From Ostreococcus lucimarinus (Eukaryota): a DNA stretch of 64,000 nt. Under the pieces are notes generated by a model. That model did not search any database. It worked only from the letters and a program-made list of their open reading frames with translations, and was not told the origin of the DNA. Below, piece by piece: positions 1 to 64,000 of the stretch. The translations under genes and the position numbers were made by a program. The stretch lies in the NCBI GenBank assembly GCA_000092065.1, contig CP000589.1. One strand, 5' to 3'. How positions within the stretch are numbered: position 1 is the stretch's first letter; every line of letters starts with the position of its first letter.

Positions 1-194
1 CCCTAAACCCTAAACCCTAAACCCTAAACCCTAAACCCTAAACCCTAAACCCTAAACCCTAAACCCTAAACCCTAAACCCTAAACCCTAAACCCTAAACC
101 CTAAACCCTAAACCCTAAACCCTAAACCCTAAACCCTAAACCCTAAACCCTAAACCCTAAACCCTAAACCCTAAACCCTAAACCCTAAACCCTA
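1..194. repeat. Telomeric repeat array (CCCTAAA)n, about 27 units; C-rich strand of a TTTAGGG-type telomere, i.e. the left chromosome end
   Basis: Perfect 7-mer tandem array starts at base 1 and ends at 'ccctacgcatg'. CCCTAAA at the 5' end of the + strand matches a chromosome terminus. Confidence 0.95.
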
Positions 195-352
195 CGCATG
201 AGGGAGGGAGGCGCTTCGGGAGAAGTGCCGTAACCGACCGACTAGCTAATACTTATTACACCTAAAGTCCTAGGTTCTCTGGGTCGTACTAAACCCGAAA
301 AGTCACGATCATTCGCATCCTTCCTGTGCACCTTCACGACGCCCTACGGCCA

Positions 353-1018
353 TCACTCGTCGACCAGCACGGCACCGCAGACTTCCCCCTCGACGCTCCG
401 GACGGCTCCGGACTCTTGCGTCAAAGTGCCTTCTTCAGTGTTCGTGTTGGACGACAAACGACCAGTCGTAGTTTGTCCTCTGTGAAAATAATGGGACCCG
501 AAGCCCTCCTCTTGCGTGACACACAGTCGATTTGAGTGGAAAGCCTGCGGAGGCGCCTTTATGCCGCAAGCTTTCTCACACAAATTTCTTCGTTGCCATC
601 TCGAGCCGTGAAGTCTTTCCAAGATGGGTCCTCTGCTTTCCATGTCGAAGCGACAGTTCTGCAAGTAAACCCCCAAAATGTTCAGGTGTCTCGTCTGAAT
701 CGCCGCCAAAATTTTCCTCACTCTCCAGGCCGCTGTGCGCTCGTCTCTCACATAATGGCCAACGATTCTTCGAATGAAACTCAACGCTTCTCCACCTATC
801 TCACCGTACCAACCAATTGCAAAAGGCACGAATTCGCTCGTCAAGCCGTCCAAGGGAACGAAGTTCGCCCATGCGGGCGAGTTTCTCTTCTTCTCTTCCG
901 CGCTCTCAAGGTGGTCGTCAACTGCCAGAATGTTTGTGCCCTGGCGAGTGAGTGGCGCCTGGTTGGTGAGGTCGAACACAATCTTGACGTTGTCGTCGAA
1001 AGCGTTGTCGATGACCAT
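353..1018 (-). CDS. Subtelomeric ORF, hypothetical protein (221 aa), possibly a gene relic; local GC clearly lower than the window average
   Basis: ORF track; no recognisable motif; composition shift relative to downstream genes. Confidence 0.2.
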   Translation of the reverse strand: MVIDNAFDDNVKIVFDLTNQAPLTRQGTNILAVDDHLESAEEKKRNSPAWANFVPLDGLTSEFVPFAIGWYGEIGGEALSFIRRIVGHYVRDERTAAWRVRKILAAIQTRHLNILGVYLQNCRFDMESRGPILERLHGSRWQRRNLCEKACGIKAPPQAFHSNRLCVTQEEGFGSHYFHRGQTTTGRLSSNTNTEEGTLTQESGAVRSVEGEVCGAVLVDE

Positions 1019-1059
1019 GTCTGGTCAAAAAAAGCTTTTACAAATACCTGAGCCTGGAA

Positions 1060-2097
1060 TTGAGCCCCCCTACGTTCCCGACATTCCGAAATAACAGCGA
1101 TCCGCAAATGTTATGGGTTCTTTCCGGCGCGTCGACGTTTGGCGTCAGGTCGTTGGCCGAGGCCGTTACAGCGCAGCGCGCTAGACGCGTGGACGCGGCG
1201 TCCATGCGGTCGACGGCGAGGCGCGAGTGTCGTGGTGAGGACAGCGCGACGACGCGCGACGACGATGCACAAGCGCGCGGACTGGCGATGCTTGCAGACA
1301 CGCGAAAGACGGCCGGCAGTAGTCGCGAAGCGCTACGTTCGAGCATCGTCGCGCGCTTCAGCGAGGATGAGAGCCTCATGGAAACTTTCGGGCCCGTGCT
1401 CTCGATTGTCGACGCGCTCGAACGGATGTACGAGGAATATTCCGTCACGTCAACGAGTGGGACGCTTAGGATCAGAGCGCTCGGCGCCTCGGACGCGTTC
1501 GAGCTCGCCCGCTGGCGCACGTTCGCCGCGCTCGCTGTGCTGCTCGAGAACTGCGAACGCGTCGAAGTCGAGTTCATCGGTCCGACTTTGCGACGCCTTT
1601 ATCCAGGTGTGGTGTGTGAAGCGACGTCGACAGATGGTTCCGGGCGGCTGCGCATTCAGGCAATTCGTGGCTTGTATCCCGAAGTCAGCGATGTCGCGTC
1701 AGCGTCGGCATCTGAAGCAGCAGCTTACGACGTCGTCGTCGCGTTTAACGCGGGATTGCCAGTGGGCGGCGACTGGGCGCGCGCTATTGAGCGAATCGTC
1801 AGTGAGCACGTCGATGCGTTTGCAGCTAACGCACCATCGTTAGGAAACGTCGCGCCTCCTTTTTGGGTGAGCGATTACAACGAAGAAGCGATAGACATAG
1901 CCTTTGCGTTTCTTCGGCACGTCGTCCAACGTGTTCTCGAATCTCGAAACGTTGACTCGCGCGCCGAAGCTATTTATTTGGAGCCGTACTCGAACGCTGC
2001 ATACCAGTCGCGTAAACGTATAAGTTCTTGTACGGTACCGACGCACGCGAATGCTTACGCGTGCGCGTTCGTCGGCTTGTCGCGATTAGAAGAATAG
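1060..2097 (+). CDS. Hypothetical protein (345 aa)
   Basis: Long ORF with host-like GC3-rich codon usage; no family recognised. Confidence 0.35.
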   Translation: MSPPTFPTFRNNSDPQMLWVLSGASTFGVRSLAEAVTAQRARRVDAASMRSTARRECRGEDSATTRDDDAQARGLAMLADTRKTAGSSREALRSSIVARFSEDESLMETFGPVLSIVDALERMYEEYSVTSTSGTLRIRALGASDAFELARWRTFAALAVLLENCERVEVEFIGPTLRRLYPGVVCEATSTDGSGRLRIQAIRGLYPEVSDVASASASEAAAYDVVVAFNAGLPVGGDWARAIERIVSEHVDAFAANAPSLGNVAPPFWVSDYNEEAIDIAFAFLRHVVQRVLESRNVDSRAEAIYLEPYSNAAYQSRKRISSCTVPTHANAYACAFVGLSRLEE

Positions 2098-2157
2098 AAC
2101 GTAGCAAACCATGTAGCTGACGCGACTTGAGTGGAGAAATTTGACTAAACGCTAGAG

Positions 2158-3726
2158 CTAAGGTTTATGGTTTGCGAACTCGAGCTCCAGCTGGCGCGCC
2201 TTGAGCCAGTCGGCGACGTCGTTGAAGCCTTCCACGAGAGCTAAACCCGCCGGATCGTATCCCTCCGCGTCGGGTTGGGCGTGGTCTCGCGTTAGACCCA
2301 GACTCGGCGTATCTAAGAGCCACTCGCACACGTCTCGATTTCCACGCTGTGCGGCTTTGTGTAAACAGCTATGACCGTTGGCGTTGATCAAATTGAAACG
2401 CACGCCGAGTGAGGCGAGATATTCGCAACACTCGACGCCACCGGCGCCCATGGCGGTCCAGCACGCGACGTTACAACCGTAATCGTTGCACGACTTGTAA
2501 TCGCACTCGGCGCGTTCAACGAGCTGGCGCATGACGGCGAGATGACCTTGCCAACAAGCCCACGCGAAAGCGGTGGATCCGTCTTCAGTGGTGCTGTTCG
2601 GATCGACGCCGCGCGAAAGCAGATATTCCACCACCTCGACGTGGCCGTTTCGCGCCGCCCAGTGCAAGGCGCTTCGACCGGCGTACGAGCGCCGTCCGCT
2701 CTGGACGGAGGTTTGAGGATTCATACAGCATTTTTCGACGAGAAACTCGACGCACTCGACGTGCCCGGCGCCCGCGGCCCAAAGCAACGCGTTGGAACCG
2801 TGCTTATCGACGGCGTCCTTCGAGCGTGGATCCCATCCATCGCGCGAAACGAGCGAGCGTAAGAGATTCAAATCGCCTCGCCGCGCGGCTTCAAGTCCGG
2901 GCAAAGGCAGTGCTTTGACGCGCTTCGCCGCGATCAGGGCATCCATGACAGTGGCGTCGCCGCGGCGGGCCGCCGCCATCGCCTCGCGCAAATCGTCCTC
3001 CCGCGACGCTTTTTTCGTCTTATTATCCAAATACGCCGCGTCTCCGTTCGTGAGGTCCGACCTCGATCCCGAGGTCGACATCGCCACGAGCGCGTTTCGC
3101 TCTCTCTCCACCGCGTCCATGGCTTCCTGGTGTAAATCGTTATGCCTCGTCTTTCGATGCCACCACAAACCGCGTTCGCCGCCGGAGATAAATTTTCCGC
3201 ATTTATCGCACATCGCCGATCCCGCGTCACGCAGCTCGGCATATCGCTCTAACGTGCATATGGTGATCATCCCGCTGTCACCGCCGTCGTGCACGCGCAC
3301 GGCGGCGAAATGCTTTGACGCGAACGCGTTTGGTATGAGCTCCGTCGCCGCCGTGGCGAGCGATTTGGCCGTGTGTTCACGTTCGACGCCCATGGGCGAG
3401 ACGCACGTCACCGTGGTGGACGCATAACGACCGCTCTGCGCGCGTAGGGCGTGAAACAGCGCGTTCGCGGCTCCGCATTCGACGTCGCCGCCGGGGAGCT
3501 TCTTCGACACCCGAACGAGACGACGTTCGTCGAGACTCGCGAGAACGTCGCGCGCCGTGCTCTCGATCTCCGTGAGCGCGTCGAGTAACACATTTTTGAT
3601 ATCCTCAAGCGGTGGCATCGCCGCACACACACGGTGTGCGCGACGATGTGACGATGTTGTCGCGCTTGGCGCGGGGACGACGAGAAGCGCGACTCGCGAT
3701 GGCTTCACACTCGGTTTTGTCGACAA
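2158..3726 (-). CDS. Ankyrin-repeat protein with a C2H2-type zinc finger upstream of the repeats
   Basis: Several ankyrin consensus repeats (e.g. GSNALLWAAGAGHVECVEFLVEK, GRSALHWAARNGHVEVVEYLLSRGVDPN). Finger-like motif CDKCGKF..x12..HRKTRH. Confidence 0.7.
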   Translation of the reverse strand: MSTKPSVKPSRVALLVVPAPSATTSSHRRAHRVCAAMPPLEDIKNVLLDALTEIESTARDVLASLDERRLVRVSKKLPGGDVECGAANALFHALRAQSGRYASTTVTCVSPMGVEREHTAKSLATAATELIPNAFASKHFAAVRVHDGGDSGMITICTLERYAELRDAGSAMCDKCGKFISGGERGLWWHRKTRHNDLHQEAMDAVERERNALVAMSTSGSRSDLTNGDAAYLDNKTKKASREDDLREAMAAARRGDATVMDALIAAKRVKALPLPGLEAARRGDLNLLRSLVSRDGWDPRSKDAVDKHGSNALLWAAGAGHVECVEFLVEKCCMNPQTSVQSGRRSYAGRSALHWAARNGHVEVVEYLLSRGVDPNSTTEDGSTAFAWACWQGHLAVMRQLVERAECDYKSCNDYGCNVACWTAMGAGGVECCEYLASLGVRFNLINANGHSCLHKAAQRGNRDVCEWLLDTPSLGLTRDHAQPDAEGYDPAGLALVEGFNDVADWLKARQLELEFANHKP

Positions 3727-3746
3727 TCTATCTCATCTATCGCACG

Positions 3747-4742
3747 TCACGTCTCGACTTTAACTTTCCCGTTCCCGTGACGGCGCTGCCATGCGCAAAA
3801 TGATTGTAGGTTGCAATCTTTTGGTTTACGTCGGACGTCGCCACGGGCAAAAATCTCAAACGAATCCACTCCAAACTCGCCGATACCGTAAATTTTCAAC
3901 TCGGGCTCGAGTCCGACTTCAAACTCGCCAGTTTCCAATAGAAACTTCGTGGACACCTCCACGATCGTCCGCATCCTCCCGGGGAACAAGCCGAGGCGCT
4001 TGATGATTTCGAACACGTCCTGCGAATCCGCCGCGAGCGCCGCGCTCGGCGTCGGGAATTTCGCGAAAAAGTTTGATATGCATTCGTGTTTGAGAGCACC
4101 GCTCGCGACGCGCGACATCAGAGCACACGCGATCAGCAACTGCCACGCGTCATGCGCGTAATACTCTTGCAACAATTGCATGGGTGACGGCGGCGGAGGC
4201 GTTCCTAATCGAGACATCGTCCACGCCTTCCAATCGCTCACAGAACGCGCGGACGGTACGCTGTCTCCCCAACGCGCCACGGCGTCGCGGCGCCACGCCT
4301 CGTCTTTCGCTGACTTTTCGACAAAAGAATTGGCAACGTCCGCACGCGTGGCGAGTAACTTTTCTCGCGCTTCTGCGAGCCATTCTCTCGACGTCGCCAC
4401 GACGTCCTTTGCCAACTCGTCGTCGTCCAACTCGGCGTCGACGCTCGCGCGCTTCCTCGCCCGACCGTTTTCGTTTTCCTCGTCCTCATCGAGCAAGGCG
4501 TCGATGGTCGATCCATCGTACTCGGCCTTCACACCGACGACCCTGGACGACCGCCTCGTCGGCTCGCTCGGCTCTTCGCGCTTCACTCTTTTCCGTGACG
4601 TAGTGCTAATCTTCCGCGACGACATCTTGTTTCGAATGTCATCCGCGAGTGCGTTCACACCCAAGCGAGCCATGTACTCGCGGTTTCGCTGAACGTGCGC
4701 TAATCGCTGGCGCTCATACTCTGTGAGGTTCTCGTCCGGCAT
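3747..4742 (-). CDS. MBD4: HhH-GPD DNA glycosylase, MBD4-like glycosylase domain
   Basis: C-terminal region aligns by eye with the MBD4 glycosylase core: WQLLIACALMSR..LFPGRMRTIVEVSTKFL..LKIYGIGEFGVDSFEIF. N-terminus is acidic and low-complexity. Confidence 0.6.
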   Translation of the reverse strand: MPDENLTEYERQRLAHVQRNREYMARLGVNALADDIRNKMSSRKISTTSRKRVKREEPSEPTRRSSRVVGVKAEYDGSTIDALLDEDEENENGRARKRASVDAELDDDELAKDVVATSREWLAEAREKLLATRADVANSFVEKSAKDEAWRRDAVARWGDSVPSARSVSDWKAWTMSRLGTPPPPSPMQLLQEYYAHDAWQLLIACALMSRVASGALKHECISNFFAKFPTPSAALAADSQDVFEIIKRLGLFPGRMRTIVEVSTKFLLETGEFEVGLEPELKIYGIGEFGVDSFEIFARGDVRRKPKDCNLQSFCAWQRRHGNGKVKVET

Positions 4743-4914
4743 GGTCGCGCGCGTCGCGAGTCGCGCACTGAAGACTGTTGTGGGACACCTTAACGCCGAG
4801 TGGGGCGTCGTAGCGCCGAGTGAGCGCCGATCGCTCGCCGTGGACGCGCGAGCGTAAAAGACTAATGTGTGATGTGTGCTGACAACCGATGAACAATCTA
4901 GGCATGCTGCGCGA

Positions 4915-5736
4915 CTACACGATGCGCTCGAGTTCCTTGGCGTAGAGCAACGTTTGATTTATCAGAGCGGCCGCCGGGATGTCCCTGGCGCTCGCTGGCG
5001 CGACTTCTTCGTTGAAAACCACGCCTCCGTTGGCGTCCATCGTCCAGTCACGCGCGTTTGCGTATTTTTCAAACTCTTGAGCGTTTGCGAATCCTAACAA
5101 TTTCATCGCCTCTGCGCCCGTAAGCGAGCCGTACGCGCTCTCGGCGCAACTCGCAATTTCGTCTCGCACCGTGTTCATCAACATCGACATGAAATACTCG
5201 TAGCTCGGATCTGGTAGCGCGTTTTGTCGCTGCGCAATCTTGTTATACGCCCCCTCCATCAAAAACTGTTCGAGCTCCAACACCGCTTGCACGCGTTGAT
5301 CTTTCAAGACGTCGTCGTCCGTCGTCTCAAGCTCGGCGTGAAACTCGGCGATGCGGTTCTGAACCAGCAACCGCAACAGGTTTAACCCGACGATGAGCGC
5401 CTCATTTTGCGAACGCTCGATGGGTTGCTTGCAAGGCGCGCGCTTGCAGGCGTCGTAAGCAGCTTTCGCCTGCGAGGCGTGTCGCTCAAAGCTCTCCTCG
5501 TCTCGCGTCGCCGCGCTGATCATGACCCCGTGTTCCGCCGCCTCGCGCCTCAGCCGGAGCTCGTCTTCTTCGTTTCCTACGAACGTCGTCGCCGCGTGCA
5601 CTTTGAAATCGTCCAAACGTTCCAGCGCCGTGGCGTGATCGTTCGTCGCGATCGCAGCCTGGATTTGCTTGATTAAATCTTTGCCGTGCGCGACGGACGT
5701 CGACGACGACGTGGACGCTCTGCGCGTGCCCACCAT
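4915..5736 (-). CDS. RPN12: 26S proteasome regulatory subunit RPN12 (PSMD8), PCI domain
   Basis: 273 aa. LVGLNLLRLLVQNRIAEFHAELE and the C-terminal PCI-like region are typical of Rpn12/CSN8. Confidence 0.7.
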   Translation of the reverse strand: MVGTRRASTSSSTSVAHGKDLIKQIQAAIATNDHATALERLDDFKVHAATTFVGNEEDELRLRREAAEHGVMISAATRDEESFERHASQAKAAYDACKRAPCKQPIERSQNEALIVGLNLLRLLVQNRIAEFHAELETTDDDVLKDQRVQAVLELEQFLMEGAYNKIAQRQNALPDPSYEYFMSMLMNTVRDEIASCAESAYGSLTGAEAMKLLGFANAQEFEKYANARDWTMDANGGVVFNEEVAPASARDIPAAALINQTLLYAKELERIV

Positions 5737-5902
5737 GACGTGTCTGAGTATTAGTTGGTTCGTCTGCGACGACGCGTGCGCGCGCGTTGCGGTGTGACCA
5801 CGCCGAGTTTGTGCGAGGAGACTGGGTTGACTTTTTTACTCTACGGCGAGCCGTCCGTCGTGAGAGAAAGCGTTTACATTAAAATAGCCATCTAATCAGC
5901 AA

Positions 5903-8900
5903 CTACTCCGCGCTCGCGGACGGAGACTGCTCTTTCTTCAATCTCTTGATCGCTTCGGCGATGTTGATGCCACCAAGCGCGGCGGTCAGCGTCTGGGCGG
6001 CGAGCGCGGCGGCGTCGACGTCCTTCTTCGACAGGAATGGAGGCGGCTCTGTCTGCCCGGCGATCGTCACGCTGGTGAAGATCTCGCCTTCGCTCAAGCC
6101 GAGACGATCGTAAACTTCTTGAAGATCGTCCACGGTCATCGCGTCGTACATGAGGGGTAAATCAGCGACGCACTGAATCTTCTTCAGCGGCGCTAAATCT
6201 GGAGTGTTGGTGCACTGCATCAAATCGGCCCAGTAGTTGTTCGTCTTCAAATCCATCTCATGACGACTCAACAGCGTTAAACGCGCGCGATCGACCTCGC
6301 GTTGGCTCACGCGCTGCATCTGAAATCCACGCAACACGCGCACGCCGGCGTTGAGAGCTTCATCAATTTTTTCCGGCGTCGACGTCACCAACAACCTGTA
6401 CGTCGTCGCGTCGTTGTTTTGTAATCCAAACGACATTGTAAAGTTGCAGTCGTACGTCAGACCCAACGCGTCGCGCACCGTTGTGAACAATCTACCACCG
6501 ATAACTTCTGCGAGCATCATCCCCGCGCAATACGTCGCCAAAGAATTCGCGCGTCGCGCAGACTGCTGTGCGAATGGGTTCCCCTTCGCCGACGCCACCT
6601 CGTTCACGGGATCGCGCAAGGCTGCAATCTGTTCCGGCGTGTACGCGTCTTGATTGACAAAGCTCGGAATTTCAGAGTACAGACTCGTCATCGGCGCCCA
6701 CATGGATGGCCCCGGTCCGGCGGCCACCGCGCACGCTCTTTCGTCGCTGTCCTTCAACCACAACCGCTGCGCGCGCACCGGATCATCCTTTGGCACCTCT
6801 TTCAATTTCAGCGGGGGCACTTGCGGCAACGGCGGCGCGGGCTTGGTCTGAATCGATCCCATAAACGCGAGAACCATTTCGTCGACTTCTTCGGGGATGA
6901 TGTCGCCGACGATGTTGAGTTCCAAAGCCCCGCTCGCGAATTGAGCTTCGATCATGTCTCGAACGCCATCCAGCGTCAGCGCCTGGAGTGCCTCCTTGTT
7001 CGGGTCCATGATTCTTCGGTCTTCGTAAATCACGGCGTTGACGGTGTCATGCGTGAGCAACTCGATGTTCTTGTTCGTGTTAATCTGAAACATGCGGTAA
7101 ATGTCCTTGACGCGCTCGAGCGCTTGCTCGTCCCACGTCGGCTTCGTCAGCGTGAGGTGCATGATCTCGAGAATAGTCCTCAAGCCTCCATCCGTGGCGA
7201 ACGCGGAATCCAAAAACATGTACTCGACCTCGGGCTCGACGTCGTACACGAGCAAGTGTTGCATCGTCAAGAGCTCGATTTGCTTGCGCGACCATTCGCC
7301 GACGTCGCCAGCCTCTTGCACGGTGCGCAAACCGACCGCCGACGAACCGATTCCGCCGGGCCCGATGTTCGGGCTCTCAACCGAACGACCACCCGGGACG
7401 ACGAGTCGTAAGAACGCGCTCCCAGGCTCGGCGTCGAGCACCTTGTAGTTGACGCGAATACCGTTACTCAGCGTGCGCTGGTACACGCCGGTCGGCTCGT
7501 GATACGTCGCCTCGGTAAACGTCGGCGCCGTTTGCTCGATGAGGGCGTTGATTTCGTCATCCGCAATCAACACCTCCGGCACAAAGATATCCTCGGGCTC
7601 TGTGATTTCACCGTAATCCGCCGCCAAAACTTGTTCTATGCGCTCGGGCGTGATATCGAACGGCACCGTCTCGCCGTCGACGTTCGTCATCGTCGCTGGG
7701 ACGCACGCGACGATGGCGGTGCACTTACCGCTGTTCGGTTTGCGATTGTTCTCCACGCCGTACTCACCGATAAAACCTAAAAGCTCATCGCACGCGCCGT
7801 TGCACGCCTCGAGCGTGATGTAATCAGACATGCGCACCAAGGCCTCGTGACCCGCGACCTGGTCCATGACGACGTGTCCGCAGGCGTCCTGCTCCATGAC
7901 AAAGTCGAGATTTTCGAGGCTCGGCACGCATCCCGCCTGCTGCGCGAGCTGTTCAGAATCTCTCAACATCGCCGCCTTAAAACGATCGAGCTCGCTCGGC
8001 GTCAATCCAAACTTTTGCAATCGTCGAGATTCCTCGACGGCGACTTGCAAGGCGAATTCGTACTCTCTCGGCTCGCACGTCACGGTGACGGTGCTGACGC
8101 AACACCCCTCTCTCGCGCTGTCGCTATGATCGAGTTCAATGCGTTTGTAATCCGCATTAGTTTCCGCGTATCTCGCCTGAATGCGGCTCTGCAACACCAA
8201 CAACACAATGCGCTGCAAAATCGTCCGGTGCAAGTCGCCCATCTTTTCGAGCGGCTTGACGGCCAATTTTGAAAATATGTTGAAACTCGCGTTGGACAAG
8301 TGTTCGTGCTGGAACATGGACACTTTACCCTCGGGGGCGACGAAAGGCAAGAACGGGTCGTCTTTGCCCGACGCCTTCGCCTCGTCGTTCGAGCGTTGAA
8401 TTTCGTCGAGCTCGTACGACGGCGCCCCGTACGCGTGCTTCACCGGAGGACGCACCGCGTGACGTTTGAGAGGAGACTCGGCTTCTTCCGCGCCTTCCGC
8501 GGGCGCCGCTTCGTCGAACGCGGCGGAAATCATACCCTCGACTTCGTCCACGGAGGCATCGAAGTCGCCCACGACGTAGAGCGTGGCGTTGGCTGGGAAA
8601 TACCAGCGCGCGTGAAAGTCTCGCACCGCCTGCGCCGGCCACGCTTCCACCTGATCGAGCTTACCGATCGGAAATCGCGTGCCCAAGAGGTTGTCCCAGT
8701 GCAAATGCTCTAGAAGCTGACAGTCCACTCTGTACTCGATCGTGTTCATCATTTGAGCCTCGGCGAGCACGGCTTTCTTCTCCTTCGCCACGCGAGTGTC
8801 CAAGAGTTGCGGCGCAAACGCGACGTCGTAGAGAATGTCCAGCACGTTGGGCGGCATGTAATGTCCATCCTTGTTCGTCGTCGGTGCGTGGATGTGGAAC

Positions 8901-9400
8901 ACGGTGTGGTGGAAATCCGTGTACGCGTTCCCTCGCGTACCGCTCCCGAGCCACTGATCTCGTTTTCGAGAACCCAAAAACGTGACGTGCTCGACGAGGT
9001 GCGCCAGCCCTTGCTCGTCTTCGCGTTCGTCCACGGACCCGACGTGCATCTCCAAGTGCGCCTCAAATCTCCCCTCGGGAACTTTGTTCGGTAAGATGAC
9101 GTACTTCAACCCATTCGCGAGCGTTCCTCGACGAATCTCTTCGTGCGGCGTCAAAGGCTCGTCCAGCATCGCCGTCGTCGCCGCGGGATCGGCGACGGAT
9201 GACAGCGTCTGCATCGCGCGATCCCATCGCCCCGGCCCACCGTTCGTCGACGACGCGTTCGCGCGCACGACGCGCGCGCACCGTCGCCCTCGCGTCGCCC
9301 GTTTCGTCGTCGTCGCCGTCCGTCCACGCCGACGATGCGGCGTCACGATTCCTCGCGCGTTCGCGCTCGCGCGCCCGCTCGCGGAGACGCGCGACGCCAT
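5903..9400 (-). CDS. SPP: Stromal processing peptidase-like M16 metallopeptidase (pitrilysin family) with N-terminal transit peptide
   Basis: Inverted zinc motif HLVEHVTFLGSRKR plus GTRGNAYTDFHHTVFHIH, matching plant SPP. About 1160 aa if started at the Met whose codon is at 9400-9398. The ORF track runs to 9874, but that extension reads through a simple repeat. Confidence 0.8.
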   Translation of the reverse strand: MASRVSASGRASANARGIVTPHRRRGRTATTTKRATRGRRCARVVRANASSTNGGPGRWDRAMQTLSSVADPAATTAMLDEPLTPHEEIRRGTLANGLKYVILPNKVPEGRFEAHLEMHVGSVDEREDEQGLAHLVEHVTFLGSRKRDQWLGSGTRGNAYTDFHHTVFHIHAPTTNKDGHYMPPNVLDILYDVAFAPQLLDTRVAKEKKAVLAEAQMMNTIEYRVDCQLLEHLHWDNLLGTRFPIGKLDQVEAWPAQAVRDFHARWYFPANATLYVVGDFDASVDEVEGMISAAFDEAAPAEGAEEAESPLKRHAVRPPVKHAYGAPSYELDEIQRSNDEAKASGKDDPFLPFVAPEGKVSMFQHEHLSNASFNIFSKLAVKPLEKMGDLHRTILQRIVLLVLQSRIQARYAETNADYKRIELDHSDSAREGCCVSTVTVTCEPREYEFALQVAVEESRRLQKFGLTPSELDRFKAAMLRDSEQLAQQAGCVPSLENLDFVMEQDACGHVVMDQVAGHEALVRMSDYITLEACNGACDELLGFIGEYGVENNRKPNSGKCTAIVACVPATMTNVDGETVPFDITPERIEQVLAADYGEITEPEDIFVPEVLIADDEINALIEQTAPTFTEATYHEPTGVYQRTLSNGIRVNYKVLDAEPGSAFLRLVVPGGRSVESPNIGPGGIGSSAVGLRTVQEAGDVGEWSRKQIELLTMQHLLVYDVEPEVEYMFLDSAFATDGGLRTILEIMHLTLTKPTWDEQALERVKDIYRMFQINTNKNIELLTHDTVNAVIYEDRRIMDPNKEALQALTLDGVRDMIEAQFASGALELNIVGDIIPEEVDEMVLAFMGSIQTKPAPPLPQVPPLKLKEVPKDDPVRAQRLWLKDSDERACAVAAGPGPSMWAPMTSLYSEIPSFVNQDAYTPEQIAALRDPVNEVASAKGNPFAQQSARRANSLATYCAGMMLAEVIGGRLFTTVRDALGLTYDCNFTMSFGLQNNDATTYRLLVTSTPEKIDEALNAGVRVLRGFQMQRVSQREVDRARLTLLSRHEMDLKTNNYWADLMQCTNTPDLAPLKKIQCVADLPLMYDAMTVDDLQEVYDRLGLSEGEIFTSVTIAGQTEPPPFLSKKDVDAAALAAQTLTAALGGINIAEAIKRLKKEQSPSASAE

Positions 9401-9589
9401 GTCGATCCGGCCGTGCGCGCGCGCGTTCGTCGGGTCGTCCGATCGTCGGGACCGTCGTCGTCGAAGCGCGCGCGACGCCGGCGCCGGGGTCACGCCGCGC
9501 ACTGCGGAAGGGCGGACGATTGATTCGACGCCGCCCCTGGACCGCTGGACCCTGGGCGGGCGCGCGCGCGGGCGCGAGGGGGCTTGGCG

Positions 9590-9665
9590 CGCGGTCGATC
9601 GATCGATCGATCGGTCGATCGTTCGATCGATCGATCGATCGATCGACGTCCGTCGATCGACGCGC
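9590..9665. repeat. Simple tandem repeat (CGAT/TCGA)n, encodes IDRS-like units in several frames
   Basis: Visible cgatcgatcgatcggtcgatcgttcgatcgatcg array in the 5' leader of the SPP-like gene. Confidence 0.85.
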
Positions 9666-9781
9666 GATGGTTCGCGAAAAAACGAAATCGCCCTCGGCGA
9701 CCGCGCGCCGGCACTTCGCGACGACGCGTGCGGCGAGCGATGTTTAGCGTGACGTGCGCGCCGTCGGCGACGACGACGACG

Positions 9782-9868
9782 TCGTGCGCCGTGAAGGCGA
9801 CGGCGCGATCGCAAAGGGTGCGAACGATCGATCGACGCGACGCCGACGCGCGCGAACGCGTTCGAACG
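9782..9868. repeat. 87-bp perfect direct repeat, copy A (partner at 10791-10877)
   Basis: tcgtgcgccgtgaaggcgacggcgcgatcgcaaagggtgcgaacgatcgatcgacgcgacgccgacgcgcgcgaacgcgttcgaacg is identical at both sites by eye. Confidence 0.85.
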
Positions 9869-9991
9869 CTTCATCTGCGCGCTCGAGGTGCGCGATTTCG
9901 TCGACGCGATGCGGCGCGCGCGGAATCATCGCGAAGGCGCGTGTCGCGGCGCGATCGACCGGGCTCGACGCGAGACTGACGACGCGCGCGC

Positions 9992-10790
9992 GTGCGATCG
10001 GTGATTACGAAGGTTTTACTCTGGTCCGTGGTTCTCGTGCCCGGGCGAACGTCGGGGGCGTGGAACGACGCGGCGAGAGCGTACTACACGCGCGAGACGG
10101 TGCGTCAACGTTCGACGCGTTACGACATGGTTGGATTCCAGCAAATGATGCAATCTCTCGCCGAACGCAATCGACGAATCGCGCGCGAGCGCATCGAGTC
10201 ACTCGTGAACGAGTTCAGAGTCGAGTCCGAGGCCGCGAGTCGTAAGTTCATCTCTCAAGCCGAACAAGATTACGAAACGTTCGCGCGCGCCGCCGGGCGC
10301 CAAGCCGCCGAGCGTTCGCGAGAGTCCAAAACCATCGCCTCTCGCGTCGAAGCCCTCACTCGCACTTGTTGGTTCGTGTATTCGTTGATTTCCGCGGTGG
10401 GAATTTTCTTTCTCGGTGCTGGGTTTAGCGTGATGCACGGGATGCACGGGTTGATGGACCCGATGCCGTCTGAAAACATACGTATTGGGATCGCGGTGTT
10501 GGGCGCGTCGGCGTTGTTGGAAGGATTTTCGTTAAAGGTGGCGTACGAGTCGTTGCGCGACAACGCCAAGGCGCAAGGAATGACGCTGAGGGAATTTATC
10601 AAATCTGGTAAAGATCCCACCAGCGTGGCCGTGCTCGCAGAAGATGCTGCCGCGGTGTTGGGTTGTGGCATCGCGGGTACGGCGCTCATCGCGTGCGAAG
10701 TGACGGGGAGTCCGATGTACGACGCGATGGGCTCGATTGCTGTCGGTGGCCTTCTTGGGGTGACGGCAATGTACCTCATCAACAGTAACC
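9992..10790 (+). CDS. Zinc transporter ZnT9/SLC30A9-like cation-diffusion-facilitator fragment (TM3-TM6 only). Probably a truncated gene or pseudogene, or an internal exon.
   Basis: YSLISAVGIFFLGAGFSV..GMTLREFIKSGKDPTSVAVLAEDAAAVLG..SPMYDAMGSIAVGGLLGVTAMYLINSN aligns closely to the human SLC30A9 TM3-TM6 region. No TM1-2 upstream in frame and no C-terminal domain downstream; the ORF runs into the 87-bp repeat. Confidence 0.5.
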
Positions 10791-10877
10791 TCGTGCGCCG
10801 TGAAGGCGACGGCGCGATCGCAAAGGGTGCGAACGATCGATCGACGCGACGCCGACGCGCGCGAACGCGTTCGAACG
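10791..10877. repeat. 87-bp perfect direct repeat, copy B
   Basis: Identical to 9782-9868. Confidence 0.85.
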
Positions 10878-11156
10878 GCGCCCGAGGACGACGACGGGGC
10901 GGTGTCCCCATCGGCGCCCCATCGGCGCCATCGGCGCGCCATCGAACGCGACGGATCGGGATGCGCGCGACGATGGGGACCGCGAGGCGTCGATGGCGAC
11001 GATGGCGTCGACACCGACGGTCGCGAGGGATCACGCGCGCGCCGACGAGGGGAGACGTCGCGTCGACCTCGACGGCGCGCGACGGCGCGATCGGGGCGTG
11101 TTATCCAAAGCGACGCGCGAGACTGACGACGCGGTTTTCTGGAATTCTTCGCGCAG

Positions 11157-11963
11157 GTGCACGCCGCAGCGCAGCGACGAAGCGTCGTCGTGAATGCGGG
11201 CACGGGTAAATTTATCGTCGGCGGGAACTGGAAGTGCAACGGCACGGCGGAGTCCGTCAAGTCGCTCGTGAAGGAACTAAACTCTGGGAAAATCGACGCC
11301 GACGTTGACGTCTACGTCGCGCCTCCGTTCGTCTTCATTCCTCGAGTGCAAAAGGAGCTCAACAACAAAAACTACGCCGTCGCCGCGCAGAACTGTTGGG
11401 TCTCCGCGGGTGGGGCGTTCACGGGTGAGGTGAGCGCGGATATGCTCGCCGACGCCGACATTCCGTGGGTGATTCTCGGGCACAGCGAACGCCGCGCGCT
11501 CTGCGGCGAGACGAACGAGTTCGTCGGGGAGAAGACCAAATATGCCTTGAGCAAGGGATTGAAGGTTGCTTTGTGCATCGGTGAGACGTTGGAACAGCGC
11601 GAAGCGGGCACGACTCTGGATATTTGCCGCGCGCAACTCAAGGCGGTGAACGACGTCGTGACCGCGGCGGACTGGGAAAACATCGTCATCGCGTACGAGC
11701 CCGTTTGGGCGATCGGTACCGGCAAGGTCGCGACGCCGGACCAAGCGCAAGAAGTGCACGCGGGCATTCGCAAGTGGTGCGCGGATAATATTTCTCCGGC
11801 GATTGCGTCGAAGATTCGCATTCAGTACGGCGGCAGCGTCAACGCCGGCAACTGCGACGAATTAGCTCAGAAAGAGGACATTGACGGCTTTCTCGTCGGC
11901 GGCGCGTCTTTGATCGGCGAGGCTTTCGTGACGATTTGCAACAGCGCCAAGCACTCTAAGTGA
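11157..11963 (+). CDS. TPI: Triosephosphate isomerase
   Basis: [27 protein letters not shown] and IQYGGSV signatures; 268 aa. Confidence 0.9.
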
Positions 11964-12171
11964 GCGAAGCGAACGAAGAGTGCGTGAACCTATCCAATCC
12001 TATTCGAATTGTCGCCGCGTGCGGCGCGCGCGCGCACCCCTGAATTAGTAGACTCAATATATATTTCTCGAACGCGAGCGTTCGCGGAGACGAGGCAAAA
12101 GTGTAATGTTAACCGTTTACGTTGCGTTCTATTCAAATCAATCTATTCAAATCAACCCACTGCGTGGACCA

Positions 12172-13140
12172 TCATCTATAATACGCCATGTGCCTCGTTT
12201 GGAAGTGACTCGCGGCGTCGATTTTCTTCGCCGTCGGGGCGGCGAGTTCCGCCGCCTCTCGCGCGCGGCGCTCGTCGCGATCGATGCGAAGCCACTTTTC
12301 AATGGTCGACAATAAATGTTTCGTGCCTTGAATTTCCGGAATGTCCACCTTGGCGCCGCCATACTTCAACTGCCCGTTGGACGTGAACGCGAGGTGCGTC
12401 ATCCAATCCGCCATGCCATCGAAGATGTGCGTGGCGTACACGATGGTGGCCCCGCGCACCTCGCACTCTTCCTTGAAAAACTCCAACAAGTCAAGCCGAC
12501 CGAGGATGTCCAAATCCACCGTGATTTCGTCGCACAGCAACACCTTGTACGGCTTCAAGAGTCCGAGACAAATCTGAACTCGACGTCGTTGTCCGTCGCT
12601 CAACGCCTTCATGGACCAGTCCAAATCCACATCCAGCAGCTTCACCAATCGTTCTCGCCTCGCCGGGTCCACGTCTGCGACGCCCTCGATCATTTTCCTC
12701 GCCGAAATGTCTCCTTGCAGGGGCACGTCCGCGCCCGCGCTTCCGATGTTGCGCCGCCACTGCGCGCCCAGGTAAGAAAGCTCGCCCCCGCACGTGAGCG
12801 CGATGTCGTGAAACGGCGGTCGTCCCAGCACGCGCACGACGTCTTCGTTCACCATGGTTTTACCCGCGATGACGTGCAGCGCCGTCGTCTTCCCCGCCCC
12901 GTTCGCGCCGGAAAGCAAGCACCTCGACCCCGGCGGCAGGCGCAGGCTCCAATCGCGCAGCACCGCGTCGCATCCCGGGTACGCGTACGTCAGCGCGTCG
13001 ACGGCGACGGCGCACGACGGTTCGGGGGCATCGTCCAGGACGACGTCCACGACGCCGTGCATCGCGACCGTCTCGCGTCGCGGCGTCGCGGCGCCGTGTG
13101 CGGTGACGTCACGCGACGCACACTTTTTCATCGTGCGCAT
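12172..13140 (-). CDS. ABC-type ATPase without a transmembrane domain, CAF16/ABCI-like
   Basis: Walker A LSGANGAGKTT, ABC signature LSDGQRRRVQI, Walker B LLCDEITVDLD. Confidence 0.75.
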   Translation of the reverse strand: MRTMKKCASRDVTAHGAATPRRETVAMHGVVDVVLDDAPEPSCAVAVDALTYAYPGCDAVLRDWSLRLPPGSRCLLSGANGAGKTTALHVIAGKTMVNEDVVRVLGRPPFHDIALTCGGELSYLGAQWRRNIGSAGADVPLQGDISARKMIEGVADVDPARRERLVKLLDVDLDWSMKALSDGQRRRVQICLGLLKPYKVLLCDEITVDLDILGRLDLLEFFKEECEVRGATIVYATHIFDGMADWMTHLAFTSNGQLKYGGAKVDIPEIQGTKHLLSTIEKWLRIDRDERRAREAAELAAPTAKKIDAASHFQTRHMAYYR

Positions 13141-13232
13141 CGTGGTCCGTGTGGCGCGCGTGAGACTTTTGGATCACGATGCGCCGCTCGACGACGGATG
13201 CCGACGGCACGCGACGACGCGCGACGGCCGGG

Positions 13233-13817
13233 ATGGCGACGCGCGCGATGTCGGCGCGCGCGCAAACGGTGGTGCGATGCGACGGCGCGCGAACGAGCGG
13301 ACGTCGATCGCGGAGGGCGACGACGACGACCGCGAGAGGAGAACGATCGAGCGGCGCGGCGACGCCGACGGCGACGCGGATGACGACGCGAACGCGGGCG
13401 GTGGAGCCGGAGGCTCTGTTCGAGATCGCGAAAGTTGACGATAGCGTGTACGGTCCGGTGGTGTGCGTCGCGGCCGCGTTGTGGGTGGGATGGGTGTTTT
13501 ACAACGGCTCGCGCGAGGTGAAGGCGATTTCCGAAGAGCTCGAAGCCAAAGGCTACGACGTCGGCTCGATTCAGCGCCTGAAGGAACTGAAATTCTTGAA
13601 GCGATTCGTCGACGGTGGCGATAAAGCCGAGATTCAAGAGGCGTTCGATAAGATTTGGTTCTCGCGCGCGAAAACCATCGCGGCGACTGGCGACATAATG
13701 CAAGTGAGGCGCATGACTGAGTACTGGCGCAAGCGCGGCGTCAAGGTCGAGCGGCTTTCGGATTTGGACGTCTTGCAGGACTGGATGGTGAAAAAGTACA
13801 ACAAACAACAAAAGTAG
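13233..13817 (+). CDS. Hypothetical small membrane protein with organellar-type presequence
   Basis: Ser/Arg/Thr-rich N-terminus, one hydrophobic segment (PVVCVAAALWVGWVF), conserved-looking C-terminus. Start chosen at the Met whose codon begins at 13233. Confidence 0.4.
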   Translation: MATRAMSARAQTVVRCDGARTSGRRSRRATTTTARGERSSGAATPTATRMTTRTRAVEPEALFEIAKVDDSVYGPVVCVAAALWVGWVFYNGSREVKAISEELEAKGYDVGSIQRLKELKFLKRFVDGGDKAEIQEAFDKIWFSRAKTIAATGDIMQVRRMTEYWRKRGVKVERLSDLDVLQDWMVKKYNKQQK

Positions 13818-14023
13818 TCAGTTTATTTAATATTCATCGCGCGCGCGCACGATTTCGCGCGCGCTCGGCGTCGCGTTCGATCGCCCGAAACCGTCCGCGC
13901 CCACCCGCGCACGATTTCGCGAGATTTCCGCGTGGCGGTCGTTCCCCTTGAAAATCGAGTGTGAACACTGACTCGCGCGCCGCACACCGCGACGCGCGCA
14001 CCGCCCCGAACGACCGCGCGCGG

Positions 14024-14726
14024 AAGATGCTCGGATTGGGTCTCAAGATCGCCGGATTCGGCGTCGGGTACTGCTACCCGACGTACAGCGCGTTAAAGTT
14101 GCTCGACAGAAAAGTCATCGGCCCGGAAGATGTCACGCTCTGGTTGACGTACTTCATGATCGCGTTCACGCTCGCGATCGGCGAGGCGATCGGCGTCGTG
14201 GGATGGTGCGCGTGACGGCGATCGCGTGCGATGCGCCGTGCGAGCGCGCGCGGACGCGTCTTCCGCGCGCGCGACGCGACGACGGGGAAAGATCATAATC
14301 GCCGGCTCGACCGCGCGCAAGATCTCGCCAGGCGCGCCGAGGCGAGCGAATGGGGGGACGACGGATGACTGACGCACGGTGTGACGTTTCGCGCTTTCTA
14401 CGACCAGGATTCCGGCGTACCGCATCATGAAGGTTTTATTCTGCGCGTGGATGGTGAATCCGCGCTTCAAGGGTGCCATCACGCTGTACAAGAAGGGCAT
14501 TCAGCCGATTTTTCACCAGCTGTCGCCGTCCATCGACAAGCACGCCGAAAACTTGAAGAAGGGTGATTTTGCGGCGATTCAACAAGAGTTGGGCCCGCAA
14601 TTCGCCAAGGTTCAAGAACTCGTGAAGAAGCACGGTCCGGAGGCGATTGAGCGCGCGATGAACTTGGCTGGCAAGGGTGACAAGAAGAACGCCGCGACGG
14701 CAGCCAACGGGACGAAGGCTGAATAA
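14024..14726 (+). CDS. HVA22/TB2/DP1 (REEP/Yop1) family protein, two exons with a probable intron at about 14196-14407
   Basis: Exon 1 has YCYPTYSALKLL..DVTLWLTYFMIAF. Exon 2 has IPAYRIMKVLFCAWMVNPRFKGAITLY in another frame. Together they match the HVA22 core (YP.Y.S..A.....WLTYW..Y and P.Y...K.....WL..P). The in-frame TGA at 14213 and the frame change imply splicing; donor and acceptor positions are not resolved. Confidence 0.6.
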
Positions 14727-14841
14727 ACGACGAAATGACCAGGCAGTGTTAGGAACAAACCTTTTAATCAACGACGATGTACTACGTGAAAATGAACAAA
14801 AACACGGATTCATAGATATTAGATAATACGTTCTTTCAAAA

Positions 14842-16179
14842 TCATCGCGGTGACGGCGAGGAGACGCGTCCTTTCTTCCCCGCCCGGACTTCGCTCGAGA
14901 GGATTTCATCCAGACGCTCGATGTCTCGGGCGCTGCCGCAGTGGAAGGGCATTCGCGAGTGCGCGGTGGACGGAACGAAACTCAACACGCTATCGTTGGC
15001 GCCAGATATAGCCAGACCACCCGCGCGCTCTATTATGGCAGCCATGGGAAAGCATTCGTACACGGCGCGAAGCTTTCCTTGAGCGTTTGACGAACACGCC
15101 GGGTAATGAAACGTGCCGCCGTAGAGCAACGTGCGGTGCACGTCTGCGACCATGGAACCGATGTAGCGAAGAGATTTTGAGCTCGCGCACTCATCAATGT
15201 ACGCTCGCGTGGCGTCGTCCCACTTTTTATAGTTCGCCTGGTTCACGCTGTACACGTTGCCGCTCTCGGGAATCCGAATATCGCGCTTCGTCAGCACGAA
15301 CGCGTCGCGATCGGCGTCGTACGTAAACGCGCACACGCCGCCGTGAGCGTCCTCCGACATGAAGCTCAAAACGAGCACCATCGACGCGCCGTACAAAACG
15401 TAACCGACGGTAGACATGTCTCGTCCGGGACGCGCGTACACGTGCTCCGGCGATGATTCCGCGCCGACGTCGACGAGCCCGAAAATCGTCCCGACGCCGA
15501 CGCCGCACTCGATGTTCGAGCTTCCATCCAAAGGATCGAAAACGACGGCGATTCGTCCGTCGACGTTCGCGGTGACGATATCTTCGCTCTCCTCGCTCGC
15601 GATCCACGCGCATCGCCCTCCCTGTATTAATTCTTTCACGCACACTTCGTGCGCGGCGTCGTCCAGCGCCGCTTGCTCTTCGCCGTGCACGTTGACGGCG
15701 CCGTTCTTCCCCTCGACGAACGCCTTGACGTCCTTCAACCCAGCGCGCCGCACGAATCCTCCTATGCGCACGCACGCCTTCGCCATGGATCGCACCACGC
15801 TCGCCTCATCCTCTGCGATCGCGCTCGACGCCGCGCCTTCGCTCGACGCCGCCCTCGCGGCGAGCGCGGCGTCCAAGTATCGCTCCAGCGTCGTCTCCCC
15901 GATTTCCAACGCTCCCCGCGTCATCTCGACCGACATCGAGCGTCGACCGATCGCGCGCGCGGGTTCGGTGTCACCGATGCGCGCGCCGCGCGCGCCCTTA
16001 TCGTCGTCGTCGTCGTCGCGTCGACCGCTCGACACGAATCGCTCGCCGTGCCCAGCGCTTCGCGCGCGCGAATGCGCGACGCGCGCGCGCGCGTCCGGAG
16101 CGCCTCGTCGCCGCGAGCGCGCGGTGCGGTGGTGAAGGTGAAGGTGAATGCGCGTGCGGTGTGCGTGCGATAACGTCAA
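14842..16179 (-). CDS. FBP: Fructose-1,6-bisphosphatase class I family (FBPase/SBPase-type), probably plastidial
   Basis: [20 protein letters not shown] metal-binding motif and [21 protein letters not shown] active-site signature. Low-complexity N-terminus; true start uncertain. Confidence 0.7.
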
Positions 16180-16351
16180 TCGGGCGTGCGTCGCCGTCGT
16201 GTCGGTGTCCTCGGAGTGCGGTCGTCGTCCGTCGCAAGATTAAGATTGATTTCCAGGTGTTGGCCGCGCGCGTCGAAAATCGGATTTCCCCGACCGCGCG
16301 GTCGGCGATCGACGTCGACGCGACGTCACTTTCGAGACGACGACGACGACG

Positions 16352-17220
16352 ATGGCGAGCGCGATGACGAGCACCTCTGCGTTCACCCCGACCACGGCGG
16401 GGCTGAAGGCGCGGCGCGCGAACAAAAACTTCTCGCGATCGACCGTTCGCGTGGTGCGCGCGAGGCGAGGCGAAGCGACGACGGACGACGACGGCGCGAA
16501 CGACGATGCGATCGGGGAAGGATAAAGAAGCCCGCGCGAACGGTCGAGCCGGCCGAGGATCGCGGAGGGAGGCCGCGAGGACACGGGCGAAGACTGACGA
16601 TCACCGTTACCACGATTTCCGACTCGCAGCAAGCGCGCAAGCCGTTGGTCGGGTACGAAGCGCCGGACTTCAGCGCCGAAGCCGTCTTCGACCAAGAGTT
16701 CCAAGACATCAAGCTCAGCGATTACCGAGGCAAGTACGTGGTGTTGTTCTTCTACCCGCTCGATTTCACCTTTGTGTGCCCGACGGAAATCACCGCGTTC
16801 TCTGATCGTTACGAAGAGTTCGCCAAGCTCAACACCGAAGTTCTCGGCTGCAGCGTCGACTCCAAGTTTTCCCACTTGGCGTGGTTGCAAACGGACCGCA
16901 ACGACGGCGGTCTCGGCGACTTGGCGTACCCGCTCGTGAGCGACCTTAAGCGCGAAATCACCGAGGCTTACGACGTCCTTTACGAAGACGGCACCGCGCT
17001 CCGTGGTTTGTACATCATCGATCGCGAAGGCGTCATTCAGCACAGCACCGTCAACAACGCTCCGTTTGGCCGCTCCGTCGACGAAACGCTGCGCGTGCTT
17101 CAAGCCATCCAGCACGTGCAAAACAACCCGGATGAAGTCTGCCCGGCGGGCTGGACCCCGGGTGCGGCGACGATGAAGCCGGATCCGAAGGGTTCCAAGG
17201 AATACTTCAAGGCCATCTAA
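16352..17220 (+). CDS. Chloroplast 2-Cys peroxiredoxin (BAS1-type). Transit-peptide exon plus mature-protein exon, joined by a short intron or a 1-nt frame error around 16445-16629.
   Basis: Mature part has [15 protein letters not shown] (peroxidatic Cys) and resolving-Cys VCPAGW. A typical transit peptide [27 protein letters not shown] sits in a different frame and ends at a stop at 16523. Confidence 0.85.
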
Positions 17221-17354
17221 GCTAAGCCAAGCGATACCACGAAGCACAGCGCGCTCGAGCTATTTTTTAACGGAGACGACAATAATCCGTGCATCGACAC
17301 ACCTCGGCCACCGTTACGTAAGATTACAACATAATCATCTAAGAAGTACGGCGC

Positions 17355-18398
17355 TCATCGTCCTCCCGCCGCGTCTCGCGCCCGCTTATCTTCGATTCTC
17401 TCCCGGAAATCTTCCACCATGAGCTTGAGCCCGTCCTCGAGCTTCACCTTCGGTTCCCAACCGCCTAATTTTTCCTTCGCGAGCGAAATGTCTGGCTTGC
17501 GCCGACTCGGATCGTCCGAGGTGTTCTCGCAGAACACGATTTCCGCGTTCGGGTTCACGACTTCGCGCACCTTCTCCGCGAGTTCGAGCATCGTGAATTC
17601 ACCGGGGTTACCGAGATTCACCGGACCGACGAAGCCCGAGTCGTTGTCCATCAACGCGATGAGTCCGGCGACTAGGTCAGAGACGTATTGAAACGAGCGC
17701 GTCTGCGTGCCATCACCGTAGATTGTCATAGGTTTGCCCTCCAGCGCTTGCGCGACGAAGTTGGACACCACGCGCCCGTCATCCATCGCCATGCGCGGTC
17801 CGTACGTGTTGAAAATTCTCGCCACTCGAATTTCCAAACCGTGCTCGCGATGGTAATCGAACGCCAACGTTTCAGCGCACCGTTTGCCCTCATCGTAACA
17901 CGCGCGTTCGCCGATCGGATTGACGTTGCCCCAGTACGATTCCGTCTGCGGGTGCTCGAGCGGATCGCCGTACACCTCAGACGTGCTCGTGAGCAAGAAT
18001 TTCGCCTTGCACCGCTTCGCGAGCCCGAGCGCGTTCATAGTCCCCAAGACGTTGGTTTTGATCGTCTTCACCGGATTGAATTTGTAATGAATCGGCGACG
18101 CCGGGCACGCCAAGTGATACACTTCGTCGATCTCCACCAAGAACGGCGTCACGATGTCGTGTCGGATGATTTCAAACTTTGGATTCCCCTTCAAGTGCTC
18201 CAAGTTGCGCTGCGAGCCGGTGAAAAAGTTGTCCATGACGATGACTTCGTCGCCGCGTTTCAACAGCGCGTCGACGAGGTGCGACCCGACGAAGCCGGCA
18301 CCACCGGTGACGAGCACGCGGCGGGGTTCACCGCAACGCGGGCGCGCCTTGGGCACGGTCGGAGGTGGCGAAGGCATCGAACGCAGACGAGCGCGCAA
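17355..18398 (-). CDS. UXS: UDP-glucuronate decarboxylase (UDP-xylose synthase)
   Basis: [13 protein letters not shown] Rossmann motif, YDEGKR catalytic motif, strong overall UXS-like sequence. Confidence 0.9.
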
Positions 18399-18526
18399 TG
18401 CGGGTGTTCCGCGCGGCGAGACGCGCGCGCCGAAAGTCGCGCGCCTGTAACAATGCGAACGCGAGAAAACGCGCGAGACCCGGCGCTGATGGTTCGTAAC
18501 CCGTCAAGAGTCCCTCGGGAATCGGA

Positions 18527-18652
18527 GACGGTATCGTATAGTGGTTAGTACCTTGCGTTGTGGAAACACATGGAATTCTGGCGCGTTAAATACGCGCACA
18601 AGTACACCTCAACAATACCGCAAAAACCGCGGCTCGAATCCGCGTACCGTCA
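18527..18652 (+). tRNA. tRNA-His (anticodon GUG) with a 54-nt intron at the canonical 37/38 position (about 18564-18617)
   Basis: Hand-folded. Acceptor GACGGTA/TACCGTC. D-arm GTAT-AGTGGTTA-GTAC. Anticodon stem TTGCG pairs with CGCAA, which lies 54 nt downstream. Loop TTGTGG gives anticodon GTG. T-arm CGCGG-CTCGAAT-CCGCG. Discriminator A. Confidence 0.65.
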
Positions 18653-18810
18653 TACTTTTGCCCGACGTTGGTCTCGCTCGCGTCGTCGGACTTCGCGCTC
18701 GCGGCGCGCGGTCGCCACTGCAAACTAAGATGCGCTAGAATTACACTTTTACCTACGACGCGCCTGCGACGTCGCGAACGCTAGTCGCCCGCGACGTCTG
18801 TAGCCTCCGG

Positions 18811-19545
18811 TCACGAGCGAGCCTCTTCCTCCTCCTCCTCGTCGCTCGACTGCCCCGTGGCCTTGAGATACTCCGCCAACGCCTCGTCGCTCGCGCCCGA
18901 AACCCCGGCGAGGTTGCGCGGCCCCGTGCACATCTCCCAAAGCTCGCCGACGTCGAGCGCCGTGCACCACGCCGTCGGATACGTGGGAAACGACGTCTCC
19001 GTGTCCCCGCGCCCGGTGCGTTTCACCCCCGCGCGGCCGTTTCGCACGCACACGACGTATCCGTGCACCGCCCGCGTGATGAATCGACGCTTCGTCGCCG
19101 TCGAATCCGTCGTCGACGTCGACGTCGTCGCGCCGGCGTCCGACGCCGCGCCGGCGTCCGACGCGAACTTTTTCGATCGCGCCGGCAGCGGTGCCCCCAC
19201 GCGCACGTCCACGCGCACGCGATCGCCGACTAGGATGCCTCTCTTCGCTAACTCTGCCGCCACGCGCTTCGCCTTCTCCGCCGCGCTCTCTCGAGGACGA
19301 CCCGACTTTTCCTCACTCATGACGCCCGAGCCGTACGCGTCATCCATCGCCATCATCGCCTCGAACGCGTCGTCGGATTCCGGCGTCGCGTCCTCGCGCG
19401 CGTCCTCGCCGTCGGACGAGCGTCTTCGCCATCGCGGCGACGACGACGCGGCGTACGACGCGCTGGAGCGCTCGACGACGCCCCGGAATTCGCGCGCGAC
19501 GCGAGACGCGCGCATCGAAGTGCCGTCGCGGCGTCGCGGCGCCAT
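18811..19545 (-). CDS. Hypothetical protein with acidic C-terminal tail
   Basis: ORF with host-like codon usage; no family recognised. Start is 30 bp from a divergent ORF. Confidence 0.3.
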   Translation of the reverse strand: MAPRRRDGTSMRASRVAREFRGVVERSSASYAASSSPRWRRRSSDGEDAREDATPESDDAFEAMMAMDDAYGSGVMSEEKSGRPRESAAEKAKRVAAELAKRGILVGDRVRVDVRVGAPLPARSKKFASDAGAASDAGATTSTSTTDSTATKRRFITRAVHGYVVCVRNGRAGVKRTGRGDTETSFPTYPTAWCTALDVGELWEMCTGPRNLAGVSGASDEALAEYLKATGQSSDEEEEEEARS

Positions 19546-19574
19546 CGCGGCGCGCGCGGCGCGCGATCGCCGAC

Positions 19575-19690
19575 ATGGCCAAGGGGAAGCGAAGGAAAGA
19601 GCGCATTCGCGCGATGAAGCTCGCGGCGCGCGGCGCGGACGTGCGCATGGACGGCGACGCGGGGACGACGGCGCGCGGCGGCGGCGGTGG

Positions 19691-19734
<44 letters not shown>

Positions 19735-19952
19735 GCGTCGCGACGACGACGACGACGGCGGACGACGCGACGACGACGGCGCGCTCGGCGCCCGTCGGGC
19801 GGAAACGCGCGCCGACGGTGCGCAGGGCGATCGCGAAGCGCAAGAGAGCCGCCCTGGACAAGGCGCTGTCGCACGTCGAGCGACGAGGCGTCAAGGCGGA
19901 TAGGAAGAAACTCAAGCGCGGGCATCGCGTCGCGGCGAGGGACGTGTACTGA
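19575..19952 (+). CDS. Small basic Lys/Arg-rich protein containing a poly-Thr tract encoded by an (ACG)n microsatellite at 19687-19760
   Basis: MAKGKRRKERIRAMK.. N-terminus and basic C-terminus suggest a nucleolar or ribosome-biogenesis-type protein. Speculative. Confidence 0.3.
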
Positions 19953-20082
19953 AGCAGAAATTCGCGGTCTCGCTCGCGCGCGCGCGCGCGCTCGAGGGAG
20001 CGATTGTACGTTAGACGATTTGTAAGACGACGCCGCTCGCGCGGCTCGACGCTCGCCGCGCCGCCTCGCACCACAACCCTAC

Positions 20083-20562
20083 TTGAAGATCCGCAGTCTC
20101 GGACTCGCGCGCGACTCGATGTCCGCCGCGCTGTGCATAGGAAGAAAGTCCGCGGAAGACGTCGAGGACGCCGGGGAACTGCGACTCGGTCCCGATTTCG
20201 ACGACGCCAACTGCTTGTCGCTCGCCGAGGTGAAGATCGTGTGCGAGTCGAAAGTCGCCGACGACGCCGAACAAGCGGAGGAGACGTCGACGACGCGCAC
20301 GCGGGTGTTCGAGAAGACGTTAGCGTACGCGAAGCGGTTCAGCGGGAACACGAGCAGCACGGCGGCGGCGGCTATTCGGGAATTACACAACAATTCAGGG
20401 TTGCACGACTTTGAAGGCGCGGCGATCTCAAACTTGAAGCCGCAGGATTGGGACGAGGCGAAGACTTTAGTGCCGAGCTTGGAGCAGGAAGATCGCGGGT
20501 TGACCGAGGAAGGGATTCAAGCGATGTTAGACGAGATGTCGAACGTGCGGAAGTTCGAATGA
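20083..20562 (+). CDS. RPB4: RNA polymerase II subunit RPB4
   Basis: 159 aa. LSLAEVKIVCE..FEKTLAYAKRFS..ELHNNSGLHDFEGAAISNLKPQDWDEAKTLVPSL matches the Rpb4 family pattern. Confidence 0.7.
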   Translation: MKIRSLGLARDSMSAALCIGRKSAEDVEDAGELRLGPDFDDANCLSLAEVKIVCESKVADDAEQAEETSTTRTRVFEKTLAYAKRFSGNTSSTAAAAIRELHNNSGLHDFEGAAISNLKPQDWDEAKTLVPSLEQEDRGLTEEGIQAMLDEMSNVRKFE

Positions 20563-20629
20563 AGTGGCCGTCCTCGCTTTGCTGTAAAACAATTAAATCG
20601 ACTACGCACGAAAGCAGCGACTCGCCGCG

Positions 20630-22012
20630 CTACACCGCGTCCCCCCAACGAGCCCTGTCGCTCATCTCTACCCCGTCCTCGTCTTCGTCGTGTTTGAGCG
20701 AAAAGTACATGTTTTCTTCCTCCGGTCTGAACATGTAGCCCGTGGCGACGTAGTACGCCAGCGTCGCGAGCTCGTTGAAAAACGCCGCCGTCCAGCGCAA
20801 CTCGTACTCCACCGTGGACTTGAGCAAGTAGACGATGATGCGAGTGAAGTAGATGTACGCCACGGTCATGACGTAAAAGTGACGGAACAGTAACAGCTTT
20901 TCCAAATTCCTCGCCTTCTTCTCGCTCGAATCCGAGGTGTCGCGCAAGTGCTTGATGCTCCACACAATCGGCACCAACACGGCGCAGCAGCACATGATGT
21001 CGATGACGATGAACATGTTTTGCCACGCGAACCAGCCTTGATCGGCGGGACCTTCTTCGCCTATCACGACCGCGGCTATGTTGGCCAGCACTTGGAGCGG
21101 GATCACGGCCATGAGCAAATTCTTCTCGCGCTGGTGCAAAAACGGCTTCAAGAAGCTCCACCCCATGCCCACGAGGGCGATGACGCTAAACATGAGCATC
21201 GACCGACAGACGGTGAAGACGTAGTACGCCGCCGTCCATCCACGCGATGACCCAGTGAGTCGCGTGATGTGATACCGCCCCGCCTGCGCGAGCACGGAGA
21301 GCGTCTTGAAACACACGAGCGCGAGCATGAGCCAGTGAATCTTTCGCACGCCGCGCTGCCCGTTCGCTCGACCGAGAATGAACGCCCACGCCACGGCCGC
21401 GCACGTGTCCAACAAAAAGAACAAGTAATACACGCTCGGTAACGACTTCTCGCCCGCTCCCAAGTAATCATTACGCCCCCTGGCGTCTTTATTCGCAAAC
21501 GTCGTCGTGATCTCAAACGACACCACCGTGTGCGGCGCGCAGCTGGCGAAAAACAGCATGTAATCCCCCGGCACCTTTATCTCCTTCATGAACTCGTACG
21601 AACTCACCTCCCGCTCACCCTTCTTCAACTGCGCGTCCATATCCGCGAACGTGAACGCCTGATCGACGAAATCCACGTCCAACACGCACGCCCCGTCCTC
21701 GAGCGCGGCGTCGAGCGCGCCCTCGTCCTTGGCCTCGGTGATGAAAAACCCGAGCTTTGTCTTATCCAGCGGCGGCGCGTGTTCGGGCAGGTACACGCGC
21801 GATTCTTTCAGCGCGATCTCCATCGTCCCCCCCACCGCGAACCCGAACGGTTCGCGCAGTAAAATCAAGCTCCTATCGTCCTTGGACACCTCGTACGTCG
21901 CGATCCGCGCCTCCGCCGTCGCCGCCGTCATCGCCACCGCCACCACCGCGCACGCCGCGCCCAGCGCCGCCCGCGCGACGCCCGTTCGTCCTCGCCGCAC
22001 CATCGCGCGCGG
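20630..22012 (-). CDS. Lung seven-transmembrane receptor family protein (GPR107/GPR108/TMEM87-like)
   Basis: Signal peptide, a luminal domain of about 200 aa, then seven hydrophobic helices with the family's conserved spacing. Start placed at MVRRGRTG. Confidence 0.7.
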   Translation of the reverse strand, partial: PRAMVRRGRTGVARAALGAACAVVAVAMTAATAEARIATYEVSKDDRSLILLREPFGFAVGGTMEIALKESRVYLPEHAPPLDKTKLGFFITEAKDEGALDAALEDGACVLDVDFVDQAFTFADMDAQLKKGEREVSSYEFMKEIKVPGDYMLFFASCAPHTVVSFEITTTFANKDARGRNDYLGAGEKSLPSVYYLFFLLDTCAAVAWAFILGRANGQRGVRKIHWLMLALVCFKTLSVLAQAGRYHITRLTGSSRGWTAAYYVFTVCRSMLMFSVIALVGMGWSFLKPFLHQREKNLLMAVIPLQVLANIAAVVIGEEGPADQGWFAWQNMFIVIDIMCCCAVLVPIVWSIKHLRDTSDSSEKKARNLEKLLLFRHFYVMTVAYIYFTRIIVYLLKSTVEYELRWTAAFFNELATLAYYVATGYMFRPEEENMYFSLKHDEDEDGVEMSDRARWGDAV

Positions 22013-22276
22013 TGATCGCGCCGGTCGAGATCCGCGCCGTCGCTCGCGTCGATCGATCGAATCCAATCCAATCCAATCGAACGCCGCCTCGGGCGCGCGA
22101 ATCGGAATTCGACGCGCGCGTCGCGCGCGCGCGCGCGATCCGCCCCCGTCGCGCGCGCGCGCGTCGTATCCGCGTCGTCGCCGTCGCCGCGATCGAATCG
22201 CGTCGCGAACTCGCGCGCCGCGCGCGCCGGACGCGACGGACGCGTCGCGCGCGCGCACACCCGGAAGCGACGACCG

Positions 22277-22298
22277 GCGCGCCCGACCCTAAACCCTA
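22277..22298. repeat. Interstitial telomere-like repeat / telo-box (gaCCCTAAACCCTAAAtac) in a divergent promoter region
   Basis: 2.3 telomere units lying between the GPR107-like gene (-) and the AOX gene (+). Confidence 0.85.
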
Positions 22299-22436
22299 AA
22301 TACCCGGAAGTGACGGGACGACCGACGACCGCATCCAGGGTGCCTCGTCCGCGCGCGCGCGACGGCGTCGCACATCGCGACTCGACGCGACGCGCGACCG
22401 ACGCGACGGGGCGCGACGCGGCGACGACGACCCGGC

Positions 22437-23630
22437 ATGCGACGCGCGTGGGAGGAACTCGCGCGACGCGCGACGCGCGACCGAGGACGCGACGCGCGAT
22501 GGGCGATGACGACGACGACGACGACGACGACGACGGATCGCGCGGTGACGGCGCGCGCGACGCGATTCGCGACGACGGCGGCGCGTGGACCGGAAATGAA
22601 ATGGCGATGCGTCGGAGCGCGCGCGATGGGAGCGCCGAGGACGCGCGCGTGCGCGTGCGCACGGTGCGCGGGCGAGCGAGGCGCGCGCGCGAGGGAGGGT
22701 GCGCGCGCGGGGGCGTCGACGGGGGGGGGGAAGGGACGGACGTTCGCGTCGTCGACGAGCGAGGCGAGCGCGCGAGCGGCGGAGGTGGTGCGAGATGAGG
22801 CGAGCGAGGCGGCGAGCGCGAAATTAGCGGCCGCGATGGCGCGGAGCGCGGACTCGTACATGCTGTTTCACCCGCAGTACGACTTGCGACAGGTGGAAAA
22901 CGTGAAACCGGCGCATCGACAGCCGAGACACGTGCGCGATTACTTGGCGTACGGGTTGGTGCAATTCTCGCGATGGTCGTTCGATAAAGTCACCGGGTAC
23001 ACGCCGAAGAAATCGCTCACCACGGATGGATGGTTGATGAGATTCATCTTTTTGGAAACCGTCGCGGGGGTGCCCGGCATGGTGGGCGCGATGCTGCGAC
23101 ACATGATGTCTCTGCGCACGCTCAAGCGCGATCACGGTTGGATTCACACCTTGCTCGAGGAAGCGGAAAACGAACGCATGCACTTGCTGACGTTCCTGAA
23201 GCTTCGCGAACCAGGGCTGATGTTTCGACTCGCCGTCCTCGGCGCGCAAGGGGTGTTTTTCAACGCCTTTTTTCTGTCGTATCTGATTTCTCCGCGAACG
23301 TGCCATCGATTCGTGGGGTATCTTGAAGAGGAAGCCGTGCGCACGTACACGCACGCGTTGCACGACATCGACGGCGACGGTCCCGCGAGCGAATGGGCGA
23401 CGATGCCCGCGCCCAAGCTCGCGATTAAATACTGGCGAATGCCCGACGACGCCACGGTGCGCGATTTAATCATCGCCGTGCGCGCCGACGAAGCGTCGCA
23501 CTCCCACGTCAATCACACCCTGTCTTCCATGGGTATTCGACAAGCCAATCCGTTCCACGTCGGTCACACCGAGTTGCCGGAGAATTTCGTCGAGCCGCCT
23601 GCGGGCTTCGTCCCGGAACACTGCCGTTAA
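22437..23630 (+). CDS. AOX: Alternative oxidase (mitochondrial di-iron quinol oxidase)
   Basis: LETVAGVPGMVGAMLRH, LEEAENERMHLLTF, and EEEAVRTY..DEASH iron-ligand motifs. Arg/Ala/Thr-rich presequence with a (GAC)n microsatellite; exact start uncertain. Confidence 0.85.
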   Translation: MRRAWEELARRATRDRGRDARWAMTTTTTTTTTDRAVTARATRFATTAARGPEMKWRCVGARAMGAPRTRACACARCAGERGARAREGARAGASTGGGKGRTFASSTSEASARAAEVVRDEASEAASAKLAAAMARSADSYMLFHPQYDLRQVENVKPAHRQPRHVRDYLAYGLVQFSRWSFDKVTGYTPKKSLTTDGWLMRFIFLETVAGVPGMVGAMLRHMMSLRTLKRDHGWIHTLLEEAENERMHLLTFLKLREPGLMFRLAVLGAQGVFFNAFFLSYLISPRTCHRFVGYLEEEAVRTYTHALHDIDGDGPASEWATMPAPKLAIKYWRMPDDATVRDLIIAVRADEASHSHVNHTLSSMGIRQANPFHVGHTELPENFVEPPAGFVPEHCR

Positions 23631-23655
23631 GAGACGCGGACGAATCCCGCGCCTC

Positions 23656-23697
23656 GAATTTCGCGTCGGGGCGGCTGAAACGCCCGTCGGGGCGGCT
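23656..23697. repeat. 21-bp tandem repeat x2 (gtcggggcggctgaaacgccc) in the 3' intergenic region
   Basis: Seen directly. Confidence 0.7.
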
Positions 23698-24073
23698 GAA
23701 ACGCCCGGCGCGTCGATTACAACAAATTTCAATTCACTGTATCCATCTCCTCGCACGCGCAGCGCAGCAATAGCAATTAATCACCGTTTTTAATTTTTAA
23801 ATTTTAAGAGCGCATCATTCGTTCGTTCGTTTGGCGGAGGACGAGAAGACGAGCGCCGCGGTTTTATTTTTCTTCGTCGTTGCGTAAATGTATTCACAAA
23901 GGTTCGGGGGACGAAAGAAACGGAAATCAAAACGATCGATCGACGAAACTCCGCCTAACGCCGCCTTTGTCCGCGCGTCGCGAGACGCGGCACGACGCTT
24001 ATTCTGTATATAAAGTAAACTCGAGAAGACGACGTCGCGTTCCGGCGACGGCGGCGTCGGACGCCGCGTTCGT

Positions 24074-24131
24074 TTCCATCGACGACGCAGCGAGCCAATA
24101 ACATCAGCCCTTTCGCTGCGTCGCGTCACGT
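24074..24131 (-). other. Candidate SECIS element in the 3'UTR of the Prx5-like gene
   Basis: Minus-strand RNA reads GUGA-CGC-GACGCAGCGA-[AAGGGCUGAUGUUAUUGGC]-UCGCUGCGUC-GUC-GA-UGG. There is a UGA/GA non-Watson-Crick quartet, a helix of about 12 bp, and an apical loop starting AA. It lies about 70 nt after the stop codon. Confidence 0.5.
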
Positions 24132-24202
24132 ACGTACGCGCACATCCTCAACCATCGCGTTGAACCTCGTCGTCTTCGTCCCGTCAAAGTCATCGCGCGC
24201 GT

Positions 24203-24820
24203 CTACAACGCCGCGATTTCCTTCAACATGTTGTCGATGCACGACGCCTCCGGTCGCGCGTCTCCCGCGGGATCGTCCGGCGCTTCGCTCACGTTCAGCA
24301 CCTTGATCACCCCATCGTCGACGTACATCGCGAAGCGTTTGCATCGCTTCGGTCCGAGCTTCGCGCACGGTCCGGGCGCGACGAGCTCCACGTCCAGCGC
24401 CTTCGTGATCACCGAATTCGGATCCGCGAGGAACGAAATGTTTGACCCTTGAATCTTTTGATCGATCGCCCACGCCCCCATGACGGCGGCGTCGTTCACG
24501 CACATCACCAGCACCTCATCGATCCCGCTCGCGCGCAGCGCGTCCTGCCCCGCGAGGTATCCCGGGACCTGACACGTCGATCACGTCGGCGTGAACGCGC
24601 CGGGCAGGCCGACGACGAGCGATTTTTTACCGGCGAGACGCGCGCGCATCTTCACCGGCGTCGGCCAGGAGGGCTCGTGCGATTGCGCGACGACGTCGGG
24701 GAATTGGTCGCCGACGGCCACCATCGCGAGCGGCGGGAAGTCGACCGCGCGCGCGAGTGACGACCGAAGGCGAACGATCCGTGGGCGATCTCGTTGGACG
24801 GACACCCGGGCCCCGGGCAA
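24203..24820 (-). CDS. Prx5-type (type II) peroxiredoxin with an in-frame TGA at the peroxidatic-Cys position: putative selenocysteine peroxiredoxin
   Basis: Upstream ORF ends ..LVVGLPGAFTPT-TGA. It continues in the same frame as STCQVPGYLAGQDALRASGIDEVLVMCVNDAAVMGAW..FLADPNSVITKAL..KRFAMYVDDGVIKVLNV. In Prx5 the catalytic motif is PGAFTP(T/G)CS..H.PG(Y/F). Here TGA (forward 24580-24582) replaces the Cys codon with no spacing change. Confidence 0.7.
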
Positions 24821-24996
24821 CCGACCGGGGGCGCGAGACGTCCATCGCGACGAGACGCGCGAGATCGAACGGCGATGGACGACGCAAAGGAGTGCGTGTA
24901 TGATTATATATTTATCTTATTAACCGTAAATAGAGTCATTCGTAGACGCATGTCACGTCGCGCGCCGGAACGGAACGCGGCGGAACGTTGGTTTCA

Positions 24997-25791
24997 TCAA
25001 TACGGATTGATGTATCCGGGGCACTGATTCCAGTTGGGCTTCAAGTCCTTCTTGATCTCGTCCGGTGCAAACTCAGTGACGCAAACGTGCGCGAAGAGCA
25101 AGGCGAAACCGGGATCGATGCCGGGCTTGGTCGTGATCTCGTGCGGGTACTTGGAAATCCAACCGCCGCGGAGCTCGGCGGTGAAGGCGGCGCACTCCCA
25201 CTTCAAGTCGGAGCCTTCGCAGCAGAAGAGATCGAATCGATCGATCGTCGTCCCATCGGCGGTCTTGATCTTGTACGAAATCTTCGTCACGTACTCCTTG
25301 TCGGTGACGTTCACATTCCGACGTTGGTGTCCTTGTTCGTCTCTGGTATAGTGCACCGACACTTGACGCGTGCAGTAGCCTTTGGCTTTGATCTTCACCG
25401 AGTACGCCCCGCCCGGGGTCTTCACCGACTTCAACTTGGCCTCGGAAAACGTGCGCCATTTCATAGAGTAAAACCTGTTCTCTCCCATCTGCATCTGTTG
25501 CATCATCTGCTTGAACATGTTCGTCACGGTTCGAACGTTGGGGTTATCGTCGCCGTCGTCCTCCGAGTCGGCTCCGAGCGACATCCCCATATCAAAGTGC
25601 GGTTTTTCGTTGTACTTCAACTTCCACAGCACTTGCCCTTTCTTCTTATCGTTCGGGTCGATTCGCGTGTAGTTTTCCAAGTCAATGTACCCAGTCGGGT
25701 CGAAGAAACCCTTCCCTTCGCGATTCAGAAACAGCCAGCGATTGTTCGGTCCCACTTCGTCTCGATAGACTTCGTAGTCCTTGTTGAACAT
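24997..25791 (-). CDS. Hypothetical protein (264 aa), lower-GC and Lys-rich; family not recognised
   Basis: Clean ORF; composition differs from neighbours. Confidence 0.4.
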   Translation of the reverse strand: MFNKDYEVYRDEVGPNNRWLFLNREGKGFFDPTGYIDLENYTRIDPNDKKKGQVLWKLKYNEKPHFDMGMSLGADSEDDGDDNPNVRTVTNMFKQMMQQMQMGENRFYSMKWRTFSEAKLKSVKTPGGAYSVKIKAKGYCTRQVSVHYTRDEQGHQRRNVNVTDKEYVTKISYKIKTADGTTIDRFDLFCCEGSDLKWECAAFTAELRGGWISKYPHEITTKPGIDPGFALLFAHVCVTEFAPDEIKKDLKPNWNQCPGYINPY

Positions 25792-26138
25792 CGAGCACGA
25801 CTTGACGACGAATTTGCTCGGTCCCTGGTGGCGCGTCGCGCGTTCGTCTCGTCGTCAGTCGTTCGTCGCGTCGCGTCGCGGCGCGCGCGTTCACTCGTTC
25901 GCCACGACGCATCCATCATCGCGCGCGACGTCCGATTCGATTCGACGGCGCCTCGGCGCGACGCGCGCGCGTCCGAGCGCGCACCTCCGGGTCGGCGATG
26001 ATGTTCGCCGGCACGTCCGGCGTGCTCTCGCATATGCTCGCGCACGCGCCCATGGCGACGACGACGACGCGACGATGCGATCAATGCGGCCATTTCTAGC
26101 TCGAGTTGCAATAGCGCCCAACTTCACTCTTCGACCCC

Positions 26139-26233
26139 ATGGCGCGTCCTCGCGTCCATCTCACTCGCGTCGCGCCCGCGTCACCGCGCGCGTCGCGTCG
26201 CGCCGAGCGTCACCCGTCTCGCGCGCGACGAAT

Positions 26234-26264
<31 letters not shown>

Positions 26265-27338
26265 TCGTCCCCGTCGCTGCTCTTTGCCACCTCCGCCGCG
26301 CTGGAGCACGTGCAGTTGGGGCACCCGGAGAGCAACGCTCGCGTGCCCGCCATCTTAGACGCCCTCGAGGCGGGCGCTCTGACCCCCGCCGCGAGACCGG
26401 GTGAGGTGTTGGAGATCACAGACGTCGTGCCGGCGACGAAAAAGGCGCTCGAGCGTGTGCACGCGAAGAATTACTGCAACGGGCTCGAGTTGTTGTGCGC
26501 CACGCGAGCGCCGACGAATTTAGACACCGCACCGACGTACTGCACGCCGTCGAGCTTTCAAGACGTGATGCTAGGCGTCGGTGCGGCGACGCGATTGGTG
26601 GATGAGGTGATCGATCGCGCGAAGGAGACGAAAGAAAAGGCGCCGAGCGCGTTTGGTTTGATACGCCCACCGGGACACCACGCGGTGCCGCGAGGGGCGA
26701 TGGGATTTTGTTTGGTCGGCACCGCGGCGGCGGCGGCGAGACACGCGCAGCTTAGAGGGCATAAAAAAGTGCTCATTTTCGATTACGACGTGCACCACGG
26801 TAACGGTACGAATGATATTTTCCGAGACGACGATTCCGTGCTGTTCATCTCCACGCACGAGGACGGGAGCTATCCGGGGACGGGGAAGATTACGGATATG
26901 GGCGAAGGCGATGGTCTGGGTGCGACTATTAATATACCTTTGCCTCCGGGAAGCGGTGATAAGGCGGTGTTGAGCGCTTTGGAAGAAATCGTCGTTCCGG
27001 CGGCGGCGCGGTTCCAACCCGACTTCATCATCGTCAGTGCCGGCTACGACGCGCACTGGCGAGATCCTCTCGCTGGGTTGACGTTTCGCACGGGAACGTA
27101 CCATCGTCTTTGCACAAAGTTGAAAGAACTGGCGAATGAGATGTGCGGCGGGAAAATCGTGTTCTTATTAGAGGGCGGGTATGATTTGGTGGGTTTGAGC
27201 GAAGGCGTCGCGGATTCTTTCCGCGCGCTCTTGGGCGACGCCTCAACGGACGTCGGCGAGATTCCCGGGCTGAGAGACGAGCCCGATGATAAAGTGCGAA
27301 ATGTTCTCACCGAAGTCAAGGCGATGCATCAAGTTTAG
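26139..27338 (+). CDS. Histone deacetylase / acetoin-utilisation family amidohydrolase (HDA14-like), organelle-targeted
   Basis: RPPGHHA, FDYDVHHGNGT, ISAGYDAH motifs; N-terminal transit-like peptide. Confidence 0.85.
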
Positions 27339-27413
27339 ATCGCGATGGATTGTTTTATTTTATTTTTTAATGCTGCTGCAGCGCGACTTGATTTGCTTTT
27401 CAACGCGGTGCGG

Positions 27414-28412
27414 TCACGCGCGAATCGAAGACTCGGATACAATCTCGCAATCCTCACCGTTCACTGCGAGAGTCGACAAGCGTAAGGATTGCGCCGAGCG
27501 CGTGCGCACATTGAATCCGATCCGCTTCGTGGAGTACAACGCGATGTACGCGTCGTATCCGCGATCGCGCAACTCGAAGACGCGACCGTCCTCCGGCGCG
27601 TACATCGTGCGCGCGTCCGCACCGTACGCGCTACTTGAGTATAACACAACACCATCGCGCGCAAACTTGAACAAAATCTTCCACCCGCCGCTGATGCTTT
27701 CACCCGATGCGAGCACGATGTAAATGTCCATGCCAAACTCTGAAGATCCGTCTGCTTGCGGGCTCTCCCATCGAATATCCGTTCTCGCGACGCACCGCGG
27801 TTGATTCGGTGGCGGTGGCGAAAGTGGCGGTGGCGAAGGCGGCGGAGGCGAAGGCGGCGGCCGTTGTAAAGGTGGGGAAGTCGTCGACGCCGGCGCCGGC
27901 GTTGAAGTTGTCGGGTCGTTCACGGCGTTGAAGTTGTCGGGTCGTTCTCTCTGACGTTTGGCTAGAAATTCAACGACAGGATTCTCTACGATCTTACCCT
28001 CGATTTCGATGCTTTCGCGCGCCAACGCCTTCAACATCAGCGTCGACGTTGATTCCAACACTTCCATCGCCTGTCGCCTCGCTTCGTACGTTAGCTCTTC
28101 CTCGCGCGCCAGCGTCGTCGCCGCCCGCGCCGCGGCCTCCATCGAAACCTTCCCGCGCGCGCTCGCGTCGAAATCCAAGTCCGCGCACACGCCCCATTTT
28201 CCGTCCTCCTCCGCCACGCACCACAGCGCCCCGTCTCGTCCGTAGGGCACGCACTCGTTCACGAAGACGTCCTCCGCGAGCTCCAGCGGCCATTTGCACG
28301 AGCGGCCGTCCGCGGTGAACGTCGTCGCGCGCGCGCCCTCGATCGCGAGCGCCGTCGAGACGACGAGCGCCGCGCGCGCGATCGTCCGCGCGCGCTTTTT
28401 CGCGCGCGCCAT
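27414..28412 (-). CDS. Secreted protein: signal peptide, fibronectin type-II-like (kringle-like) module, Pro-rich linker (SPPPPSPPP), C-terminal beta-rich domain
   Basis: CKWPLELAEDVFVNECVPYGRDGALWCVAEEDGKWGVC matches the FN2 spacing of four Cys plus conserved W/G/Y. Confidence 0.5.
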   Translation of the reverse strand: MARAKKRARTIARAALVVSTALAIEGARATTFTADGRSCKWPLELAEDVFVNECVPYGRDGALWCVAEEDGKWGVCADLDFDASARGKVSMEAAARAATTLAREEELTYEARRQAMEVLESTSTLMLKALARESIEIEGKIVENPVVEFLAKRQRERPDNFNAVNDPTTSTPAPASTTSPPLQRPPPSPPPPSPPPLSPPPPNQPRCVARTDIRWESPQADGSSEFGMDIYIVLASGESISGGWKILFKFARDGVVLYSSSAYGADARTMYAPEDGRVFELRDRGYDAYIALYSTKRIGFNVRTRSAQSLRLSTLAVNGEDCEIVSESSIRA

Positions 28413-28587
28413 CGCGCGATCGAGCGTCGTCGCGGCGTCGAGTGAGGCACGAGGATAAGAACAGTCACAAAAACAGTCACAAAAGGCGAACAGTCACACG
28501 ATCGCCGCGCGACGGCGAAAAATTTCGAGTTCAAACCGCGCGCGCGCGCGAACCGCGACGCCGCAGCGCGTCGCGCGCGCGCGTCGG

Positions 28588-29353
28588 CATGCGCGCGGAC
28601 GAATCGCTCGAAAGCGCGTGCGTGCGCGTCGTCCTCGGACTCGTGGGTAAGCGCGCGCGGACGCGCGGCGGTGCGGATGAGAAGGCGAGCGCGAGCGGGA
28701 CGGCGTCGTCGTTCGACGCCGCGCGGTGTCGCGAAATCGTGCTCGAACAGCACGCGAAGCGCAGAAAGGTGAGAGGAGGACGCGTGGGTTCGGTGCGCGG
28801 CGTCAGAGACGCCGACGTCGATGATTTCGACGAGGACGACGAGGACGAGGATGATTACGCGCGCTTGACGGAGGCTGAAGTCGAGCGCGTGTTGCTCGCG
28901 ATGCAAGACGCGATGGAACGAGAACTCGCGAACGAAGAGCGATTGATGAGCGAGCGCGCAGAGGTAGAATATCGCGAAGACGAGGAAGAACAGGAGCGGT
29001 TGACGCGGGCGATTGAGGCGTTTGAGCGATGGAAATTTCCCGAGGCGGAGGACGTCGGCGAGAACGCCGAGTCGAGCGGCGAAGACGTCTTGTGTCCGGT
29101 GTGCGCCACGAGACGGGTGCTTTACAACAGGCACGTGTTATTTTGCGCGTGTGGGGACTTTAGAATCGCGCGTGCCGATGAAAACGTAGGGTTGACGTAC
29201 TTGAAGCGACGTTTGGCGGAGACATTTGAGGCACACGTCTCACGCGGGTGCGGCAACGCTGGTGGGCTTCGGTTTAGCGTGCGCGATGAGTACGGTTTAG
29301 ATGCGTGCGTCGCAAAGTGTGAAAGGTGTTCGTTTTTAGAGATTGTGATGTAG
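28588..29353 (+). CDS. Acidic protein with C-terminal zinc ribbon (CPVC..CAC..C..C), RPA-interacting-protein-like
   Basis: Four paired Cys at the C-terminus and a central acidic coiled region. Family call is tentative. Confidence 0.35.
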
Positions 29354-29413
29354 ATTGTAGAGTGCGTAGAGATTACTTGCTTCTCGTGTTTTACAGCTCG
29401 CGCGCGTTGCGTA

Positions 29414-30658
29414 CTACTTTGCGTTCAGTGCTTCCTTTTCATCCCTCGCGGTGATAATCAAAGCAAATATATCTTCATCCGTCAACTTGTCTTCGTTGTG
29501 AAGTCGGCGAATGTGGTGCGCGATATTTTCATCGGTGTAGCCGAGCGCGACGCCGACCAAGGCTTGCTGAAACGCTCCTGCGATGTTTCGCGTCGCCTGA
29601 ACGCCCATGGAGACGAGCACGTTCGCGGTTTCCTTGGCGGTCTCGCGATAAATTACCGCTGTGATGCCGTTGGAGAACTCGGGGTTACCATCTTTATCCT
29701 CTCCCACTTGATACCTCGCTTCTGAAAGTCTCATTGAAATAGACGCATCCTGCGTCAACATGTCCTCAAGCGTCGCCGCTGCGAACGGGGCGCGAACGCT
29801 ATCTTCGAGCGCATCCGTCCAGTCGCACACGATTTGCATCAACACCACATCTCGGTGACCGTGTTTCAGCGCCAAGAGTTCCCCCGTCATCTTCGTCGCG
29901 CTCTCCGTGGGGTCCTTGATGACTCGCCTCGAGTGCGCGCCGTCGCCCTCCGTCCAAAAGCGCGGGTTCTTCTTCACCGCTTGTTCTAACCCATTCAACG
30001 TCAGCGCCTTATCCACGCTCGAAACCAGCGTTAAAGCATCGCTTTCCCGTTCGACCCGTCGCTCGTACGACTTAATCGCGCGTTTAAACTTGTCCGCGTC
30101 TCGCACGTTTTTCAGCCTCGTCAGCGGCGTTCGCTCGTCCAGCAACGCTCCCGAGATCCCAATCCGCGCCTGATTCGCCCCGCCCTGATCCAATATCTGC
30201 GCCTTCTTCCCCTCTAACTCACCCTCGACGAGCTGTCGTCCACCCGTGCTCATCCCCACTCGCTTCACGACGAACCACCGCAGCGCGTCTCGCGTCTCGT
30301 CTTCATCCGCGCGATCGCGTCCGCTCCCATCCGCCGCTTCCGCGGTGACGCGCAGCAAGTCCCCGACCGTGGCCATCTCGAGCACCTCGCGAGATCGCGC
30401 GACGACGGGATCCAGGTCTTCGCTTCCGCTCGTCATCGTCGCCGTCGCCGTCGAAGACGATGTCGTTGACGATGACGATTGATTCGCGCGGTGCGGCGGC
30501 ATGAACGCGTCCATGCCGTCCGACATCGCGCGCACCGTTCCCGCGCGCCTCGATCGACGCGTCACGCGCGTCGATCGCGCGAACGCGGCGTCGCGCGCGA
30601 CGCAACGAAGCGATGTCATGACGATCGCGTCCCGCTCGAAATATCTCCCGCGCGTCAC
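29414..30658 (-). CDS. Conserved hypothetical protein, probably organelle-targeted
   Basis: 414-aa ORF with a presequence-like N-terminus; no family recognised. Confidence 0.4.
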   Translation of the reverse strand: MTRGRYFERDAIVMTSLRCVARDAAFARSTRVTRRSRRAGTVRAMSDGMDAFMPPHRANQSSSSTTSSSTATATMTSGSEDLDPVVARSREVLEMATVGDLLRVTAEAADGSGRDRADEDETRDALRWFVVKRVGMSTGGRQLVEGELEGKKAQILDQGGANQARIGISGALLDERTPLTRLKNVRDADKFKRAIKSYERRVERESDALTLVSSVDKALTLNGLEQAVKKNPRFWTEGDGAHSRRVIKDPTESATKMTGELLALKHGHRDVVLMQIVCDWTDALEDSVRAPFAAATLEDMLTQDASISMRLSEARYQVGEDKDGNPEFSNGITAVIYRETAKETANVLVSMGVQATRNIAGAFQQALVGVALGYTDENIAHHIRRLHNEDKLTDEDIFALIITARDEKEALNAK

Positions 30659-30661
30659 TCA

Positions 30662-31351
30662 ATGAAGCGCGCCGCGCGCGTCGGCGCCTGCGTCTCCGCG
30701 TTGGTGGCGCTGATCGCGATAACATACGACGCCGCGTGCGTCCGCCCCGCCGTCGAGCGCGCGTTCGCGAGCGATGCGGCGCGCGCGAAGGCGATGAAAA
30801 CGCTCGGGCTGGTAACGGCCGCGAACGAACGACGCGACGCGCGCGACGCCGCGCGCGTGCGCGTCGAAGCGCGAAGGGCGTTTCGAAGAAAAGCGTTAGA
30901 GCATCATCCCGATAAGCGCGCGCGCGGGACGAGCGCGAGGGAGTTCGTGGACCTGGTGCGCGCGCTGGAGACGCTCGCGCCGAGGACGCGCGGCGAACGC
31001 GAACGCGAACGCGCGGGGGAGCACTGCGCGACCGCGGTCGCGAAGACGGCGACTCGGATGCGGTCAGTGATCATCGAGCGCTTGCGCGACGCGCGACGCG
31101 TTGGGAAGTGGATGGGATCGATGGGAAGACGAAGCGCGCGAGTGGACGCCGGAACGCCGGAACTGGAATCGCCGCGACACGACGACCGGGACGACGACGA
31201 CGACGACGACGCGAGCGTCGACCTCGAATCGTTCTGGAACAGGGCGAAGTTATTATTAGACGACGATTTAGACGACGATTTAGACGTAGACGTAGACGTA
31301 GACGACGCAGAAGACGACGATTCGCCGTATCCGCGAGCCACGGCGCTGTAA
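30662..31351 (+). CDS. J-domain (DnaJ-like) membrane-anchored protein
   Basis: N-terminal hydrophobic anchor. KALEHHPDK contains the HPD tripeptide in a J-domain-like helix. Acidic tail. Confidence 0.45.
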   Translation: MKRAARVGACVSALVALIAITYDAACVRPAVERAFASDAARAKAMKTLGLVTAANERRDARDAARVRVEARRAFRRKALEHHPDKRARGTSAREFVDLVRALETLAPRTRGERERERAGEHCATAVAKTATRMRSVIIERLRDARRVGKWMGSMGRRSARVDAGTPELESPRHDDRDDDDDDDASVDLESFWNRAKLLLDDDLDDDLDVDVDVDDAEDDDSPYPRATAL

Positions 31352-31463
31352 TACCAAAAAACGGCGGCGGCGGCGGCGCACTTCGAGACGCGTCCGCTTC
31401 CCGCGACGCTCTGCGAAAGCGAAGCGCGCGAACGTCGAAGTAGAAAACGTAACGCACGACGCG

Positions 31464-32090
31464 ATGGGGTCGCAAAATCGCACGAACAAGGCGCGCACGA
31501 AGCGCGAGGCGGTGCCGAACAACGCGAAGGCGCGCAAACAAATCGCCAAGTTGGAGAGCGCGAAAAAGCCGGGAATCACGTACGCGCAGAAACGCAAGGC
31601 TGAGAAGGCGGCGCGAGACACGTTGAAAATGTCTGGGAACAGCGCGCGAGCGTCGAACGACCAAGCGATGCGACGGGAAGGTGGGGTGAAATACGGGGCG
31701 TTGGAAGTCAGGTACAGGGCGCTCGCGAAGAAGCTGCGGCAGATTGAAGACTTGGAGCGAAAGCGAAGCGAGGGCACTCGCATGGATGCGCAACAGACGA
31801 AGAAGCTGAAGCGTAAGGAGTACTTGGAGGCGGAGATGAAGAATTTGGAAAAGTTAATCTCTGGCGAGGCCGGGGACGAGGAGGAAGAGGACGAAGGGGA
31901 AGACGACGAAGAAATGTCCGAGGAGGACGAAGAGGAAGATGACGACGACGACGACGACGACGAAGAGGAGGAAGAAGACGAGGATGATGAAGAGGAGGAA
32001 GAGGAAGACGAGGACGAAGACGAGGAAGAGAGTTCAGAGGAAGAAGACGAAGACGAGGACGAGGAAGAAGACGATTCGGAATCAGAATGA
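31464..32090 (+). CDS. Lys-rich coiled-coil protein with long Glu/Asp tail (nucleolar or chaperone-like)
   Basis: Basic N-terminus; (GAA/GAG/GAC)n-encoded acidic C-terminus. Confidence 0.4.
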   Translation: MGSQNRTNKARTKREAVPNNAKARKQIAKLESAKKPGITYAQKRKAEKAARDTLKMSGNSARASNDQAMRREGGVKYGALEVRYRALAKKLRQIEDLERKRSEGTRMDAQQTKKLKRKEYLEAEMKNLEKLISGEAGDEEEEDEGEDDEEMSEEDEEEDDDDDDDDEEEEEDEDDEEEEEEDEDEDEEESSEEEDEDEDEEEDDSESE

Positions 32091-32130
32091 AGCGTCGAGA
32101 GTTGCATTGCAATGCTAATACCTATCATCA

Positions 32131-33807
32131 CTAGAGAACGCCAGAGTTGACGAGACTGTCGATGAAGTTTGAGTTGAATTCTGTTTCGCTGAAAATGTCA
32201 CTACGCGCGCGCGCGCGCGCTGAAATTTCCTCCCGCTCGGTTCGGCGCATGAGCAACAAGTGCTCGAGCGTTTCGGCGAAGGTCGCCACGCTATCCGCAG
32301 TGAAACCTGTCGGGCCGTCGTGTTGGTCGCGTATGATATCGAGAAAAGGTCCGCCAGATGCGTGAGCGACGGGCACCGCGCCTGCCGCCATGTACTCGAC
32401 GACACAAATACCGAAATGCTCGTCAATCATGGAGTGAAGGCCGATGGACGCGCGCGACAGCTCGCGCTTGACTTCGTCGTACGACACGTCGACGTGGAAC
32501 TGAACGCTATCCTGGAGCTCCAGATCTTTGACACTTTGTTGCAAATCTGCCAAGCGCTCGCGGTCGGCTTCGTCACGGCATCCACCGACGAAGACCAAAA
32601 TGGCGTTTTCAATCTTGCTCGATAATGTCTTGAACTTTTTCAAAGCCTTCCAGGCGGCGATTTGAACCACGTGCGCTTTTTCCGGTCGAAACTGCCCCAC
32701 GCTAACAACGCGTATCGACGACTTGTCCTTTTTCACCGGCGTCCCGCGCGCGTTCAACCTCGGGCGCGTCAACGGGAGTTTGGACAAGTCTTCGACGTTG
32801 CACGGGGGATACACCACCCGTGAATCAACCCGCCACAATGCGTCGATGTGCGATTTAGTCCACGAAGAGTTCACCATCACGCACTTACACGATCGTCCGC
32901 ACCACCCGTACACGACGGCAAAGGCGCGGTAATAAAGTACCTTGAGGCCGCTCAAAAACTTGGACGACGCGAACAGGCGGCTGTTGTTGTACATCAGTCT
33001 TCCGCTCTCCACGCGCGCGATCATGTCCCTCGACACCGTCGGATAGTGCACGTACGCCACTGTTTGGCACCCAAACAGATATCGCGCGATCGGATACGTC
33101 GCCGCGTGTCCGACGGTATCCACGAACACATCCGGCGCGAACGTCCACAGCGCCTCGAGCCCGAGCCACGCGCCGCCGATAAACTGCCCCAATATCGTGC
33201 ACCGTTTGTACGTCTCCGCGCGCGCCCATCGCTCACGCGTGAGTCTGATAACGTTTATGGGCGCTCGCAACTCGATCCCGAACCGTTCGCGCGCGCGCGC
33301 GATGAGTTCGTCGCCGTCCTCGACGGGTTCGTCGCCTCGCGCCGACGTCGCGCCCGCGTACACGCAACACGTGACATCCCTTCCCTCCGTCGCTCTCCAT
33401 TCGCGCGTCTCGCGCGCACTGTTCGATCTCACGTCCGACCGCGCGTCCCGGCGCTCGTCCGCGCGCGACATCATCGCCGCCTCGCCTTCCTTCTCCGCCG
33501 CGTCGGCGTCGGCGTCGTCGCCTCGCGCGCCGCGCCGATCGCCATCGAAATCACCTCGCTGCGCCGCCGCGATCGCGGCGAACAGCACGCGTTCGCCGCC
33601 GCCACCGTCCCCACCGCTCGGGTGATAAAATCCAATCACTCTCCCGCGCCCCGCGCCGCGCACGACGCCGCGAACGCGCCGTCGCTGTTTCGCGCTCGTC
33701 TTAAACATCATCGCGACGTGCACGAGCGCGAGCGCGACGCACGCGCACAGCGCGGCGACGACGCGATCGCGCGCGGTCATCGCGTCGCTCGCGACGACGC
33801 GCGTCAT
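32131..33807 (-). CDS. ALG11: ALG11 GDP-Man:Man3GlcNAc2-PP-Dol alpha-1,2-mannosyltransferase (GT4)
   Basis: IGFYHPSGGDGGGGERVLF (ALG11 hallmark), YVHYPTVS, EHFGICVVEYMAAGAVPVAHASGGP. Confidence 0.85.
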   Translation of the reverse strand: MTRVVASDAMTARDRVVAALCACVALALVHVAMMFKTSAKQRRRVRGVVRGAGRGRVIGFYHPSGGDGGGGERVLFAAIAAAQRGDFDGDRRGARGDDADADAAEKEGEAAMMSRADERRDARSDVRSNSARETREWRATEGRDVTCCVYAGATSARGDEPVEDGDELIARARERFGIELRAPINVIRLTRERWARAETYKRCTILGQFIGGAWLGLEALWTFAPDVFVDTVGHAATYPIARYLFGCQTVAYVHYPTVSRDMIARVESGRLMYNNSRLFASSKFLSGLKVLYYRAFAVVYGWCGRSCKCVMVNSSWTKSHIDALWRVDSRVVYPPCNVEDLSKLPLTRPRLNARGTPVKKDKSSIRVVSVGQFRPEKAHVVQIAAWKALKKFKTLSSKIENAILVFVGGCRDEADRERLADLQQSVKDLELQDSVQFHVDVSYDEVKRELSRASIGLHSMIDEHFGICVVEYMAAGAVPVAHASGGPFLDIIRDQHDGPTGFTADSVATFAETLEHLLLMRRTEREEISARARARSDIFSETEFNSNFIDSLVNSGVL

Positions 33808-33833
33808 CGCCGGGTCGCGCGCGACGCGCGCGC

Positions 33834-34577
33834 GTGTGCGCGAGCGCGCGCACCGATCGCATCACTCGGCGTCGCGCATCGATGCGCGCGCGCGCGTCGA
33901 TACGCACGAACGACGCCGCGCGAACGATCGCGCGCACGCTCGCGCGCGCCCGTCGCGTCGACGCGCGCGCGCGCGCGCCGCTCGCGCGCGGGACGGCGGT
34001 GCGCGTCGGTGGCGGCGGCGACGCCATGGGACCGAACGTCACCGTGCGCGCGATCGAGACGGCGAGCGACGCGCAGAGGAAGGACCTGCACGTGGTTTTG
34101 GTGACGCCAAAGATTCCCGGGAACACCGGGTGCATCGCGCGGACGTGCGCGGCGTCGAGGGTGCCGCTGCACTTGGTGGCGCCGCTCGGATTTTCGCTCG
34201 ACGACGCGCAGTTGAAGCGCGCCGGGTTGGACTATTGGAAATCGGTGTGCGTCAAGGTGCACGATGATTGGGATGCGTTTTACGCGTATTGGCGCGAGCT
34301 CGGGGACGAGCGTGGGCGGTTGGTGGCGTTTTCAAAATTCGGCGCGCGGCCGCACGCGGAGGACGGCGCGTATCGACCGGGGGATTGGTTGTTGTTCGGC
34401 GCCGAGACCACGGGGCTGCCAGACGCGGCGATGGAGGCGTGCAAAGCCACGGGGGGGGTGCGTAGAATTCCCATCGACGAAAGTCACGTGAGGAGTTTGA
34501 ATTTGTCCGTGTCGTGCGGCATCGGCGTGTACGAGGCTTTGCGGCAACTCGACGGTTCGCCAACCGTGGACGAATGA
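33834..34577 (+). CDS. trmL: tRNA (cytidine/uridine-2'-O)-methyltransferase TrmL (SpoU-TrmH family)
   Basis: VVLVTPKIPGNTGCIARTCAA, LHLVAPLGF..DD..LKRAGLDYW, LLFGAETTGLP, SLNLSVSCGIGVYEALRQ. N-terminal extension; core starts near 34026. Confidence 0.8.
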   Translation: MCASARTDRITRRRASMRARASIRTNDAARTIARTLARARRVDARARAPLARGTAVRVGGGGDAMGPNVTVRAIETASDAQRKDLHVVLVTPKIPGNTGCIARTCAASRVPLHLVAPLGFSLDDAQLKRAGLDYWKSVCVKVHDDWDAFYAYWRELGDERGRLVAFSKFGARPHAEDGAYRPGDWLLFGAETTGLPDAAMEACKATGGVRRIPIDESHVRSLNLSVSCGIGVYEALRQLDGSPTVDE

Positions 34578-34661
34578 AATGAAACTACTGTATCCACATT
34601 GTTGTATTACAAGACGAGTTTTCGCTCGCGATTTCGAAATCCGACGCGCGCGCGCGCGCGC

Positions 34662-35231
34662 TCACGACCCGAGTTTGAACGCGTCGGCGATCAGGGAGTA
34701 ACAGTACCCGACCTTGAACCAGTTGAGAAATTCGAGCCATTTGTTCGTCTCGGCGCTCGCGTAATAAATCCGCGTCACCACCTCAAAAAACGCCACGCTC
34801 AGCGCTCCCGCGACGACGTCGTTGATCCCTATGGCCCCGAAGCTCAGCGTCATGACGTTTGCGAGATAGAACCCAAAGTACGCGCTGATGGCGCGCCAAA
34901 GCGTCACGCGATAATTTCTGCGCTGAAAGTACAGGTTGAACCGCCGCGGCAGCGACGTGAGCACCGACACCAGGCGGGTTTCGCGTTCGGCGCGCGCGAC
35001 GATGGCGTCGCGCGGACGCGACCGCGCGTGGCGACCGCGCGCGATGCCGCTCGAGCGCGCGGACGTCGCGCGCGCGACGAACGACGACGACGAAGCCTCG
35101 ACGCGCCGACGACGCGCGCGCGGGACGGCGACGACGCGCGACGACGCATCGAAGCGTCGCGCGAAGGATTTGGACGCGCTGGACGCGTCGATGCCGACGC
35201 CGCGCATCGCGCTTTCCAGCGCCGCCGTCAT
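34662..35231 (-). CDS. Hypothetical chloroplast-type membrane protein (transit peptide plus two hydrophobic segments)
   Basis: ORF with presequence and TM-like segments; no family recognised. Confidence 0.35.
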   Translation of the reverse strand: MTAALESAMRGVGIDASSASKSFARRFDASSRVVAVPRARRRRVEASSSSFVARATSARSSGIARGRHARSRPRDAIVARAERETRLVSVLTSLPRRFNLYFQRRNYRVTLWRAISAYFGFYLANVMTLSFGAIGINDVVAGALSVAFFEVVTRIYYASAETNKWLEFLNWFKVGYCYSLIADAFKLGS

Positions 35232-35324
35232 CGCGAAGACGAGACGACGCGCGCGAGGCGGCGAGTGAGGCGGCGACGCGGCGGCGCAACCGCCGCGTCG
35301 AGTCGGTTTGGGTTGGGTTGTATT

Positions 35325-36344
35325 TCACGCGCGCGTGGCTGCGTCGTTGTAAAACGCGTACAGCGCGTCTCGCTCACCCATCTTGAGCGATAAGTTAGCG
35401 CGCGCGTAGTGGTCACCGTCTCGCTCGAGGTTGTCGATGATGTCCTCGAGCGAGTGCGCCCGCTCGCACGCGCATCCCTGCTCCTTGGCGCTGAGCGCTT
35501 GATAATGCACGTGAAAGTGATAAAACTGCGGAGGGTAGTGCACGAATACGCGCATTTCTTCCGCATTGACGCCGTAAATGTCTTCGATGACGGCGCGACC
35601 CTTGCGCAGCATCGCTCGAAGCAGCGGCAAATGCTCGGCGCGCGCGTCTCGCAAACTCTTAAAGTCTTCGCGAACGCACAAACCGAGGCAATATAAATCA
35701 GTCACGCTCGAGTGCGCGCGCCAAGTCGCGCGATCGGCGCCGTCGCAATCGGGATGTGTCGTCCATTTCGAGTCAACGTTGAGCAAAAAGTCGTCGTCGC
35801 AATGCAACAACCGCTCGCGTTCCTTTTCCAGACTCAAAATCTTTCGCACCCACGCCGTCGCTTCGCGCGGGATCGAAGCGATATACTTTTCGTGCGCCTT
35901 CGCGTACAACTCGGGTGTTTCTCGCACGCACACCAACTTTTGCGTCGAGCTTCGCGTGATGTGTTTCTTCAGCAACTTCGCCCGGCTCGTCTCGTCGGCG
36001 TCGAGCAAACATCCCGGATACAGCACGTCGCACTCGACGTCTTCGCCGCCGCTCGACGCCGACGTCGACGGCGCGAGCTCCCCGACGTAATACCCGTACT
36101 CTGCCCCGCTATACGGCGCGCGCGAACGCAAACGGATGCGTTCCAGCATCTCGCGCACGCCTCGCTCGTCGTGCGGCAACGGCACGCGCTGCAGCTTCAC
36201 CAATGCGTCGCTCGAGCAATTTGCAAACTGACCGAGAATCACCAATTTCCCCGCCGCATCGCGTCCATCGTTGATGATTTCGCGCACCGTGAACGTGGAC
36301 AAGTCTTCCAGCGCGTGCGGTGGCGCGGCGTCGGCGCGCGACAT
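35325..36344 (-). CDS. DCPS: Scavenger mRNA decapping enzyme DcpS (HIT family m7GpppX diphosphatase)
   Basis: LRDARAEHLPLLRAMLRKG..VFVHYPPQFYHFHVHYQAL..ERAHSLEDIIDNLE aligns closely to the DcpS C-terminal HIT domain, including the H-x-H-x-H-x-x triad. Confidence 0.8.
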   Translation of the reverse strand: MSRADAAPPHALEDLSTFTVREIINDGRDAAGKLVILGQFANCSSDALVKLQRVPLPHDERGVREMLERIRLRSRAPYSGAEYGYYVGELAPSTSASSGGEDVECDVLYPGCLLDADETSRAKLLKKHITRSSTQKLVCVRETPELYAKAHEKYIASIPREATAWVRKILSLEKERERLLHCDDDFLLNVDSKWTTHPDCDGADRATWRAHSSVTDLYCLGLCVREDFKSLRDARAEHLPLLRAMLRKGRAVIEDIYGVNAEEMRVFVHYPPQFYHFHVHYQALSAKEQGCACERAHSLEDIIDNLERDGDHYARANLSLKMGERDALYAFYNDAATRA

Positions 36345-36401
36345 CGCGACCGCGCGCTGAACGCTGTTTAATGACGCGCCACGACGTCATTCAACGACGC
36401 C

Positions 36402-37418
36402 ATGTCGCTCACGATCGCGCGCTGTGTCTCCGCGAACGCGCGCATCACCGCCAACAAACGCAACACATCGCGCGCGAGCGTCCGCGCGCGTCGCAACGCC
36501 GCCAACTCGTCGCGCGGTCTCTCTCGCGCGCGCATTCAGTCGCCGTCTGTGACACGTCAGCATCACCAATCGTCGCGCGGTGCGGTCGCCGCGAACGCGC
36601 TGCCGGCGATGTCGGCGATTCTGAGCACGCACTACGCCCTGCCCGCGCTTTGGGCGGCGTGCGCGCCCGCGGTGGCGCTGGCGTACATCAACCCCATCTA
36701 CTCGTTCAGCATCGGATACGGATTGAGCATTCTGTTCGCTTCGGCGTTCGTGCATCAAGCACTCGTCGCGAGCGGGACGTTCGTGACGACGATGCTCGCG
36801 CTGCACGTCGCGGGCGGCGCGGCGTACGGCGCGCGGTTGGCGGCGTTTTTGTTTTATCGAAGCGTGACGTGGGACGAGTGGCGAGAACGCGCGAAGAACG
36901 CGCCGGAGGCGAACGCGAAGAGTTTCGCCAAGCAAACACTCGTCATCGCGCTGTGCTCGGCGTTGTACGCGATGATGAGTTCGCCGATGATGTGGCACGC
37001 GCAAAACGTGAACGCGGTGAACGCGGCCAAGTACGCGGGCGTCATCGCCGTCGGCTTGGCGCTCGAGTGGGTGGGGTTGATTCTCGAAGCCGTGGCGGAT
37101 CAGCAAAAGTTCAACTACAAAGCCACCGAGGAAGGGAAGACGAAGTGGTGCTCGAAAGGGCTGTATAAGTTTTGCCGTCATCCGAATTATCTCGGCGAGA
37201 TCATGTTCTGGGTGGGGTTGTACGTCGCGGGTTTTCCCGCCATGTTGACGCGACCGATCACGCTCGTGCCGTCTTCGCTCGGTTTACTCTTCATCGTGAA
37301 ACTGATGACGAGCGCGGCGAAGCGTGGGGATAAGAAACAGCTTGAGAAATACGGTGAGGACAACGCGGCATACAAAGCGTGGGTCGAATCGACGTGTTCG
37401 CTCGTTCCTGGAAATTAA
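36402..37418 (+). CDS. DUF1295 / steroid-5-alpha-reductase-like membrane protein
   Basis: Multiple TM helices and the C-terminal signature GLYKFCRHPNYLGE. Confidence 0.7.
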   Translation: MSLTIARCVSANARITANKRNTSRASVRARRNAANSSRGLSRARIQSPSVTRQHHQSSRGAVAANALPAMSAILSTHYALPALWAACAPAVALAYINPIYSFSIGYGLSILFASAFVHQALVASGTFVTTMLALHVAGGAAYGARLAAFLFYRSVTWDEWRERAKNAPEANAKSFAKQTLVIALCSALYAMMSSPMMWHAQNVNAVNAAKYAGVIAVGLALEWVGLILEAVADQQKFNYKATEEGKTKWCSKGLYKFCRHPNYLGEIMFWVGLYVAGFPAMLTRPITLVPSSLGLLFIVKLMTSAAKRGDKKQLEKYGEDNAAYKAWVESTCSLVPGN

Positions 37419-37474
37419 TACGACGGTCGAATCGACGTGTTCGCTCGTTTGTGGAAATTTGTACTCACATTTTA

Positions 37475-37933
37475 TCACAACTTCCCTTCCTTTCGCAGCT
37501 CCGCCTCTAACTCGGCCACCGCCTTCGCGTCTTCTTCGCTCAAATTATCCAAATCAATCTTCTCCACCTCCTTCTTCGCCTCGGCGCCGTACAGCGCCGC
37601 GTCGTACTTTTCAGGAAACGCCACCTTGGCGATCGTCCCGAAGATGAACACCGCCCCCACCACGGCGCCGTAGAGCGGAATCCCCACCTTCAGGCCGTTG
37701 ATGAACATTTGATCGAATCCCGAGGTGTCGATACCCGCGATCGCCACCTGCGCGACGTCCACGGCGGCGCAGCGCGTCGACACGCGCGCGGGAGTGGATA
37801 ACGCGACGGTGACGCGCCGTTGGGACGGGCGCGCGACGCGCTGGGCGCGCGCGTGGCGCTTGGACGCGCACGACGCGGTCGCACACGATGTGGACGTTCG
37901 GTTCGTACGTTGAGTGGCGCGGATAGCGTGCAT
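37475..37933 (-). CDS. Small organelle-targeted single-TM protein with Lys/Glu-rich tail
   Basis: Presequence, one TM (IPLYGAVVGAVFIFGTIA), charged C-terminus. Confidence 0.4.
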   Translation of the reverse strand: MHAIRATQRTNRTSTSCATASCASKRHARAQRVARPSQRRVTVALSTPARVSTRCAAVDVAQVAIAGIDTSGFDQMFINGLKVGIPLYGAVVGAVFIFGTIAKVAFPEKYDAALYGAEAKKEVEKIDLDNLSEEDAKAVAELEAELRKEGKL

Positions 37934-38045
37934 GGTGCGCAGGGGATGCGACGACGAATGCCGATGGTGAAGATATTTTTTAGCGTCTAGTCGCAGAGTT
38001 TTATTGATTGAGTTCTATCGCTTGGGCGTCGATCGCGACGTGGTT

Positions 38046-40625
38046 CTAGTCGTGGTCCATCGCAGTCCCATCGGCCGCGGCGCGTTTGGCCGCGGCCTCG
38101 GCTTCGATCTTAGCGTTGAGCGCCGCGTAATCGACGGGCGCGCCGCGGCGGCGCTTGCCGCTCGGCGCGGGGACGTCGGAGTCGGCCGCCGGGCGCTTTT
38201 CGCCCGAAGCGTCGGCGTCGAAATCAGCATCGCCGTCTACGTTCGCGGCGGCTTCGTTTTGTTCCTCGGCAAGACGCTCGAGGAAGGCGATGCGCTCGGC
38301 TTCGGCTTCGGCTTCGCGTTTTTCGCGAATCTCTCGACGCACGCGCAGTTCTTCGTTGAATTCAGCCTTGCTCGCCTCGGCGTCATACTTCTCGGCGTTG
38401 GGTTGGAACAGCGTGCGCACGTGAGCGGCGACAGAGCGACCAAACGCAGACACTGGACCACCCTGAATGCGATAGCCGCCTTCGAGGACGGAAATCACGC
38501 GGCCCTTTGCGTGCGAATTCGCAATCTTCATCAACTCCGTCGTAAGCCATTCGTAGTCTTGCTCTTTCACGCCCAAGTTTACAGGTCCTTGAATGTCATC
38601 CTTGGCGTGAGCGTCAAATCCGGCAGAAATGATGATAAGCTCGGGTTCGAAAGCGTTGATCGCGGGCAAAATCTTCCCCTTCCACACGCGACGCCACGCG
38701 GCGCCTCGCTCGGATTTCTTACCCGTGCCCTCCATGCCGACGTCCAAAACCCACGGTTGCTCGCCCCTGGCCGTGCTCACGCGGTTTTCGGCCTCGACAT
38801 GAATCGGATCTTCGACGACGCCGTCGTCCTCCCAGACCGCGGGCTCCTCCGTGTCCAAATCGTATTCACCCTTGGTGCTCTTCGTCGGCCCGGTGCCCGG
38901 ATAGAAGTGGTGCTGCAGCTCTTTGCGACCGTAACCGTGCACGGAGGCGAACATGACTTCCTCCGGGTCGGTTTCATCGAGCCATGGACGGTACATGTTC
39001 ATGGAGAACGTACCACCACCGATTGGTAATGAGTACTTGAATTGCGGCGCGCTCGGCGCGGTGTTTTGCACGCACGCCTCTGTTCCGTTTCCGTGATGCA
39101 CGTCAAAATCAACCAAAGCGATCCTACGAAGCGTTTTGCGGTGCACGCATCGCGCGTAAGCTGCAGCAACAGCGACGTTGTTTATCAAGCAAAAGCCGTG
39201 CGAACCAGTGCCAATAGGTTCGCTCGGCGTACCCACTGGACCGAGCGGACCGCTGTGGTGTCCGGGTGGACGCACGGCGCAAAAGACTTTATTCGTTTCG
39301 CCGGAGACGATTTTCTCCACTGCCTCGATCGTCGCTCCCGCCGCAGCGAGCGCAGCGTTGAAAGATTGCGAGCATACTGCGGTATCGCCGTCGATAGTGC
39401 CGATCGCTCGCGGAATCACGCGAATGTCAGGTAACTGTTCGCAAATCTTTTGCACTTTTCGCAGATACGCATACTCGTGACAGCGCAGTACATCCGCCCA
39501 CGCCGCTGGTTGCACGTCGGAAACGTATTCAACGTTCATATCTTCAAAATCTTTACCTCGCAAAGTACCGTTCGTGTTGTTAAGCAAGACGTTGAGACGG
39601 TTGACATTCTCTGGCGGCGGTTCATCCGCTGGGAGACGCGTGATGGGTGGACATGAGTGGTGCAAGAAGCACACGTCCGGGGCGATGATGACTCGCTTCA
39701 AATCTTCATCTGCCGCCGAAAGGACGGTAGCTTTCAATAATTTTGCAATCGTCGGTTGACCACGAGCCGCCGCGAGCTCGCCGGGCGTCTGTTGCTGCGC
39801 GTTCTTGTCCTTGGTCAACGCACCGTGAGATTTCAAAAGCAACTCAACACATTTTACGTCGCCTCCTCTTACCGCGCAGTGTAAAGCATTATCTTTGTTG
39901 TCGTTCTTGAGCGTTGGATCCGCACCATTCTTCAACAAGAAATCCACGACGTCGCCGCGACCGTATGCGCACGCCCAGTGCACCGGCCGATTTCGAGTCT
40001 TGTCGCGCAAATTCACATACACCTCCACCGTATCCTCCTCGTTCGGCGGCGTGAACTCGCTCACGAGATGCTGAACGATGGGTAAAACACCGTGCTGCGC
40101 CGCAACGGAAAGTGCCGTGCGTCCGTAATCGTCCTGCGTACACTCATTCTCCACGTGTGGCAACAACGCCTTGACGGCTTCGATGGCGAACGCCTCGTGC
40201 TTCTCGAAACCGCTCATCGCGCACGCGATGTGCATCGGTGGCGAACCTTCCAAAGTGACGTACGCTTTGGCCCCCGCCTCTAATAACGCTTTCAAGCACC
40301 CGATCGAGCCGTAGAGCAGAGCCACGTGCAACGGCGTCAATCCCTCGCGATCCGTACTGTTGACGCTGTACGAACGCCCTGCGTCACCAAACGCGCCGAA
40401 CGCAGGATTTCCATCCCTCTCCTCCTCGTCGTCCTCGTCGTCCTCGGCGTCGGGATTGAAATCTTCTTCATCCGACTCCTCCTCCTCCTCGTCGTCGTCA
40501 TCGTCGTTTCCTTCATCCTTACCCTCGTCGTCGTTCTCGTCTTCGTTTCCTTCAGCCGTCTTTGCCGCCGCGTCGTCGCCCTCCGTCACCACTGGCGGCG
40601 CGATCAACGCCGCGAGCGTCTCCAC
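38046..40625 (-). CDS. Class II histone deacetylase fused to N-terminal ankyrin repeats, with acidic N-terminus and basic coiled-coil C-terminus
   Basis: RPPGHHSGP, FDVHHGNGTE, ISAGFDAH motifs. Ankyrin consensus repeats (GLTPLHVALLYG.., RTALSVAAQHG..). Confidence 0.85.
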   Translation of the reverse strand: METLAALIAPPVVTEGDDAAAKTAEGNEDENDDEGKDEGNDDDDDEEEEESDEEDFNPDAEDDEDDEEERDGNPAFGAFGDAGRSYSVNSTDREGLTPLHVALLYGSIGCLKALLEAGAKAYVTLEGSPPMHIACAMSGFEKHEAFAIEAVKALLPHVENECTQDDYGRTALSVAAQHGVLPIVQHLVSEFTPPNEEDTVEVYVNLRDKTRNRPVHWACAYGRGDVVDFLLKNGADPTLKNDNKDNALHCAVRGGDVKCVELLLKSHGALTKDKNAQQQTPGELAAARGQPTIAKLLKATVLSAADEDLKRVIIAPDVCFLHHSCPPITRLPADEPPPENVNRLNVLLNNTNGTLRGKDFEDMNVEYVSDVQPAAWADVLRCHEYAYLRKVQKICEQLPDIRVIPRAIGTIDGDTAVCSQSFNAALAAAGATIEAVEKIVSGETNKVFCAVRPPGHHSGPLGPVGTPSEPIGTGSHGFCLINNVAVAAAYARCVHRKTLRRIALVDFDVHHGNGTEACVQNTAPSAPQFKYSLPIGGGTFSMNMYRPWLDETDPEEVMFASVHGYGRKELQHHFYPGTGPTKSTKGEYDLDTEEPAVWEDDGVVEDPIHVEAENRVSTARGEQPWVLDVGMEGTGKKSERGAAWRRVWKGKILPAINAFEPELIIISAGFDAHAKDDIQGPVNLGVKEQDYEWLTTELMKIANSHAKGRVISVLEGGYRIQGGPVSAFGRSVAAHVRTLFQPNAEKYDAEASKAEFNEELRVRREIREKREAEAEAERIAFLERLAEEQNEAAANVDGDADFDADASGEKRPAADSDVPAPSGKRRRGAPVDYAALNAKIEAEAAAKRAAADGTAMDHD

Positions 40626-41024
40626 GTCGTCCGTCTCACAGCACGCGTGTAATGGCCTGTTTCATTCACACGTGCAGCGTCGTCGACGCACGCGCATCGT
40701 CAGTCACCGCGTCGTTTTCGTGTCGAAATCTTCAACAACGCGAATTCTCGAAATCTCGAGCGAAACGCATCACCGTTCGAGACGTACAGCGCGCGAGGGT
40801 CATCGTCGTCGTCGGAATACATCGATGCGAACATCAGCACGCTTCACGCGCGCGGCGGCACGCGCGACGCTCGGTGCGCGCGAATGTGAGGTCTCGCCTA
40901 GGAGTGTGAGGGATCTTCGCGGCACGCGCGAACTACGAATGAAAACAATTTCGCGATGTACAAGCAACGATGTGGACTAGTTCTTCATGAAAACAATTTC
41001 GCTATGAACAATCAACGGTGTGGA

Positions 41025-42281
41025 CTATTTCTTCGATTTCGTGAGCTGGCCGATTTGGAAGTGGATGATGTCGCCGTCTTTGACGACGTACGCCTTGCCC
41101 TCTTGGCGGTACTTGCCCGCCTCTTTCACCTCAGCCATCGAAGGCTTGGTGGCGATTGCGGCGAAGTCGTCGTACGAACACACTTCAGCCTTGATGAAGC
41201 CCTTCTCGAAATCGGTGTGAATGACGCCAGCGGCTTGAGGAGCGAGAGCACCGTTGTACACGGTCCAGCATCGCACTTCCTTCTCGCCCGCGGTGAAGAA
41301 GTACATGAGATTCAGTTCCTTGTACCCTTGCGTCACCATCTTTGGCAACGCCGATTTCGCGCCTTCGTTTTCTTCGTAAAACGCCGAGCGCAGCGACTCG
41401 TCGTCGCCCAAATCGAACAGCTCTTGTTCAAATTCGACGGAAAACGGAATCATGATACCGCCGCCATGTTGCTGCACCCAGGCGTGAATCTTCGGCAGCC
41501 ACTTGTTCTTTTTGCGTACGTAGTCCCGTTTACTCAGGTTGACGAGATAAATCATCGGTTTGGTGGTCAACAACGCGGGCAGTTTGTCTTTAATCATCTC
41601 CACCTCCGGCGTGTTCCACTCTCCGGTTCGAATCGCCAAGTTATTTTCTAACATTTCCGTGCACCGCGCCATCGTGTCCTTGAACAACGCCGAGAGTTTC
41701 ATCGTCGGGTTCTTCTTGACGTCTCGCTCCTCGTCCGCGATCGCCCGCTTCACCGTCTCCAAATCCTTCAAGCACAGTTCCGCGGTGATGGTTTCCAAAT
41801 CACGCACCGGATCGATCTCATCATCCACGTGCACCACCTCCGGGTCGTCGAACGCTCGCACCACGTGAAATATGCCATCCGTCGCCATGATGTTGCTCAA
41901 GAACGCGTTCCCCAAGCCAGCGCCCGAAGACGCGCCTCGCACCAAGCCCGCGATGTCGGTCACGCTCAGAAACGCTGGATACTCGCTCGCGGGCTTCCAC
42001 ATGGAGACTAATCGATCGTATCGCGCGTCAGGGACCGGGCACCGCGCTTCATTCGGGTCGATGGTGCAGAATGGATAGTTCTCCGCCGCGATGGATTGCT
42101 CGGTCAAGATGTTAAACAGGCTCGACTTGCCGACGTTGGGCAGGCCGACGATGCCCATGCGAAGGTTGTTTCGCACGCGACCGAACTTGGCCGCGCCGAC
42201 GTCGTCGGCGCCGTCGTCGGCGGTTTTCTTTTTCGGCGGCATCGCGGTGCGTCGGCGAGTGGCGGCGGCGGCGCGCGACAC
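41025..42281 (-). CDS. OLA1: Obg-like ATPase 1 (YchF/OLA1)
   Basis: GIVGLPNVGKSSLFN, NYPFCTIDPN, DIAGLVRGAS, and the C-terminal TGS/MoaD-like region. Confidence 0.9.
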   Translation of the reverse strand: MSRAAAATRRRTAMPPKKKTADDGADDVGAAKFGRVRNNLRMGIVGLPNVGKSSLFNILTEQSIAAENYPFCTIDPNEARCPVPDARYDRLVSMWKPASEYPAFLSVTDIAGLVRGASSGAGLGNAFLSNIMATDGIFHVVRAFDDPEVVHVDDEIDPVRDLETITAELCLKDLETVKRAIADEERDVKKNPTMKLSALFKDTMARCTEMLENNLAIRTGEWNTPEVEMIKDKLPALLTTKPMIYLVNLSKRDYVRKKNKWLPKIHAWVQQHGGGIMIPFSVEFEQELFDLGDDESLRSAFYEENEGAKSALPKMVTQGYKELNLMYFFTAGEKEVRCWTVYNGALAPQAAGVIHTDFEKGFIKAEVCSYDDFAAIATKPSMAEVKEAGKYRQEGKAYVVKDGDIIHFQIGQLTKSKK

Positions 42282-42307
42282 TCCGCGACGACGCGCGACG
42301 GACCGTC

Positions 42308-44500
42308 ATGACGCTGGCGCGGCGCGGGGCGCGCGCGATGACGTCGATCGCGTCCACGAGCGCGTCGGCGGCGTCGATCGCGCGCGCACGCGATGGTTTG
42401 CGATTGAATGCGCGACTGGGACGCGCGGTGGATGCGCTTTCGCGGGACGAACACCGCGCGTTTCGCGCGAAGGCGATCGCGTTGGCGCGACAGCGCGTGG
42501 GAATGATGACGTCGTATGATGCGGTCACGGAAGAGGCGCTGCGACGGGCGGTGCGGGACGCGTTCGGGGGCGAGCGAGGGGTTCGCGTAGGACGACGCGT
42601 CTCGCGGCGGTTCGACGCGCTGCGCGAAGCGCTGAAAAGATCGAGCGGCGGACGCGTGGTGAACGCGTTGGAGACGAGCGCGGGTGAATTAGATGCGAAA
42701 CAACTCGATGGACGATCAGCTTCGGAGGTAGGCGCAACGAGAGGGCTGGAGGGCGGCGCGCTCGCTTCGTGGGACGACGACATCGAGTGGGGCGCGCGGT
42801 TAAGCAAGCGAAAGCTGCGTAGAGTGGAATCGCCCGTCGACGTCGAGCGAGCGGGAGAAAAATCGTCGGTGGAGGTGAAATATGACGAACTCGATGCCGC
42901 TGTGTACGCAGTGATGCGAAGTCCGATGACGATGGGGGCATTGAAGAGGATTTTGTACGAGACGCGCGATCGCTTGGGCACGAGTTTCAAGCCGAGGAGC
43001 GTTTTAGATTTTGGGTCGGGGCCGGTCCCGACGACTCTGTTCGCCGTGCGCGCGGTTTTCGGAGATGATGTTGGCACGCATGGCGGGCGTGATACCGATG
43101 TTAAGGTGGCGTTCGTCGATAGCAACCCAGGGATGATGCGTTTTGCGAGACGCGTGACTGGATACGCGAAGAATATAGAGCAAGAACGTCGAACGACCGC
43201 GGCGCTTGAACGCGCGTCGACGACGTCAGAGGACAAAATAGGTGTTAGTGAAGAGCTCAGCGACGTTTTAGACGACGTCGACGCGTCTGTGACGCGAGTA
43301 TTGGACTTTAGCGATTTCGAAGCGGTGGAGGATGAGCGCCACGGGTTTCGGCCCGCGAGCGCGTTGAGATTGAAAACGCCTCACCCTTGGCACGAAAGTG
43401 AAGGCATCCGCACGAGCGCGAGTCTTCGTGGCGCCAATCGACGAGGTGGATTTGACGTCGTTGTTTCGTCGTACGCGCTGGGCGAAATTCCCGATAATCA
43501 CGTCGTCAACGCGCGCGGACGCGAAGTGCGAAATCAACGACAGCTCGACGTAACGATTCGTCAGTTATGGGATAAAGTCGCTCCGGGTGGCATCTTAGTC
43601 TTGGCCGAACCTGGAACACCGCGAGGGAGCTTACTCATTCGTCGCGCGAGAGCGATGCTTCTCGACGTTGCTCGACGCGATATGGAACAGGACGCGCGAA
43701 GACTCGACTTTGAACCGAGCGAAGACGCCGTGGAGGCGTACGTCGTGGCGCCTTGCCAGCACGACAAAGCGTGTCCGCTCAAGGATGTCAACGCTGAGGA
43801 TGGCTTTTCGACGTGGTGCCACTTTCCTCAGCGAACGCTGCGAAGCGCGTACGTGCGAGAAATGAAACATGGCGCCAGACCATACCAGGATGAAAAGTTT
43901 TCATACGTCGTACTGCGCAAGATGCGTCGAAGCGCGGCGCGCAGAGACGCCGAGCGCGCGACGCAAGCCGCTCGCGACGCGCTCGCGGCGCAAAAATCCG
44001 CGACTCCGAACGACGAAAGAAACGGAGACGAAGAAGACGAAGAAGACGAAGACGAAGAATATCACGAAAGTCTCGCGCGCGAGTCTTTCGAGGATTGGTC
44101 GCGCGTCATTCGTCAGCCCATGAAGCGTAAAGGCCACGTCGTCTTTGAGCTCTGCGCCCCCTCTGGCGAACTCGAGCGCGTCACCGTCGCCAGATCTCAC
44201 GGCGATCTCATCGGCCGTGACGGCTACAAGTACGCCCGCAAGCTTCGTTGGGGTGATTTATGGCCCTTCACGCACAAAACCGTCGTCAAACCCGGCGATC
44301 AGCGCGCGTTCGAGCTCGAGGCTTCGCGTTTCGAGAGCGACTTTCTTCGGTCTCTCCGTCGCGACCGCGCCGCGCGTCTCGTCGCGTCTCCCGCGCCTCT
44401 CGACCCGATCGCGCGCGACGAGATCGAGATCGAGCTCGACGACGACGAGCTCGACGACGAGCTCGTCGATCTTTGGAATAGCCGCGCCGGCGCGCGCTAG
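42308..44500 (+). CDS. Rsm22/METTL17-like mitochondrial methyltransferase
   Basis: Class I MT motif VLDFGSGPVPT. Cys cluster CQHDKACPL..WCHFPQR typical of Rsm22. Acidic insert. Confidence 0.55.
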   Translation: MTLARRGARAMTSIASTSASAASIARARDGLRLNARLGRAVDALSRDEHRAFRAKAIALARQRVGMMTSYDAVTEEALRRAVRDAFGGERGVRVGRRVSRRFDALREALKRSSGGRVVNALETSAGELDAKQLDGRSASEVGATRGLEGGALASWDDDIEWGARLSKRKLRRVESPVDVERAGEKSSVEVKYDELDAAVYAVMRSPMTMGALKRILYETRDRLGTSFKPRSVLDFGSGPVPTTLFAVRAVFGDDVGTHGGRDTDVKVAFVDSNPGMMRFARRVTGYAKNIEQERRTTAALERASTTSEDKIGVSEELSDVLDDVDASVTRVLDFSDFEAVEDERHGFRPASALRLKTPHPWHESEGIRTSASLRGANRRGGFDVVVSSYALGEIPDNHVVNARGREVRNQRQLDVTIRQLWDKVAPGGILVLAEPGTPRGSLLIRRARAMLLDVARRDMEQDARRLDFEPSEDAVEAYVVAPCQHDKACPLKDVNAEDGFSTWCHFPQRTLRSAYVREMKHGARPYQDEKFSYVVLRKMRRSAARRDAERATQAARDALAAQKSATPNDERNGDEEDEEDEDEEYHESLARESFEDWSRVIRQPMKRKGHVVFELCAPSGELERVTVARSHGDLIGRDGYKYARKLRWGDLWPFTHKTVVKPGDQRAFELEASRFESDFLRSLRRDRAARLVASPAPLDPIARDEIEIELDDDELDDELVDLWNSRAGAR

Positions 44501-44760
44501 ACGCGCCGGTCTCGCGCGCGCGTCCGCGAAATCAGAAATCTTCAAATCCCGTCTCCCGCCGCGCTCTTTTTCCCCAAGCCCCGGCGCGATCGCGACACAG
44601 CGCGACGCGCGTCGACCTCGCGACGCGTGCGCGCGGACGCGCGAGCGCGCGGACGCGGACGATTCGTCGAGCGACGTCCGACGCGACGCGACGCCCCGAG
44701 CGAGGCCGCGAAGCGCCGCGTCGCGCGACCGGAACGCCGCCCGCCTCCGGTCGGTGATAA

Positions 44761-47418
44761 TTGCGAGCGATGGCGCGCGAAGACGGCGCGCGACGCAAGG
44801 AACGCAAGGACGAGCGCACGGTGGCGATGGAGAAGATGGTGATGGAACTCGCGGCGGCGGCGGCGGTGGTGGATGGGAATAAAACGTCGGTGAGCGAACG
44901 GGCGAGCGGGGCAAGCGGCGGGAGCAGCCTGACGAGGGCGCCGGACGCGGAGCGAGAGCGCGAGGAGGGACAAGCGTTGACGTTGGACGCGTTGGTGATG
45001 GCGAGCGCTGGATCGAATAAAAGAGCGAAGAGCGCGGGCGTTAAAGTGGCGAAACGGAAGAAGATGGAAGATAAGGGGGAGCGAAGGTGGTATTGTTGCT
45101 CGTGCAAGCAGACGCTGACGCCGGAACACTTCGATCCGAATTTGGAGACGTGTCGGTTGTGCTTGGCGAAACGTCGAGCGAAAGATCGGGCGAAGAAACG
45201 ACTTCGAGGGCTTCAGCTCAAGCATCACTTGTTGAGTGCGGATGAGAAAGATGTGGCGGCGTTTTTGTTGGGAGTGTATCATCCGGCGCTCACGCAGCAA
45301 GGGCCGCGATCTTCATCTTTTAACTCCATACAGATGAACGTGCAACGAGCGTCGATGGAAGTGAGCGCATTCGTAGAGGACTTCCGCAGCTTCCTCGAGG
45401 ACAAGCCCAAGGAACAAGCGGACAGATTGGTCCGCACGTTTTTGGGTTTGGACGATGCTGGAGAAAGGCTCACACCTCATCAAGTGATCAACGAGAAGGG
45501 TTCCGCGAAGAGGAATACGATGTCATCCAAAGCGAATAGCGCAAAGGCGACGCACAACTATCGCGCCCCAGCTTCATCGATGGGTGGCCGGCAAGAGTTG
45601 ACGAAGAGCCTGGACACCGTATACGATAAGTACGACGCGCTATTGAAAAACACCAGCGATGATCAAACGTGGGTTCGTTTCGCGGCGGAGAACGAGCAGG
45701 ACACTGATCTGGATGCTGAGAAGGTCAACTATTCCGCACCGATACATGAATCAGCTGCCGAAACCGGCACAAACGAGAAGGATGACGTGTACAGCGCCAT
45801 CATGCACGGCGCGGATCCCACCGTCAGTCATTACCTGTATCAATTCTTGTTCATGAATCAGCCGACAATCGGAGGCGAACACAGCACGATGGTCGTGGAG
45901 AGTGATCTCCCACAGCTTACGGGCCAGCTTCCATTGCGCGCAGTCGATAGCCTTTCGGAAGGGTCCAGCTTAAATGGTGCGACTAATGTGAGCTCGGAAT
46001 CGGACAACGTGTACAACACCTTGGATGAAGAGGAGCTGAACGGCAACGCATACGCGTTCAAGGGCTCGCTCGTGATGGGTTGGATTGGAGGCGCTCGTGA
46101 TGGAAAGAGAGAACTGCTAGCGAAAGAGAACGGTATCCTTCCGGACGATATGCACCCGCAAGCTGTGTTTAGCCATGGAAGACTGTTCGACGCGCGCACG
46201 CCTGGGAAGTTGGTTCCTCTCACCGAGACGGAGAACTTACACGGGTTTTCAGAAGATCTTGCGATTTTCCCCGTCAAGGATTCTTCGTCTGACATCGTTC
46301 GCATTCATATTCCGCCGGGATCTTTCAGCGAGGAGCTCGGTGTGAGAGCGTTGCACGATGGTCACTACATCGATTCTGAACTTCGCCACAGGCGCAACGG
46401 CGGAGCCGAGGTGATCCTATACCCGAACGGTAGAGACGATCGAGAGCGCAACGCAATCGTTATCCTCGGTGCTGTTCATTTACAATGTTTCGTTCGTAGC
46501 GGTACGGCGAAACAGATGCCTATCGGTTGCAACATCCCAGCGCTCTTCATACCGAGCCAAGCGCACGCGAAAGAGATTAGCGATGGCGTAGAGCACATTG
46601 CGCAAGTCAAGGGTACGAAAGCGGCCCGGCAGTTTTTGTCTTCGCTCGCGTACGTACTTGTGCACGGCGAACCAAAGAGCGCTAAGTTTGAGTTTGTCGT
46701 CGAAATGGCGCACATCCTCGCGCTCACGAGAACTTTGGATCTGCTCGAGCGATTGGCGATGTTGGCAAAGTCGTCGCTATCGAGCGATGATTCAGACACT
46801 TCTATCTCCGAAGTAGCGAGATTAGAAGTCTATAAGCCCTCGGATAATTTCTGGCAACACGCCGGTCATACCGACTCTTTTCTTGGAATCCTCCTTTGTC
46901 TTGTTGCGGGATTTATCCGTCTTATCGCTTCGGCTGTGAGCGGAGCGCGACTGAATTATGGATTCTATGCCACGCTCTTGGCCGCGGCCGCGCTTTCGGC
47001 AACGAACCCGAAGACCCGTGTAGACATCAAAAGCATTGCCTTCAACATGCTTTTTATCTGGGCACACGCAGCATCCATGCACTCAGATGATCTGACCAAT
47101 CAAATGACGTCTTACGGCAAGGCGCTGGTCATCACGCTTGCGCTCTCGGCACTGAACGCCTCGCATTCGCGCATGAGCAGCTCGTCAAGCTTTGTGTTAC
47201 CACAGCTCGCCTTTGCCGGAAGTGGCTATAACCCACACACCATTTTCCGCTTTATGAAGCAAGCGTTGCCTCAGGACGGAAGTATACCACAAAACGCGCT
47301 GCGAGCGCACGCCTGGACCGTTCACATCAGTTGCGCACTGCTGGCACCCGCGATCCTCATCTCTTGTATTTCGCAACTTCCAGGTGCACGAGTTCGCTCA
47401 AAATCTAAGCTTGCGTGA
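44761..47418 (+). CDS. Hypothetical protein (885 aa) with N-terminal Cys-rich motif (WYCCSCKQ..CRLC) and C-terminal hydrophobic helices; lower GC than flanks
   Basis: Long clean ORF; no family recognised. Confidence 0.45.
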   Translation: MRAMAREDGARRKERKDERTVAMEKMVMELAAAAAVVDGNKTSVSERASGASGGSSLTRAPDAEREREEGQALTLDALVMASAGSNKRAKSAGVKVAKRKKMEDKGERRWYCCSCKQTLTPEHFDPNLETCRLCLAKRRAKDRAKKRLRGLQLKHHLLSADEKDVAAFLLGVYHPALTQQGPRSSSFNSIQMNVQRASMEVSAFVEDFRSFLEDKPKEQADRLVRTFLGLDDAGERLTPHQVINEKGSAKRNTMSSKANSAKATHNYRAPASSMGGRQELTKSLDTVYDKYDALLKNTSDDQTWVRFAAENEQDTDLDAEKVNYSAPIHESAAETGTNEKDDVYSAIMHGADPTVSHYLYQFLFMNQPTIGGEHSTMVVESDLPQLTGQLPLRAVDSLSEGSSLNGATNVSSESDNVYNTLDEEELNGNAYAFKGSLVMGWIGGARDGKRELLAKENGILPDDMHPQAVFSHGRLFDARTPGKLVPLTETENLHGFSEDLAIFPVKDSSSDIVRIHIPPGSFSEELGVRALHDGHYIDSELRHRRNGGAEVILYPNGRDDRERNAIVILGAVHLQCFVRSGTAKQMPIGCNIPALFIPSQAHAKEISDGVEHIAQVKGTKAARQFLSSLAYVLVHGEPKSAKFEFVVEMAHILALTRTLDLLERLAMLAKSSLSSDDSDTSISEVARLEVYKPSDNFWQHAGHTDSFLGILLCLVAGFIRLIASAVSGARLNYGFYATLLAAAALSATNPKTRVDIKSIAFNMLFIWAHAASMHSDDLTNQMTSYGKALVITLALSALNASHSRMSSSSSFVLPQLAFAGSGYNPHTIFRFMKQALPQDGSIPQNALRAHAWTVHISCALLAPAILISCISQLPGARVRSKSKLA

Positions 47419-47509
47419 GCAAGCGTTGTATGAGATAAGTTTTGGTACCATTACACTCTTTTAACGCTATCATCTACTAAACTGATATTCCGCAAGCTCT
47501 CCAATTGCT

Positions 47510-48553
47510 TCACGTTGCCGCGCCCGTTGTGTACAATTCCATCGCCAAACTCACTAGTGCGATGCTAATGATTATTCGCAGCGGCATCGTCTCGTGTTCG
47601 ATACATACGTGAATGATGGCGACCACGAGCATCGACAGCGCGGACACAAAACATTTGTAAATGTTGTCCAGGTACTTCAGAATGAAAGACACTGCCAACC
47701 CGCCGAACGACAGGACGACCAAACTTACCCAAGCATAAAAGTTGAATCCGGTAAAAAGTCCATTCTTTAACGCTTCTCCTTTCCAAACTATTGGAATCGC
47801 ACCACAAATCACGCCCCAAAAGTACAGTTGCATATTCTGCCAATGAATGCTATCCGTCGCCCCGTCTTGGTTGCTGCCCTTGAGCAGCTTCTCCGACAAC
47901 ACACTCCCGGACGCAGCGATGAACGTGTTTATCACCACAAGCACGTACCCATACACACTCCCGCGTAACTGATTAGAATCTGTGATCTCCGCCGTGACAG
48001 ATCCCAATAATAACAAGAACAGCGCTCTCCACTGCAACGAAGTTAACCGCCGCCCGAGCAGCGTCCACATCAGCACCCCGGTACTTAAAATTTTCAAGTT
48101 ATTCATGATCTGATACGTCGACGGCCCCAGTTCTTGTATGATGAGGAGCATACAGTTATTCGCGACGAAATAGCACAGCGCGGGAAGCGCAAACGAGGTG
48201 AAGCGTTTCGCGCTCCACGTCACTTCTTCGACTCCTCCGCACGCCCGCGACGTCGTCAAAAAGATGAACGACAACACCAGCTTCACCGACTCCATCGTGA
48301 ACGCCAGCACCACGGTATCGTACGGATAATCATCATCACTGTTCCGGCTCAGACTCGCGAATATCGTTCCCGCCACTTGCAGGAACAAGTACGACACCAT
48401 GCTCAACACCTTGATCGACAGCGGCGTTTCCGTCCTTCCGTCGCTCTTCTTCTCGGTCGGCGTCGCATCTCGCGCGAGTTCGCCGTCCGCATCCTTCCCA
48501 TCTCGCGCGAGCAGCGATTCGCGCTCATTCGCGCTCGCGCTCGCGCTCGCCAT
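47510..48553 (-). CDS. Nucleotide-sugar transporter (SLC35A UDP-Gal/CMP-Sia transporter family)
   Basis: 10-TM layout. YFVANNCMLLIIQELGPSTYQIMNNLKILSTGVLMWTLLGRRLTSLQWRALFLLLLG aligns to the conserved SLC35A2 core. Confidence 0.8.
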   Translation of the reverse strand: MASASASANERESLLARDGKDADGELARDATPTEKKSDGRTETPLSIKVLSMVSYLFLQVAGTIFASLSRNSDDDYPYDTVVLAFTMESVKLVLSFIFLTTSRACGGVEEVTWSAKRFTSFALPALCYFVANNCMLLIIQELGPSTYQIMNNLKILSTGVLMWTLLGRRLTSLQWRALFLLLLGSVTAEITDSNQLRGSVYGYVLVVINTFIAASGSVLSEKLLKGSNQDGATDSIHWQNMQLYFWGVICGAIPIVWKGEALKNGLFTGFNFYAWVSLVVLSFGGLAVSFILKYLDNIYKCFVSALSMLVVAIIHVCIEHETMPLRIIISIALVSLAMELYTTGAAT

Positions 48554-48663
48554 CGCGTCGGTGTCTGCCGCAACGAACGATGGGTGTTACGTCGCGCGAG
48601 CCATCGCGGCAGACGCCGACGCGATTCGCGTCGTTCGCGGACGAAGCGACCGCGCGCGAACCA

Positions 48664-49955
48664 TGGAATGCGTCGATTCTCTCGACGACACCGCGCACGC
48701 GGAGGACGGGCACGAGGAGTACTGCGCGGACACGGCGGTGTCGACGGCGCGCGTCCGGACGCTGCCGAAGACGCGCATCGTCGCGCGAAACGCGTGCGCG
48801 ATCACGGGCGCGAGCGACTTCGAGCCGCTGCTCACGCTGCGAGATTTTCCGGTGGGGATGTACTGCGTCCCGGAGGAGTGGGACGGCGTGGAGTACGTCG
48901 CGGACATGCGATGGTGCGTGAGCAAGAGCTCGGGGGTGATCCAGCTCGCGGAACTCATCGAGGCGGAGACGCTGTATGATTGTCAACACGAGAGCGGCGC
49001 GATCGGAGGACTGTGGAAGCGACATCACGAAGAATTTTGTGAGTTTATCGATGCGTACGGATGTGAGAGCGTGTTGGAGATCGGCAGTGGACACGGACAT
49101 CTGGCGAAGGAGTTTGTCGCGCGAAGACGCGGGAAATGCCGATGGACAATGGTGGAACCGAACTTGCCGAGTTGGTTGCTCACGGGTGATCATCCGAGCG
49201 AAATTCACCCGATCTCGGCGTGGTTTTGTGATTCGTTCGAATTACCGAAAGACGTACCGAAAATCGACGCTGTGGTACATTCGCACACGTTTGAGCACAT
49301 CTACGATTACGACGAGTTTCTTCGCAACGTGGCAAGAATGGAACCCAAGTTTCAAATATTTTCGGTGCCACACCAGCGGGAATGGCTGGCGCGTGGTTGG
49401 CAAAATAGCATCATGTTCGAACACCCGCAACTGTTGACGCCGAAAGCGATCGAGTACATTATGTCACGTCACGGTTTCGAGTTGCAAGGAAAGAAAGTTT
49501 TCGCCGACGGGCACTCAATGTTTTACGCGTTTTCATACGCGGGAAACGCGAGCAAAAGCGAGACATCGCAGCAATCTCTCGATGAGTACGCAGAGAACAA
49601 GCGTCTTTTTCGTAACTGGCTCAAATCCAACGTTGATTTCGTCCAGAATGTGAACGATCGCATCGATGAAGCGACTATGAATGGAGAAAAGCCAACAGTT
49701 TACATGTTTGGGGCGCACATCTTCACGCAGTACCTCGTCAGCTTTGGATTGCGTATATCCGCAGTTGAGGCGATTTTGGATAACGCCGAAGGAAAGCAAG
49801 GAAAGAGACTGTACGGCCTTCCTCTCTTGGTGCACTCTCCGAAAATTCTCTCTAATGTAGAACGACCAATCGTCATCTTACGAGTCGGCGCGTACGCCGA
49901 AGAAATAAAACGCGGCATTCTCGAAGTGAACGCTCGCACGGTCTTTTGGGAGTAA
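48664..49955 (+). CDS. SAM-dependent methyltransferase with TylCIII-type architecture (NDP-hexose C-methyltransferase-like; bacterial sugar-modification type)
   Basis: VLEIGSGHGHL glycine-rich SAM motif. HSHTFEHIYD..FEHPQLLTPKAIEYIMSRHGFEL middle domain. C-terminal domain VYMFGAHIFTQYLV..ILDNAEGKQGKRLYGLPLL as in C-methyltransferase C-terminal domains. The ORF track begins at 48399, but that extension overlaps the transporter gene, so the start was set at the Met at 48664. Confidence 0.65.
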
Positions 49956-50025
49956 GGCGGGTACAGACGTTGAACGATTGTGTGTTAGCATAGCTTAGAA
50001 GCTGTAGTACTTACATATTTCAATT

Positions 50026-52347
50026 TCACGCCATGACACTTGTCACACCCCGCGCGGCCCACTCGGCGTCGTACAAATGCGTAAACGCATTGGCCAGCCT
50101 TAAAATGTACATGAAGGGAAAGTTGGGTTCGCTGAGCTTGCTCGCATCGATGCACCCGAACCACACAGCCACAAACAAAGGAAATCCAGCCAAAGCGCTG
50201 CTTACTTGTGCGATGCGCTCATCTTTCGGTACGACGACGTTGTCCAACTTTTGCCTAGAATCATAATACGTGTTGACGAGCACTTCGGCCAATTGTTCAA
50301 AGTCCTCTATGTCACAGCTCTCGACGAGAAGGAACACGATGTCTTCGATACCTTGACCTGGGCGCGCGTACTGCCAATCAATAAAGATTGGTTCGCCGCC
50401 GTTCACTTGATAATCCCAGAATAAATTTGGAAATTTGAGGTCACCGTGAAGAAGCGTTTGCGGAGCTCTTCGAAGTCGCAGCTCGGCGTCCGCAAAGTTT
50501 GCCGCCGCGTGGTCAAACAGCACGAAAACTTGTTCACCGAGCGTATTGAACCATCGATTTCGAAACGTTGCGTAGTGTTCTTGCACGTGCTGTCGCATAT
50601 ACGTGTCATAAACCGATAGCCTTCCCAACGGCGCGCCTCGGAAGTGTGAATGCAACCTCGCCATCGTGTTCACCACCTTGAGGCCGCTTTCAAGACAAAA
50701 GTCTGGCGCTCGATCATACTTTCGTAAATCCTCCATGACGATAGCGCGTGACGTCGGAAGGACGCCGTAGCAGATCGGTACACGTACCGGCATGATACTC
50801 GCAAAATCTTCATAGAACTTACACTCGGTGTCGTGAAGGTTCAAGTGTTCGCTCACCTCCATCAAGACTCCGTGATCAGAGTTTTCTTGCTTCACCACAA
50901 GATGTCTTGAACCGGAGGTCGCCGAAAGAATTTCAGAAATGTAGCCACCGCTTGCTCGAATCGGATACACAACGGATCGTTGACCCAATACTTCGGACAG
51001 TTCGTTAGAAAGGTGCGCCACAGAATTCATCGTCTCCAATAACTCCTCTGGGTCTTCAGCGACATAATTCGCGATAAACGAATCGCTGCCTGACACGTTT
51101 GTATTAACAGAGACGACGTATTGGCATCCCGCTGCGCGTCCGGAAATCAAACCGCATCGAGAGTCCTCGAAGACAATGGAGTTTCCGATCGAGACTCCAA
51201 GTCTTCTCGCCGCTTTCAAGTACGGCTCCGCGTTTGGTTTACCAAATCTCACGTCACTCGCGGAAATAAGCGGTAAATCATCCAATGCAAGATGTTTCAA
51301 CAAAGCTTTGGCGGCGGTTCTGTTGGAATTAGTCACTACGGACACTGGTCCGAGCGCACGACACTTTTGCACAAATTCCACCGCGCCTGGAATTTCTTTG
51401 GTCTTTTCGATGTATCGCAAGAACGCTTCGTCTTTCTGCTCTGACGAAATCTGCAGCTTGAAACGCTGCGCGACTTGGGCGTCAGATTGTCCGCTGATGT
51501 GTTTGAGGAAGAATTCTTCGTCGACAAACGCGCCCATCGGAGCGAGGATCTCGCGCCAAGCCGCGACGTAGGCATCCGTGGTGTCCACAAGAGTACCGTC
51601 CAAATCAAACAAAAATGCATATCCCTGTTTGGACAAGTACTGCTCTAAACACTCAGGCGTACCGATGTTCGAGTATTGGTCCTCAGCGATGACGACGGAG
51701 CTGACGTGCTTGTCTCGCGCGACGTACTCTTTCAAAACGCATGAAACGTACGCCTCGCCGCGCTCAAACTTTCCTTCTTGAGTCAAAATATCCTTCGTCA
51801 ATTCAAGAAATTCTTTTTCACTCGCGAACCAGTACGCTCCAGTGTTCGCGTAAGGACCCACGCGCGACTTCTCCGCGATTTTGGTCACGCGTCCGCCGTC
51901 CCCGCTCGTCTCAACGTATGAATATTTTGCCGCCGTCTCACGCTCACGCGCGGATTCCTCAAAGCACAGGACCGCCGCGCGCACCTCCGGTTGTTTTTCC
52001 AGCGCCCGAAACCGTTCGATGACGTCGCAATGATACACCGCATCGCAGTCCACCAACAGGAGCGACGCGTCGTTTGTCGCCGACACCGTCCCCAGCGCGA
52101 GCGCCGCCGTCTCCGCCGCCCCGACCGTCGCACGCGCCAAGCGCACCGTGGTGAACCCTCGTTCGGGGACGGAATCATCGAAATTCGTCACCACGACGCA
52201 CGTGTCGCGGTTGTCATCGACGCACAGCGCTTCCGTGACGACGTGTATCATCGCCTTGCCGATCACTGGGATGAGCGGCTTGATGTCTTCGTAGCCTTGC
52301 GCTCGGAAGCGCTCGCCGCGTCCACACGCTGGAATGAGGACGCGCAT
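50026..52347 (-). CDS. Tri-domain fusion enzyme: sugar-phosphate nucleotidyltransferase (LicC/MurU-like) + HAD-IA hydrolase (beta-PGM/phosphatase-like) + APH/choline-kinase-fold kinase
   Basis: N-terminal VLIPACGRGERF..KPL (G-x-G-x-R NTP-transferase motif). Middle FLFDLDGTLVDT (HAD motif I) with further HAD motifs. C-terminal LLHGDLKFPNLFW and IFIDWQYA (Brenner catalytic-loop and DFG-equivalent motifs of APH/ChoK kinases). Confidence 0.75.
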   Translation of the reverse strand: MRVLIPACGRGERFRAQGYEDIKPLIPVIGKAMIHVVTEALCVDDNRDTCVVVTNFDDSVPERGFTTVRLARATVGAAETAALALGTVSATNDASLLLVDCDAVYHCDVIERFRALEKQPEVRAAVLCFEESARERETAAKYSYVETSGDGGRVTKIAEKSRVGPYANTGAYWFASEKEFLELTKDILTQEGKFERGEAYVSCVLKEYVARDKHVSSVVIAEDQYSNIGTPECLEQYLSKQGYAFLFDLDGTLVDTTDAYVAAWREILAPMGAFVDEEFFLKHISGQSDAQVAQRFKLQISSEQKDEAFLRYIEKTKEIPGAVEFVQKCRALGPVSVVTNSNRTAAKALLKHLALDDLPLISASDVRFGKPNAEPYLKAARRLGVSIGNSIVFEDSRCGLISGRAAGCQYVVSVNTNVSGSDSFIANYVAEDPEELLETMNSVAHLSNELSEVLGQRSVVYPIRASGGYISEILSATSGSRHLVVKQENSDHGVLMEVSEHLNLHDTECKFYEDFASIMPVRVPICYGVLPTSRAIVMEDLRKYDRAPDFCLESGLKVVNTMARLHSHFRGAPLGRLSVYDTYMRQHVQEHYATFRNRWFNTLGEQVFVLFDHAAANFADAELRLRRAPQTLLHGDLKFPNLFWDYQVNGGEPIFIDWQYARPGQGIEDIVFLLVESCDIEDFEQLAEVLVNTYYDSRQKLDNVVVPKDERIAQVSSALAGFPLFVAVWFGCIDASKLSEPNFPFMYILRLANAFTHLYDAEWAARGVTSVMA

Positions 52348-52572
52348 ACTTATATTTTCATATAAATCTCCGCGGCGTGGGTCAGATCACGCGCGCGGCG
52401 CCCAGGGGCGCGTAATGACATTTCGTCGGGTGGAGGGTGTTACAAAATAAACGCGCGCGAGCTAAAGCCCGCCGGGCTAAGAATTGGAGTTGCGTCTAAC
52501 TCTTAGACCCCGTCCCGGTGCGTGCGCGGTGAAGTCGCGCCACCGTACACCATCCCTTGATTTCGAGGAAGG

Positions 52573-53208
52573 CTAGCACGTGGGTCCACGCGCCGCGGGC
52601 CGCTCGGGAGGCGCCGGCTTGGCCGCCGCCGAGCCCGCGGCCTCAGCCTCAGCCGCGGCCGCGGCCGCGCGCTTCTCGAGCCAGTCTTTGGCTCGCTCGC
52701 GGTATTTAGCGTTCGCCTCTGTACTAATCTTGTTTGCCGCGTTACAGGCATTGATCATCGTCGTGTTGCCCTCAGAGATTCCGTGACACCAATGCACACC
52801 CATCCCGTCGCGATCCGGCCACGCCGAGTGCCCTAACGATATGCCGCGACGGACGTTGCAGTGGGCGTAGTCCGCCACGTGAAAAATAGATGCCTCAGGA
52901 CTCATTTGTGAACGGGGACTTACGCACGCGACGCTTTTCAATACATCCGTTCCTTGACCCCAAAAAGCATTGGCGCGCGAACTGTGCACGACGTAAAAGG
53001 CGTCGTTGTACTTCCAATACCAGTCCTCGTCAAAGATAAGCGTAGGTTGGACAGCGTCCGTGTCGTGGTTCGTGTCCCGACCGTCCCACAACGTCCTGGC
53101 AAAGTCCACGGGCGGTGGCGCGTACCAAAAGTACTCGGGTCGACCGTGCATGTACCACGAAAAGTGTATGTTTTTCTCCTTCTCCACTTTACGCGCCATG
53201 CAAAGCAA
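52573..53208 (-). pseudogene. Truncated tandem paralogue of the C-terminal half of the 53237-54394 gene
   Basis: LCMARKVEKEKNIHFSWY..PPPVDFARTLWDGR..FDEDWYWKYNDAFYVVHSS is colinear with LCMARKVEQEKNIHFSWF..PPPVDFATTLWDGR..FDEDWRHKYNDALYAVHSS. No N-terminal half present. Confidence 0.5.
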
Positions 53209-53236
53209 CTTCTGAGCTTTGTCAAAGTGCTTCTAA

Positions 53237-54394
53237 CTAGCACGTCGGTCCCATCGATTGCATCGGCGGGTCGTCGGCGTACGCGTTCAAAGAGCGCCAG
53301 TGGCTTACTTGCGCTCGGTAAACTTTAGTCTCTGACACACTAATTGCCTGGGCACGCTCGCACGGATGTATGTGCCTCTGAAGTGTGTAATCTACGCAAC
53401 TCAGCGTACCTTGTCCTGGCTTTGCGGTTGGCCGAGCCGATCGCTCGAACCCGATTCCCACGGCCCTCGACGCCGCCCCGACGAGGTCTACCACTTTGTG
53501 AAGGGCTGTCTCCGGAGTCATACGTTCAAGGAAGACGTGACCGGTCGCGGGGATCTCAGCTCGGCATGGTAATTTCGACAAAATCGATGACCCTGGGCCC
53601 AGTATACCATCGGCGTGCGAACTGTGCACGGCGTATAAGGCGTCGTTGTACTTGTGACGCCAATCCTCGTCAAAGATGAACGCGTGCGCGCTGTCTGTAC
53701 CCCTACCGTCCCACAACGTCGTGGCAAAGTCCACGGGCGGCGGCCCGTACCAAAAGTAATCGGGTCGACTCCGAACGAACCACGAAAAGTGTATGTTTTT
53801 CTCCTGCTCCACTTTGCGCGCCATGCAAAGCAGCCTTTTGCTCAAATCGAACTGCGCGTACGTCGTCGCCGGCGAAAAGTAGTCGTCTTTTTTCACCTTG
53901 AATCCACGCGCAGCGCAATGCTGTCCCCAAGGATCCTTCGTGTCTAAGTCATAAGCCGAGGCCGTGTAAAACGAAACCGCCACGGGTCGAATGACGTCCA
54001 GCGCGCGTTGCAGCACGTGCGGATACACCTTTGGAAACATCGCCGATCGGTCTCGCCACCCGCTCACGTCTGCGATACTCAGGAGCATGATCGGGTGCAC
54101 GTTCACGCAGCGCTCCGCCATCCAATCCAGCACATTCGTCTTCAAACCCTTGGAGACGTGATCCAACACCATCCCGCGCACCGATCCTCCGATGAGGAAC
54201 GCGACGTCCGCGCGTCCCTCCGCGCACGACTGCGCGCCGAGCGCGTCGCGCCGCGCCGTCGCCGACGCGACGACGATCGCCACCGCCGCGATCAGCGACA
54301 ATAACGACCCAACGCGCGTCCGTCGCGCGCTCCTAGAGCCATCATCGCCGATGAGCGGCGTCGCCTCGTCCGTCATCGCGCCGCGAACACCCAT
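53237..54394 (-). CDS. Type-II membrane (Golgi-type) protein of unknown function, possibly a glycosyltransferase-like enzyme
   Basis: Short cytosolic tail, TM anchor (VGSLLSLIAAVAIVVASA), large luminal domain. Paralogue fragment immediately downstream. Confidence 0.45.
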   Translation of the reverse strand: MGVRGAMTDEATPLIGDDGSRSARRTRVGSLLSLIAAVAIVVASATARRDALGAQSCAEGRADVAFLIGGSVRGMVLDHVSKGLKTNVLDWMAERCVNVHPIMLLSIADVSGWRDRSAMFPKVYPHVLQRALDVIRPVAVSFYTASAYDLDTKDPWGQHCAARGFKVKKDDYFSPATTYAQFDLSKRLLCMARKVEQEKNIHFSWFVRSRPDYFWYGPPPVDFATTLWDGRGTDSAHAFIFDEDWRHKYNDALYAVHSSHADGILGPGSSILSKLPCRAEIPATGHVFLERMTPETALHKVVDLVGAASRAVGIGFERSARPTAKPGQGTLSCVDYTLQRHIHPCERAQAISVSETKVYRAQVSHWRSLNAYADDPPMQSMGPTC

Positions 54395-54421
54395 CGATCA
54401 CGAACCGCGTCGCCGCGCGCG

Positions 54422-54612
54422 CGACGCGCGTCGGTTTTCGCGTCGCCGCGCGCGCGACGCGCGTCGGTTTTCGCGTCGCCGCACCGCGCGCGCGATGGTG
54501 CGTCGCACAGTGCGACGCCGATGCATCGCATCGCGCGCGTCGCCATGTCCTCGGCGCCCCTGCACGACGCGCGCGCGCGCGGAAGGATGTCCGACGCGAA
54601 GGATGTCCGACG
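54422..54612. repeat. Near-identical segmental duplicate of 56904-57048 (5' end and start codon region of the S9 peptidase gene), with internal 32-bp and 12-bp tandem duplications
   Basis: Direct by-eye alignment; 2 mismatches. Confidence 0.85.
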
Positions 54613-54617
54613 TATCA

Positions 54618-55015
54618 ATACGTCGACGGCCCCAGTTCTTGTATGATGAGGAGCATACAGTTATTCGCGACGAAATAGCACAGCGCGGGAAGCGCAAACG
54701 AGGTGAAGCGTTTCGCGCTCCACGTCACTTCTTCGACTCCTCCGCACGCCCGCGACGTCGTCAAAAAGATGAACGACAACACCAGCTTCACCGACTCCAT
54801 CGTGAACGCCAGCACCACGGTATCGTACGGATAATCATCATCACTGTTCCGGCTCAGACTCGCGAATATCGTTCCCGCCACTTGCAGGAACAAGTACGAC
54901 ACCATGCTCAACACCTTGATCGACAGCGGCGTTTCCGTCCTTCCGTCGCTCTTCTTCTCGGTCGGCGTCGCATCTCGCGCGAGTTCGCCGTCCGCATCCT
55001 TCCCATCTCGCGCGA
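54618..55015. repeat. Segmental duplicate of 48113-48510 (N-terminal ~134 codons of the nucleotide-sugar transporter gene, minus strand), 398 bp, essentially identical
   Basis: The antisense ORF 54615-55565 reproduces ARDGKDADGELARDATPTEKK...QELGPSTY of the transporter. Confidence 0.9.
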
Positions 55016-55188
55016 ACAGCGGTTCGCGAGTCTGGAAAGCGCTTCCGTGCGGTACAAGCGAGTCGCCCCAATAGGAGTAGGTGTAGCCTAGCTGTAGCTG
55101 TAGCTCCGTCGCCGACAAATGTCCGACCGATCGACAGAGACCGACGCGCGTCCGCAGCCGACACTGCGCGCGCCCACGCGACGCGAGA

Positions 55189-56742
55189 ATGAGTGACAAA
55201 GACGCGCAAAGCATCTCTCGCGGCGAGCGCTCGAATTTGCTCGCGCGCAACGCCGCGAACGGCGTCGTTGAGGGTGTTGCGAGCATCCTGGACGAAGAGC
55301 GCGGTGAGACCGACGTGAGCGAGCGATCCCGAGCGAGAACGTCGACGTCGCGAGGATGTCTCGCGAGTGTTGCGCTGATGGCGTGTGCGGTCGGCGCGGG
55401 GATGGCGGTCGCGTCGCGCGGGGGGGTCGACGACGCGAGGACGAGCGCACGAGCTCGCGGCGGTGGGAAATCGACGCTCGGGATCAGTGGAGCGACACGA
55501 GCTCGCGGCGGTGGGAAATCGACGCTCGGGATCAGTGGAGCGACGGGAGTGCGGACGTATATCATAGCAGATACGTCGCCCGGAGACGAGATGGAGAGAT
55601 CTAGGAAAGGACGCGATTACGTGTTCAACCTGTTCAAAACGCACGGTGGTTTGAGCGACGCCGAAGCGCGCAATACTGTGGAAATCTCGAGTGCGACGTT
55701 TCCTTCGCTTTGGCCGGATACCTTCGAGACAGCGCGAAGCGCGACGCACGATGTACTAGCGGGAGCCCTTGCTGCTTCAGAAGCGAACGTTCCAACCAGT
55801 GAGTTGCCGTATCCCATCAGACAGGTTCACGAATCGCAGCTCAATCCACAGCACCGTTGCGTCGGCGAAAAATGCGTATTCCCGTATAACCACCACCTTG
55901 GATGTCTTCTATCTCACATGTCTGTGTGGAAGAAAGCTATTTCGCGAGGTGAGGATCGGTTTGCCGTGTGGGAGCAAGATGGTATGGGGATCGCTTCCGT
56001 GAGCCCGCTTGACTACACAGAGCTCGGACGCCAGCTTCCTCGCGACGCAGATATGGTCTGGCTCCTCCCCATTGGAAGAAGCACCGGTCAATTCGTGAAA
56101 AAGTTCCGCTCAAGGGCGTTTGGCACGTGGGGGAAAGGTACCTGGGGTCTCGTAAAGACAGACTGGTCGCCCGAATCGATGCACACGGCGATGAATTCAA
56201 CGCACGTTTATTTGTACAAGTGGAACAAAATGTGCTCGTGGGCAGGAACGGCAGCTCTCATGTTCACCAAGCAAGGCGTCGAGAAAATTCTTCGGTACAG
56301 TACCGAACACAGTCTCGACATGATCGATGCTTTCCTCATTGGCGGATGCATCCATAAATCGGGAAAGACGAGTCGTCTTTCCTTGAACTGTTATCACGCG
56401 TCGAGCGTGCCAACCAAGAAAGAGCTCCTGGGTGGAATCGTGCCCGATTGGTACACTGACGAAACCGTGGGCGATCGAGCACTTCCTCAAGAGCAGGTTG
56501 ACGCCATGGATCGGGATGACGCCAAGTTCAACTCGCTTGGTTGTCAGCGCGGCGGCGACGAGTTCAAGTCAAAATCTGCCTGGATTCCCACGTCCTGGGC
56601 TGGAGACGACTCCGCGGATTCGTGCGTTCCCTCCTGGAACGCCCCGGTGGACGTGTGCGATGCATCCGTGAAGTATCCACTCGATGGACACAAGTACTCA
56701 TACCTCGGCAGCGCGATGTTGCGTACAAAGCCCGAGCGTTAG
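55189..56742 (+). CDS. Type-II membrane glycosyltransferase family 25-like protein
   Basis: N-terminal TM anchor. GCLLSHMSVWKKAISRGEDRFAVWEQDG resembles the GT25 motif (GC.LSH...W..I......IFEDD). Contains an in-frame 48-bp duplication. Confidence 0.55.
   Translation: MSDKDAQSISRGERSNLLARNAANGVVEGVASILDEERGETDVSERSRARTSTSRGCLASVALMACAVGAGMAVASRGGVDDARTSARARGGGKSTLGISGATRARGGGKSTLGISGATGVRTYIIADTSPGDEMERSRKGRDYVFNLFKTHGGLSDAEARNTVEISSATFPSLWPDTFETARSATHDVLAGALAASEANVPTSELPYPIRQVHESQLNPQHRCVGEKCVFPYNHHLGCLLSHMSVWKKAISRGEDRFAVWEQDGMGIASVSPLDYTELGRQLPRDADMVWLLPIGRSTGQFVKKFRSRAFGTWGKGTWGLVKTDWSPESMHTAMNSTHVYLYKWNKMCSWAGTAALMFTKQGVEKILRYSTEHSLDMIDAFLIGGCIHKSGKTSRLSLNCYHASSVPTKKELLGGIVPDWYTDETVGDRALPQEQVDAMDRDDAKFNSLGCQRGGDEFKSKSAWIPTSWAGDDSADSCVPSWNAPVDVCDASVKYPLDGHKYSYLGSAMLRTKPER
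55451..55546. repeat. 48-bp tandem duplication x2 inside the GT25-like coding region (encodes ARARGGGKSTLGISGAT twice)
   Basis: Seen directly. Confidence 0.85.
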
Positions 56743-56968
56743 CGACGCTTGTAAAGAAACAGCCTAGGGGTGCTTGAATCCGGTATTGGGAATTTCCCGA
56801 TACGTATCAAAAACGACTGTTTTCATACTGTTTGCCCATACGAAAAGCCTAATACGTTGATACGCCAATACGGTATCAGCTCGTATCAAGTGCAGCAGGC
56901 CTAGACGCGCGTCGGTTTTCGCGTCGCCGCACCGCGCGCGCGATGGTGCGCGGCACAGTGCGACGCCG

Positions 56969-59761
56969 ATGCATCGCATCGCGCGCGTCGCCATGTCCTC
57001 GGCGCCCCTGCACGACGCGCGCGCGCGCGGAAGGATGTCCGACGCGAAACGCGCGCTCGTCGCGCGCGCGAGAGGCGCGTTCGACGCCGTCGCGGGACGG
57101 CGTCGACGCGTGAACGTCGCGAGCGGTGGTGACGAACGCGGGACGACGACGCGGGAGGACGCGCGCGCGAGCGATGGGGACGACGCGAACGGGTACCGAC
57201 GCCCGCCGGACGCGCTGACGCAGTTCACGGAGCGACCGCAGAGCCCGAACGTGACGGTGTCGCCCGATCGAAGGCGCTTGCTGTATTTGCACAAACCGCC
57301 GCCGCTGCCGGACGTGGCGACGCTCGCGCGAGAGGAGGTGAAACTGGCGGGCGTGCGGATCGATGCGGCGCAAAATTCGACGTCGAGGATGGGACATCAA
57401 ACGAAATTGGCGATCGGAGCGATGCCTGCGAGAGAGGAGGAGATCGGAGCGGCGGAAGATTTCGTCGGGACTCCGGAGAACGCGCTGATTAACTACGTGA
57501 GTTGGTCGCCGGATGGGACAAAGATAGCGTTTACGACGCGCTCGAGCGGAGAACCGGGTGAGCCAGAGCGAGGACCGTTGACACTTTGGATCGCCGACGC
57601 GCACACGCGACAGTGCCGAGTGCTGCTTCCCGATCGTGGGTTGAATACTATTTTTGAGTCGTACAGTTGGTTGAACGACGACGTCATCGTCGCGTGTTGC
57701 ATTCCAGAAAATCGACCCAAGGAAGCGCCGAAGCGACCGCAGACGCCGTTCGGGCCGAGAATTCAAACAAACCGAGGTGGTAACGTGGCACAGGCGCGAA
57801 CGTACGCCGATTTATTGAAAGACTCGCACGATGCGGATTTATTCGATTACTATTGTTCGTCGGAACTCGTGGCGGTGGACGTCTCCACCGGGGCGACGAA
57901 GACTTGGGGTGATGGAAAGGCGAGAATCTACACGCGCTGCGATCCGTCGCCCGACGGAAAATATGCTATCGTCGAAGCCATTCATCGGCCCTACTCGTAC
58001 TCGGTGCCGTGTGGTAGGTTTCCAAAGAAGGTTTGGGTGGCGGACAGCGACGGCAAAGTCGTGCGCGAGGTCGCGGACTTACCTTTGGCCGAGAATGTGC
58101 CCATCGTGCACAACGCCACGCGTAAAGGACCTCGTGCGGTGAACTGGCGTTCGGATAAGAGTGCGTCGTTGTACTGGACCGAGGCGCAAGATGAGGGTGA
58201 TCCGAGAGTCGAAGTCTCCCCTCGAGACGTCACGTACACGGTCGACGTCGGCAAAGATCCTGCGGCGACGCCCAAGACGCTGTTTCAAACTGATTATCGC
58301 TACGGTGGCGTCGCATGGGGCGGCGATGATATGTCGATTTTATATGAGAGTTGGTACAAGACACGCACGTCGCGAGTGTGGGTGACTTCGCCGGGCGACG
58401 CCGATCCGAATGCGACAAAGCGCATGCTTTGGGAGCGCGACTACGAAGACAGTTACAACGCTCCCGGTTCATTTGCTACACGCCGGACGGAAGATGGATC
58501 GTACATTCTGGCGCGTGTCGTCGGACCGACGCCGTTGGGAGAAGGTAAACCCACGGGTCCGGGAGTGAAGCTGTTGTTGCAGGGAGACGGCGCGAATCCA
58601 GAAGGCGATAGACCCTTCATCGACTTGTTCGACGTCGACACCGGCGCCAAGCATCGAATGTGGGAAAGCAAACCGCCGTATTTGGAGCATCCGGGGAGTT
58701 TGATCAGCGATTACGGCGGCCCCGAGGCGGCGCCTGTCACGCTCGAAACTATGCGCATATTGTTCTCTCGAGAGAGCCCGTCGGAGAATTCGCAATTCTT
58801 TTCGCTTCAAATGACCGCCGACGGCTCGCCCGGAAAAGAGGTGAAAATTTCAAATTTCCCTCATCCACATCCCGACTTAAAGGAGCTGCCGAAGGAAATA
58901 ATCAAGTACAAGCGCGACGACGGCGTTGAGCTCAACGGCACGCTGTACACGCCGCCCGGGTACGACGCCGCGCACGATGGTCCGCTACCACTCCTGATGT
59001 GGGCTTATCCACGAGAGTTCAAAACAAAAGAAGCTGCATCGCAGCTACGCGATTCACCGTATCGCTTCACCGGTATCGGCCCATCGAGCGCGTTGGTGTG
59101 GCTTGCGCGTGGATACGCAGTGCTCGACGGGCCGGCGTTGCCCATCATCGGCGAAGGCGAGGGTGTGGAACCGAACGATACGTACGTCGAACAACTCGTC
59201 GCTGGCGCGCGTGCGGCGGTGAACGAAGTCGTTGCGCGCGGTGTCGCGGATCCGGAGCGCATCGCTGTCGGCGGTCACTCGTATGGCGCGTTCATGGCGG
59301 CGAATTTGCTCGCGCACGCACCGGATTTGTTCGCGTGCGCCATCGCGCGAAGCGGGGCATACAATCGAACGCTAACGCCTTTCGGGTTTCAAGCCGAAGA
59401 ACGCACGCTGTGGGAAGCGCCGGAAACGTACAACGCGATGTCACCGTTCATGAACGCGCACAAGATTAAAAAGCCGATTTTATTGATCCACGGCGAGGAG
59501 GATCAAAACAGCGGTACCCATCTCATGCAATCCGAACGCTTCTTCTCCGCTCTCAAGGGTAACGGTGCCGAGGTCAAGCTTGTCATTTTACCGCACGAGT
59601 CTCACGGCTATCGCGCCAAAGAAAGCATCAACCACATGCTCGCCGAGACGTCTGATTGGCTGGACGCGCACTGCGCGCCAGGGGCGAAGAAAGCCGCCGA
59701 GGCGCGCGCGGAGGAAGCCGCCAAGGCGAAGCGCGACGCCGAGGAGATGGTTTCGAAGTAA
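56969..59761 (+). CDS. S9 family serine peptidase (prolyl oligopeptidase / glutamyl endopeptidase CGEP-like), organelle-targeted
   Basis: N-terminal beta-propeller region and a C-terminal alpha/beta hydrolase with GGHSYGA (GxSxG), plus downstream Asp and His (HESHGY). Confidence 0.8.
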   Translation: MHRIARVAMSSAPLHDARARGRMSDAKRALVARARGAFDAVAGRRRRVNVASGGDERGTTTREDARASDGDDANGYRRPPDALTQFTERPQSPNVTVSPDRRRLLYLHKPPPLPDVATLAREEVKLAGVRIDAAQNSTSRMGHQTKLAIGAMPAREEEIGAAEDFVGTPENALINYVSWSPDGTKIAFTTRSSGEPGEPERGPLTLWIADAHTRQCRVLLPDRGLNTIFESYSWLNDDVIVACCIPENRPKEAPKRPQTPFGPRIQTNRGGNVAQARTYADLLKDSHDADLFDYYCSSELVAVDVSTGATKTWGDGKARIYTRCDPSPDGKYAIVEAIHRPYSYSVPCGRFPKKVWVADSDGKVVREVADLPLAENVPIVHNATRKGPRAVNWRSDKSASLYWTEAQDEGDPRVEVSPRDVTYTVDVGKDPAATPKTLFQTDYRYGGVAWGGDDMSILYESWYKTRTSRVWVTSPGDADPNATKRMLWERDYEDSYNAPGSFATRRTEDGSYILARVVGPTPLGEGKPTGPGVKLLLQGDGANPEGDRPFIDLFDVDTGAKHRMWESKPPYLEHPGSLISDYGGPEAAPVTLETMRILFSRESPSENSQFFSLQMTADGSPGKEVKISNFPHPHPDLKELPKEIIKYKRDDGVELNGTLYTPPGYDAAHDGPLPLLMWAYPREFKTKEAASQLRDSPYRFTGIGPSSALVWLARGYAVLDGPALPIIGEGEGVEPNDTYVEQLVAGARAAVNEVVARGVADPERIAVGGHSYGAFMAANLLAHAPDLFACAIARSGAYNRTLTPFGFQAEERTLWEAPETYNAMSPFMNAHKIKKPILLIHGEEDQNSGTHLMQSERFFSALKGNGAEVKLVILPHESHGYRAKESINHMLAETSDWLDAHCAPGAKKAAEARAEEAAKAKRDAEEMVSK

Positions 59762-59876
59762 TCGATCGCGCGGCGCGCCGCACGCATTTATAGTTTTTCC
59801 TTCACTTACTAACTTAGTTACTACAAACCTACACGCCTACACGCCTACACGCCACACGCCTATCCGGCTATGGGAC

Positions 59877-60749
59877 CTAGCTCCAATCGTCGTCGTCGTC
59901 GTCGCCGAATCCGCTGTCGTCGTCCTCAAACCGATCGCTGTGCTCCGAAGAATCGCTCTCGGTGTCGGGATAATCGTCGAAATAACCCGCCGCGTTACTG
60001 TCCGAGTCCCCGTAATCGCTCTCCGCGTCCTCGTCGTCCGCGACGTCGTGAAAATCTCGTACCCGAATCACCGGCGCGTACCCATCGTCGAAATCGTCGT
60101 CGTCCGAGTCGCGCGCGTCCTCGTCCATCATCTCGTACACATCGTACACCCACTCGTCCTCTCCCTCGCTCGCGCTCGTCGACGTCCTCGCGAACGCCTC
60201 CTCTCCCTCGAACGGCGGCGGTCCCGCCTCCGCGTTCGCCTCGCCTCGACTCGCCAAGTACTCGCGCACCATCGGCGCGCAGTTACACATCAGCGCCGAT
60301 TCCATCGCCCGCGCGCGCTCGAGCGAATCCACCATCGCGTCGTACACGCGCGTCTCGCGTCCCGCGCCGTCGTCCGCCGCCCGCGTCTCCGCGTCGTCTC
60401 GCGCCACGCCCTCCGCCACGCGTCTCGCGCGCCGTCGCCGTTTCCGCGCGCCGCGCGCTTCGGACGTCGCGTCGAGCGCGCCGTCCAGCGCGTCGTCCAG
60501 CGCTCGCGCGAGCGCCGCCGCGCGCGCCGCGTTCGCGCCGCGCGCGCCGTCCCCGAATCCATCGTGCGCCTCGACGACCTCGACGACGACGCGCGCGTGC
60601 GACGCGTCGCCGCGCTTGCGCTTCACGCGGACGTACGACATCGCGCGCGGCGTTTTGAGGTCGTCGACCGTCGCGAGCGACGCGTCGGACGACGACGCGT
60701 CGCCGCGTCGGACGCGTCGATCGTCGCGACCGACCGACCGTCCGCACAC
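59877..60749 (-). CDS. Acidic protein, Iwr1-like C-terminal motif possible (DDYPDTESDSSE)
   Basis: ORF with Asp/Glu-rich C-terminal third; weak motif resemblance only. Confidence 0.35.
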   Translation of the reverse strand: MCGRSVGRDDRRVRRGDASSSDASLATVDDLKTPRAMSYVRVKRKRGDASHARVVVEVVEAHDGFGDGARGANAARAAALARALDDALDGALDATSEARGARKRRRRARRVAEGVARDDAETRAADDGAGRETRVYDAMVDSLERARAMESALMCNCAPMVREYLASRGEANAEAGPPPFEGEEAFARTSTSASEGEDEWVYDVYEMMDEDARDSDDDDFDDGYAPVIRVRDFHDVADDEDAESDYGDSDSNAAGYFDDYPDTESDSSEHSDRFEDDDSGFGDDDDDDWS

Positions 60750-61066
60750 GCGGGTGTTTCGTACGGGCGCCCCCTAAAACACCCGCGTGTGGAGGGTAGA
60801 CGAACCGACGATTCGGTCAACGACGGCGCGCGGCGCGATTCGGGGCGACGCACGCGAGACACGCGCGCGAACGCCGCCCCGACGCGTCGCGGGGCACCAC
60901 ACGACGCGCGACGATCGCGCGCGGGATTCGACCGAGCGACCGAGCGACGAAGGGCGCGGGCAGAAGACGCGCGCGCGCGCGCGCGCGCGCGAGGCGAGGG
61001 ATCGGAGCGCGATCGAAAACGCGCGGGAAAGAGCGGGAAGGCGCGAAAAGGGACGGCGGGTAAGGG

Positions 61067-62491
61067 ATGGACGCGGGACGGCGCGTCGGACGACGCGAGG
61101 AGGCGCGGGAGCGTCGACGACGGGACGCGCGAGGCGCGCGGATGGGAGTCGAGGGCGATTTCGACGAGGAGACGGCGCGACTGAGCGCGCGCGTCGCCGC
61201 GGCGGAACGCCGAGACGCGCTGGGGGGGGGGGGCGCGCGACGAAAGAGAAAGGAGGACGCGGTCGCGGATGCGGCGCGAATTCATCTCTTGGAACCGATC
61301 GATGCGCGGACGCGCGGACGCGAGACCGAACGAGTTCGCGAGCAAACGCCGAGACGAGTGTGGTTGGGACGACACGCGTTCGACGTGGACGAGCGGTACG
61401 ACCCGATCAAGACGATCGGGCGCGGGGCGTACGGGGTGGTGTGCTCGGCGAACAATCGCGTCGCGCCGCTGGGTGCGCGAAATACCGTGGCGATTAAAAA
61501 GTTGACGAATTGCTTCGATTCTCCGGTGGAGGCGCGGCGAGCGCTGCGCGAGGTGCATCTTTTGCGACGGTTGAAGCACGAGAACGTCATTAAACTCGAA
61601 GATATCATGATGCCCGTGGGTGATAACGGGCGCATGGATGACGTGTACTTGGTATACGAGCTCATGGACACCGATTTGCATCAAATCATTCGAAGCAAGC
61701 AAGCGCTGTTGGACGAGCACTGTCAGTACTTCATCTATCAAATCTTGCGCGGATTAAAGTACGTGCACAGCGCCAAAGTATTGCATCGAGACTTGAAGCC
61801 GAGCAATATCTTACTCAACGCCAACTGCGACTTGTGCATATGCGACTTTGGGCTCGCGCGAAGCATGGTGGAACGCGGACGAATGATGACGTCGTACGTC
61901 GTCACGCGATGGTATCGCGCGCCCGAGTTGTTGTTGAATTCAGAAGAGTACGCCGCATCGATCGACATGTGGTCCGTGGGGTGTATTTTGGCCGAAATCA
62001 TCGATCGTAAGCCTTTATTCCCTGGGAAAGATTTCATCCACCAAATGCGACTCATCATCGAAACGTTGGGCTCGCCCGAAGAAGCCGACATGGATTTCAT
62101 CTCGTCGCCGTACGCGCGCAAGTACATCGCCAGTCTTCCTCGCAAACCAAAGGTCGATTTCGCGGTTCTTTATCCCGACGCCAATCCATTGGCGATTGAT
62201 CTTCTCGAGCGCACCTTGGTGTTCGATCCTCAACGAAGAATCAGCGTCGACGACGCCTTGGCGCATCCGTATCTCGCCTCGCTCCACGACGCCTCCATGG
62301 AGCCGACGTACACGCCCGCGGCGGACGACCCGCACTTCAAGTCTCTCGACGAACCCGACGCCCACATTCCGGACGAGTACTTGCGCGAGGCCATTTACAA
62401 TCAAATGCTAGACATGAAGTCGGAGCGAGCGGCGGCCAGAGCGTCGTCGACTTCCTTCGCCTTCGCCCCGCGTGCGCAAGCATTTTTGTAA
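61067..62491 (+). CDS. Mitogen-activated protein kinase with atypical T-S-Y activation-loop motif
   Basis: [42 protein letters not shown], and C-terminal MAPK docking region. About 100-aa N-terminal extension containing a G13 homopolymer at 61222-61234. Confidence 0.85.
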
Positions 62492-62575
62492 AAGAAGACT
62501 CAAGACGACAACTTTACATCGACGCGCTCTTCGTGCGTCCTGGAGCGGTCGATCGAGTGGAGCGTCGGCGCGACG

Positions 62576-63403
62576 ATGAAACGGGACGTGGTGGTGACAT
62601 CCGTCGCATTCGCGGGCGCCGCGGTCGCGTGCTCGCTCGTCGCGCTTCGAATAACGCGCAAGATTAGGACAAGGACCGGACTCGATCCTTTCGCTGTCCC
62701 GAATGGTTCTTCGCGCGAAAAAGGCGCGGACGGGCGCAAGGCTGCGCTCGTGCTCACGTCACACCCCGATGATGAGTCGTACTTCTTCGCACCGACGATT
62801 CAAGCGCTGAAAGCGGCGAACGTGGAGACACACTTGGTGTGCCTGAGCGACGGCGGCGCCGGCGGGGACGGAGAGACGAGAAAGAAGGAGTTATTGCGCG
62901 TGAAAGAGCTGTTCGAGCTAGAGGGGATGTGCATCGTGGAGGCAGAAGATTTGATGGACGGCATGACGAACGCGTGGCCGGCGAAGACGGTGATGACGGT
63001 GCTGGACGAGTACACCGGGGGGGCGCCGACGACGTTTGATTACGTGGTGACGTTCGACGCGGGCGGTGTGTCAGGACATTTGAATCACGTTTGCACGTAT
63101 GAAGGTACGAAACAGTGGATTGAGGAGCGGAAAGTTAGCATTTCCAGCGATCGGGGCGGTTGTCCGCAGGTCTGGGTATTAGAGACGACAAACGCGGCAC
63201 GAAAGTTGAGCGGAGCGTTGGATTTCGCGACTTCTTATTTAGAAAGTTTGATCGACTCGCGGCGCGTGTTCGTGCCGAGCGCGTCACCTATGCAAGTTCT
63301 CAAGGCTGTCCGCTTACACGCTTCGCAATTCGTGTGGTATCGTAAGATTTTCGTCGTGTTTTCGAGGTACACGTACATGAACACGTTGCGGCGAATCGAT
63401 TGA
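62576..63403 (+). CDS. PIGL: N-acetylglucosaminyl-phosphatidylinositol de-N-acetylase (PIG-L)
   Basis: N-terminal TM. LVLTSHPDDESYFFAPTI and HLVCLSDGGAGGDGETRKKEL match the PIG-L/LmbE zinc-binding motifs. Confidence 0.8.
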   Translation: MKRDVVVTSVAFAGAAVACSLVALRITRKIRTRTGLDPFAVPNGSSREKGADGRKAALVLTSHPDDESYFFAPTIQALKAANVETHLVCLSDGGAGGDGETRKKELLRVKELFELEGMCIVEAEDLMDGMTNAWPAKTVMTVLDEYTGGAPTTFDYVVTFDAGGVSGHLNHVCTYEGTKQWIEERKVSISSDRGGCPQVWVLETTNAARKLSGALDFATSYLESLIDSRRVFVPSASPMQVLKAVRLHASQFVWYRKIFVVFSRYTYMNTLRRID

Positions 63404-63449
63404 TTGTCATCTGATTCTTTTATCGGAAATTTACAGAACGCAAAATCAC

Positions 63450-64000
63450 TCAAACCCACCCGTTCGTGATCGATCTACTAGGTGGCCAATCTCTCGGGTC
63501 CGCGATCGGTAATCGCCAGAATCCTATCGAGCCATCGTAAGAGCCGCTAAACACCGTCGTCGCGTTGCGCCCGGCGCTTGTCAAAACGCGAACGGCGTCG
63601 TGATGACCTTGGAACACTCCGACGCACTCAAACTCGGTCTCCGGTTGCACGCCCCATAACCTCACGGTGGTGTCGTACGAGCCGGAAACCAAGTGGCCGC
63701 CCATGACGCACAGCGCCAGCACGGCTTCGGTGTGGCCGTTGATGATGTGCTTGCAGCTGAAAGTTTCTAAATCCCACACGCGAATAGTCTTGTCCCAAGA
63801 TCCGCTGTACAGGTGTCTATCATCCACCGTCAAAACACGCACGTTGTCACCGTGGCCCTTGAGTTCTTGAACGCACTCGAACGTCGCCGCGTTCCACACG
63901 CGGACGTTGGTGTCGTCTGAACCACTAAATACAAACGGCCCGATGGCGCGGTTGCTCGACGTCGCTTGCCTACGCGGAAAGCACGCCAAAGCACGAACCG
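63450..64000 (-). CDS. WD40-repeat protein, partial. The ORF runs off the window edge, so the N-terminal part lies beyond 64000.
   Basis: Repeated ..GH...V..L......L.SGS.D.T.R.W.. WD units. Confidence 0.6.
   Translation of the reverse strand, partial: VRALACFPRRQATSSNRAIGPFVFSGSDDTNVRVWNAATFECVQELKGHGDNVRVLTVDDRHLYSGSWDKTIRVWDLETFSCKHIINGHTEAVLALCVMGGHLVSGSYDTTVRLWGVQPETEFECVGVFQGHHDAVRVLTSAGRNATTVFSGSYDGSIGFWRLPIADPRDWPPSRSITNGWV

What the first reader, a model, noticed from the sequence alone, without database searches (positions are those of the whole stretch)
9782..10877. ZnT9 (SLC30A9) gene fragment bracketed by perfect 87-bp direct repeats
A clean ORF encodes only TM3-TM6 of a ZnT9-type cation-diffusion facilitator, with very high similarity to metazoan SLC30A9 through the DPTSVAVLAEDAAAVLG block. 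It has no TM1-2 upstream. It has no cytoplasmic C-terminal domain downstream, reading into low-complexity sequence instead. The fragment is flanked by two identical 87-bp direct repeats, 1009 bp apart. The left copy lies in the 5' leader of the SPP-like gene. Possible explanations are a recently captured or duplicated gene piece, a recombination product between repeat copies, or an internal exon whose flanking introns derive from a repetitive (introner-like) element. I cannot distinguish these from sequence alone.
Basis: seen in the sequence. Interest (0 to 1): 0.5.

Follow-up and report, generated by a model that had tools for sequence, protein, structure and literature searches.

The report
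Patchwork insertion of three gene fragments
The "ZnT9 fragment between two repeats" is a recent 922-bp insertion, seen only in the Ostreococcus lucimarinus CCE9901 reference genome, stitched from pieces of three unrelated genes and flanked by an 87-bp duplication of the insertion site; it is a scar of DNA-break repair, not a gene or a mobile element.

Summary
An exact 87-bp direct repeat lies at 9782-9868 and 10791-10877, and a ZnT9 TM3-TM6 coding piece lies between the copies.

The window is O. lucimarinus CCE9901 chromosome 9. Ten independent, near-identical environmental contigs carry the 87 bp once and lack the 922 bp in between. The repeats are therefore a target-site duplication.

The insert is a mosaic of exact or near-exact copies of unlinked loci:
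- 253 bp of genomic DNA, intron included, from a small prasinophyte-specific protein gene.
- 242 bp from the middle of a coiled-coil protein gene on another chromosome.
- A 7-nt filler.
- 420 bp from the middle of an intact, intronless ZnT9 gene found elsewhere.

All four junctions are blunt, with no microhomology. The insert has no terminal inverted repeats and no poly(A). All pieces are sense-oriented and in one reading frame, which makes the "clean ORF".

The most likely cause is end-joining capture of DNA fragments at a staggered break in the SPP-TPI intergenic region. Rivals are replicative template switching, reverse transcription, and a finishing artefact of the reference. The introner/exon reading is refuted.

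It is a new member of a known kind, of moderate-to-low interest.

The parts
9782..9868 (.). Left copy of the 87-bp target-site duplication
   Evidence: Exact repeat. Present once in the empty allele of L003-L012.
9869..10121 (+). Segment S1 (253 bp): genomic copy of part of a small 'prasinophyte-specific protein' gene. It holds the last 19 nt of exon 1 (9869-9887), intron 1 (9888-10012), exon 2 (10013-10099) and the first 22 nt of intron 2 (10100-10121).
   Evidence: 99.6% identical (one 1-nt gap) to genomic contig L063 546-799. Spliced contigs L064-L066 join 9869-9889 directly to 10011-10102. Proteins P0248-P0250 and the Micromonas commoda 'prasinophyte-specific protein' P0263 read ...FICALE|VLLWSVVLVPG...YYTRET|VNLS.... 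The orthologue in L061 differs almost only at synonymous sites in exon 2.
10122..10363 (+). Segment S2 (242 bp): internal coding piece (residues 160-239 of 323) of a coiled-coil protein gene (P0008) that lies on another chromosome
   Evidence: 100% DNA identity to L001 3731-3972. Neighbours of that gene fall in the clusters of O. lucimarinus CCE9901 proteins on a 543,086-bp chromosome, e.g. ABO99071.1.
10364..10370 (.). 7-nt filler ACTTGTT, matching neither donor
   Evidence: Junction comparison with both donor sequences.
10371..10790 (+). Segment S3 (420 bp): internal coding piece of the ZnT9/SLC30A9-type CDF transporter gene (residues 221-359 of 486, TM3-TM6)
   Evidence: 100% DNA identity to L014 3999-4418, where the gene is a complete intronless ORF with a full Cation_efflux domain.
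10791..10877 (.). Right copy of the 87-bp target-site duplication
9992..11209 (+). Chimeric open reading frame (405 codons) made because exon 2 of S1, S2 and S3 all sit in the same frame. It runs on through the right repeat into TPI upstream sequence. There is no evidence that it is a gene.
   Evidence: Frame arithmetic. The exact product is not on record in any public assembly.
5903..9406 (-). Flanking gene: stromal-processing-peptidase-like M16 peptidase. The start at 9406 is inferred.
   Evidence: Pfam Peptidase_M16 plus M16_C. Synteny in L003-L012.
10993..11963 (+). Flanking gene: triosephosphate isomerase. The start codon at 10993 and a 59-nt 5' intron at 11098-11156 are inferred.
   Evidence: Pfam TIM. 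Intron inferred from the donor/acceptor and branch-site scan.

Best explanation
This is a recent insertion found only in the CCE9901 reference, made when a chromosomal break in the SPP-TPI intergenic region was repaired by end joining.

The proposed steps are:
1. The break had staggered ends, with nicks 87 nt apart on the two strands.
2. Both overhangs were filled in, so the 87 bp now occurs on each side.
3. Three loose double-stranded pieces of the cell's own nuclear DNA (253, 242 and 420 bp, from three unlinked genes) were ligated blunt-end to each other and to the two chromosome ends. Seven extra nucleotides were added at one joint.
4. The donor genes stay intact, so this is copy-and-paste.

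The ZnT9 piece is a passive passenger and not a working transporter.

Shown: the empty site, the duplication of the target, the three donors, the retained intron, and the blunt junctions. Inferred: the staggered break, the fill-in, and the end-joining enzymes.
For: - **Empty site.** All 10 independent O. lucimarinus-type contigs carry the 87 bp once and a spacer 1009 bp shorter. The best of them is 99.8-99.9% identical and collinear with the window over 22 kb. The insert is the only large difference.
- **Donors.** S1 is 99.6% identical to L063, S2 is 100% identical to L001, and S3 is 100% identical to L014. Identity stops sharply at the segment ends.
- **Template type.** S1 keeps intron 1 and part of intron 2, whereas spliced contigs and proteins skip them. 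The template was DNA or unspliced RNA, not mature mRNA.
- **Junctions.** All four have 0 nt of microhomology, and one has a 7-nt filler. This fits the 0-4 nt range reported for NHEJ capture.
- **Not a mobile element.** The insert has no terminal inverted repeats, no poly(A), and no other copies in the window.
- **Age.** The two repeat copies are identical (87/87).
- **Precedent in yeast, humans and plants.** Several genomic fragments can be captured at one break by NHEJ without loss of the donor (PMC11724301).
- **Precedent in a green alga.** Chlamydomonas joins 'junk fragments' of genomic DNA into insertion sites. Most are under 300 bp, some reach 1 kb, and sometimes there are several. Target duplications occur alongside (10.1101/464859).
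Against: - An 87-bp target duplication is much longer than those reported with end-joining insertions in Chlamydomonas, which are mostly under 10 bp and reach 30 bp. The staggered break is assumed, not shown.
- All three pieces are in sense orientation and in one reading frame. Under random capture this has roughly a 1 in 36 chance and is unexplained.
- The insertion is known only from the reference assembly. No second assembly or read set confirms it.
- The donors could be inspected only in near-identical environmental genotypes, not in CCE9901 itself.
Confidence: 0.62

Rival explanations
1. Replicative template switching (FoSTeS/MMBIR). A nascent strand left the template at 9868 and copied 253, 242 and 420 nt from three other loci in turn. 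It then re-entered the original template 87 nt behind the exit point, which duplicated the 87 bp.
For: This explains the 87-bp duplication and the chain of several templates in one process, and the donors stay intact. Templated insertions with several donors are attributed to MMBIR in the literature (PMC11724301).
Against: MMBIR starts each switch at microhomology. Here all four junctions have 0 nt, and one has a 7-nt filler that matches neither donor.
Confidence: 0.14
2. Artefact of the 2007 Sanger assembly or finishing of CCE9901, or of a chimeric clone. Small fragments would have been co-ligated and built into the consensus, so the insertion does not exist in the alga.
For: It is absent from all 10 related contigs and from every metagenome hit to the ZnT9 piece. 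The chimeric ORF is not on record in any other assembly. The blunt joints and 240-420-bp pieces resemble ligation of sheared DNA. The region is 70-77% G+C and lies next to a (CGAT)n palindrome, so it would be hard to sequence. The region is also duplicated on chromosome 21, which complicates assembly.
Against: A random co-ligation would not return to the same locus with an exact 87-bp overlap and perfect collinearity on both sides. It would need five fragments in one clone. The genome was finished, not draft.
Confidence: 0.12
3. Reverse-transcriptase-mediated insertion. Target-primed reverse transcription with template jumps between three RNAs would produce a same-sense chimera with a target-site duplication.
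For: All three pieces are in sense orientation relative to their genes, and a target-site duplication is present.
Against: S1 contains a full intron and part of a second. All the pieces are internal, none reaches a 3' end, and there is no poly(A). No reverse transcriptase or LINE was seen nearby.
Confidence: 0.07
4. The ZnT9 ORF is an internal exon of a multi-exon CDF gene, and the 87-bp repeats are introner-like intronic elements.
For: None beyond the clean ORF.
Against: The native ZnT9 gene is a single uninterrupted ORF that reads through both fragment ends. The empty allele exists. The upstream codons belong to two other genes. The element has no further copies in the window.
Confidence: 0.01

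Closest known systems
Capture of extrachromosomal genomic DNA fragments at double-strand breaks by non-homologous end joining ('distant templated insertions'; yeast dna2/rad27/RPA mutants, human and plant examples)
   Same: Copy-and-paste of 0.1-1 kb pieces from distant loci. Several pieces can enter one break. Junction microhomology is 0-4 nt and donors stay intact (PMC11724301).
   Different: Those events are described at blunt or short-overhang breaks without long target duplications. Here the flank is duplicated over 87 bp. Here the event is spontaneous, fixed in a culture strain, and has three same-sense, in-frame pieces.
'Junk fragments' at cassette insertion sites in Chlamydomonas reinhardtii
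   Same: A green alga. Genomic fragments mostly under 300 bp, up to 1 kb and sometimes several, are ligated into an insertion site. Small target duplications or deletions are attributed to end joining (10.1101/464859).
   Different: Those accompany electroporated cassettes and are thought to come from lysed cells. Their target duplications reach 30 bp at most. Here there is no cassette and the duplication is 87 bp.
FoSTeS/MMBIR complex rearrangements
   Same: Chains of segments copied from several templates, and duplication of flanking sequence on return to the original template.
   Different: MMBIR junctions normally show microhomology. None is present here.
Gene-fragment-capturing transposons (Pack-MULEs, Helitrons) and chimeric retrocopies
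   Same: Mosaics of fragments from several genes, often in the same orientation, that can create chimeric ORFs.
   Different: There are no terminal inverted repeats, Helitron ends, poly(A) or element backbone, and only a single copy. The flanking repeats are the target itself. An intron is retained.

Membership tests
Functional ZnT9/SLC30A9-type cation diffusion facilitator gene | Complete six-helix Cation_efflux membrane domain | tested here: not met
   The window ORF covers only profile positions 68-194 of 198, equal to residues 221-359 of the 486-aa native protein. TM1-2 are absent.
Functional ZnT9/SLC30A9-type cation diffusion facilitator gene | Cytoplasmic C-terminal domain after TM6 | tested here: not met
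   Identity to the native gene stops at ...MYLINSN (10790). The native gene continues RLLLLGRSLG...IHYVDIETN.
Captured/templated insertion at a DNA break (end-joining type) | An allele without the insert exists, with the flanks otherwise collinear | tested here: met
   10 of 10 contigs are empty. Over 22 kb the flanks are 99.8-99.9% identical and the insert is the only large difference.
Captured/templated insertion at a DNA break (end-joining type) | Inserted pieces are copies of sequences that remain intact elsewhere in the genome | tested here: met
   The donors are intact in L063, L001 and L014 at 99.6-100% identity. This was checked in near-identical wild genotypes, not in CCE9901 itself.
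Captured/templated insertion at a DNA break (end-joining type) | Junctions with 0-4 nt microhomology, sometimes with small fillers | tested here: met
   There is 0 nt at all four junctions and a 7-nt filler at one.
Captured/templated insertion at a DNA break (end-joining type) | Dependence on Ku/Lig4 end-joining enzymes | not testable with these tools
   This needs genetics.
MMBIR/FoSTeS template-switch rearrangement | Microhomology at the switch points | tested here: not met
Transposable element insertion (TIR element, Helitron, LINE/retrocopy) | Element termini (terminal inverted repeats, Helitron ends or poly(A)) and multiple copies | tested here: not met
   No terminal inverted repeats. 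No poly(A) in the sequence. The repeat and the insert are single-copy in the window. The content is three unique gene pieces.
Processed retrocopy | Introns removed | tested here: not met
   S1 retains intron 1 (125 nt) and 22 nt of intron 2, whereas spliced contigs lack them.
Introner / exon flanked by repetitive introns | The fragment is an exon of a split gene and the repeats recur as intronic elements | tested here: not met
   The native ZnT9 is intronless and contiguous across both fragment ends. The 87 bp occurs once in the empty alleles.

The most novel reading that the evidence does not exclude
The insertion may be more than a passive scar. In one step it fused three sense-oriented, in-frame gene pieces into a 361-405-codon ORF: a signal/TM-like exon, a coiled coil, and four CDF helices. 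The ORF sits beside a bidirectional promoter. That would be a natural case of exon shuffling by break repair that may be giving birth to a chimeric gene. It might also be a by-product of the same episode of genome instability that duplicated parts of chromosomes 9 and 13 to make the O. lucimarinus-specific chromosome 21. The insertion lies inside the duplicated chromosome 9 segment.
Probability: 0.08. Interest if true: 0.6.

Novelty: new member of a known kind. Interest (0 to 1): 0.3.

Why it matters
- **Annotation.** It removes a false lead: there is no truncated ZnT9 gene and no introner family here. The real, intact O. lucimarinus ZnT9 gene is elsewhere.
- **Genome biology.** It is a clean natural example, with all donors and the empty site in hand, of multi-fragment DNA capture at a break in one of the most compact eukaryotic genomes. 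Its target duplication is unusually long. Cases like this show how break repair can create new chimeric reading frames.
- **Reference quality.** It flags a spot in a widely used reference genome that differs from all sampled wild genotypes and should be verified.

Tried and rejected
- Exact-pattern scans of genome contigs and viral contigs with a 32-mer from S1 found nothing. This was expected, because those collections hold no algal genomes.
- Rfam on the locus and on the orthologous region gave only spurious miRNA-like hits to the (CGAT)n palindrome. Nothing matched S1, so its conserved block is not a known RNA gene.
- The donor of S1 was found indirectly. A six-frame concatenated protein query gave one weak hit, P0246. 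That led to L061 and to the synonymous-substitution pattern, then to a predicted spliced protein that was confirmed by a search.
- Exact look-ups of the chimeric ORF (ATG-start, GTG-start, and M-substituted) found no record in any public assembly.
- The attempt to fetch the NCBI chromosome 9 and 21 copies through the 296-aa CAF16 product returned only two short contigs. Whether the chromosome 21 paralogue carries the insert is therefore unknown.
- The O. lucimarinus genome paper (tried as PMC1863510) is not held.
- The 18-nt match 9969-9986 = 11116-11133 was considered as a locally templated patch. It was rejected in favour of a shared intron branch-site motif (GAGACTGACGACG, about 30 nt before the acceptor), because S1 is one contiguous copy of its donor.
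- The idea that the empty alleles are deletions between pre-existing repeats was rejected. The insert consists of identical copies of other genes, and even the more diverged strains (93-97% identity in the intergenic DNA 5' of the site, window 9000-9868) have the single copy.

Full report
**1. The observation**

The two 87-bp copies at 9782-9868 and 10791-10877 are identical at every base. They lie 1009 bp apart and are the only copies in the window. ORF 9992-11209 (+) matches the Pfam Cation_efflux model only over profile positions 68-194 of 198.

**2. The organism and its neighbours**

Exact-sequence look-ups of nine of ten long window ORFs found them in the protein collection. Five are identical to annotated proteins of Ostreococcus lucimarinus CCE9901 on a 670,853-bp chromosome, such as ABO97964.1 and ABO97965.1. 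The cluster of a sixth holds the annotated CCE9901 protein ABO97967.1, made from the same ORF with a downstream start.

The locus lies between two divergently transcribed genes. One is an M16 stromal-processing-peptidase-like gene on the minus strand. The other is triosephosphate isomerase on the plus strand.

**3. The ORF is a chimera**

A protein search with the ORF returned two disjoint sets of hits.
- CDF/ZnT9 proteins matched the C-terminal 62% of the query.
- An unrelated 323-aa coiled-coil protein, P0008, matched the first 35% at 100% identity.

At the DNA level, 10122-10363 is 100% identical to the middle of the P0008 gene on contig L001. The neighbours of that gene belong to clusters of CCE9901 proteins on a different, 543,086-bp chromosome.

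**4. The empty site**

I looked up the neighbouring CAF16-like ABC protein and obtained ten independent environmental or culture contigs covering SPP-TPI.
- In all ten, the SPP-TPI spacer is about 1 kb shorter.
- Window 9000-9868 and window 10788-11400 align to overlapping stretches of these contigs that share the 87 bp.
- The best contig, L011, is 99.8-99.9% identical and collinear with the window over 22 kb. The only large difference is 922 bp of extra DNA plus a second copy of the 87 bp.

The repeats are therefore the duplicated target of an insertion spanning 9869-10790.

**5. The donors**

*S3, the ZnT9 piece.* One scan of metagenome contigs with the ZnT9 piece found three loci with 100% protein identity. 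L014 is 100% identical in DNA over exactly 10371-10790. It carries a complete, uninterrupted ZnT9 ORF with a full Cation_efflux domain, profile positions 3-198 of 198. The fragment equals residues 221-359 of 486 and contains TM3 to TM6.

*S1, the remaining 253 bp (9869-10121).* This had no match at first.
- A six-frame protein query gave one weak hit, which led to an orthologous region in a related species, L061.
- In that region a 98-bp block differs almost only at synonymous positions of one frame. It is bounded by AG| and |GTGCGT.
- A protein predicted by splicing three exons was confirmed by a search. Complete spliced proteins, including an MMETSP transcript ORF and the Micromonas commoda 'prasinophyte-specific protein', read straight across both predicted exon joints.
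- Genomic contig L063 matches 9869-10121 at 99.6%, with one 1-nt gap. Spliced contigs L064-L066 join 9869-9889 directly to 10011-10102.

So S1 is a genomic copy that holds the end of exon 1, all of intron 1, exon 2 and the start of intron 2.

**6. The junctions**

I compared the window, the empty site and each donor at all four joints. None shows any shared base. Seven nucleotides (ACTTGTT, 10364-10370) between S2 and S3 match neither donor.

The insert has no terminal inverted repeats, no poly(A), and no known RNA family. S1 exon 2, S2 and S3 are all in sense orientation and in the same frame. This is why one long ORF appears. The chance of that under random joining is about 1 in 36.

**7. 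Interpretation**

The anatomy is settled: a very recent mosaic insertion with an 87-bp target-site duplication. Its youth shows in the identical repeat copies and in donors that are 99.6-100% identical.

The retained intron excludes a processed-mRNA origin. Blunt joints plus a small filler are what end joining produces. Capture of several genomic fragments at one break by NHEJ, without loss of the donors, is documented in yeast, humans and plants (PMC11724301). A green alga, Chlamydomonas, routinely ligates 'junk fragments' of similar size into insertion sites (10.1101/464859).

The 87-bp duplication is most simply explained by a staggered break whose overhangs were filled in before ligation. 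That step is inferred. The duplication is also longer than those reported in these systems.

Replicative template switching would explain the duplication elegantly, but it is not supported by the junctions. A reverse-transcriptase route is disfavoured by the intron, by the internal position of all the pieces and by the missing poly(A).

An artefact of the reference cannot be excluded, because no independent data for CCE9901 could be reached. A chance co-ligation that re-enters the same locus with an exact 87-bp overlap is unlikely, though.

**8. Context**

Several window proteins carry a second accession (ABP01xxx). This fits the published statement that O. lucimarinus chromosome 21 is a fusion of duplicated regions of chromosomes 9 and 13 (PMC2367439). 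The insertion therefore lies in a segment that has a second copy. That could buffer any effect on the SPP and TPI promoters, and it complicates assembly. Whether the chromosome 21 copy has the insert is untested.

**9. Verdict**

The finding is real and now explained. It is not a truncated transporter gene, not an exon and not a repeat family. It is a break-repair scar that copied pieces of three genes into an intergenic region of the reference strain. It is a new member of a known kind, of modest interest. The untested possibility that the in-frame chimera is expressed, or is linked to the origin of chromosome 21, would raise that interest.

Noticed in passing
window 4915-28412 (at least): Several window proteins have two CCE9901 accessions (ABO97xxx and ABP01xxx). 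This fits the published duplication of part of chromosome 9 onto the species-specific chromosome 21. HhH-GPD (3747-4742) has only one accession, so one duplication boundary may lie near 4.7-4.9 kb.
   Followed up: partly
window 9584-9660: A (CGAT)n palindromic microsatellite in the SPP-TPI spacer. Its length and sequence vary among the wild contigs, and it gives spurious miRNA-family hits in Rfam.
   Followed up: partly
window 9969-9986 and 11116-11133; L061 6612-6630 and 6880-6897: A shared motif GAGACTGACGACG lies about 30 nt upstream of cgcag|G acceptors. It looks like an extended intron branch-site consensus in Ostreococcus. It implies an unannotated 59-nt 5' intron in TPI (11098-11156) joining a start codon at 10993 to the TIM domain ORF.
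   Followed up: partly
window 5903-9874 (-): The minus-strand SPP reading frame stays open about 470 nt upstream of the probable start codon (9406) and runs through the left repeat copy. This is a G+C-rich spurious extension, not a 5' coding region.
   Followed up: no
P0038 / P0007 and their shared 6410-bp JGI contig (not fetched): In another Ostreococcus lineage the ZnT9 gene is called as two ORFs that split at ...KVA|Y.... This suggests an intron there, whereas the O. lucimarinus-type gene (L014) is intronless.
   Followed up: no
window 10105-10107 vs L063/L062: The S1 copy has a 1-nt deletion (ACGTTCCGACG in both wild donors, ACGTTCGACG in the window) inside the intron 2 part. It is either a CCE9901 polymorphism or the only mutation since, or during, the insertion.
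   Followed up: no
L061 6001-6894; P0246, P0253, P0254: Prokaryote-style gene calls on Ostreococcus metagenome contigs read through introns and intergenic DNA. Many database 'proteins' for these algae are frame-mixed artefacts, although they proved useful for locating non-coding donors.
   Followed up: yes

Follow-up and report, generated by a model that had tools for sequence, protein, structure and literature searches.

An in-frame TGA in the middle of what otherwise looks like one coding sequence raises an obvious question: does the codon end the protein, or is it read as an amino acid? The question is posed by a minus-strand locus in a 64,000-nucleotide stretch of Ostreococcus lucimarinus DNA (contig CP000589.1 of assembly GCA_000092065.1), hereafter called the window. 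A preliminary description, drawn from the letters of the sequence, took two neighboring open reading frames (ORFs) for the halves of a single Prx5/PrxII-type peroxiredoxin, split by a TGA where the peroxidatic cysteine (Cp) should be, and proposed that selenocysteine (Sec) replaces this cysteine with the help of a SECIS-like hairpin in the 3' UTR. As discussed below, we regard it as nearly certain that the locus is a nuclear gene for a Sec-containing Prx5/PrxII-type peroxiredoxin, with its UGA recoded by way of a form-2 SECIS in the 3' UTR. The gene is not new; it is the O. lucimarinus Sec-peroxiredoxin that has already been published.

One reading frame interrupted by a TGA

The two ORFs, 24581..24820 (ending ...LVVGLPGAFTPT-TGA) and 24203..24514, lie on the minus strand in a common frame. 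Translation of that strand across the TGA gives ...GLPGAFTPT*STCQVPGYLAGQ..., and in its longer form the joined frame runs ...KKSLVVGLPGAFTPT-TGA-STCQVPGYLAGQDALRASGIDEV...NMLKEIAAL-TAG. The frame is continuous but for the TGA at 24583..24581, and the two ORFs are indeed halves of one peroxiredoxin, as the preliminary description had it (Table 1). Its upper boundary at 24820 did not survive, lying some 96 nt beyond the real start. The TTG found there is merely the edge of a mechanical ORF, and the conserved ATG lies at 24724..24722. Sequence upstream of this ATG is unconserved, and because the orthologues show stops in that region, the ATG rather than the TTG is taken as the true start. Indeed, MV(A/N)VGD forms the N-terminus in all five of the orthologues that are 522 nt long.

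Sequencing error does not account for the TGA, since six independent metagenome assemblies agree over 665 nt that include both the coding sequence (CDS) and the SECIS. These six copies are all identical to the window and say nothing about polymorphism in the population. Nor does the codon reflect a general reassignment: TGA terminates 12 of the 30 long ATG-initiated ORFs in the 64-kb window, and is thus an ordinary stop here. An MMETSP transcript from O. 'lucimarinus' (UniRef A0A7R9T063) encodes the C-terminal part of the peroxiredoxin. As for the surroundings of the gene, an HDAC ORF (26139..27338) lies two genes away and agrees exactly with XP_001419469.1 from O. lucimarinus CCE9901, and further ORFs of the window share 90% clusters with CCE9901 proteins.

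Table 1. Features of the peroxiredoxin locus and its 3' UTR hairpin (window coordinates)
Feature	Position	Strand	Basis and remarks
Predicted Sec-peroxiredoxin CDS	24203..24724	-	522 nt; 173 residues + TAG; predicted Sec = residue 48; intron-free
Start ATG	24724..24722	-	MVAVGDQFP; Met common to all orthologues
UGA codon 48, peroxidatic (Cp) position of PGAFTPT-U-S	24581..24583	-	Alignment to Cp Cys; orthologues
True stop TAG	24203..24205	-	C-terminus ...NMLKEIAAL agrees with published sequence
SECIS element, form 2 with mini-stem, 3' UTR	24067..24137	-	MFE fold, covariation, pattern match
SECIS core, 5' side: G + UGA (GUGA)	24126..24129	-	UGA invariant (8/8)
Helix II, 5' arm GCGACGCAGCGA, 12 nt	24113..24124	-	Pairs with 24082..24093; covariation
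Unpaired AA, apical bulge	24111..24112	-	Invariant columns A26, A27; 13 nt past UGA
Mini-stem (helix III) GCUGAU / AUUGGC, GUU loop	24094..24108	-	Folds; three shared pairs
Helix II, 3' arm UCGCUGCGUCGU	24082..24093	-	Covariation
SECIS core, 3' side: GA (24080..24079) + U	24078..24080	-	GA 8/8, next U 7/8
AAUAAG, possible polyadenylation signal	23998..24003	-	About 64 nt beyond the SECIS; inferred by reading the sequence

Protein family and active site

For searches of Pfam and of solved structures, a cysteine was placed at codon 48. The resulting sequence matches the Redoxin family (PF08534) with an E-value of 6.5e-22 (78.4 bits against a cut-off of 26.6) and AhpC/TSA (PF00578) with 5.4e-06. 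Nearly all of its 27 PDB matches are Prx5, type II or Ahp1-type peroxiredoxins, the top relatives being 3uma (8.7e-32), 4f82 (3.7e-26) and human PRDX5 (1.8e-25), and the family alignment thereby bears out the Prx5 assignment. The motif PGAFTPT-x-S aligns with PGAFTPTCS in 3uma and 4f82 and with PGAFTPGCS in PRDX5. Since the UGA occupies the column of the Cp cysteine in these structure alignments, codon 48 is the peroxidatic position, just as had been proposed. Other parts of the active site are in place as well. The loop threonine T45 is invariant in an alignment of 11 sequences, as are R127 and R130 of the motif RCKRF, the counterpart of which in PRDX5 is RLKRF. From its sequence, then, the predicted protein is a peroxiredoxin of the Prx5/PrxII type.

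Two further cysteines deserve mention. C51, in the motif U-S-T-C, is kept in Mamiellophyceae-type sequences and absent from diatoms and from most other Sec forms. C161 falls two columns from the resolving cysteine of PRDX5 in a MAFFT alignment for which a PRDX5 sequence was entered by hand. The label that UniRef attaches to the C-terminal fragment is 'glutaredoxin-dependent peroxiredoxin'. The Ostreococcus protein is probably cytosolic, because it has no N-terminal extension; a Bathycoccus-like homologue carries 77 additional N-terminal residues.

Conservation of the UGA codon

Many homologues in the protein databases are 98-111 aa long and cover only the region past codon 48, and the DNA behind nine such clusters was examined. 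Wherever this DNA extends far enough, codon 48 is TGA (L001, L016, L004, L007, L012, L014, L017, L018 and L010/L011), so that the choice between Cys and Sec codons, for which the preliminary description had looked to related algae, falls on TGA throughout. Identity to the window protein over the C-terminal part is 86% for L001, 84% for L016, 80% for L004, the sequence of which agrees with the published O. tauri row, and 78% for L007. The pair L010/L011 (60% over the full length) is AT-rich and Bathycoccus-like, and comes from mRNA-sized contigs of 1.15-1.19 kb that include 5' and 3' UTRs and retain the TGA in frame.

Codon-by-codon comparison of the five Ostreococcus-type orthologues found each to be exactly 522 nt long, with no indels. 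Across the 47 codons that precede the UGA, the synonymous and non-synonymous changes number 12 and 5 between the window and L001, and 13 and 5 between the window and L004. Past the UGA the corresponding counts are 34 and 16 (L001) and 31 and 21 (L004), and on both sides synonymous changes equal or exceed non-synonymous ones in most pairwise comparisons. Because the ratio before the UGA resembles that after it, both halves are under purifying selection as parts of one protein.

A SECIS element in the 3' UTR

The SECIS-like hairpin had been placed some 70 nt past the TAG. Its onset is at 73 nt, and about 450 nt separate the SECIS from the UGA codon; the GUGA/GA core, the 12-bp helix and the AA have all been confirmed, with covariation added. 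In RNA order the hairpin reads GUGA C GCGACGCAGCGA AA GG GCUGAU GUU AUUGGC UCGCUGCGUCGU C GA U. A C.C mismatch follows the GUGA, and then come 12 pairs: G.U, C-G and GACGCAGCGA/UCGCUGCGUC. The mini-stem is 6 bp long in the window sequence. Spacings are 12-13 nt from UGA to AA and 30-31 nt from AA to GA. The base before the UGA of the quartet is G in seven of eight sequences and A in the eighth, L016, which carries AUGA, the canonical form, where the window has GUGA. A lower stem (helix I) is seen in individual folds and is out of register across the orthologue alignment. The element lies in the 3' UTR ahead of the AAUAAG and takes an equal position in all orthologues, where motifs resembling AAUAAA or AAUAAG follow the SECIS at a comparable distance.

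How readily might such a hairpin arise by chance? The primary pattern of SECISearch (NTGA, 10-13 nt, AA, 15-39 nt, GA), a rule taken from Lobanov et al. 2007 (PMC2375036), was re-implemented and run over both strands of the 64 kb, and a locus counted only if 9 or more of 10 helix pairs could form. A single locus came up, the hairpin itself, in which all 10 of the 10 pairs form. In first-order Markov shuffles, matches at the same threshold averaged 0.59 +/- 0.78 per window, and about 0.001 chance matches would be expected in a 300-nt 3' UTR.

Comparison among orthologues is more telling. The RNA alignment comprised eight sequences; left out were L017, whose 3' UTR ends at 56 nt, L018, where the SECIS is unclear and the contig end near, and L019, which has a probable intron beside the Sec codon. 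The UGA with its following two bases, the AA and the GA are invariant. RNAalifold recovers the helix unaided, with compensatory changes in 11 of 16 pairs. A named structure of 10 helix II pairs and three mini-stem pairs was then scored: 93.3% of its cells are paired, 10 of the 13 pairs are altered on both sides, and compensatory change occurs in 27 cells, values matched by none of 500 shuffles. Sliding the 3' arm by 1-3 columns brings the paired cells down to 22-47%. Taken separately, the 10 pairs of helix II have 93.8% of cells paired, with double changes in 8, and the three shared pairs of the mini-stem 91.7%, with covariation in 2. A covariance model built from the orthologues scores 64.5 bits at 24067..24137, a figure that speaks to uniqueness and not to independent detection, the window sequence being in the model. 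It found no second SECIS in the window; the next match, at 42584-42647, reaches 16.7 bits and lacks the UGA and the AA.

Other searches returned less. The SECIS families of Rfam 15 gave no match at E-values up to 10, either in 1.3 kb of sequence or in the 101-nt hairpin, and such Rfam matches as appeared at that threshold were at chance level and to unrelated families. We treat this miss as a limit of the model rather than as absence of a SECIS, because the covariation and the SECISearch pattern both back the element; it lowers the claim of a match to Rfam SECIS_1 and leaves the claim of function untouched. The seed of SECIS_1 probably consists mostly of animal elements of the AUGA type. The z-score of the 153-nt 3' UTR fold (-1.56) is uninformative, the context being GC-rich. 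No tRNA, and therefore no tRNA-Sec, turned up when the window was scanned for tRNA genes, and the remaining Sec machinery (SBP2, eEFSec, SecS and SPS) is likewise absent within the window. All told, the comparative evidence supports the assignment of the hairpin as a 3' UTR SECIS.

Alternative readings of the codon

Readthrough of the UGA might proceed without selenium, with Cys, Trp or Arg inserted either constitutively or when selenium is scarce. Mammals do insert Cys at Sec codons under selenium limitation, and among the best 120 homologues W is recorded at this column in 37 and R in two. That said, the single W entry checked (P0001) proved to have TGA as its underlying codon, translated with a different code table, and peroxidatic chemistry would be impossible for either Trp or Arg. 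The conserved SECIS favors Sec, and TGA acts as a normal stop elsewhere in the window. Selenium-free decoding is the alternative that fares best, and a very improbable one.

The UGA might instead simply terminate translation, yielding a peptide of 47 residues, a distinct C-terminal protein started internally, or both. Products of 100-111 aa that begin at internal Met or Val codons are indeed present in public protein sets. The internal starts vary among orthologues, however (M at MLVMC, MKSAG or MRDAN), and for that reason are best seen as artefacts of the gene callers. Each fragment would lack an active site as well as a complete thioredoxin fold, and termination would leave a conserved SECIS without a role. 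The chance that UGA serves here as a stop seems slight indeed.

Some annotated gene models remove the TGA within an intron: those of Pavlovales sp. CCMP2436, Prasinoderma coloniale, Chrysophaeum taylorii and Nitzschia inconspicua pass directly from ...KK(T/S)IVV to PGYL.... Yet the stretch that they skip holds the invariant active-site motif GLPGAFTPT-x-S, which is indispensable to the enzyme. Moreover, the mRNA-sized contigs L010 and L011, assumed to be of transcriptome origin, keep the in-frame TGA, and the published curated sequence retains the segment, with a U. Splicing of this kind is scarcely credible.

No more credible is a pseudogene, that is, a decaying peroxiredoxin gene with a nonsense mutation and a coincidental hairpin, for though the locus comes out of gene callers in two pieces and Rfam reports no SECIS (E up to 10), the TGA stands at the identical codon in at least nine divergent lineages, frameshifts and length changes are absent, purifying selection acts on both halves, the hairpin covaries and the presumed O. 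tauri orthologue is an abundant protein, and the conservation data effectively refute this reading.

The Sec-for-Cys reading first put forward for this locus is thus upheld by the conserved TGA, the purifying selection on both of its sides and the covarying SECIS, from which we infer Sec insertion in the O. lucimarinus protein.

A proposed mechanism for decoding and catalysis

In eukaryotic Sec decoding, SBP2 attaches to the kink-turn of the SECIS and delivers eEFSec, together with Sec-tRNA(Sec), to the UGA. The O. lucimarinus gene would give rise to one unspliced mRNA with a frame of 174 codons and, as in other eukaryotes, its SECIS would draw these three factors to the ribosome, so that UGA codon 48 would be recoded to selenocysteine. 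The selenolate at residue 48, standing in place of the thiolate of the peroxidatic cysteine, would attack the peroxide and become a selenenic acid, which in turn would be reduced back through a selenenylsulfide. Candidate partners for that bond are the internal C51 (U-S-T-C) or C161, glutathione/glutaredoxin, or thioredoxin.

A particular form of this chemistry comes to mind because U-S-T-C51 is conserved in the Mamiellophyceae-type orthologues and missing from most other members of the clade, whether Sec or Cys forms. Sec48 might be resolved locally, through a thioredoxin-like UxxC selenenylsulfide with C51, and not by the distal cysteine or the glutathione route. We consider this rather unlikely. 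If true, UxxC resolution would amount to a variation on the catalytic mechanism of peroxiredoxins, and no description of it was found in the literature.

The enzyme in sequence databases

The preliminary description had also anticipated that the gene would be misannotated, and the public sets do hold C-terminal fragments of 100-111 aa alongside Trp-substituted and spliced-out versions. Among the best 120 homologues, 22 have Cys at the codon-48 column and the others are UGA-type or truncated. Besides the 37 entries with W and the two with R at the Cp column, about 46 are fragments that begin past codon 48, and 3-4 are gene models that omit the active-site segment. Sec forms thus appear to outnumber Cys forms among the closest marine relatives, by roughly 85-90 to 22 of the best 120. 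Given such a majority, counts of plankton peroxiredoxins and selenoproteins that are taken from automatic gene calls will mislead.

The practical value of the present analysis is therefore one of annotation. In the NCBI, UniRef and metagenome sets that were searched, this abundant antioxidant enzyme is present mostly as stumps of 100-111 aa, and their other entries show Trp at the active site or have the active site spliced out. To the biology it adds nothing beyond the 2007 publication; of the 29 selenoproteins counted in O. lucimarinus, one has been found again.

The published gene and related literature

The survey of Lobanov et al. (2007, Genome Biol 8:R198, PMC2375036) put the number of selenoproteins at 26 for O. 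tauri and at 29 for O. lucimarinus, among them one Sec-peroxiredoxin in the former and three in the latter. In its Additional file 2, the O. lucimarinus row has U at codon 48 and reads ...GLPGAFTPTUSTCQVPGYLAGQDALRAS... and ...DARPEASCIDNMLKEIAAL, with the C-terminal stretch of the same row given as ...RCKRFAMYVDDGVIKVLNVSEAPDDPAGDARPEASCIDNMLKEIAAL (PMC2375036). Text-recognition errors aside, this row equals the window sequence both in the neighborhood of the Sec codon and across the final 47 residues. The same authors assigned the algal protein to the 'homologs of bacterial selenoproteins' and verified a distinct selenoprotein pattern in O. tauri by 75Se labelling (PMC2375036); a Sec tRNA has also been demonstrated for O. 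tauri in the literature.

Later work has extended this picture. PRX is among the most widespread Sec proteins of algae (Jiang et al. 2020, PMC7539508). Kay et al. (2022, PMC8834552) used proteomics to quantify ostta09g00190, a selenoprotein of O. tauri named 'Peroxiredoxin', and its abundance is among the higher values in their table. Because O. tauri has just one Sec-peroxiredoxin, ostta09g00190 would be the orthologue of the window gene, of the L004 type.

Comparison with known systems

Set against the Sec-peroxiredoxin reported by Lobanov et al. (2007), with its O. tauri counterpart, the locus shows no difference of substance; the gene in O. lucimarinus is identical. Both also share the style of SECIS described as typical of Ostreococcus, with its long mini-stem and a G ahead of the quartet (PMC2375036), a likeness drawn from the published description.

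Human PRDX5 (1hd2/1h4o) and the plant type II peroxiredoxin (1tp9) resemble the window protein in fold family, in the PGAFTPxC(U)S loop and in the active-site Thr and Arg, and their structures are matched with E-values of 1.8e-25 to 3e-24. In contrast to both, the window protein has a predicted Sec for the peroxidatic Cys, a Cys three residues past it (UxxC) and an additional C-terminal extension, DDPAGD...SC(I/V)xNML. Its candidate resolving residue is not exactly aligned with C151 of PRDX5. The bacterial Prx5-like proteins 3uma and 4f82 are the closest solved sequences, but those have Cys. In bacterial Sec forms, the SECIS would lie within the CDS directly after the UGA and would not be a kink-turn element of the 3' UTR.

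With the canonical eukaryotic SECIS (RF00031, form 2), the hairpin shares the UGA/GA quartet, a helix II of about 12 bp and location in the 3' UTR, as well as an unpaired AA 10-13 nt from the quartet and an extra mini-stem. It departs from that canonical form in the two respects that mark Ostreococcus elements: the quartet is preceded by G, not A, and the mini-stem is long.

Active site and public records of the family

The selenocysteine of the Ostreococcus lucimarinus peroxiredoxin (Sec-Prx) belongs to a UxxC arrangement, Sec48-S-T-C51, which every Ostreococcus-, Bathycoccus- or Micromonas-like orthologue keeps. Most other relatives, those with Sec as well as those with Cys, have K, R or other residues in its place.

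The family is misrepresented in public protein sets. Trp stands at the active site in 37 of the top 120 protein homologues, and about 46 of the 120 are C-terminal stumps. The Trp entries represent TGA translated with another code, and in the one checked (P0001) the codon was confirmed to be TGA. Elsewhere, the Sec-containing active-site loop has been spliced out or skipped in the gene models of Pavlovales sp. CCMP2436, Prasinoderma coloniale, Chrysophaeum taylorii and Nitzschia inconspicua.

Coordinates of features related to Sec-Prx and its SECIS element
Feature	Sequence	Position	Strand	Remarks
UxxC, residues 48-51 of Sec-Prx	window	24572-24583	-	Sec48-S-T-C51
264-aa ORF	window	24997-25791	-	immediately upstream of Sec-Prx
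Alternative oxidase (AOX) gene	window	22437-23630	+	convergent with Sec-Prx; PF01786 on matching metagenome contigs
Runner-up SECIS covariance-model match	window	42584-42647	+	16.7 bits, E about 0.03
SECIS of L016	L016	about 1590-1660		3'UTR of 84%-identical orthologue
Bathycoccus-like Sec-Prx	L010	111-863

Variation in the SECIS element

When the orthologous SECIS elements were compared, the homologue-bearing contig L016 was found to read AUGA, whereas the window and six others read GUGA. The base preceding the quartet is subject to natural A/G variation within one orthologous element. Lobanov 2007 (PMC2375036) found a single SECIS of the ATGA type in each Ostreococcus genome, in other genes. 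The runner-up covariance-model match, a GC-rich hairpin within an RSM22-like ORF, lacks the UGA and AA signatures and is judged a chance match.

Gene neighbourhood

The gene order AOX - Prx - 264 aa - HDAC is common to all Ostreococcus-type contigs, and the 3' ends of AOX and Sec-Prx share a 572-nt intergenic region. In the mechanically called AOX ORF, the N-terminus is long, rich in Ala, Arg and Thr, and contains ten consecutive Thr. The 264-aa ORF, modeled by NCBI as 298 aa, has no Pfam family on record.

The products of the 264-aa and HDAC genes are each represented in O. lucimarinus by two GenBank/RefSeq accession pairs (ABO97972/ABP01222 and ABO97762/ABP01312; window 24997-27338), which suggests that the CCE9901 records contain two copies of this segment; in that case, Sec-Prx may be duplicated as well. 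The distance from the HDAC gene to the 264-aa and Prx genes varies by up to about 240 bp among metagenome contigs of O. lucimarinus type that are identical apart from this spacing (L020-L025, compared with window positions 24725-26138); these differences point to an indel polymorphism in the intergenic region on the HDAC side.

Sec-Prx in other lineages

In a more distant homologue (L019 1-320), the frame is broken just upstream of STCQVPGF and a PGAFTPT-like segment lies in another frame, suggesting an intron adjoining the Sec codon. The Bathycoccus-like Sec-Prx carries a 77-residue Ser/Thr/Gln-rich N-terminal extension that may direct the same enzyme to an organelle in this sister genus, whereas the Ostreococcus Sec-Prx has no such extension.

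Follow-up and report, generated by a model that had tools for sequence, protein, structure and literature searches.

A structurally polymorphic island of putative sugar-activation and transferase genes between conserved genes of Ostreococcus lucimarinus

Introduction

Does the group of sugar-enzyme-like genes that lies among housekeeping genes in Ostreococcus lucimarinus form a pathway of its own, and how has it been put together? We addressed this question in a stretch of 64,000 nucleotides of contig CP000589.1 (GenBank assembly GCA_000092065.1), hereafter the window. An earlier note, made from these letters alone, had described a glycan-modification block of roughly 12 kb with bacterial-style enzymes, low-GC patches and duplicated fragments; the block was thought to act as a self-contained module, and a link to virus resistance was left open. 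Our analysis indicates that the block is real although its limits and composition had been misjudged, and that the enzyme assignments mostly hold whereas the left boundary, the GC figures and the term 'self-contained' do not. Taken jointly, the data lead us to read 47.46–56.90 kb as an accessory glycan-gene cassette that sits between two conserved genes in a core-syntenic part of an ordinary chromosome, encodes an activated-sugar pathway and evolves by non-homologous patchwork, a reading to which we assign a probability of roughly 0.6.

Results

An accessory island between two conserved genes

The island comprises genes for an SLC35-type transporter, a TylCIII/MtmC-like methyltransferase, a nucleotidyltransferase-HAD-kinase fusion, a DUF7796-like protein (p385), which has a truncated copy in tandem, and a protein of GT25 fold (Table 1). 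The block as first described also took in the gene of an 882-amino-acid membrane protein, for which a profile search returned no Pfam match. Full-length orthologues of this protein from two other Ostreococcus lineages are 37–42% identical to it, and in every Ostreococcus lineage examined they sit between Rsm22 and the S9 peptidase; because they keep this position in lineages without the island, the 882-aa gene is a core gene outside it, and the block contracts from about 12 kb to about 9.4 kb. At the other border lies the S9 peptidase, whose land-plant matches of about 50% identity carry the name glutamyl endopeptidase.

Synteny supports the proposal of a lineage-specific, structurally variable accessory island with housekeeping flanks: two more distant Ostreococcus lineages lack it while their flanks are otherwise collinear, and alternative alleles occur in independent assemblies. 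In the two island-free lineages the S9 peptidase shares 82% and 77% identity with that of the window, and only 130–190 nt separate it from the 882-aa orthologue; contig L116 diverges from the window at 47462. The flanks in the window consist of housekeeping genes at 60% GC that are collinear with other Ostreococcus lineages over at least 20 kb. The locus is not located on a small, low-GC outlier chromosome, and the CCE9901 proteins that cluster with window proteins at 90% identity belong to a record of 670,853 bp.

Base composition differs from the first description, which gave a background of about 65% GC; we computed 60.0% for the window. The patch at about 45.3–47.4 kb is indeed low in GC, whereas that at 52.5–53.3 kb, with about 59%, is not, and values of 50–54% are found at 45–48 kb and 49–52 kb. 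Low GC does not serve as a mark of foreign origin here, since the 882-aa gene, although core, shows it to the same degree; this is intrinsic to that gene, because its orthologues in other lineages are low as well (50.5–54.1% vs 56.8% for their loci).

Table 1. Coordinates of the island, its flanking genes and its repeats in the window
Feature	Position	Strand	Remarks
882-aa membrane protein, conserved syntenic core gene, left flank	44770..47418	+	Orthologues known from two further Ostreococcus lineages
Accessory, structurally polymorphic island proper	47463..56903		About 9.4 kb
Nucleotide-sugar transporter, SLC35 type, 347 aa	47510..48553	-	PF04142 E 9e-41; TIGR00803 E 1e-21
Repeat R1a, in 5' part of transporter gene, codons about 11-147	48113..48523		411 nt, 99.5% identical to 54618-55028
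SAM methyltransferase, TylCIII/TcaB9/MtmC-like three-part architecture, 430 aa	48663..49955	+	Methyltransf_23 E 3e-13
Fusion domain 3, APH/choline-kinase/MTR-kinase-fold small-molecule kinase, aa 446-773	50029..51012	-	APH E 1.5e-10; EcKL E 6e-10
Fusion domain 2, HAD-IA, beta-phosphoglucomutase/sugar-phosphatase type, aa 243-445	51013..51621	-	HAD_2 E 4e-22; TIGR02009 E 7e-25
Fusion domain 1, sugar-1-phosphate nucleotidyltransferase-like, aa 1-235	51643..52347	-	PF00483 E 2e-9; TIGR03992 E 3e-14; PDB 4evw
Truncated tandem paralogue of p385	52573..53208	-	42-46% aa identity to p385; 240 nt at 80%
p385, type-II membrane protein, small DUF7796-like family	53237..54394	-	DUF7796 E 0.01
33-nt tandem duplication, p385 upstream region	54406..54471		Two exact copies
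Repeat R2a, copy of S9 peptidase 5' end (65 nt upstream and first 80 nt coding)	54456..54600		145 nt, 98.6% identical to 56904-57048
17-nt filler at R2a-R1b junction	54601..54617		12-nt templated copy of adjacent sequence GGATGTCCGACG
Repeat R1b, transporter pseudogene fragment, codons about 11-147, no 3' part	54618..55028		Copy of R1a
Gene-sized 1,739-nt segment with GT25-like gene	55026..56764	+	CDS 55189-56742, 517 aa, type-II anchor
48-nt tandem duplication, adds 16 aa to stem of GT25-like protein	55448..55543	+	Variant P0299 has a single copy
139-nt spacer between GT25-like segment and R2b	56765..56903		Missing in H1 contigs
Repeat R2b, true 5' end of S9 peptidase gene	56904..57048		Pair of R2a
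S9 peptidase (chloroplast glutamyl endopeptidase type), housekeeping right flank	56969..59761	+	Peptidase_S9 E 3e-29

A three-domain fusion with a methyltransferase and a transporter

The tri-domain protein recognised in the earlier note (50026-52347, minus strand) was confirmed, with its NTP_transferase, HAD_2/Hydrolase and APH/EcKL matches all above Pfam cut-offs. The first domain scored 37.7 bits against PF00483 (cut-off 21.2), found its best matches among sugar-1-phosphate enzymes (Arch_glmU, AglF and PDB 4evw), and carries a G-x-G-x-R...K signature whose residues G9, G11, R13 and K23 do not vary among 30 homologues. The HAD domain reached 79.7 bits against HAD_2 (cut-off 23.8) and 56.9 against TIGR01509 (cut-off 29.4), matched beta-phosphoglucomutase and sugar phosphatases in the PDB, and has DLDGT, K and E-D motifs that are likewise invariant in 30 homologues. 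The kinase domain scored 41.7 bits against APH (cut-off 23.2); Foldseek matched its AF2 model (pLDDT 95) to PsiK, 5-methylthioribose kinase and LicA, each at a probability of 1.0, and to N-acetylhexosamine 1-kinase (NahK), and its HGDxKxxN and DWQ motifs are conserved among homologues. Compared with a sister subclade, the fusion gene is under purifying selection (dN/dS 0.25).

Bacteria have three-enzyme sugar-activation routes of a comparable kind, namely MupP/AmgK/MurU in MurNAc recycling and HddA/GmhB/HddC in GDP-heptose synthesis. In these routes a phosphatase of the HAD class, a kinase and a nucleotidyltransferase act consecutively to yield an NDP-sugar; MupP is among the matches of the HAD domain (E 8e-12), and AmgK and NahK have the same fold as fusion domain 3, while HddA is a GHMP kinase and not an APH-fold kinase. 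Unlike in the bacterial routes, all three activities reside here in one polypeptide, and no match to their enzymes reaches equivalog level, all scores lying far under the NCBIfam cut-offs.

The neighbouring methyltransferase had been called TylCIII-type, an assignment that stands for the SAM-binding domain and the overall architecture and is sub-threshold for the C-terminal profile. Its score of 50.1 bits against Methyltransf_23 (cut-off 27) identifies a class-I SAM-binding domain, and its sole PDB match, D-mycarose 3-C-methyltransferase MtmC (4rv9), aligns over its full length, from residue 43 to 415 (E 4e-4, about 20% identity). Like TylCIII, TcaB9 and MtmC, it combines an N-terminal domain, a class-I SAM domain and a C-terminal Methyltransf_14-like domain; the latter profile scored 16.0 bits (E 0.01) in the window and 21.1 in the O. 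tauri counterpart, below the cut-off of 23.5, although the MtmC alignment spans this region and three of eight viral homologues pass (24.4–34.7 bits). In that alignment 'HsHtfeHi' faces 'grHvfaHi' and 'mfEHpq' faces 'yhEHls' of MtmC, the shared His and Glu-His being what we take, from TcaB9 studies, to be active-site residues. Two of the four zinc-site cysteines are kept, one per CxxC pair, leaving the N-terminal four-cysteine zinc domain (Methyltransf_13) incomplete; viral homologues have the CxxC...CxxC motif intact. The gene is under purifying selection in the comparison with the sister subclade (dN/dS 0.08). TylCIII-type C-methylation requires a 4,6-dehydratase and a ketoreductase; unlike TylCIII, TcaB9 and MtmC, this enzyme has neither partner encoded in the island, and the module is in this respect not self-contained.

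The third member, the nucleotide-sugar transporter, was upheld by 140.4 bits against PF04142 (cut-off 27; profile positions 4–315 of 315) and 77.5 bits against TIGR00803 (cut-off 55.85), with a dN/dS of 0.55 against the sister subclade.

These data bear on an alternative in which the product of the fusion and its partners would be an activated phospho-head group, such as CDP-choline, CDP-ethanolamine or a phosphonate, formed as in the bacterial route of LicA (kinase) and LicC (cytidylyltransferase) and modified by the methyltransferase. In structure comparisons the kinase domain has pneumococcal LicA and choline/ethanolamine kinases among its top matches, LicA having the best TM-score (0.60/0.68) and the lowest rmsd, although this fold does not discriminate sugar from amino-alcohol substrates; some viral homologues match Pfam Choline_kinase, several are labelled 'choline kinase/CTP:phosphocholine cytidylyltransferase' by JGI, and one virus-like contig has a PAP2_C gene immediately beside the fusion gene. 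The sugar-directed best matches of the HAD and nucleotidyltransferase domains, the NDP-sugar C-methyltransferase architecture of the linked enzyme, including its C-terminal domain, and the presence of an SLC35 nucleotide-sugar transporter nonetheless speak against a head group, and a search for a LicD-type transferase found none. We consider this alternative unlikely and favour activation of a sugar.

Relatives in giant viruses

Full-length fusion proteins of 26–31% identity are encoded in 188 IMG/VR giant-virus loci. Among 80 such loci that were retrieved, 14 show a methyltransferase homologue within 8 kb and 16 a DUF7796-like gene, often directly adjacent, but a homologue of the nucleotide-sugar transporter was not found in these 80, nor a cultured-virus counterpart in BFVD. 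In giant-virus glycosylation clusters (IMG/VR GVMAG contigs such as L011, L059 and L063), the fusion often adjoins a Methyltransf_14-type methyltransferase, a DUF7796-like gene or both, among GT2, GT11 and small GT25-like genes. They differ from the algal locus in their low identity and in methyltransferases that keep CxxC...CxxC, half of which the algal enzyme has lost. The label 'bacterial-style' needs qualifying: outside Ostreococcus-type sequences, all tri-domain relatives whose genomic context was examined, a set covering a minority of the matches of about 30% identity, lay on giant-virus-like contigs or in IMG/VR giant-virus records, and none was bacterial. An ancient gene exchange between viruses and Mamiellales, in either direction, is likely.

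That DNA of a giant virus or a bacterium was inserted recently and directly at this site, with no relation to the outlier chromosome of these algae, is a different matter. The linkage of fusion, methyltransferase and DUF7796-like genes in many viral contigs would fit it, as would a GC content of 53–55% in the four genes at the left end of the low-GC stretch, compared with 60% in the window. We find it quite improbable, however: the best viral identity of 26–31% compares with 62–68% for the O. tauri copy; synonymous divergence from the sister subclade, which also has the island, is in line with that of flanking core genes (dS 0.08–0.16 vs 0.14–0.16); GC3 of the island genes (61–69%) is near that of the host (70–77%); a neighbouring core gene is likewise low in GC; and viral hallmark genes, tRNA and terminal repeats were not found in the block.

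Candidate lumenal transferases

The two type-II membrane proteins of the earlier note, p385 and the GT25-like protein (55189-56742, plus strand), both have N-terminal hydrophobic anchors, but the GT25 character of the second is supported at the level of fold, its HMM score being sub-threshold. p385 scored 15.2 bits against DUF7796 (PF25072; cut-off 27), a profile matched by eight of its 17 relatives (best E 1.9e-7). Its family is small, with 33 representative clusters in a set of 1.84 billion proteins, and in contig L112 a homologue adjoins the tri-domain gene. Its dN/dS against the sister subclade is 0.89. We regard p385 as a candidate lumenal transferase. The truncated tandem paralogue was recovered as described (52573-53208, minus strand); about 180 residues are missing from its N-terminus, and with them the membrane anchor, whereas its counterpart in the sister subclade (L117) is full length. 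With a dN/dS of 0.6–0.9 this truncated copy is probably decaying.

Against PF01755 the GT25-like protein scored 18.4 bits (E 2e-3; cut-off 24), and three of nine family members match (best E 5.5e-4). The top 18 Foldseek PDB matches of its low-confidence model (pLDDT 58) are all GT25-type (E 3e-5 to 4e-3), among them 8xgx, COLGALT1 (9evk/9evj) and mimivirus R655 (9crz); GT25 enzymes, which include bacterial LgtB-type beta-1,4-galactosyltransferases, human COLGALT1 and mimivirus R655, are the sole fold matches at E <1e-3, and the HLGCxxSHxxxW...E(x)D core motif can be aligned with them. Unlike GT25 proper, the family is limited to a handful of Ostreococcus-type clusters. The gene-sized segment that carries the gene in the window recurs with identical end points in L118, where it is 99.4% identical and flanked by zf-DNL/unknown on one side and DUF842 on the other, and at 96.7% identity in L030. 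Overall, then, PF04142, NTP_transferase, HAD_2 and APH came out above their cut-offs, and Methyltransf_14 and Glyco_transf_25 below.

Repeats, junctions and structural alleles

The duplicated fragments that had been noticed in the block form two repeat pairs far beyond chance expectation. Microhomology and templated filler can be read at the junctions, and the 411-nt and 145-nt duplicated fragments are end-joining scars. In contig L113 the R1b version runs on into a complete transporter gene, and in H1 contigs position 54600 is joined directly to 56904. Contigs that share at least 99% identity with the window include at least two well-supported alleles (H1 and H2) and two further candidates (H3 and H4), which suggests at least two and possibly four structural alleles in the environment, with the reservation that H1 and H3 are short-read metagenome assemblies that could in principle misroute through the 145-nt and 411-nt repeats. 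The window allele would represent a simpler allele (transporter, methyltransferase, fusion, paralogue, p385 and S9 peptidase) that received an end-joined insertion carrying the transporter fragment, the 1.74-kb GT25-like segment that is also found elsewhere in the genome and the duplicated S9 5' end, and the locus probably evolves by such non-homologous patchwork.

That the island is decaying or neutral debris, or its duplicated fragments an assembly artefact, without current function, is hardly credible despite the truncated paralogue, the transporter and S9 fragments and the p385 dN/dS of 0.89, given purifying selection on the methyltransferase and fusion, whose catalytic motifs are intact, reproduction of the exact R2a/filler/R1b junction at 99–100% identity in at least five independent metagenome assemblies, and transcription and regulation of the O. 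tauri counterparts.

A related cassette on O. tauri chromosome 19

The methyltransferase and the fusion are 68% and 62% identical to a pair on O. tauri CAID01000019.2, which gene order and annotation names assign to ostta19g00460/470. As here, the methyltransferase and the tri-domain 'aminoglycoside phosphotransferase' lie tail-to-tail in low-GC, rearrangement-prone DNA, next to GT25-type and sugar transporter genes, but on the small outlier or 'viral immunity' chromosome 19, whereas the cassette in the window occupies a core-syntenic stretch of an ordinary chromosome. Neither the transporter, which belongs to the TPT family in O. tauri and to SLC35/Nuc_sug_transp here, nor the GT25-like protein (tblastn E 1e-3) is orthologous to its O. 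tauri counterpart, and a search of 10 kb around the O. tauri pair revealed none of the DUF7796-like genes that are present in the island.

In OtV5-resistant O. tauri lines, ostta19g00460 and ostta19g00470 are down-regulated (log2FC -1.29 and -1.90), as is the whole run ostta19g00460-490 (log2 -1.29 to -2.56; S2 Table), and pieces of chromosome 19 apparently moved to other chromosomes (Yau 2016, PMC5082852). Because these counterparts are down-regulated in resistant lines, the link to virus resistance gains concrete support.

Discussion

Three linked genes, encoding a DUF7796-like type-II membrane protein, the nucleotidyltransferase-HAD-kinase fusion and the TylCIII/MtmC-like methyltransferase, form the conserved core of the island; linkage of core genes recurs on the O. 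tauri outlier chromosome (as the pair), at a third locus, which belongs to a different Ostreococcus lineage, and in numerous genomes of giant viruses. Within one polypeptide, the fusion would convert a sugar phosphate to an NDP-sugar: the HAD domain would remove or move a phosphate, the kinase domain would phosphorylate the anomeric carbon, like sugar kinases of the same fold, and the nucleotidyltransferase domain would then add an NMP. The methyltransferase may modify the NDP-sugar, possibly by C-methylation, with a dehydratase and a reductase encoded elsewhere; the SLC35 protein would import the product into the Golgi, where the lumenal DUF7796-like and GT25-fold proteins may attach either this product or a sugar related to it to surface glycoconjugates. 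The earlier suggestion that an activated sugar is made, imported into the Golgi and attached is thus consistent with the gene content. The island likely serves to make and modify an NDP-sugar, which we infer to be possibly C-methylated, to bring it into the Golgi and to transfer it, and, by a virus link that we likewise infer, it is a candidate determinant of cell-surface sugars in virus–host interaction.

A bolder proposal, which we regard as doubtful, is that the DUF7796-like protein, the tri-domain protein and the C-methyltransferase constitute a nucleotide-sugar pathway new to science, which possibly leads to a branched C-methyl sugar, is common to picoalgae and hundreds of giant viruses, and has as its product a surface glycan deciding virus susceptibility. 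If this were true, the multi-allelic site on an ordinary chromosome would be a second 'immunity' locus, akin to the outlier chromosome, in O. lucimarinus populations.

Boundaries and composition of the cassette

We examined which genes surround the S9 peptidase in two further Ostreococcus lineages, whose orthologues share 82% and 77% identity with the S9 peptidase of the window. In both lineages the gene order is HDAC, YchF, Rsm22, an 827–863-aa protein, S9 peptidase, Iwr1, kinase and PIG-L, the gap between the 827–863-aa gene and S9 is 130–190 nt, and the block at 47,463–56,903 is absent. The earlier note had read this region as an accessory island, recognisable by its presence or absence in relatives, and the comparison upholds that reading. 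The note had also counted the window's 882-aa Cys-motif membrane protein as part of the block; the 827–863-aa proteins are its full-length orthologues (37–42% identity), lie between Rsm22 and S9 in both lineages and are likewise low in GC, and we therefore assign the 882-aa gene to the fast-evolving core and reject it as an island member. Its product diverges to 37–42% identity where the S9 peptidase keeps 77–82%, has a dN/dS of 0.5 within the clade, contains a CxxC region and is hydrophobic in its C-terminal third; a Pfam family was not found for it, and the gene's GC is consistently below that of its neighbours.

Window GC is 60.0%, rather than a background of ~65%, and the supposed lower-GC patch at 52.5–53.3 kb measures ~59%. 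Four genes at 44.8–52.3 kb have 53–55% GC (GC3 61–69%), and for the majority of the remaining long ORFs the figures are about 57–65% overall (GC3 70–77%). Low GC was rejected as a marker of foreign DNA, since the 882-aa core gene shares this property, both here and in sister lineages. Three O. lucimarinus CCE9901 entries (XP_001419474, XP_001419690 and XP_001419691) share 90%-identity clusters with window proteins.

Elsewhere, the window opens with a perfect tandem repeat of 56-nt period (1–194; 1–138 matches 57–194 at 100% identity). A 90-nt direct repeat (98.9% identity) occupies 9779–9868, the 5′ end of a 1324-aa ORF (5903–9874, minus strand), and 10788–10877, inside a 361-aa ORF (10127–11209, plus strand). 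Stretches of 70–73% GC at 19.0–20.5, 21.5–23.0, 33.0–34.5 and 60.0–61.5 kb are weakly similar to one another (70–88% over 40–150 nt) and probably encode Arg/Ala-rich low-complexity sequence.

Features of the cassette and its S9 flank, with dN/dS against the sister subclade
Feature	Position	Strand	Evidence or extent	dN/dS
SLC35 nucleotide-sugar transporter	47510–48553	−	PF04142, E 9e-41	0.55
SAM methyltransferase	48663–49955		430 aa by metagenome-contig gene calls	0.08
Tri-domain fusion	50026–52347	−	773 aa; three domains by Pfam and NCBIfam	0.25
Truncated paralogue of p385	52573–53208		5′-truncated, tandem	0.6–0.9
p385 (DUF7796-like)	53237–54394	−	N-terminal hydrophobic anchor	0.89
GT25-like protein	55189–56742		517 aa; GT25 HMM below cut-off	
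S9 peptidase	56969–59761	+	core flank	0.05
Repeat R1, two copies	48113–48523; 54618–55028		411 nt, 99.5%	
Repeat R2, two copies	54456–54600; 56904–57048		145 nt, 98.6%	
GT25-like segment	55026–56764		1,739 nt	

Proteins of the cassette

Pfam and NCBIfam searches fully confirmed both the nucleotide-sugar transporter and the nucleotidyltransferase–HAD–kinase fusion proposed earlier. In the fusion, a sugar-1-phosphate nucleotidyltransferase-like domain is followed by a HAD-IA domain of the group that includes beta-phosphoglucomutase and sugar phosphatases, and then by a small-molecule kinase of the APH/EcKL type. The catalytic motifs of these domains vary little or not at all among 30–91 homologues. 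NCBIfam gave an equivalog-level assignment for no island protein.

The methyltransferase is a class-I SAM enzyme that had been proposed as a TylCIII-type sugar C-methyltransferase. Its only PDB relative is MtmC, a D-mycarose 3-C-methyltransferase (residues 43–415, E 4e-4), and the alignment brings the H..H and E-H motifs into register. The enzyme's Methyltransf_14 C-terminal domain scores 16 bits against a cut-off of 23.5, and only two of the four zinc cysteines are present. Among viral homologues, three of eight exceed the Methyltransf_14 cut-off; the CxxC...CxxC is retained in every one of the eight. On this evidence we regard the TylCIII-type architecture as the sign of a distant family relationship, with a putative activity.

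The p385 family is very small (33 representative clusters among 1.84 billion proteins); DUF7796 is matched by 8 of 17 relatives, and a PDB profile search with p385 gave no match. The neighbouring ORF is, as suggested, its truncated copy. Upstream of p385, 33 nt are duplicated (54406–54471). Two independent 30-kb metagenome contigs (L001 and L002) both end inside the truncated paralogue, at about window position 52666, consistent with assemblies broken by the p385/paralogue repeat or with strain variation.

For the GT25-like protein the family assignment is supported at the level of fold: a low-confidence AF2 model retrieves only GT25 structures at E below 1e-3. The protein's HLGCxxSH...W...E.D core can also be aligned to an authentic GT25 protein of O. 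tauri. A 48-nt duplication (55448–55543) adds 16 aa to its stem and is single-copy in the 96%-identical variant P0299. A paralogue of 710 aa (42% identity, with a long acidic/repetitive stem) occurs at L031:10001–12133, surrounded on a 672,823-bp contig by the core genes SNF2, eIF5 and RRM, so the family also has a stable core member.

Apparent structural alleles at the cassette site

Self-comparison refined the duplicated fragments noted earlier to two repeats: R1, spanning about codons 11–147 of the transporter, and R2, comprising 65 nt upstream of S9 together with the first 80 nt of that gene. Four arrangements were distinguished among environmental contigs that match the window at 99% identity or more. 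In the first, H1 (L021, L022, L023 and L028), a single R2 links p385 to S9, and the GT25-like gene is absent. The second, H2, is that of the window, and its junction of the first R2 copy, a 17-nt filler and the second R1 copy recurs in at least five independent assemblies (L024–L027 and L029) at 99–100% identity. In the third, H3 (L113), a complete transporter gene continues straight into the upstream sequence of the GT25-like gene, in agreement with many 423-aa transporter gene calls. The fourth, H4 (L116), is 99.7% identical to the window up to 47462 and then continues into unrelated sequence; the contig could be chimeric or could represent a fourth allele. The sequence in place of the island (L116:12697–15708) contains a 519-aa ORF that looked by eye like a DNA methyltransferase, a candidate dropped as Pfam gave no match.

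H1 and H3 come from short-read assemblies, in which repeats may be mis-threaded, but three H1 contigs of 45–93 kb (L021–L023) cross R2, L021 and L023 cross R1 too, and an independent sister subclade is also H1-like. The GT25-like segment recurs with the same end points at another locus: one copy (L118, 99.4% identical) lies between zf-DNL/unknown and DUF842, and another (L030, 96.7%) adjoins DUF842 and PIG-S.

A transposon or integrase mechanism was rejected: neither inverted repeats of at least 30 nt nor a tRNA was found, and island ORFs have no transposase-like Pfam matches. Simple tandem duplication with differential loss could produce both repeats; given L021 and L023, L113 and the second GT25-like locus, it is less parsimonious than a single insertion by end joining or the joining of two alleles into one. 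The junctions show 3-nt microhomology, and the filler includes a 12-nt templated copy. Most simply, a single end-joining event would have turned an H1-type chromosome into H2, bringing in a piece of the transporter gene, the GT25-like segment, a 139-nt spacer and the second R2; an H3-type allele may have been the source.

Age and selection

In the sister subclade the island order is transporter, methyltransferase, fusion, paralogue, p385, S9; identity to the window proteins is 85% for the 882-aa protein and 98% for S9, and both p385 copies are full length (L115 and L117). Synonymous divergence is 0.08–0.16 for island genes, comparable to 0.14–0.16 for the flanks; the island has therefore descended vertically since this split. 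A recent viral insertion is rejected by the low identity to viral proteins and by these dS values. The product-making enzymes are conserved, with purifying selection on the methyltransferase and the fusion, and evolution of the predicted lumenal protein is almost neutral or under diversifying selection.

Relatives in Ostreococcus and giant viruses

Relatives of the fusion form two groups, Ostreococcus-type proteins at 49–79% identity and proteins of about 800 aa at 26–34%. The gene for the O. tauri counterpart (62% identity, on CAID01000019.2) is arranged tail-to-tail with one for a methyltransferase that shares 68% identity with the window protein, and genes for a GT25 protein and a TPT transporter adjoin them. 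Gene order and annotation names identify the four as ostta19g00460–00490 of the small outlier chromosome; expression of all four is lowered in lines resistant to the virus OtV5 (log2FC −1.29, −1.90, −2.56 and −1.24; PMC5082852, S2 Table). A third Ostreococcus lineage encodes the fusion (74% identity) and a p385 homologue (32%) side by side, with Ku and a fibrillin gene as neighbours, which places the p385-like/fusion pair at no fewer than three different genomic sites; the methyltransferase accompanies it at both loci where the contig extends far enough.

The distant fusion relatives examined are viral, with dUTPase, GIY-YIG, DNA methylase and TBP-like genes in their context. A scan of IMG/VR found the full-length fusion at 188 loci, many named GVMAG. 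Among the 80 loci fetched, a methyltransferase homologue lies within 8 kb of the fusion at 14 (E down to 1e-40, many directly adjacent). A DUF7796-like ORF is present at 16, often adjacent. On the giant-virus-like contig L011 the fusion and methyltransferase are tail-to-tail, as in the algae. This methyltransferase homologue (L011:12395–14326) has 643 aa, with an extra N-terminal ~250 aa. No tri-domain protein of a cultured virus was found in BFVD.

A putative route to an activated sugar

The genes are linked across algae and viruses, and their motifs are intact. Structures similar to the kinase model (pLDDT 95) include 5-methylthioribose kinase, N-acetylhexosamine 1-kinase, LicA and PsiK. Sugar kinases of this fold phosphorylate the anomeric carbon. 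The main rival is a phospho-head-group (LicA/LicC-like) route; the fold search did not discriminate between sugar and amino-alcohol substrates for the kinase, and the best matches of the HAD and nucleotidyltransferase domains are sugar-type. From these matches and the kinase likeness we infer a scheme from sugar phosphate to NDP-sugar. Most economically, one polypeptide would convert sugar phosphate to sugar, sugar-1-phosphate and NDP-sugar; alternatively, the fusion could proceed through a 1,n-bisphosphate, as in heptose activation. In the NDP-sugar scheme, methylation would follow, the SLC35 transporter would bring the product in, and lumenal DUF7796-like and GT25-fold proteins would transfer it. 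The proposal of a self-contained module does not hold for a TylCIII-type reaction, as the island includes neither a dehydratase nor a reductase. The earlier observation is thus partly confirmed and its interpretation partly supported.

Discussion

Virus resistance in Mamiellophyceae has been tied to one odd, glycosyltransferase-rich chromosome. Relative to the literature we searched, which yielded nothing relevant on DUF7796 or the tri-domain enzyme, it is new that a cassette of outlier-chromosome type lies on an ordinary chromosome, that this cassette is apparently multi-allelic in wild populations, and that a three-gene module common to algae and giant viruses is recognised. Pieces of O. tauri chromosome 19 have apparently been transferred to chromosomes 6 and 8 (PMC5082852), and population work describes exchange between ordinary chromosomes and chromosome 19, with small gene-content variation on the former (3 insertions and 10 deletions; PMC5498103).

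Our data suggest that a cassette with counterparts of genes lowered in resistant O. tauri can occupy an ordinary chromosome. There it appears structurally polymorphic in wild populations, which suggests that O. lucimarinus-type populations differ from the small ordinary-chromosome variation of O. tauri. The compact, conserved three-gene module, common in giant viruses, offers a specific biochemical target in the search for the glycan of prasinovirus–host recognition, and is a tractable system in which to study how giant viruses and the algae they infect share genes.

What the first reader, a model, noticed from the sequence alone, without database searches (positions are those of the whole stretch)
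48664..49955. TylCIII-type NDP-sugar C-methyltransferase-like gene in a eukaryotic nuclear genome, next to a nucleotide-sugar transporter
The protein has the three-part layout of bacterial NDP-hexose C-methyltransferases: a glycine-rich SAM motif LEIGSGHG, a middle domain with HSHTFEHIYD, and the characteristic C-terminal domain VYMFGAHIFTQYLV...ILDNAEGKQGKRLYGLPLL. These enzymes build branched or methylated deoxysugars for antibiotics and O-antigens. They are uncommon in eukaryotes apart from giant-virus-associated and HGT contexts. The gene is convergent with the tri-domain activation enzyme and divergent from the nucleotide-sugar transporter, whose 5' end it overlaps in the ORF track.
Basis: partly seen in the sequence, partly recalled or inferred. 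Interest (0 to 1): 0.6.

Follow-up and report, generated by a model that had tools for sequence, protein, structure and literature searches.

The report
Algal nucleotide-sugar methyltransferase gene cluster
A tiny marine alga carries an intact bacterial-type sugar methyltransferase next to a sugar-activating enzyme and a sugar transporter; the same enzyme set occurs in marine bacteria, phages and giant viruses and probably makes an unidentified methylated sugar for cell-surface glycans.

Summary
The gene is real. Its predicted structure (pLDDT 89) matches full-length only the three solved NDP-sugar 3-C-methyltransferases MtmC, TcaB9 and KijD1 (TM 0.73-0.79). A family profile hits them at E 2e-16 to 8e-9. 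The TcaB9 catalytic H181/E224/H225 equivalents (H212/E253/H254) are invariant in 180 relatives.

It is not a canonical TylCIII-family member. PF08421 is absent, three of the four zinc cysteines are lost, PF08484 is below threshold, and no NCBIfam model matches. It belongs to a large, unnamed family of about 380 aa found in marine and other bacteria, phages, giant viruses and a few algae. The algal copies form a 100%-bootstrap group with a giant-virus copy.

In 129 of 152 loci the methyltransferase lies within five genes of a nucleotidyltransferase. Fusions of the methyltransferase to nucleotidyltransferase or HAD domains exist, and giant viruses carry the same methyltransferase + tri-domain gene pair.

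Best reading: it methylates the NDP-sugar made by the neighbouring kinase/HAD/nucleotidyltransferase enzyme, and the neighbouring transporter imports the product. Whether methylation is on carbon or oxygen, and which sugar is involved, remain unknown.

The parts
48663..49955 (+). Methyltransferase gene, 430 aa, no intron. It is a zinc-less member of the TcaB9-fold three-domain methyltransferases.
   Evidence: Clean translation. It aligns end to end with about 380-aa homologues. AF2 pLDDT 89. Foldseek top 18 hits are MtmC/TcaB9/KijD1.
48780..48974 (+). N-terminal beta-ribbon domain (residues ~40-104). It corresponds to the zinc-ribbon domain of TcaB9/MtmC, but three of the four Cys ligands are replaced (CxxC becomes C-A-I-T, and CxxC becomes S-K-S-S).
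   Evidence: Residue-level alignment to MtmC. Beta strands E53-63, E77-87 and E93-99 in the model. PF08421 is not detected. Column 85 is S/W/G/Y across the family.
49008..49538 (+). Class I SAM-binding Rossmann domain (residues ~116-292). It carries motif I LEIGSGHG, the His-rich HSHTFEH motif (H206, H208, E211, H212) and NSIMFEH (F252, E253, H254).
   Evidence: PF13489 at 3.3e-13. E211, H212, E253 and H254 are invariant in 180/180 family members. H212, E253 and H254 align with TcaB9 H181, E224 and H225.
49587..49952 (+). Long linker helix plus the C-terminal Rossmann-like domain (residues ~309-430). It carries FGAHIFTQ and the D373-N374-x3-K378-Q-G-K-R-L-Y-G motif and is the presumed NDP-binding domain.
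   Evidence: Sub-threshold PF08484 hit at residues 314-416. It aligns to the C-terminal domains of MtmC and TcaB9, including their D-x4-K-Q motif. Q356 and D373 are invariant, and N374 and K378 are conserved in 179/180.
48554..48662 (.). 109-bp divergent intergenic region shared by the transporter and methyltransferase genes (a putative bidirectional promoter).
   Evidence: Coordinates. The same divergent pair occurs in L001 and L162 and in distant eukaryote-like contigs L164-L166.
47510..48553 (-). Nucleotide-sugar transporter gene (347 aa).
   Evidence: PF04142 at 9.3e-41.
50026..52347 (-). Tri-domain sugar-activation enzyme (773 aa). Residues 1-235 are a sugar-1-P nucleotidyltransferase, 244-440 a HAD-IA sugar phosphatase / beta-phosphoglucomutase-like domain, and ~450-773 an APH/EcKL-type kinase.
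   Evidence: Pfam and NCBIfam. PDB hits for the HAD and nucleotidyltransferase parts. Full-length homologues of about 790 aa lie beside the methyltransferase gene in giant-virus MAGs.
53237..54394 (-). DUF7796-like protein of 385 aa with a predicted N-terminal transmembrane helix. It is tentatively the transferase of the cluster.
   Evidence: Evidence is weak. Pfam DUF7796 gives E 0.01. The profile of the ~250-aa protein found beside the methyltransferase in 40 viral loci hits only this ORF in the window (E 8.6e-5). However, hhalign gives probability 3.4% and the AF2 model failed (pLDDT 36).
52573..53208 (-). Shorter tandem paralogue of the DUF7796-like gene (43% aa identity). It lacks the N-terminal part.
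44770..47418 (+). 882-aa ORF with no recognisable domain. It is conserved upstream of the transporter gene in related strains and shares the lower GC of the cluster. Whether it belongs to the cluster is uncertain.
   Evidence: No Pfam hit. Present in L001 and L162. GC 0.55.

Best explanation
The gene encodes an active, cytosolic, SAM-dependent methyltransferase with the three-domain TcaB9/MtmC fold. It belongs to a distinct, zinc-less, His-rich and so far uncharacterised subfamily.

Proposed pathway:
1. The neighbouring tri-domain enzyme converts a sugar phosphate into an NDP-sugar without a mutase, using its phosphatase, anomeric-kinase and nucleotidyltransferase activities (order of the first two unknown). 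This resembles MupP-AmgK-MurU or HddA-GmhB-HddC.
2. The methyltransferase binds that NDP-sugar through its C-terminal domain. It transfers one methyl group from SAM to the sugar, using the invariant Glu253-His254 pair (with H212 and H109 nearby) as general base.
3. The divergently transcribed nucleotide-sugar transporter carries the methylated donor into the ER/Golgi, where it is added to surface glycans. The adjacent DUF7796-like membrane proteins may be the transferases.

What is shown: the fold, the homology, the conserved catalytic positions, and the gene linkage and fusions. What is inferred: the substrate class, the order of steps and the cellular destination. What is unresolved: the identity of the sugar, and whether the methyl goes to oxygen or to carbon. 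I favour oxygen at about 55% because no enzyme that generates a keto sugar is linked; I put carbon at about 25%.
For: Fold and homology:
- AF2 pLDDT 89.1.
- Foldseek PDB hits 1-18 are only MtmC, TcaB9 and KijD1, at TM 0.70-0.79.
- Family profile against the PDB gives E 2e-16, 2.6e-9 and 7.8e-9, all full length.

Active site:
- TcaB9 H181, E224 and H225 align with H212, E253 and H254. These, together with E211, Y105, W118, Q356 and D373, are invariant in 180/180 relatives.
- The D-x4-K-Q motif of the nucleotide-binding C-terminal domain is kept.

Functional linkage:
- A nucleotidyltransferase lies within +-5 genes in 129/152 loci, a HAD phosphatase in 100/152, and both in 93.
- A fixed bacterial operon occurs in Campylobacter concisus, a Pseudothioglobus genome and a Prochlorococcus MAG, Chlorobium and others: KdsC-like HAD, GatZ-like, 274-aa unknown, PMI-type cupin, nucleotidyltransferase + kinase, methyltransferase.
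- A full-length tri-domain homologue (28-29% identity, E about 1e-100) lies directly beside the methyltransferase in giant-virus loci L151, L152, L156 and L161.
- Fusions exist of nucleotidyltransferase + methyltransferase (P0151, Herbaspirillum L081, GVMAG L155) and of HAD + methyltransferase (P0160).

Transporter link:
- The divergent transporter-methyltransferase pair recurs in contigs whose methyltransferase is only 41-44% identical (L164-L166).

Selection and expression:
- Orthologues exist at 79, 71, 69, 63 and 55% identity, including MMETSP/EukProt transcripts.
Against: - No biochemical data exist for any family member. No NCBIfam model matches, and no paper was found.
- All solved relatives are C-methyltransferases acting on 4-keto sugars, so O-methylation would be unprecedented for this fold.
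- GT2 + methyltransferase fusions (P0202, P0221) could mean that methylation happens on the glycan and not on the donor.
- The bacterial nucleotidyltransferase + kinase protein (k0) is only marginally similar to the algal tri-domain enzyme (E 0.0014). The bacterial and algal pathways may therefore use different sugars.
- The upstream enzymes seen in bacteria (GatZ-like, cupin) are absent from the window.
Confidence: 0.6

Rival explanations
1. It is a genuine C-methyltransferase. It would methylate a carbon next to a keto group of an NDP-keto-sugar and produce a branched-chain sugar in a eukaryote.
For: Every solved structure with this fold is a 3-C-methyltransferase. The catalytic base pair E224/H225 and H181 of TcaB9 are conserved. 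Some members lie near RmlC/RmlD-type genes (P0100 context).
Against: No 4,6-dehydratase or other keto-generating oxidoreductase is part of the conserved core or of the algal cluster. The only SDR-family gene in the window is 30 kb away. TcaB9 Y222 is an invariant Phe and Y76 an invariant His in this family. The zinc domain is lost. Identity to the C-methyltransferases is only 15-19%.
Confidence: 0.25
2. It methylates the sugar after transfer, acting on a growing glycan or polymer and not on the nucleotide-sugar donor.
For: GT2 + methyltransferase fusion proteins exist in the family (P0202, P0221). The loci are rich in glycosyltransferases.
Against: The protein has no signal peptide or transmembrane segment, whereas eukaryotic glycan assembly is lumenal. 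The nucleotide-binding C-terminal domain motif is conserved. Nucleotidyltransferase + methyltransferase and HAD + methyltransferase fusions, and the 85% linkage to nucleotidyltransferases, point to the donor-synthesis stage.
Confidence: 0.08
3. The pathway makes a CDP-linked non-sugar head group such as an amino alcohol or polyol, in the manner of LicC-LicA. The enzyme would then be an N- or O-methyltransferase for that head group.
For: Nucleotidyltransferase + choline-kinase-like kinase architecture resembles LicCA (from my own knowledge, not tested). The kinase domain matches APH/EcKL. Shikimate-dehydrogenase-like and DHBP-synthase partners occur in some loci.
Against: The best NCBIfam hits of the nucleotidyltransferase are sugar-1-P nucleotidyltransferases, and those of the HAD are sugar phosphatases. 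Bacterial partners are sugar-phosphate enzymes (GatZ-like, PMI-type cupin, KdsC-like). The eukaryotic partner is a nucleotide-sugar transporter.
Confidence: 0.05
4. It is a decaying relic of horizontal transfer, or a contaminant, with no current function.
For: GC and GC3 are slightly lower than in flanking genes (0.53-0.56 vs about 0.60). Duplication scars lie nearby.
Against: The ORF is intact and all family-invariant residues are present. Orthologues run from 98% down to 55% identity with the same neighbours. Transcripts exist in related species. The gene is embedded among housekeeping eukaryotic genes on a 663-kb contig.
Confidence: 0.02

Closest known systems
TcaB9 (Micromonospora chalcea), KijD1 and MtmC: the TylCIII/EryBIII-type dTDP-sugar 3-C-methyltransferases (PDB 3ndi, 5t64, 4rv9)
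   Same: They share the three-domain architecture (N-terminal ribbon, class I SAM domain, C-terminal Rossmann-like nucleotide-binding domain) and superpose over the full length at TM 0.73-0.79. The catalytic His/Glu-His positions and the D-x4-K-Q motif are conserved.
   Different: Identity is only 15-19%. The zinc-binding cysteines and the PF08421 signal are lost, and PF08484 is below threshold. Y222 is replaced by Phe and Y76 by His. An extra invariant His cluster (HSHxxEH) is present. There is no linked 4,6-dehydratase or 2,3-dehydratase. The partners are a kinase/HAD/nucleotidyltransferase and not an RmlA/RmlB-type route. The gene is found in algae, giant viruses, phages and marine bacteria, not in antibiotic gene clusters.
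MupP-AmgK-MurU peptidoglycan-recycling route, and the HddA-GmhB-HddC GDP-heptose route (comparison for the neighbouring tri-domain enzyme; recalled from knowledge)
   Same: The same three activities (HAD phosphatase, anomeric sugar kinase, sugar-1-P nucleotidyltransferase) convert a sugar phosphorylated at a non-anomeric position into an NDP-sugar without a mutase. NCBIfam lists weak MupP and MurU-type hits.
   Different: Here the three activities are fused into one 773-aa polypeptide in the order nucleotidyltransferase-HAD-kinase. All scores lie far below the equivalog cut-offs. The sugar is unknown. The analogy was not tested.
Unnamed family of ~380-aa methyltransferases, e.g. Synechococcus phage S-SKS1 SWZG_00045 ('hypothetical protein') and the Campylobacter concisus, Prochlorococcus and Chlorobium operon members
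   Same: This is direct family membership: 35-44% identity over more than 87% of the length, with the same invariant residues and the same linkage to nucleotidyltransferase and HAD genes.
   Different: The algal copy has a ~40-residue unconserved N-terminal extension. It is paired with a eukaryotic nucleotide-sugar transporter and a tri-domain fusion. It lacks the GatZ-like and cupin partners of the bacterial operon.

Membership tests
TylCIII/TcaB9-type NDP-hexose C-methyltransferases (Pfam architecture PF08421-PF13489-PF08484) | N-terminal putative zinc-binding domain (PF08421) with four Cys ligands | tested here: not met
   No PF08421 hit even at E<=10. In the alignment to MtmC, CxxC...CxxC becomes C-A-I-T ... 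S-K-S-S. The beta-ribbon fold itself is retained in the model.
TylCIII/TcaB9-type NDP-hexose C-methyltransferases | Class I SAM-dependent methyltransferase core with a glycine-rich motif I | tested here: met
   PF13489 at 50.1 bits against a gathering score of 27. LEIGSGHG is present, and E139 and G141 are conserved in the family (179 and 175 of 180).
TylCIII/TcaB9-type NDP-hexose C-methyltransferases | C-terminal C-methyltransferase domain (PF08484) detected by HMM | tested here: inconclusive
   This protein scores 16.0 bits (E 0.01), below the gathering score of 23.5. Other members of the same family pass at 27.7-37 bits. The domain superposes on the solved enzymes.
TylCIII/TcaB9-type NDP-hexose C-methyltransferases | Full-length three-domain fold shared with solved members | tested here: met
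   The Foldseek top 18 PDB hits are all MtmC, TcaB9 or KijD1, at E 5.5e-22 to 1.3e-18 and TM 0.70-0.79 over about 410 columns. The next hit has TM 0.34.
TylCIII/TcaB9-type NDP-hexose C-methyltransferases | Catalytic residues of TcaB9 (Y76, H181, Y222, E224, H225) | tested here: inconclusive
   H181, E224 and H225 correspond to H212, E253 and H254, which are invariant. Y222 corresponds to F252 (179 of 180). Y76 corresponds to H109 (177/180), although the alignment there is less certain.
TylCIII/TcaB9-type NDP-hexose C-methyltransferases | Works on an NDP-4-keto-6-deoxy sugar, with a linked 4,6-dehydratase or other keto-sugar genes | tested here: not met
   No dehydratase occurs in the algal cluster or in the conserved core of 152 related loci. 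The linked SDR cluster k4 (37 loci) resembles nucleotide-sugar epimerases by sequence; the epimerase assignment is my own reading.
TylCIII/TcaB9-type NDP-hexose C-methyltransferases | Forms a C-C bond (C-methylation) | not testable with these tools
   This needs an enzyme assay with product NMR or MS.
Unnamed ~380-aa zinc-less 'HSHxxEH / NFEH' methyltransferase family (bacteria, phages, giant viruses, algae) | End-to-end homology plus the family-invariant residues Y105, W118, E211, H212, P236, E253, H254, Q356 and D373 | tested here: met
   323 cluster representatives at E<=1e-30. Identity is 37-45% over about 91% of the length. All invariant residues are present.
Unnamed ~380-aa zinc-less methyltransferase family | Genomic linkage to a sugar-1-P nucleotidyltransferase and a HAD phosphatase | tested here: met
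   In the window, the tri-domain gene lies 70 bp downstream in convergent orientation. Family-wide, 129/152 loci have a nucleotidyltransferase and 100/152 a HAD. Fusions exist.

The most novel reading that the evidence does not exclude
The 44.8-54.4 kb island is a eukaryotic glycan gene cluster encoding a complete, undescribed nucleotide-sugar pathway. It would comprise mutase-independent activation by a kinase/HAD/nucleotidyltransferase fusion, methylation by a zinc-less TcaB9-fold enzyme with new chemistry (an O-methyltransferase in a fold known only for C-methylation, or a C-methyltransferase making the first branched-chain sugar donor in an alga), Golgi import, and transfer. The cassette would have moved among bacteria, phages, giant viruses and picoalgae, and it would decorate the cell surface that prasinoviruses recognise.
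Probability: 0.3. Interest if true: 0.8.

Novelty: new variant of a known kind. Interest (0 to 1): 0.55.

Why it matters
- **Enzymology.** The TcaB9 fold is known only from antibiotic deoxysugar C-methylation. This finding shows a large, unannotated sister family (323 clusters at 50% identity with E<=1e-30) that is abundant in Prochlorococcus, cyanophage, giant viruses and picoalgae. It has lost the zinc site, has gained a His-rich pocket, and is wired to a different sugar-activation route.
- **Algal biology.** Physical clustering of activation, tailoring and transport genes is unusual in a eukaryote. It gives a directly testable candidate for a methylated surface sugar in Mamiellales-like picoalgae, whose surface glycans are thought to govern virus adsorption and resistance.
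- **Evolution.** The methyltransferase + tri-domain pair shared with giant viruses, and the alga + giant-virus grouping, are a clear case of cassette exchange across domains of life and viruses.

Tried and rejected
- NCBIfam gave no hit for the methyltransferase.
- A single-protein scan of IMG/VR found nothing. The alignment-based scan was needed.
- Literature searches found nothing relevant to this family. The terms were TcaB9; Ostreococcus + C-methyltransferase; giant virus + 3-C-methyltransferase; GatZ + nucleotidyltransferase + methyltransferase; S-SKS1 + heptose.
- I considered whether C. jejuni Cj1426 (heptose 6-O-methyltransferase, PMC3546167) belongs to the family. I could not obtain its sequence, so this remains an untested lead.
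- I tried to show that the DUF7796-like neighbour (53237-54394) is the transferase of the cluster. Only 18 homologues were found, the AF2 model was unusable (pLDDT 36.5), and the hhalign probability against the viral neighbour family was 3.4%. Only a weak hmmsearch hit (8.6e-5) and weak DUF7796 hits remain, so this is inconclusive.
- The AFDB fold library was unavailable.
- GatZ-like, cupin, KdsC-like and k5 partners of the bacterial operon were searched for in the window and not found.
- A recent prasinovirus origin is rejected. No viral hit exceeds 41% identity, and no prasinovirus or chlorovirus full-length structural match exists in BFVD.
- Contamination is rejected, given the housekeeping neighbours and the long contig.
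Full report
**1. The observation**

Translation from 48664 gives 8 stop codons, whereas 48663-49952 gives a clean 430-aa protein.

The longest ORF begins at 48399 and would overlap the transporter gene. However, homologues begin near Met89 of that ORF, and conservation starts about 40 residues later. The true arrangement is therefore a 109-bp divergent gap between the transporter gene (47510-48553, -) and the methyltransferase gene. The tri-domain gene (50026-52347, -) ends 70 bp beyond the methyltransferase stop codon, in convergent orientation.

The remainder of the window encodes ordinary eukaryotic genes: Rsm22, an ankyrin histone deacetylase, YchF, ALG11, PIG-L, a protein kinase and an S9 peptidase. 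The identical protein also occurs on a 662,958-bp contig. The nuclear-genome setting is therefore sound. The genes from 44.8 to 52.3 kb have slightly lower GC (0.53-0.56) and GC3 (0.61-0.69) than their neighbours, which lie mostly at about 0.60 and 0.70-0.84.

**2. What the protein is**

- Only PF13489 passes its threshold.
- PF08484 scores 16.0 bits against a gathering score of 23.5.
- PF08421 is absent.
- NCBIfam has no model for the protein.

Homology to the sugar C-methyltransferases is nevertheless firm:
- The single sequence aligns to MtmC (4rv9) over residues 43-415.
- A 22-sequence family profile hits MtmC at 2e-16, TcaB9 at 2.6e-9 and KijD1 at 7.8e-9, always over the full length.
- The AF2 model is confident (pLDDT 89.1, pTM 0.88).
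- Its 18 best Foldseek matches in the PDB are exclusively those three enzymes (TM 0.70-0.79). After them the list drops to generic methyltransferase cores at TM about 0.33.

From the HMMER alignments, allowing for the two-residue offset of the TcaB9 chain numbering, the residues correspond as follows:
- TcaB9 H181, E224 and H225 correspond to H212, E253 and H254.
- Y222 corresponds to F252.
- Y76 probably corresponds to H109.

In an alignment of 180 family members, Y105, W118, E211, H212, P236, E253, H254, Q356 and D373 are invariant. H109, F252, N374 and K378 are nearly so. The zinc-ribbon cysteines are mostly replaced, which explains the missing PF08421 signal. The family-specific HSHxxEH motif adds a cluster of histidines next to the acceptor pocket. 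That this cluster binds a metal is my inference and was not shown.

**3. The family and its distribution**

An exhaustive search found 323 cluster representatives at E<=1e-30 and 1321 at E<=1e-3.

Genomes carrying the family include Campylobacter concisus, Pelagibacteraceae, Prochlorococcus and Synechococcus MAGs, Chlorobium ferrooxidans, Legionella, Geobacter and many Patescibacteria. IMG/VR holds phage contigs and giant-virus MAGs with the gene. The cultured Synechococcus phage S-SKS1 carries it as a 'hypothetical protein', SWZG_00045.

The closest relatives of the window protein run from 98% to 50% identity. They come from marine metagenomes and from MMETSP and EukProt transcriptomes. A more distant set at 40-45% identity includes Hemiselmis rufescens.

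In a neighbour-joining tree with 100 bootstraps, the window protein, all eukaryote-like sequences and one giant-virus lineage (L082/L083/P0025; 24% GC) form a split with 100% support. The rest of the backbone is unresolved. No prasinovirus or chlorovirus relative appeared.

**4. Context as evidence of function**

I called ORFs in 152 related loci and clustered the neighbours. A nucleotidyltransferase lies within five genes of the methyltransferase in 129 loci, a HAD phosphatase in 100, and both in 93.

Many bacteria share a fixed operon. In order, it is:
1. a KdsC-like HAD phosphatase;
2. a GatZ/KbaZ-like class II aldolase-family protein;
3. a 274-aa unknown protein;
4. a PMI-type cupin;
5. 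a 524-aa nucleotidyltransferase with a kinase-like C-terminal half;
6. the methyltransferase.

The kinase assignment of that C-terminal half rests only on an HGD...N/IDW motif that I read in the sequence and on a marginal NCBIfam thiamine-kinase hit (E 0.009). Pfam found only a weak NTP_transferase match.

Giant-virus MAGs carry a full-length homologue of the algal tri-domain protein (about 790 aa, 28-29% identity, E about 1e-100). It lies directly beside the methyltransferase in L151, L152, L156 and L161. Phage loci have a HAD + nucleotidyltransferase fusion, or, in S-SKS1, a nucleotidyltransferase + DHBP-synthase fusion together with a small HAD and a TAL/FSA aldolase.

Fusion proteins join the methyltransferase to the same nucleotidyltransferase family (P0151, Herbaspirillum L081, GVMAG L155), to the same HAD family (P0160), or to a GT2 (P0202, P0221).

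Eukaryote-like contigs whose methyltransferase is only 41-44% identical again show a divergent transporter-methyltransferase pair. One of them also carries a ribulose-phosphate-3-epimerase-family gene and a 1192-aa nucleotidyltransferase + HAD protein. Another carries a GT90-like gene. Closer relatives keep the methyltransferase + tri-domain pair.

**5. Mechanism proposed**

The tri-domain enzyme combines a sugar-1-P nucleotidyltransferase, a HAD-IA sugar phosphatase/mutase-like domain and an APH/EcKL-type kinase. From established pathways (MupP-AmgK-MurU; HddA-GmhB-HddC; recalled, not tested), this set converts a sugar phosphorylated away from C1 into an NDP-sugar without a mutase.

The methyltransferase keeps the nucleotide-binding C-terminal domain motif and the Glu-His base of its solved relatives. 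It is also fused to the nucleotidyltransferase in some organisms. The NDP-sugar is therefore its most likely substrate. The transporter would then import the methylated donor.

I could not decide between O- and C-methylation. All structural precedents are C-methyltransferases. However, the enzymes that supply the required keto sugar are not part of the conserved core or of the algal cluster. That makes O-methylation somewhat more likely. The sugar is unknown. The variable upstream enzymes (GatZ-like plus cupin in bacteria, an epimerase-family gene in L164, aldolase plus DHBP-synthase-like in S-SKS1) suggest rare ketose-phosphate-derived sugars, and perhaps different ones in different lineages.

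**6. Comparison and novelty**

The protein works like, and is homologous to, TcaB9/TylCIII-type enzymes. It nevertheless fails two of the family's sequence-defined features and the dehydratase-linkage feature. I therefore file it as a member of an unnamed sister family: a new variant of a known kind. I found no publication on the family.

**7. Limits**

- The neighbour analysis uses my own simple ORF caller.
- The tree is distance-based and unrooted.
- The organism was not identified by any tool. A Mamiellales-like picoalga is my inference from composition, gene density and the transcriptome hits.
- The role of the DUF7796-like genes remains inconclusive.

Noticed in passing
window 54456-55028 (compare 48113-48523 and 56904-57048): This is a ~570-bp mosaic of two recent duplications. 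A 411-bp copy (99.5%) of the 5' coding half of the nucleotide-sugar transporter gene lies at 54618-55028. Next to it, at 54456-54600, is a 145-bp copy (98.6%) of the 5' end of the S9-peptidase gene. It looks like a rearrangement scar or pseudogene fragment just upstream of the DUF7796-like gene, and it suggests the island is structurally dynamic.
   Followed up: partly
window 52573-53208 and 53237-54394 (-): These are tandem paralogues (43% aa identity) of a lineage-restricted protein with only 18 homologues found. The longer copy has a predicted N-terminal transmembrane helix, and both lie immediately downstream of the tri-domain gene. There are weak DUF7796 hits here and in the gene next to the methyltransferase in phage S-SKS1. 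The profile of a ~250-aa protein found beside the methyltransferase in 40 viral loci hits only this ORF in the window (E 8.6e-5), but hhalign does not support the link (probability 3.4%) and the AF2 model failed.
   Followed up: partly
window 44770-47418 (+): This 882-aa ORF has no Pfam domain and a hydrophobic C-terminal third. It is conserved directly upstream of the transporter gene in related strains (L001, L162) and shares the lower GC of the island.
   Followed up: no
window 46000-52000: GC dips to 0.51-0.55 against about 0.60 elsewhere. GC3 of the four island genes is 0.61-0.69 against mostly 0.70-0.84 in neighbours. This is compatible with foreign origin but is not strong evidence.
   Followed up: partly
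L010, L011, L019, L025, L045, L075 (bacterial loci), genes upstream of the match at ~10001: A strikingly fixed and apparently uncharacterised operon occurs in Campylobacter concisus, Pseudothioglobus, Prochlorococcus, Synechococcus, Chlorobium and Aliiglaciecola. Its order is KdsC-like HAD, GatZ-like, 274-aa unknown, PMI-type cupin, 524-aa nucleotidyltransferase + kinase, methyltransferase. It probably encodes a complete pathway to an unknown methylated NDP-sugar.
   Followed up: partly
L168 (Synechococcus phage S-SKS1, NC_020851.1 31913-50965): The phage copy of the methyltransferase (SWZG_00045) sits in a glycan cluster. The cluster includes a fusion of a nucleotidyltransferase with a bona fide DHBP-synthase (RibB) domain (PF00926, 5e-65), a 118-aa HAD annotated as 'phosphoheptose isomerase', and a TAL/FSA aldolase. 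This enzyme combination is unusual for sugar-nucleotide synthesis.
   Followed up: partly
L164 (Logan SRR23967298 contig, 9352 bp): This eukaryote-like contig has a divergent transporter-methyltransferase pair, a ribulose-phosphate-3-epimerase-family gene and a 1192-aa nucleotidyltransferase + HAD protein. It appears to be a second, independently arranged version of the cluster.
   Followed up: partly
protein cluster of P0001/P0268: Many JGI/IMG copies of this methyltransferase are named 'cathepsin L'. This is an evident annotation error that is propagating through metagenome records.
   Followed up: no
window 55448-55543: A perfect 48-nt tandem duplication (16 codons) lies inside the domain-less 517-aa ORF 55189-56742.
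   Followed up: no
window 9779-9868 and 10788-10877: This is a 90-bp direct repeat at 98.9% identity. One copy lies at the 5' end of the 1323-aa minus-strand ORF, and the other inside the neighbouring plus-strand ORF 10127-11209.
   Followed up: no
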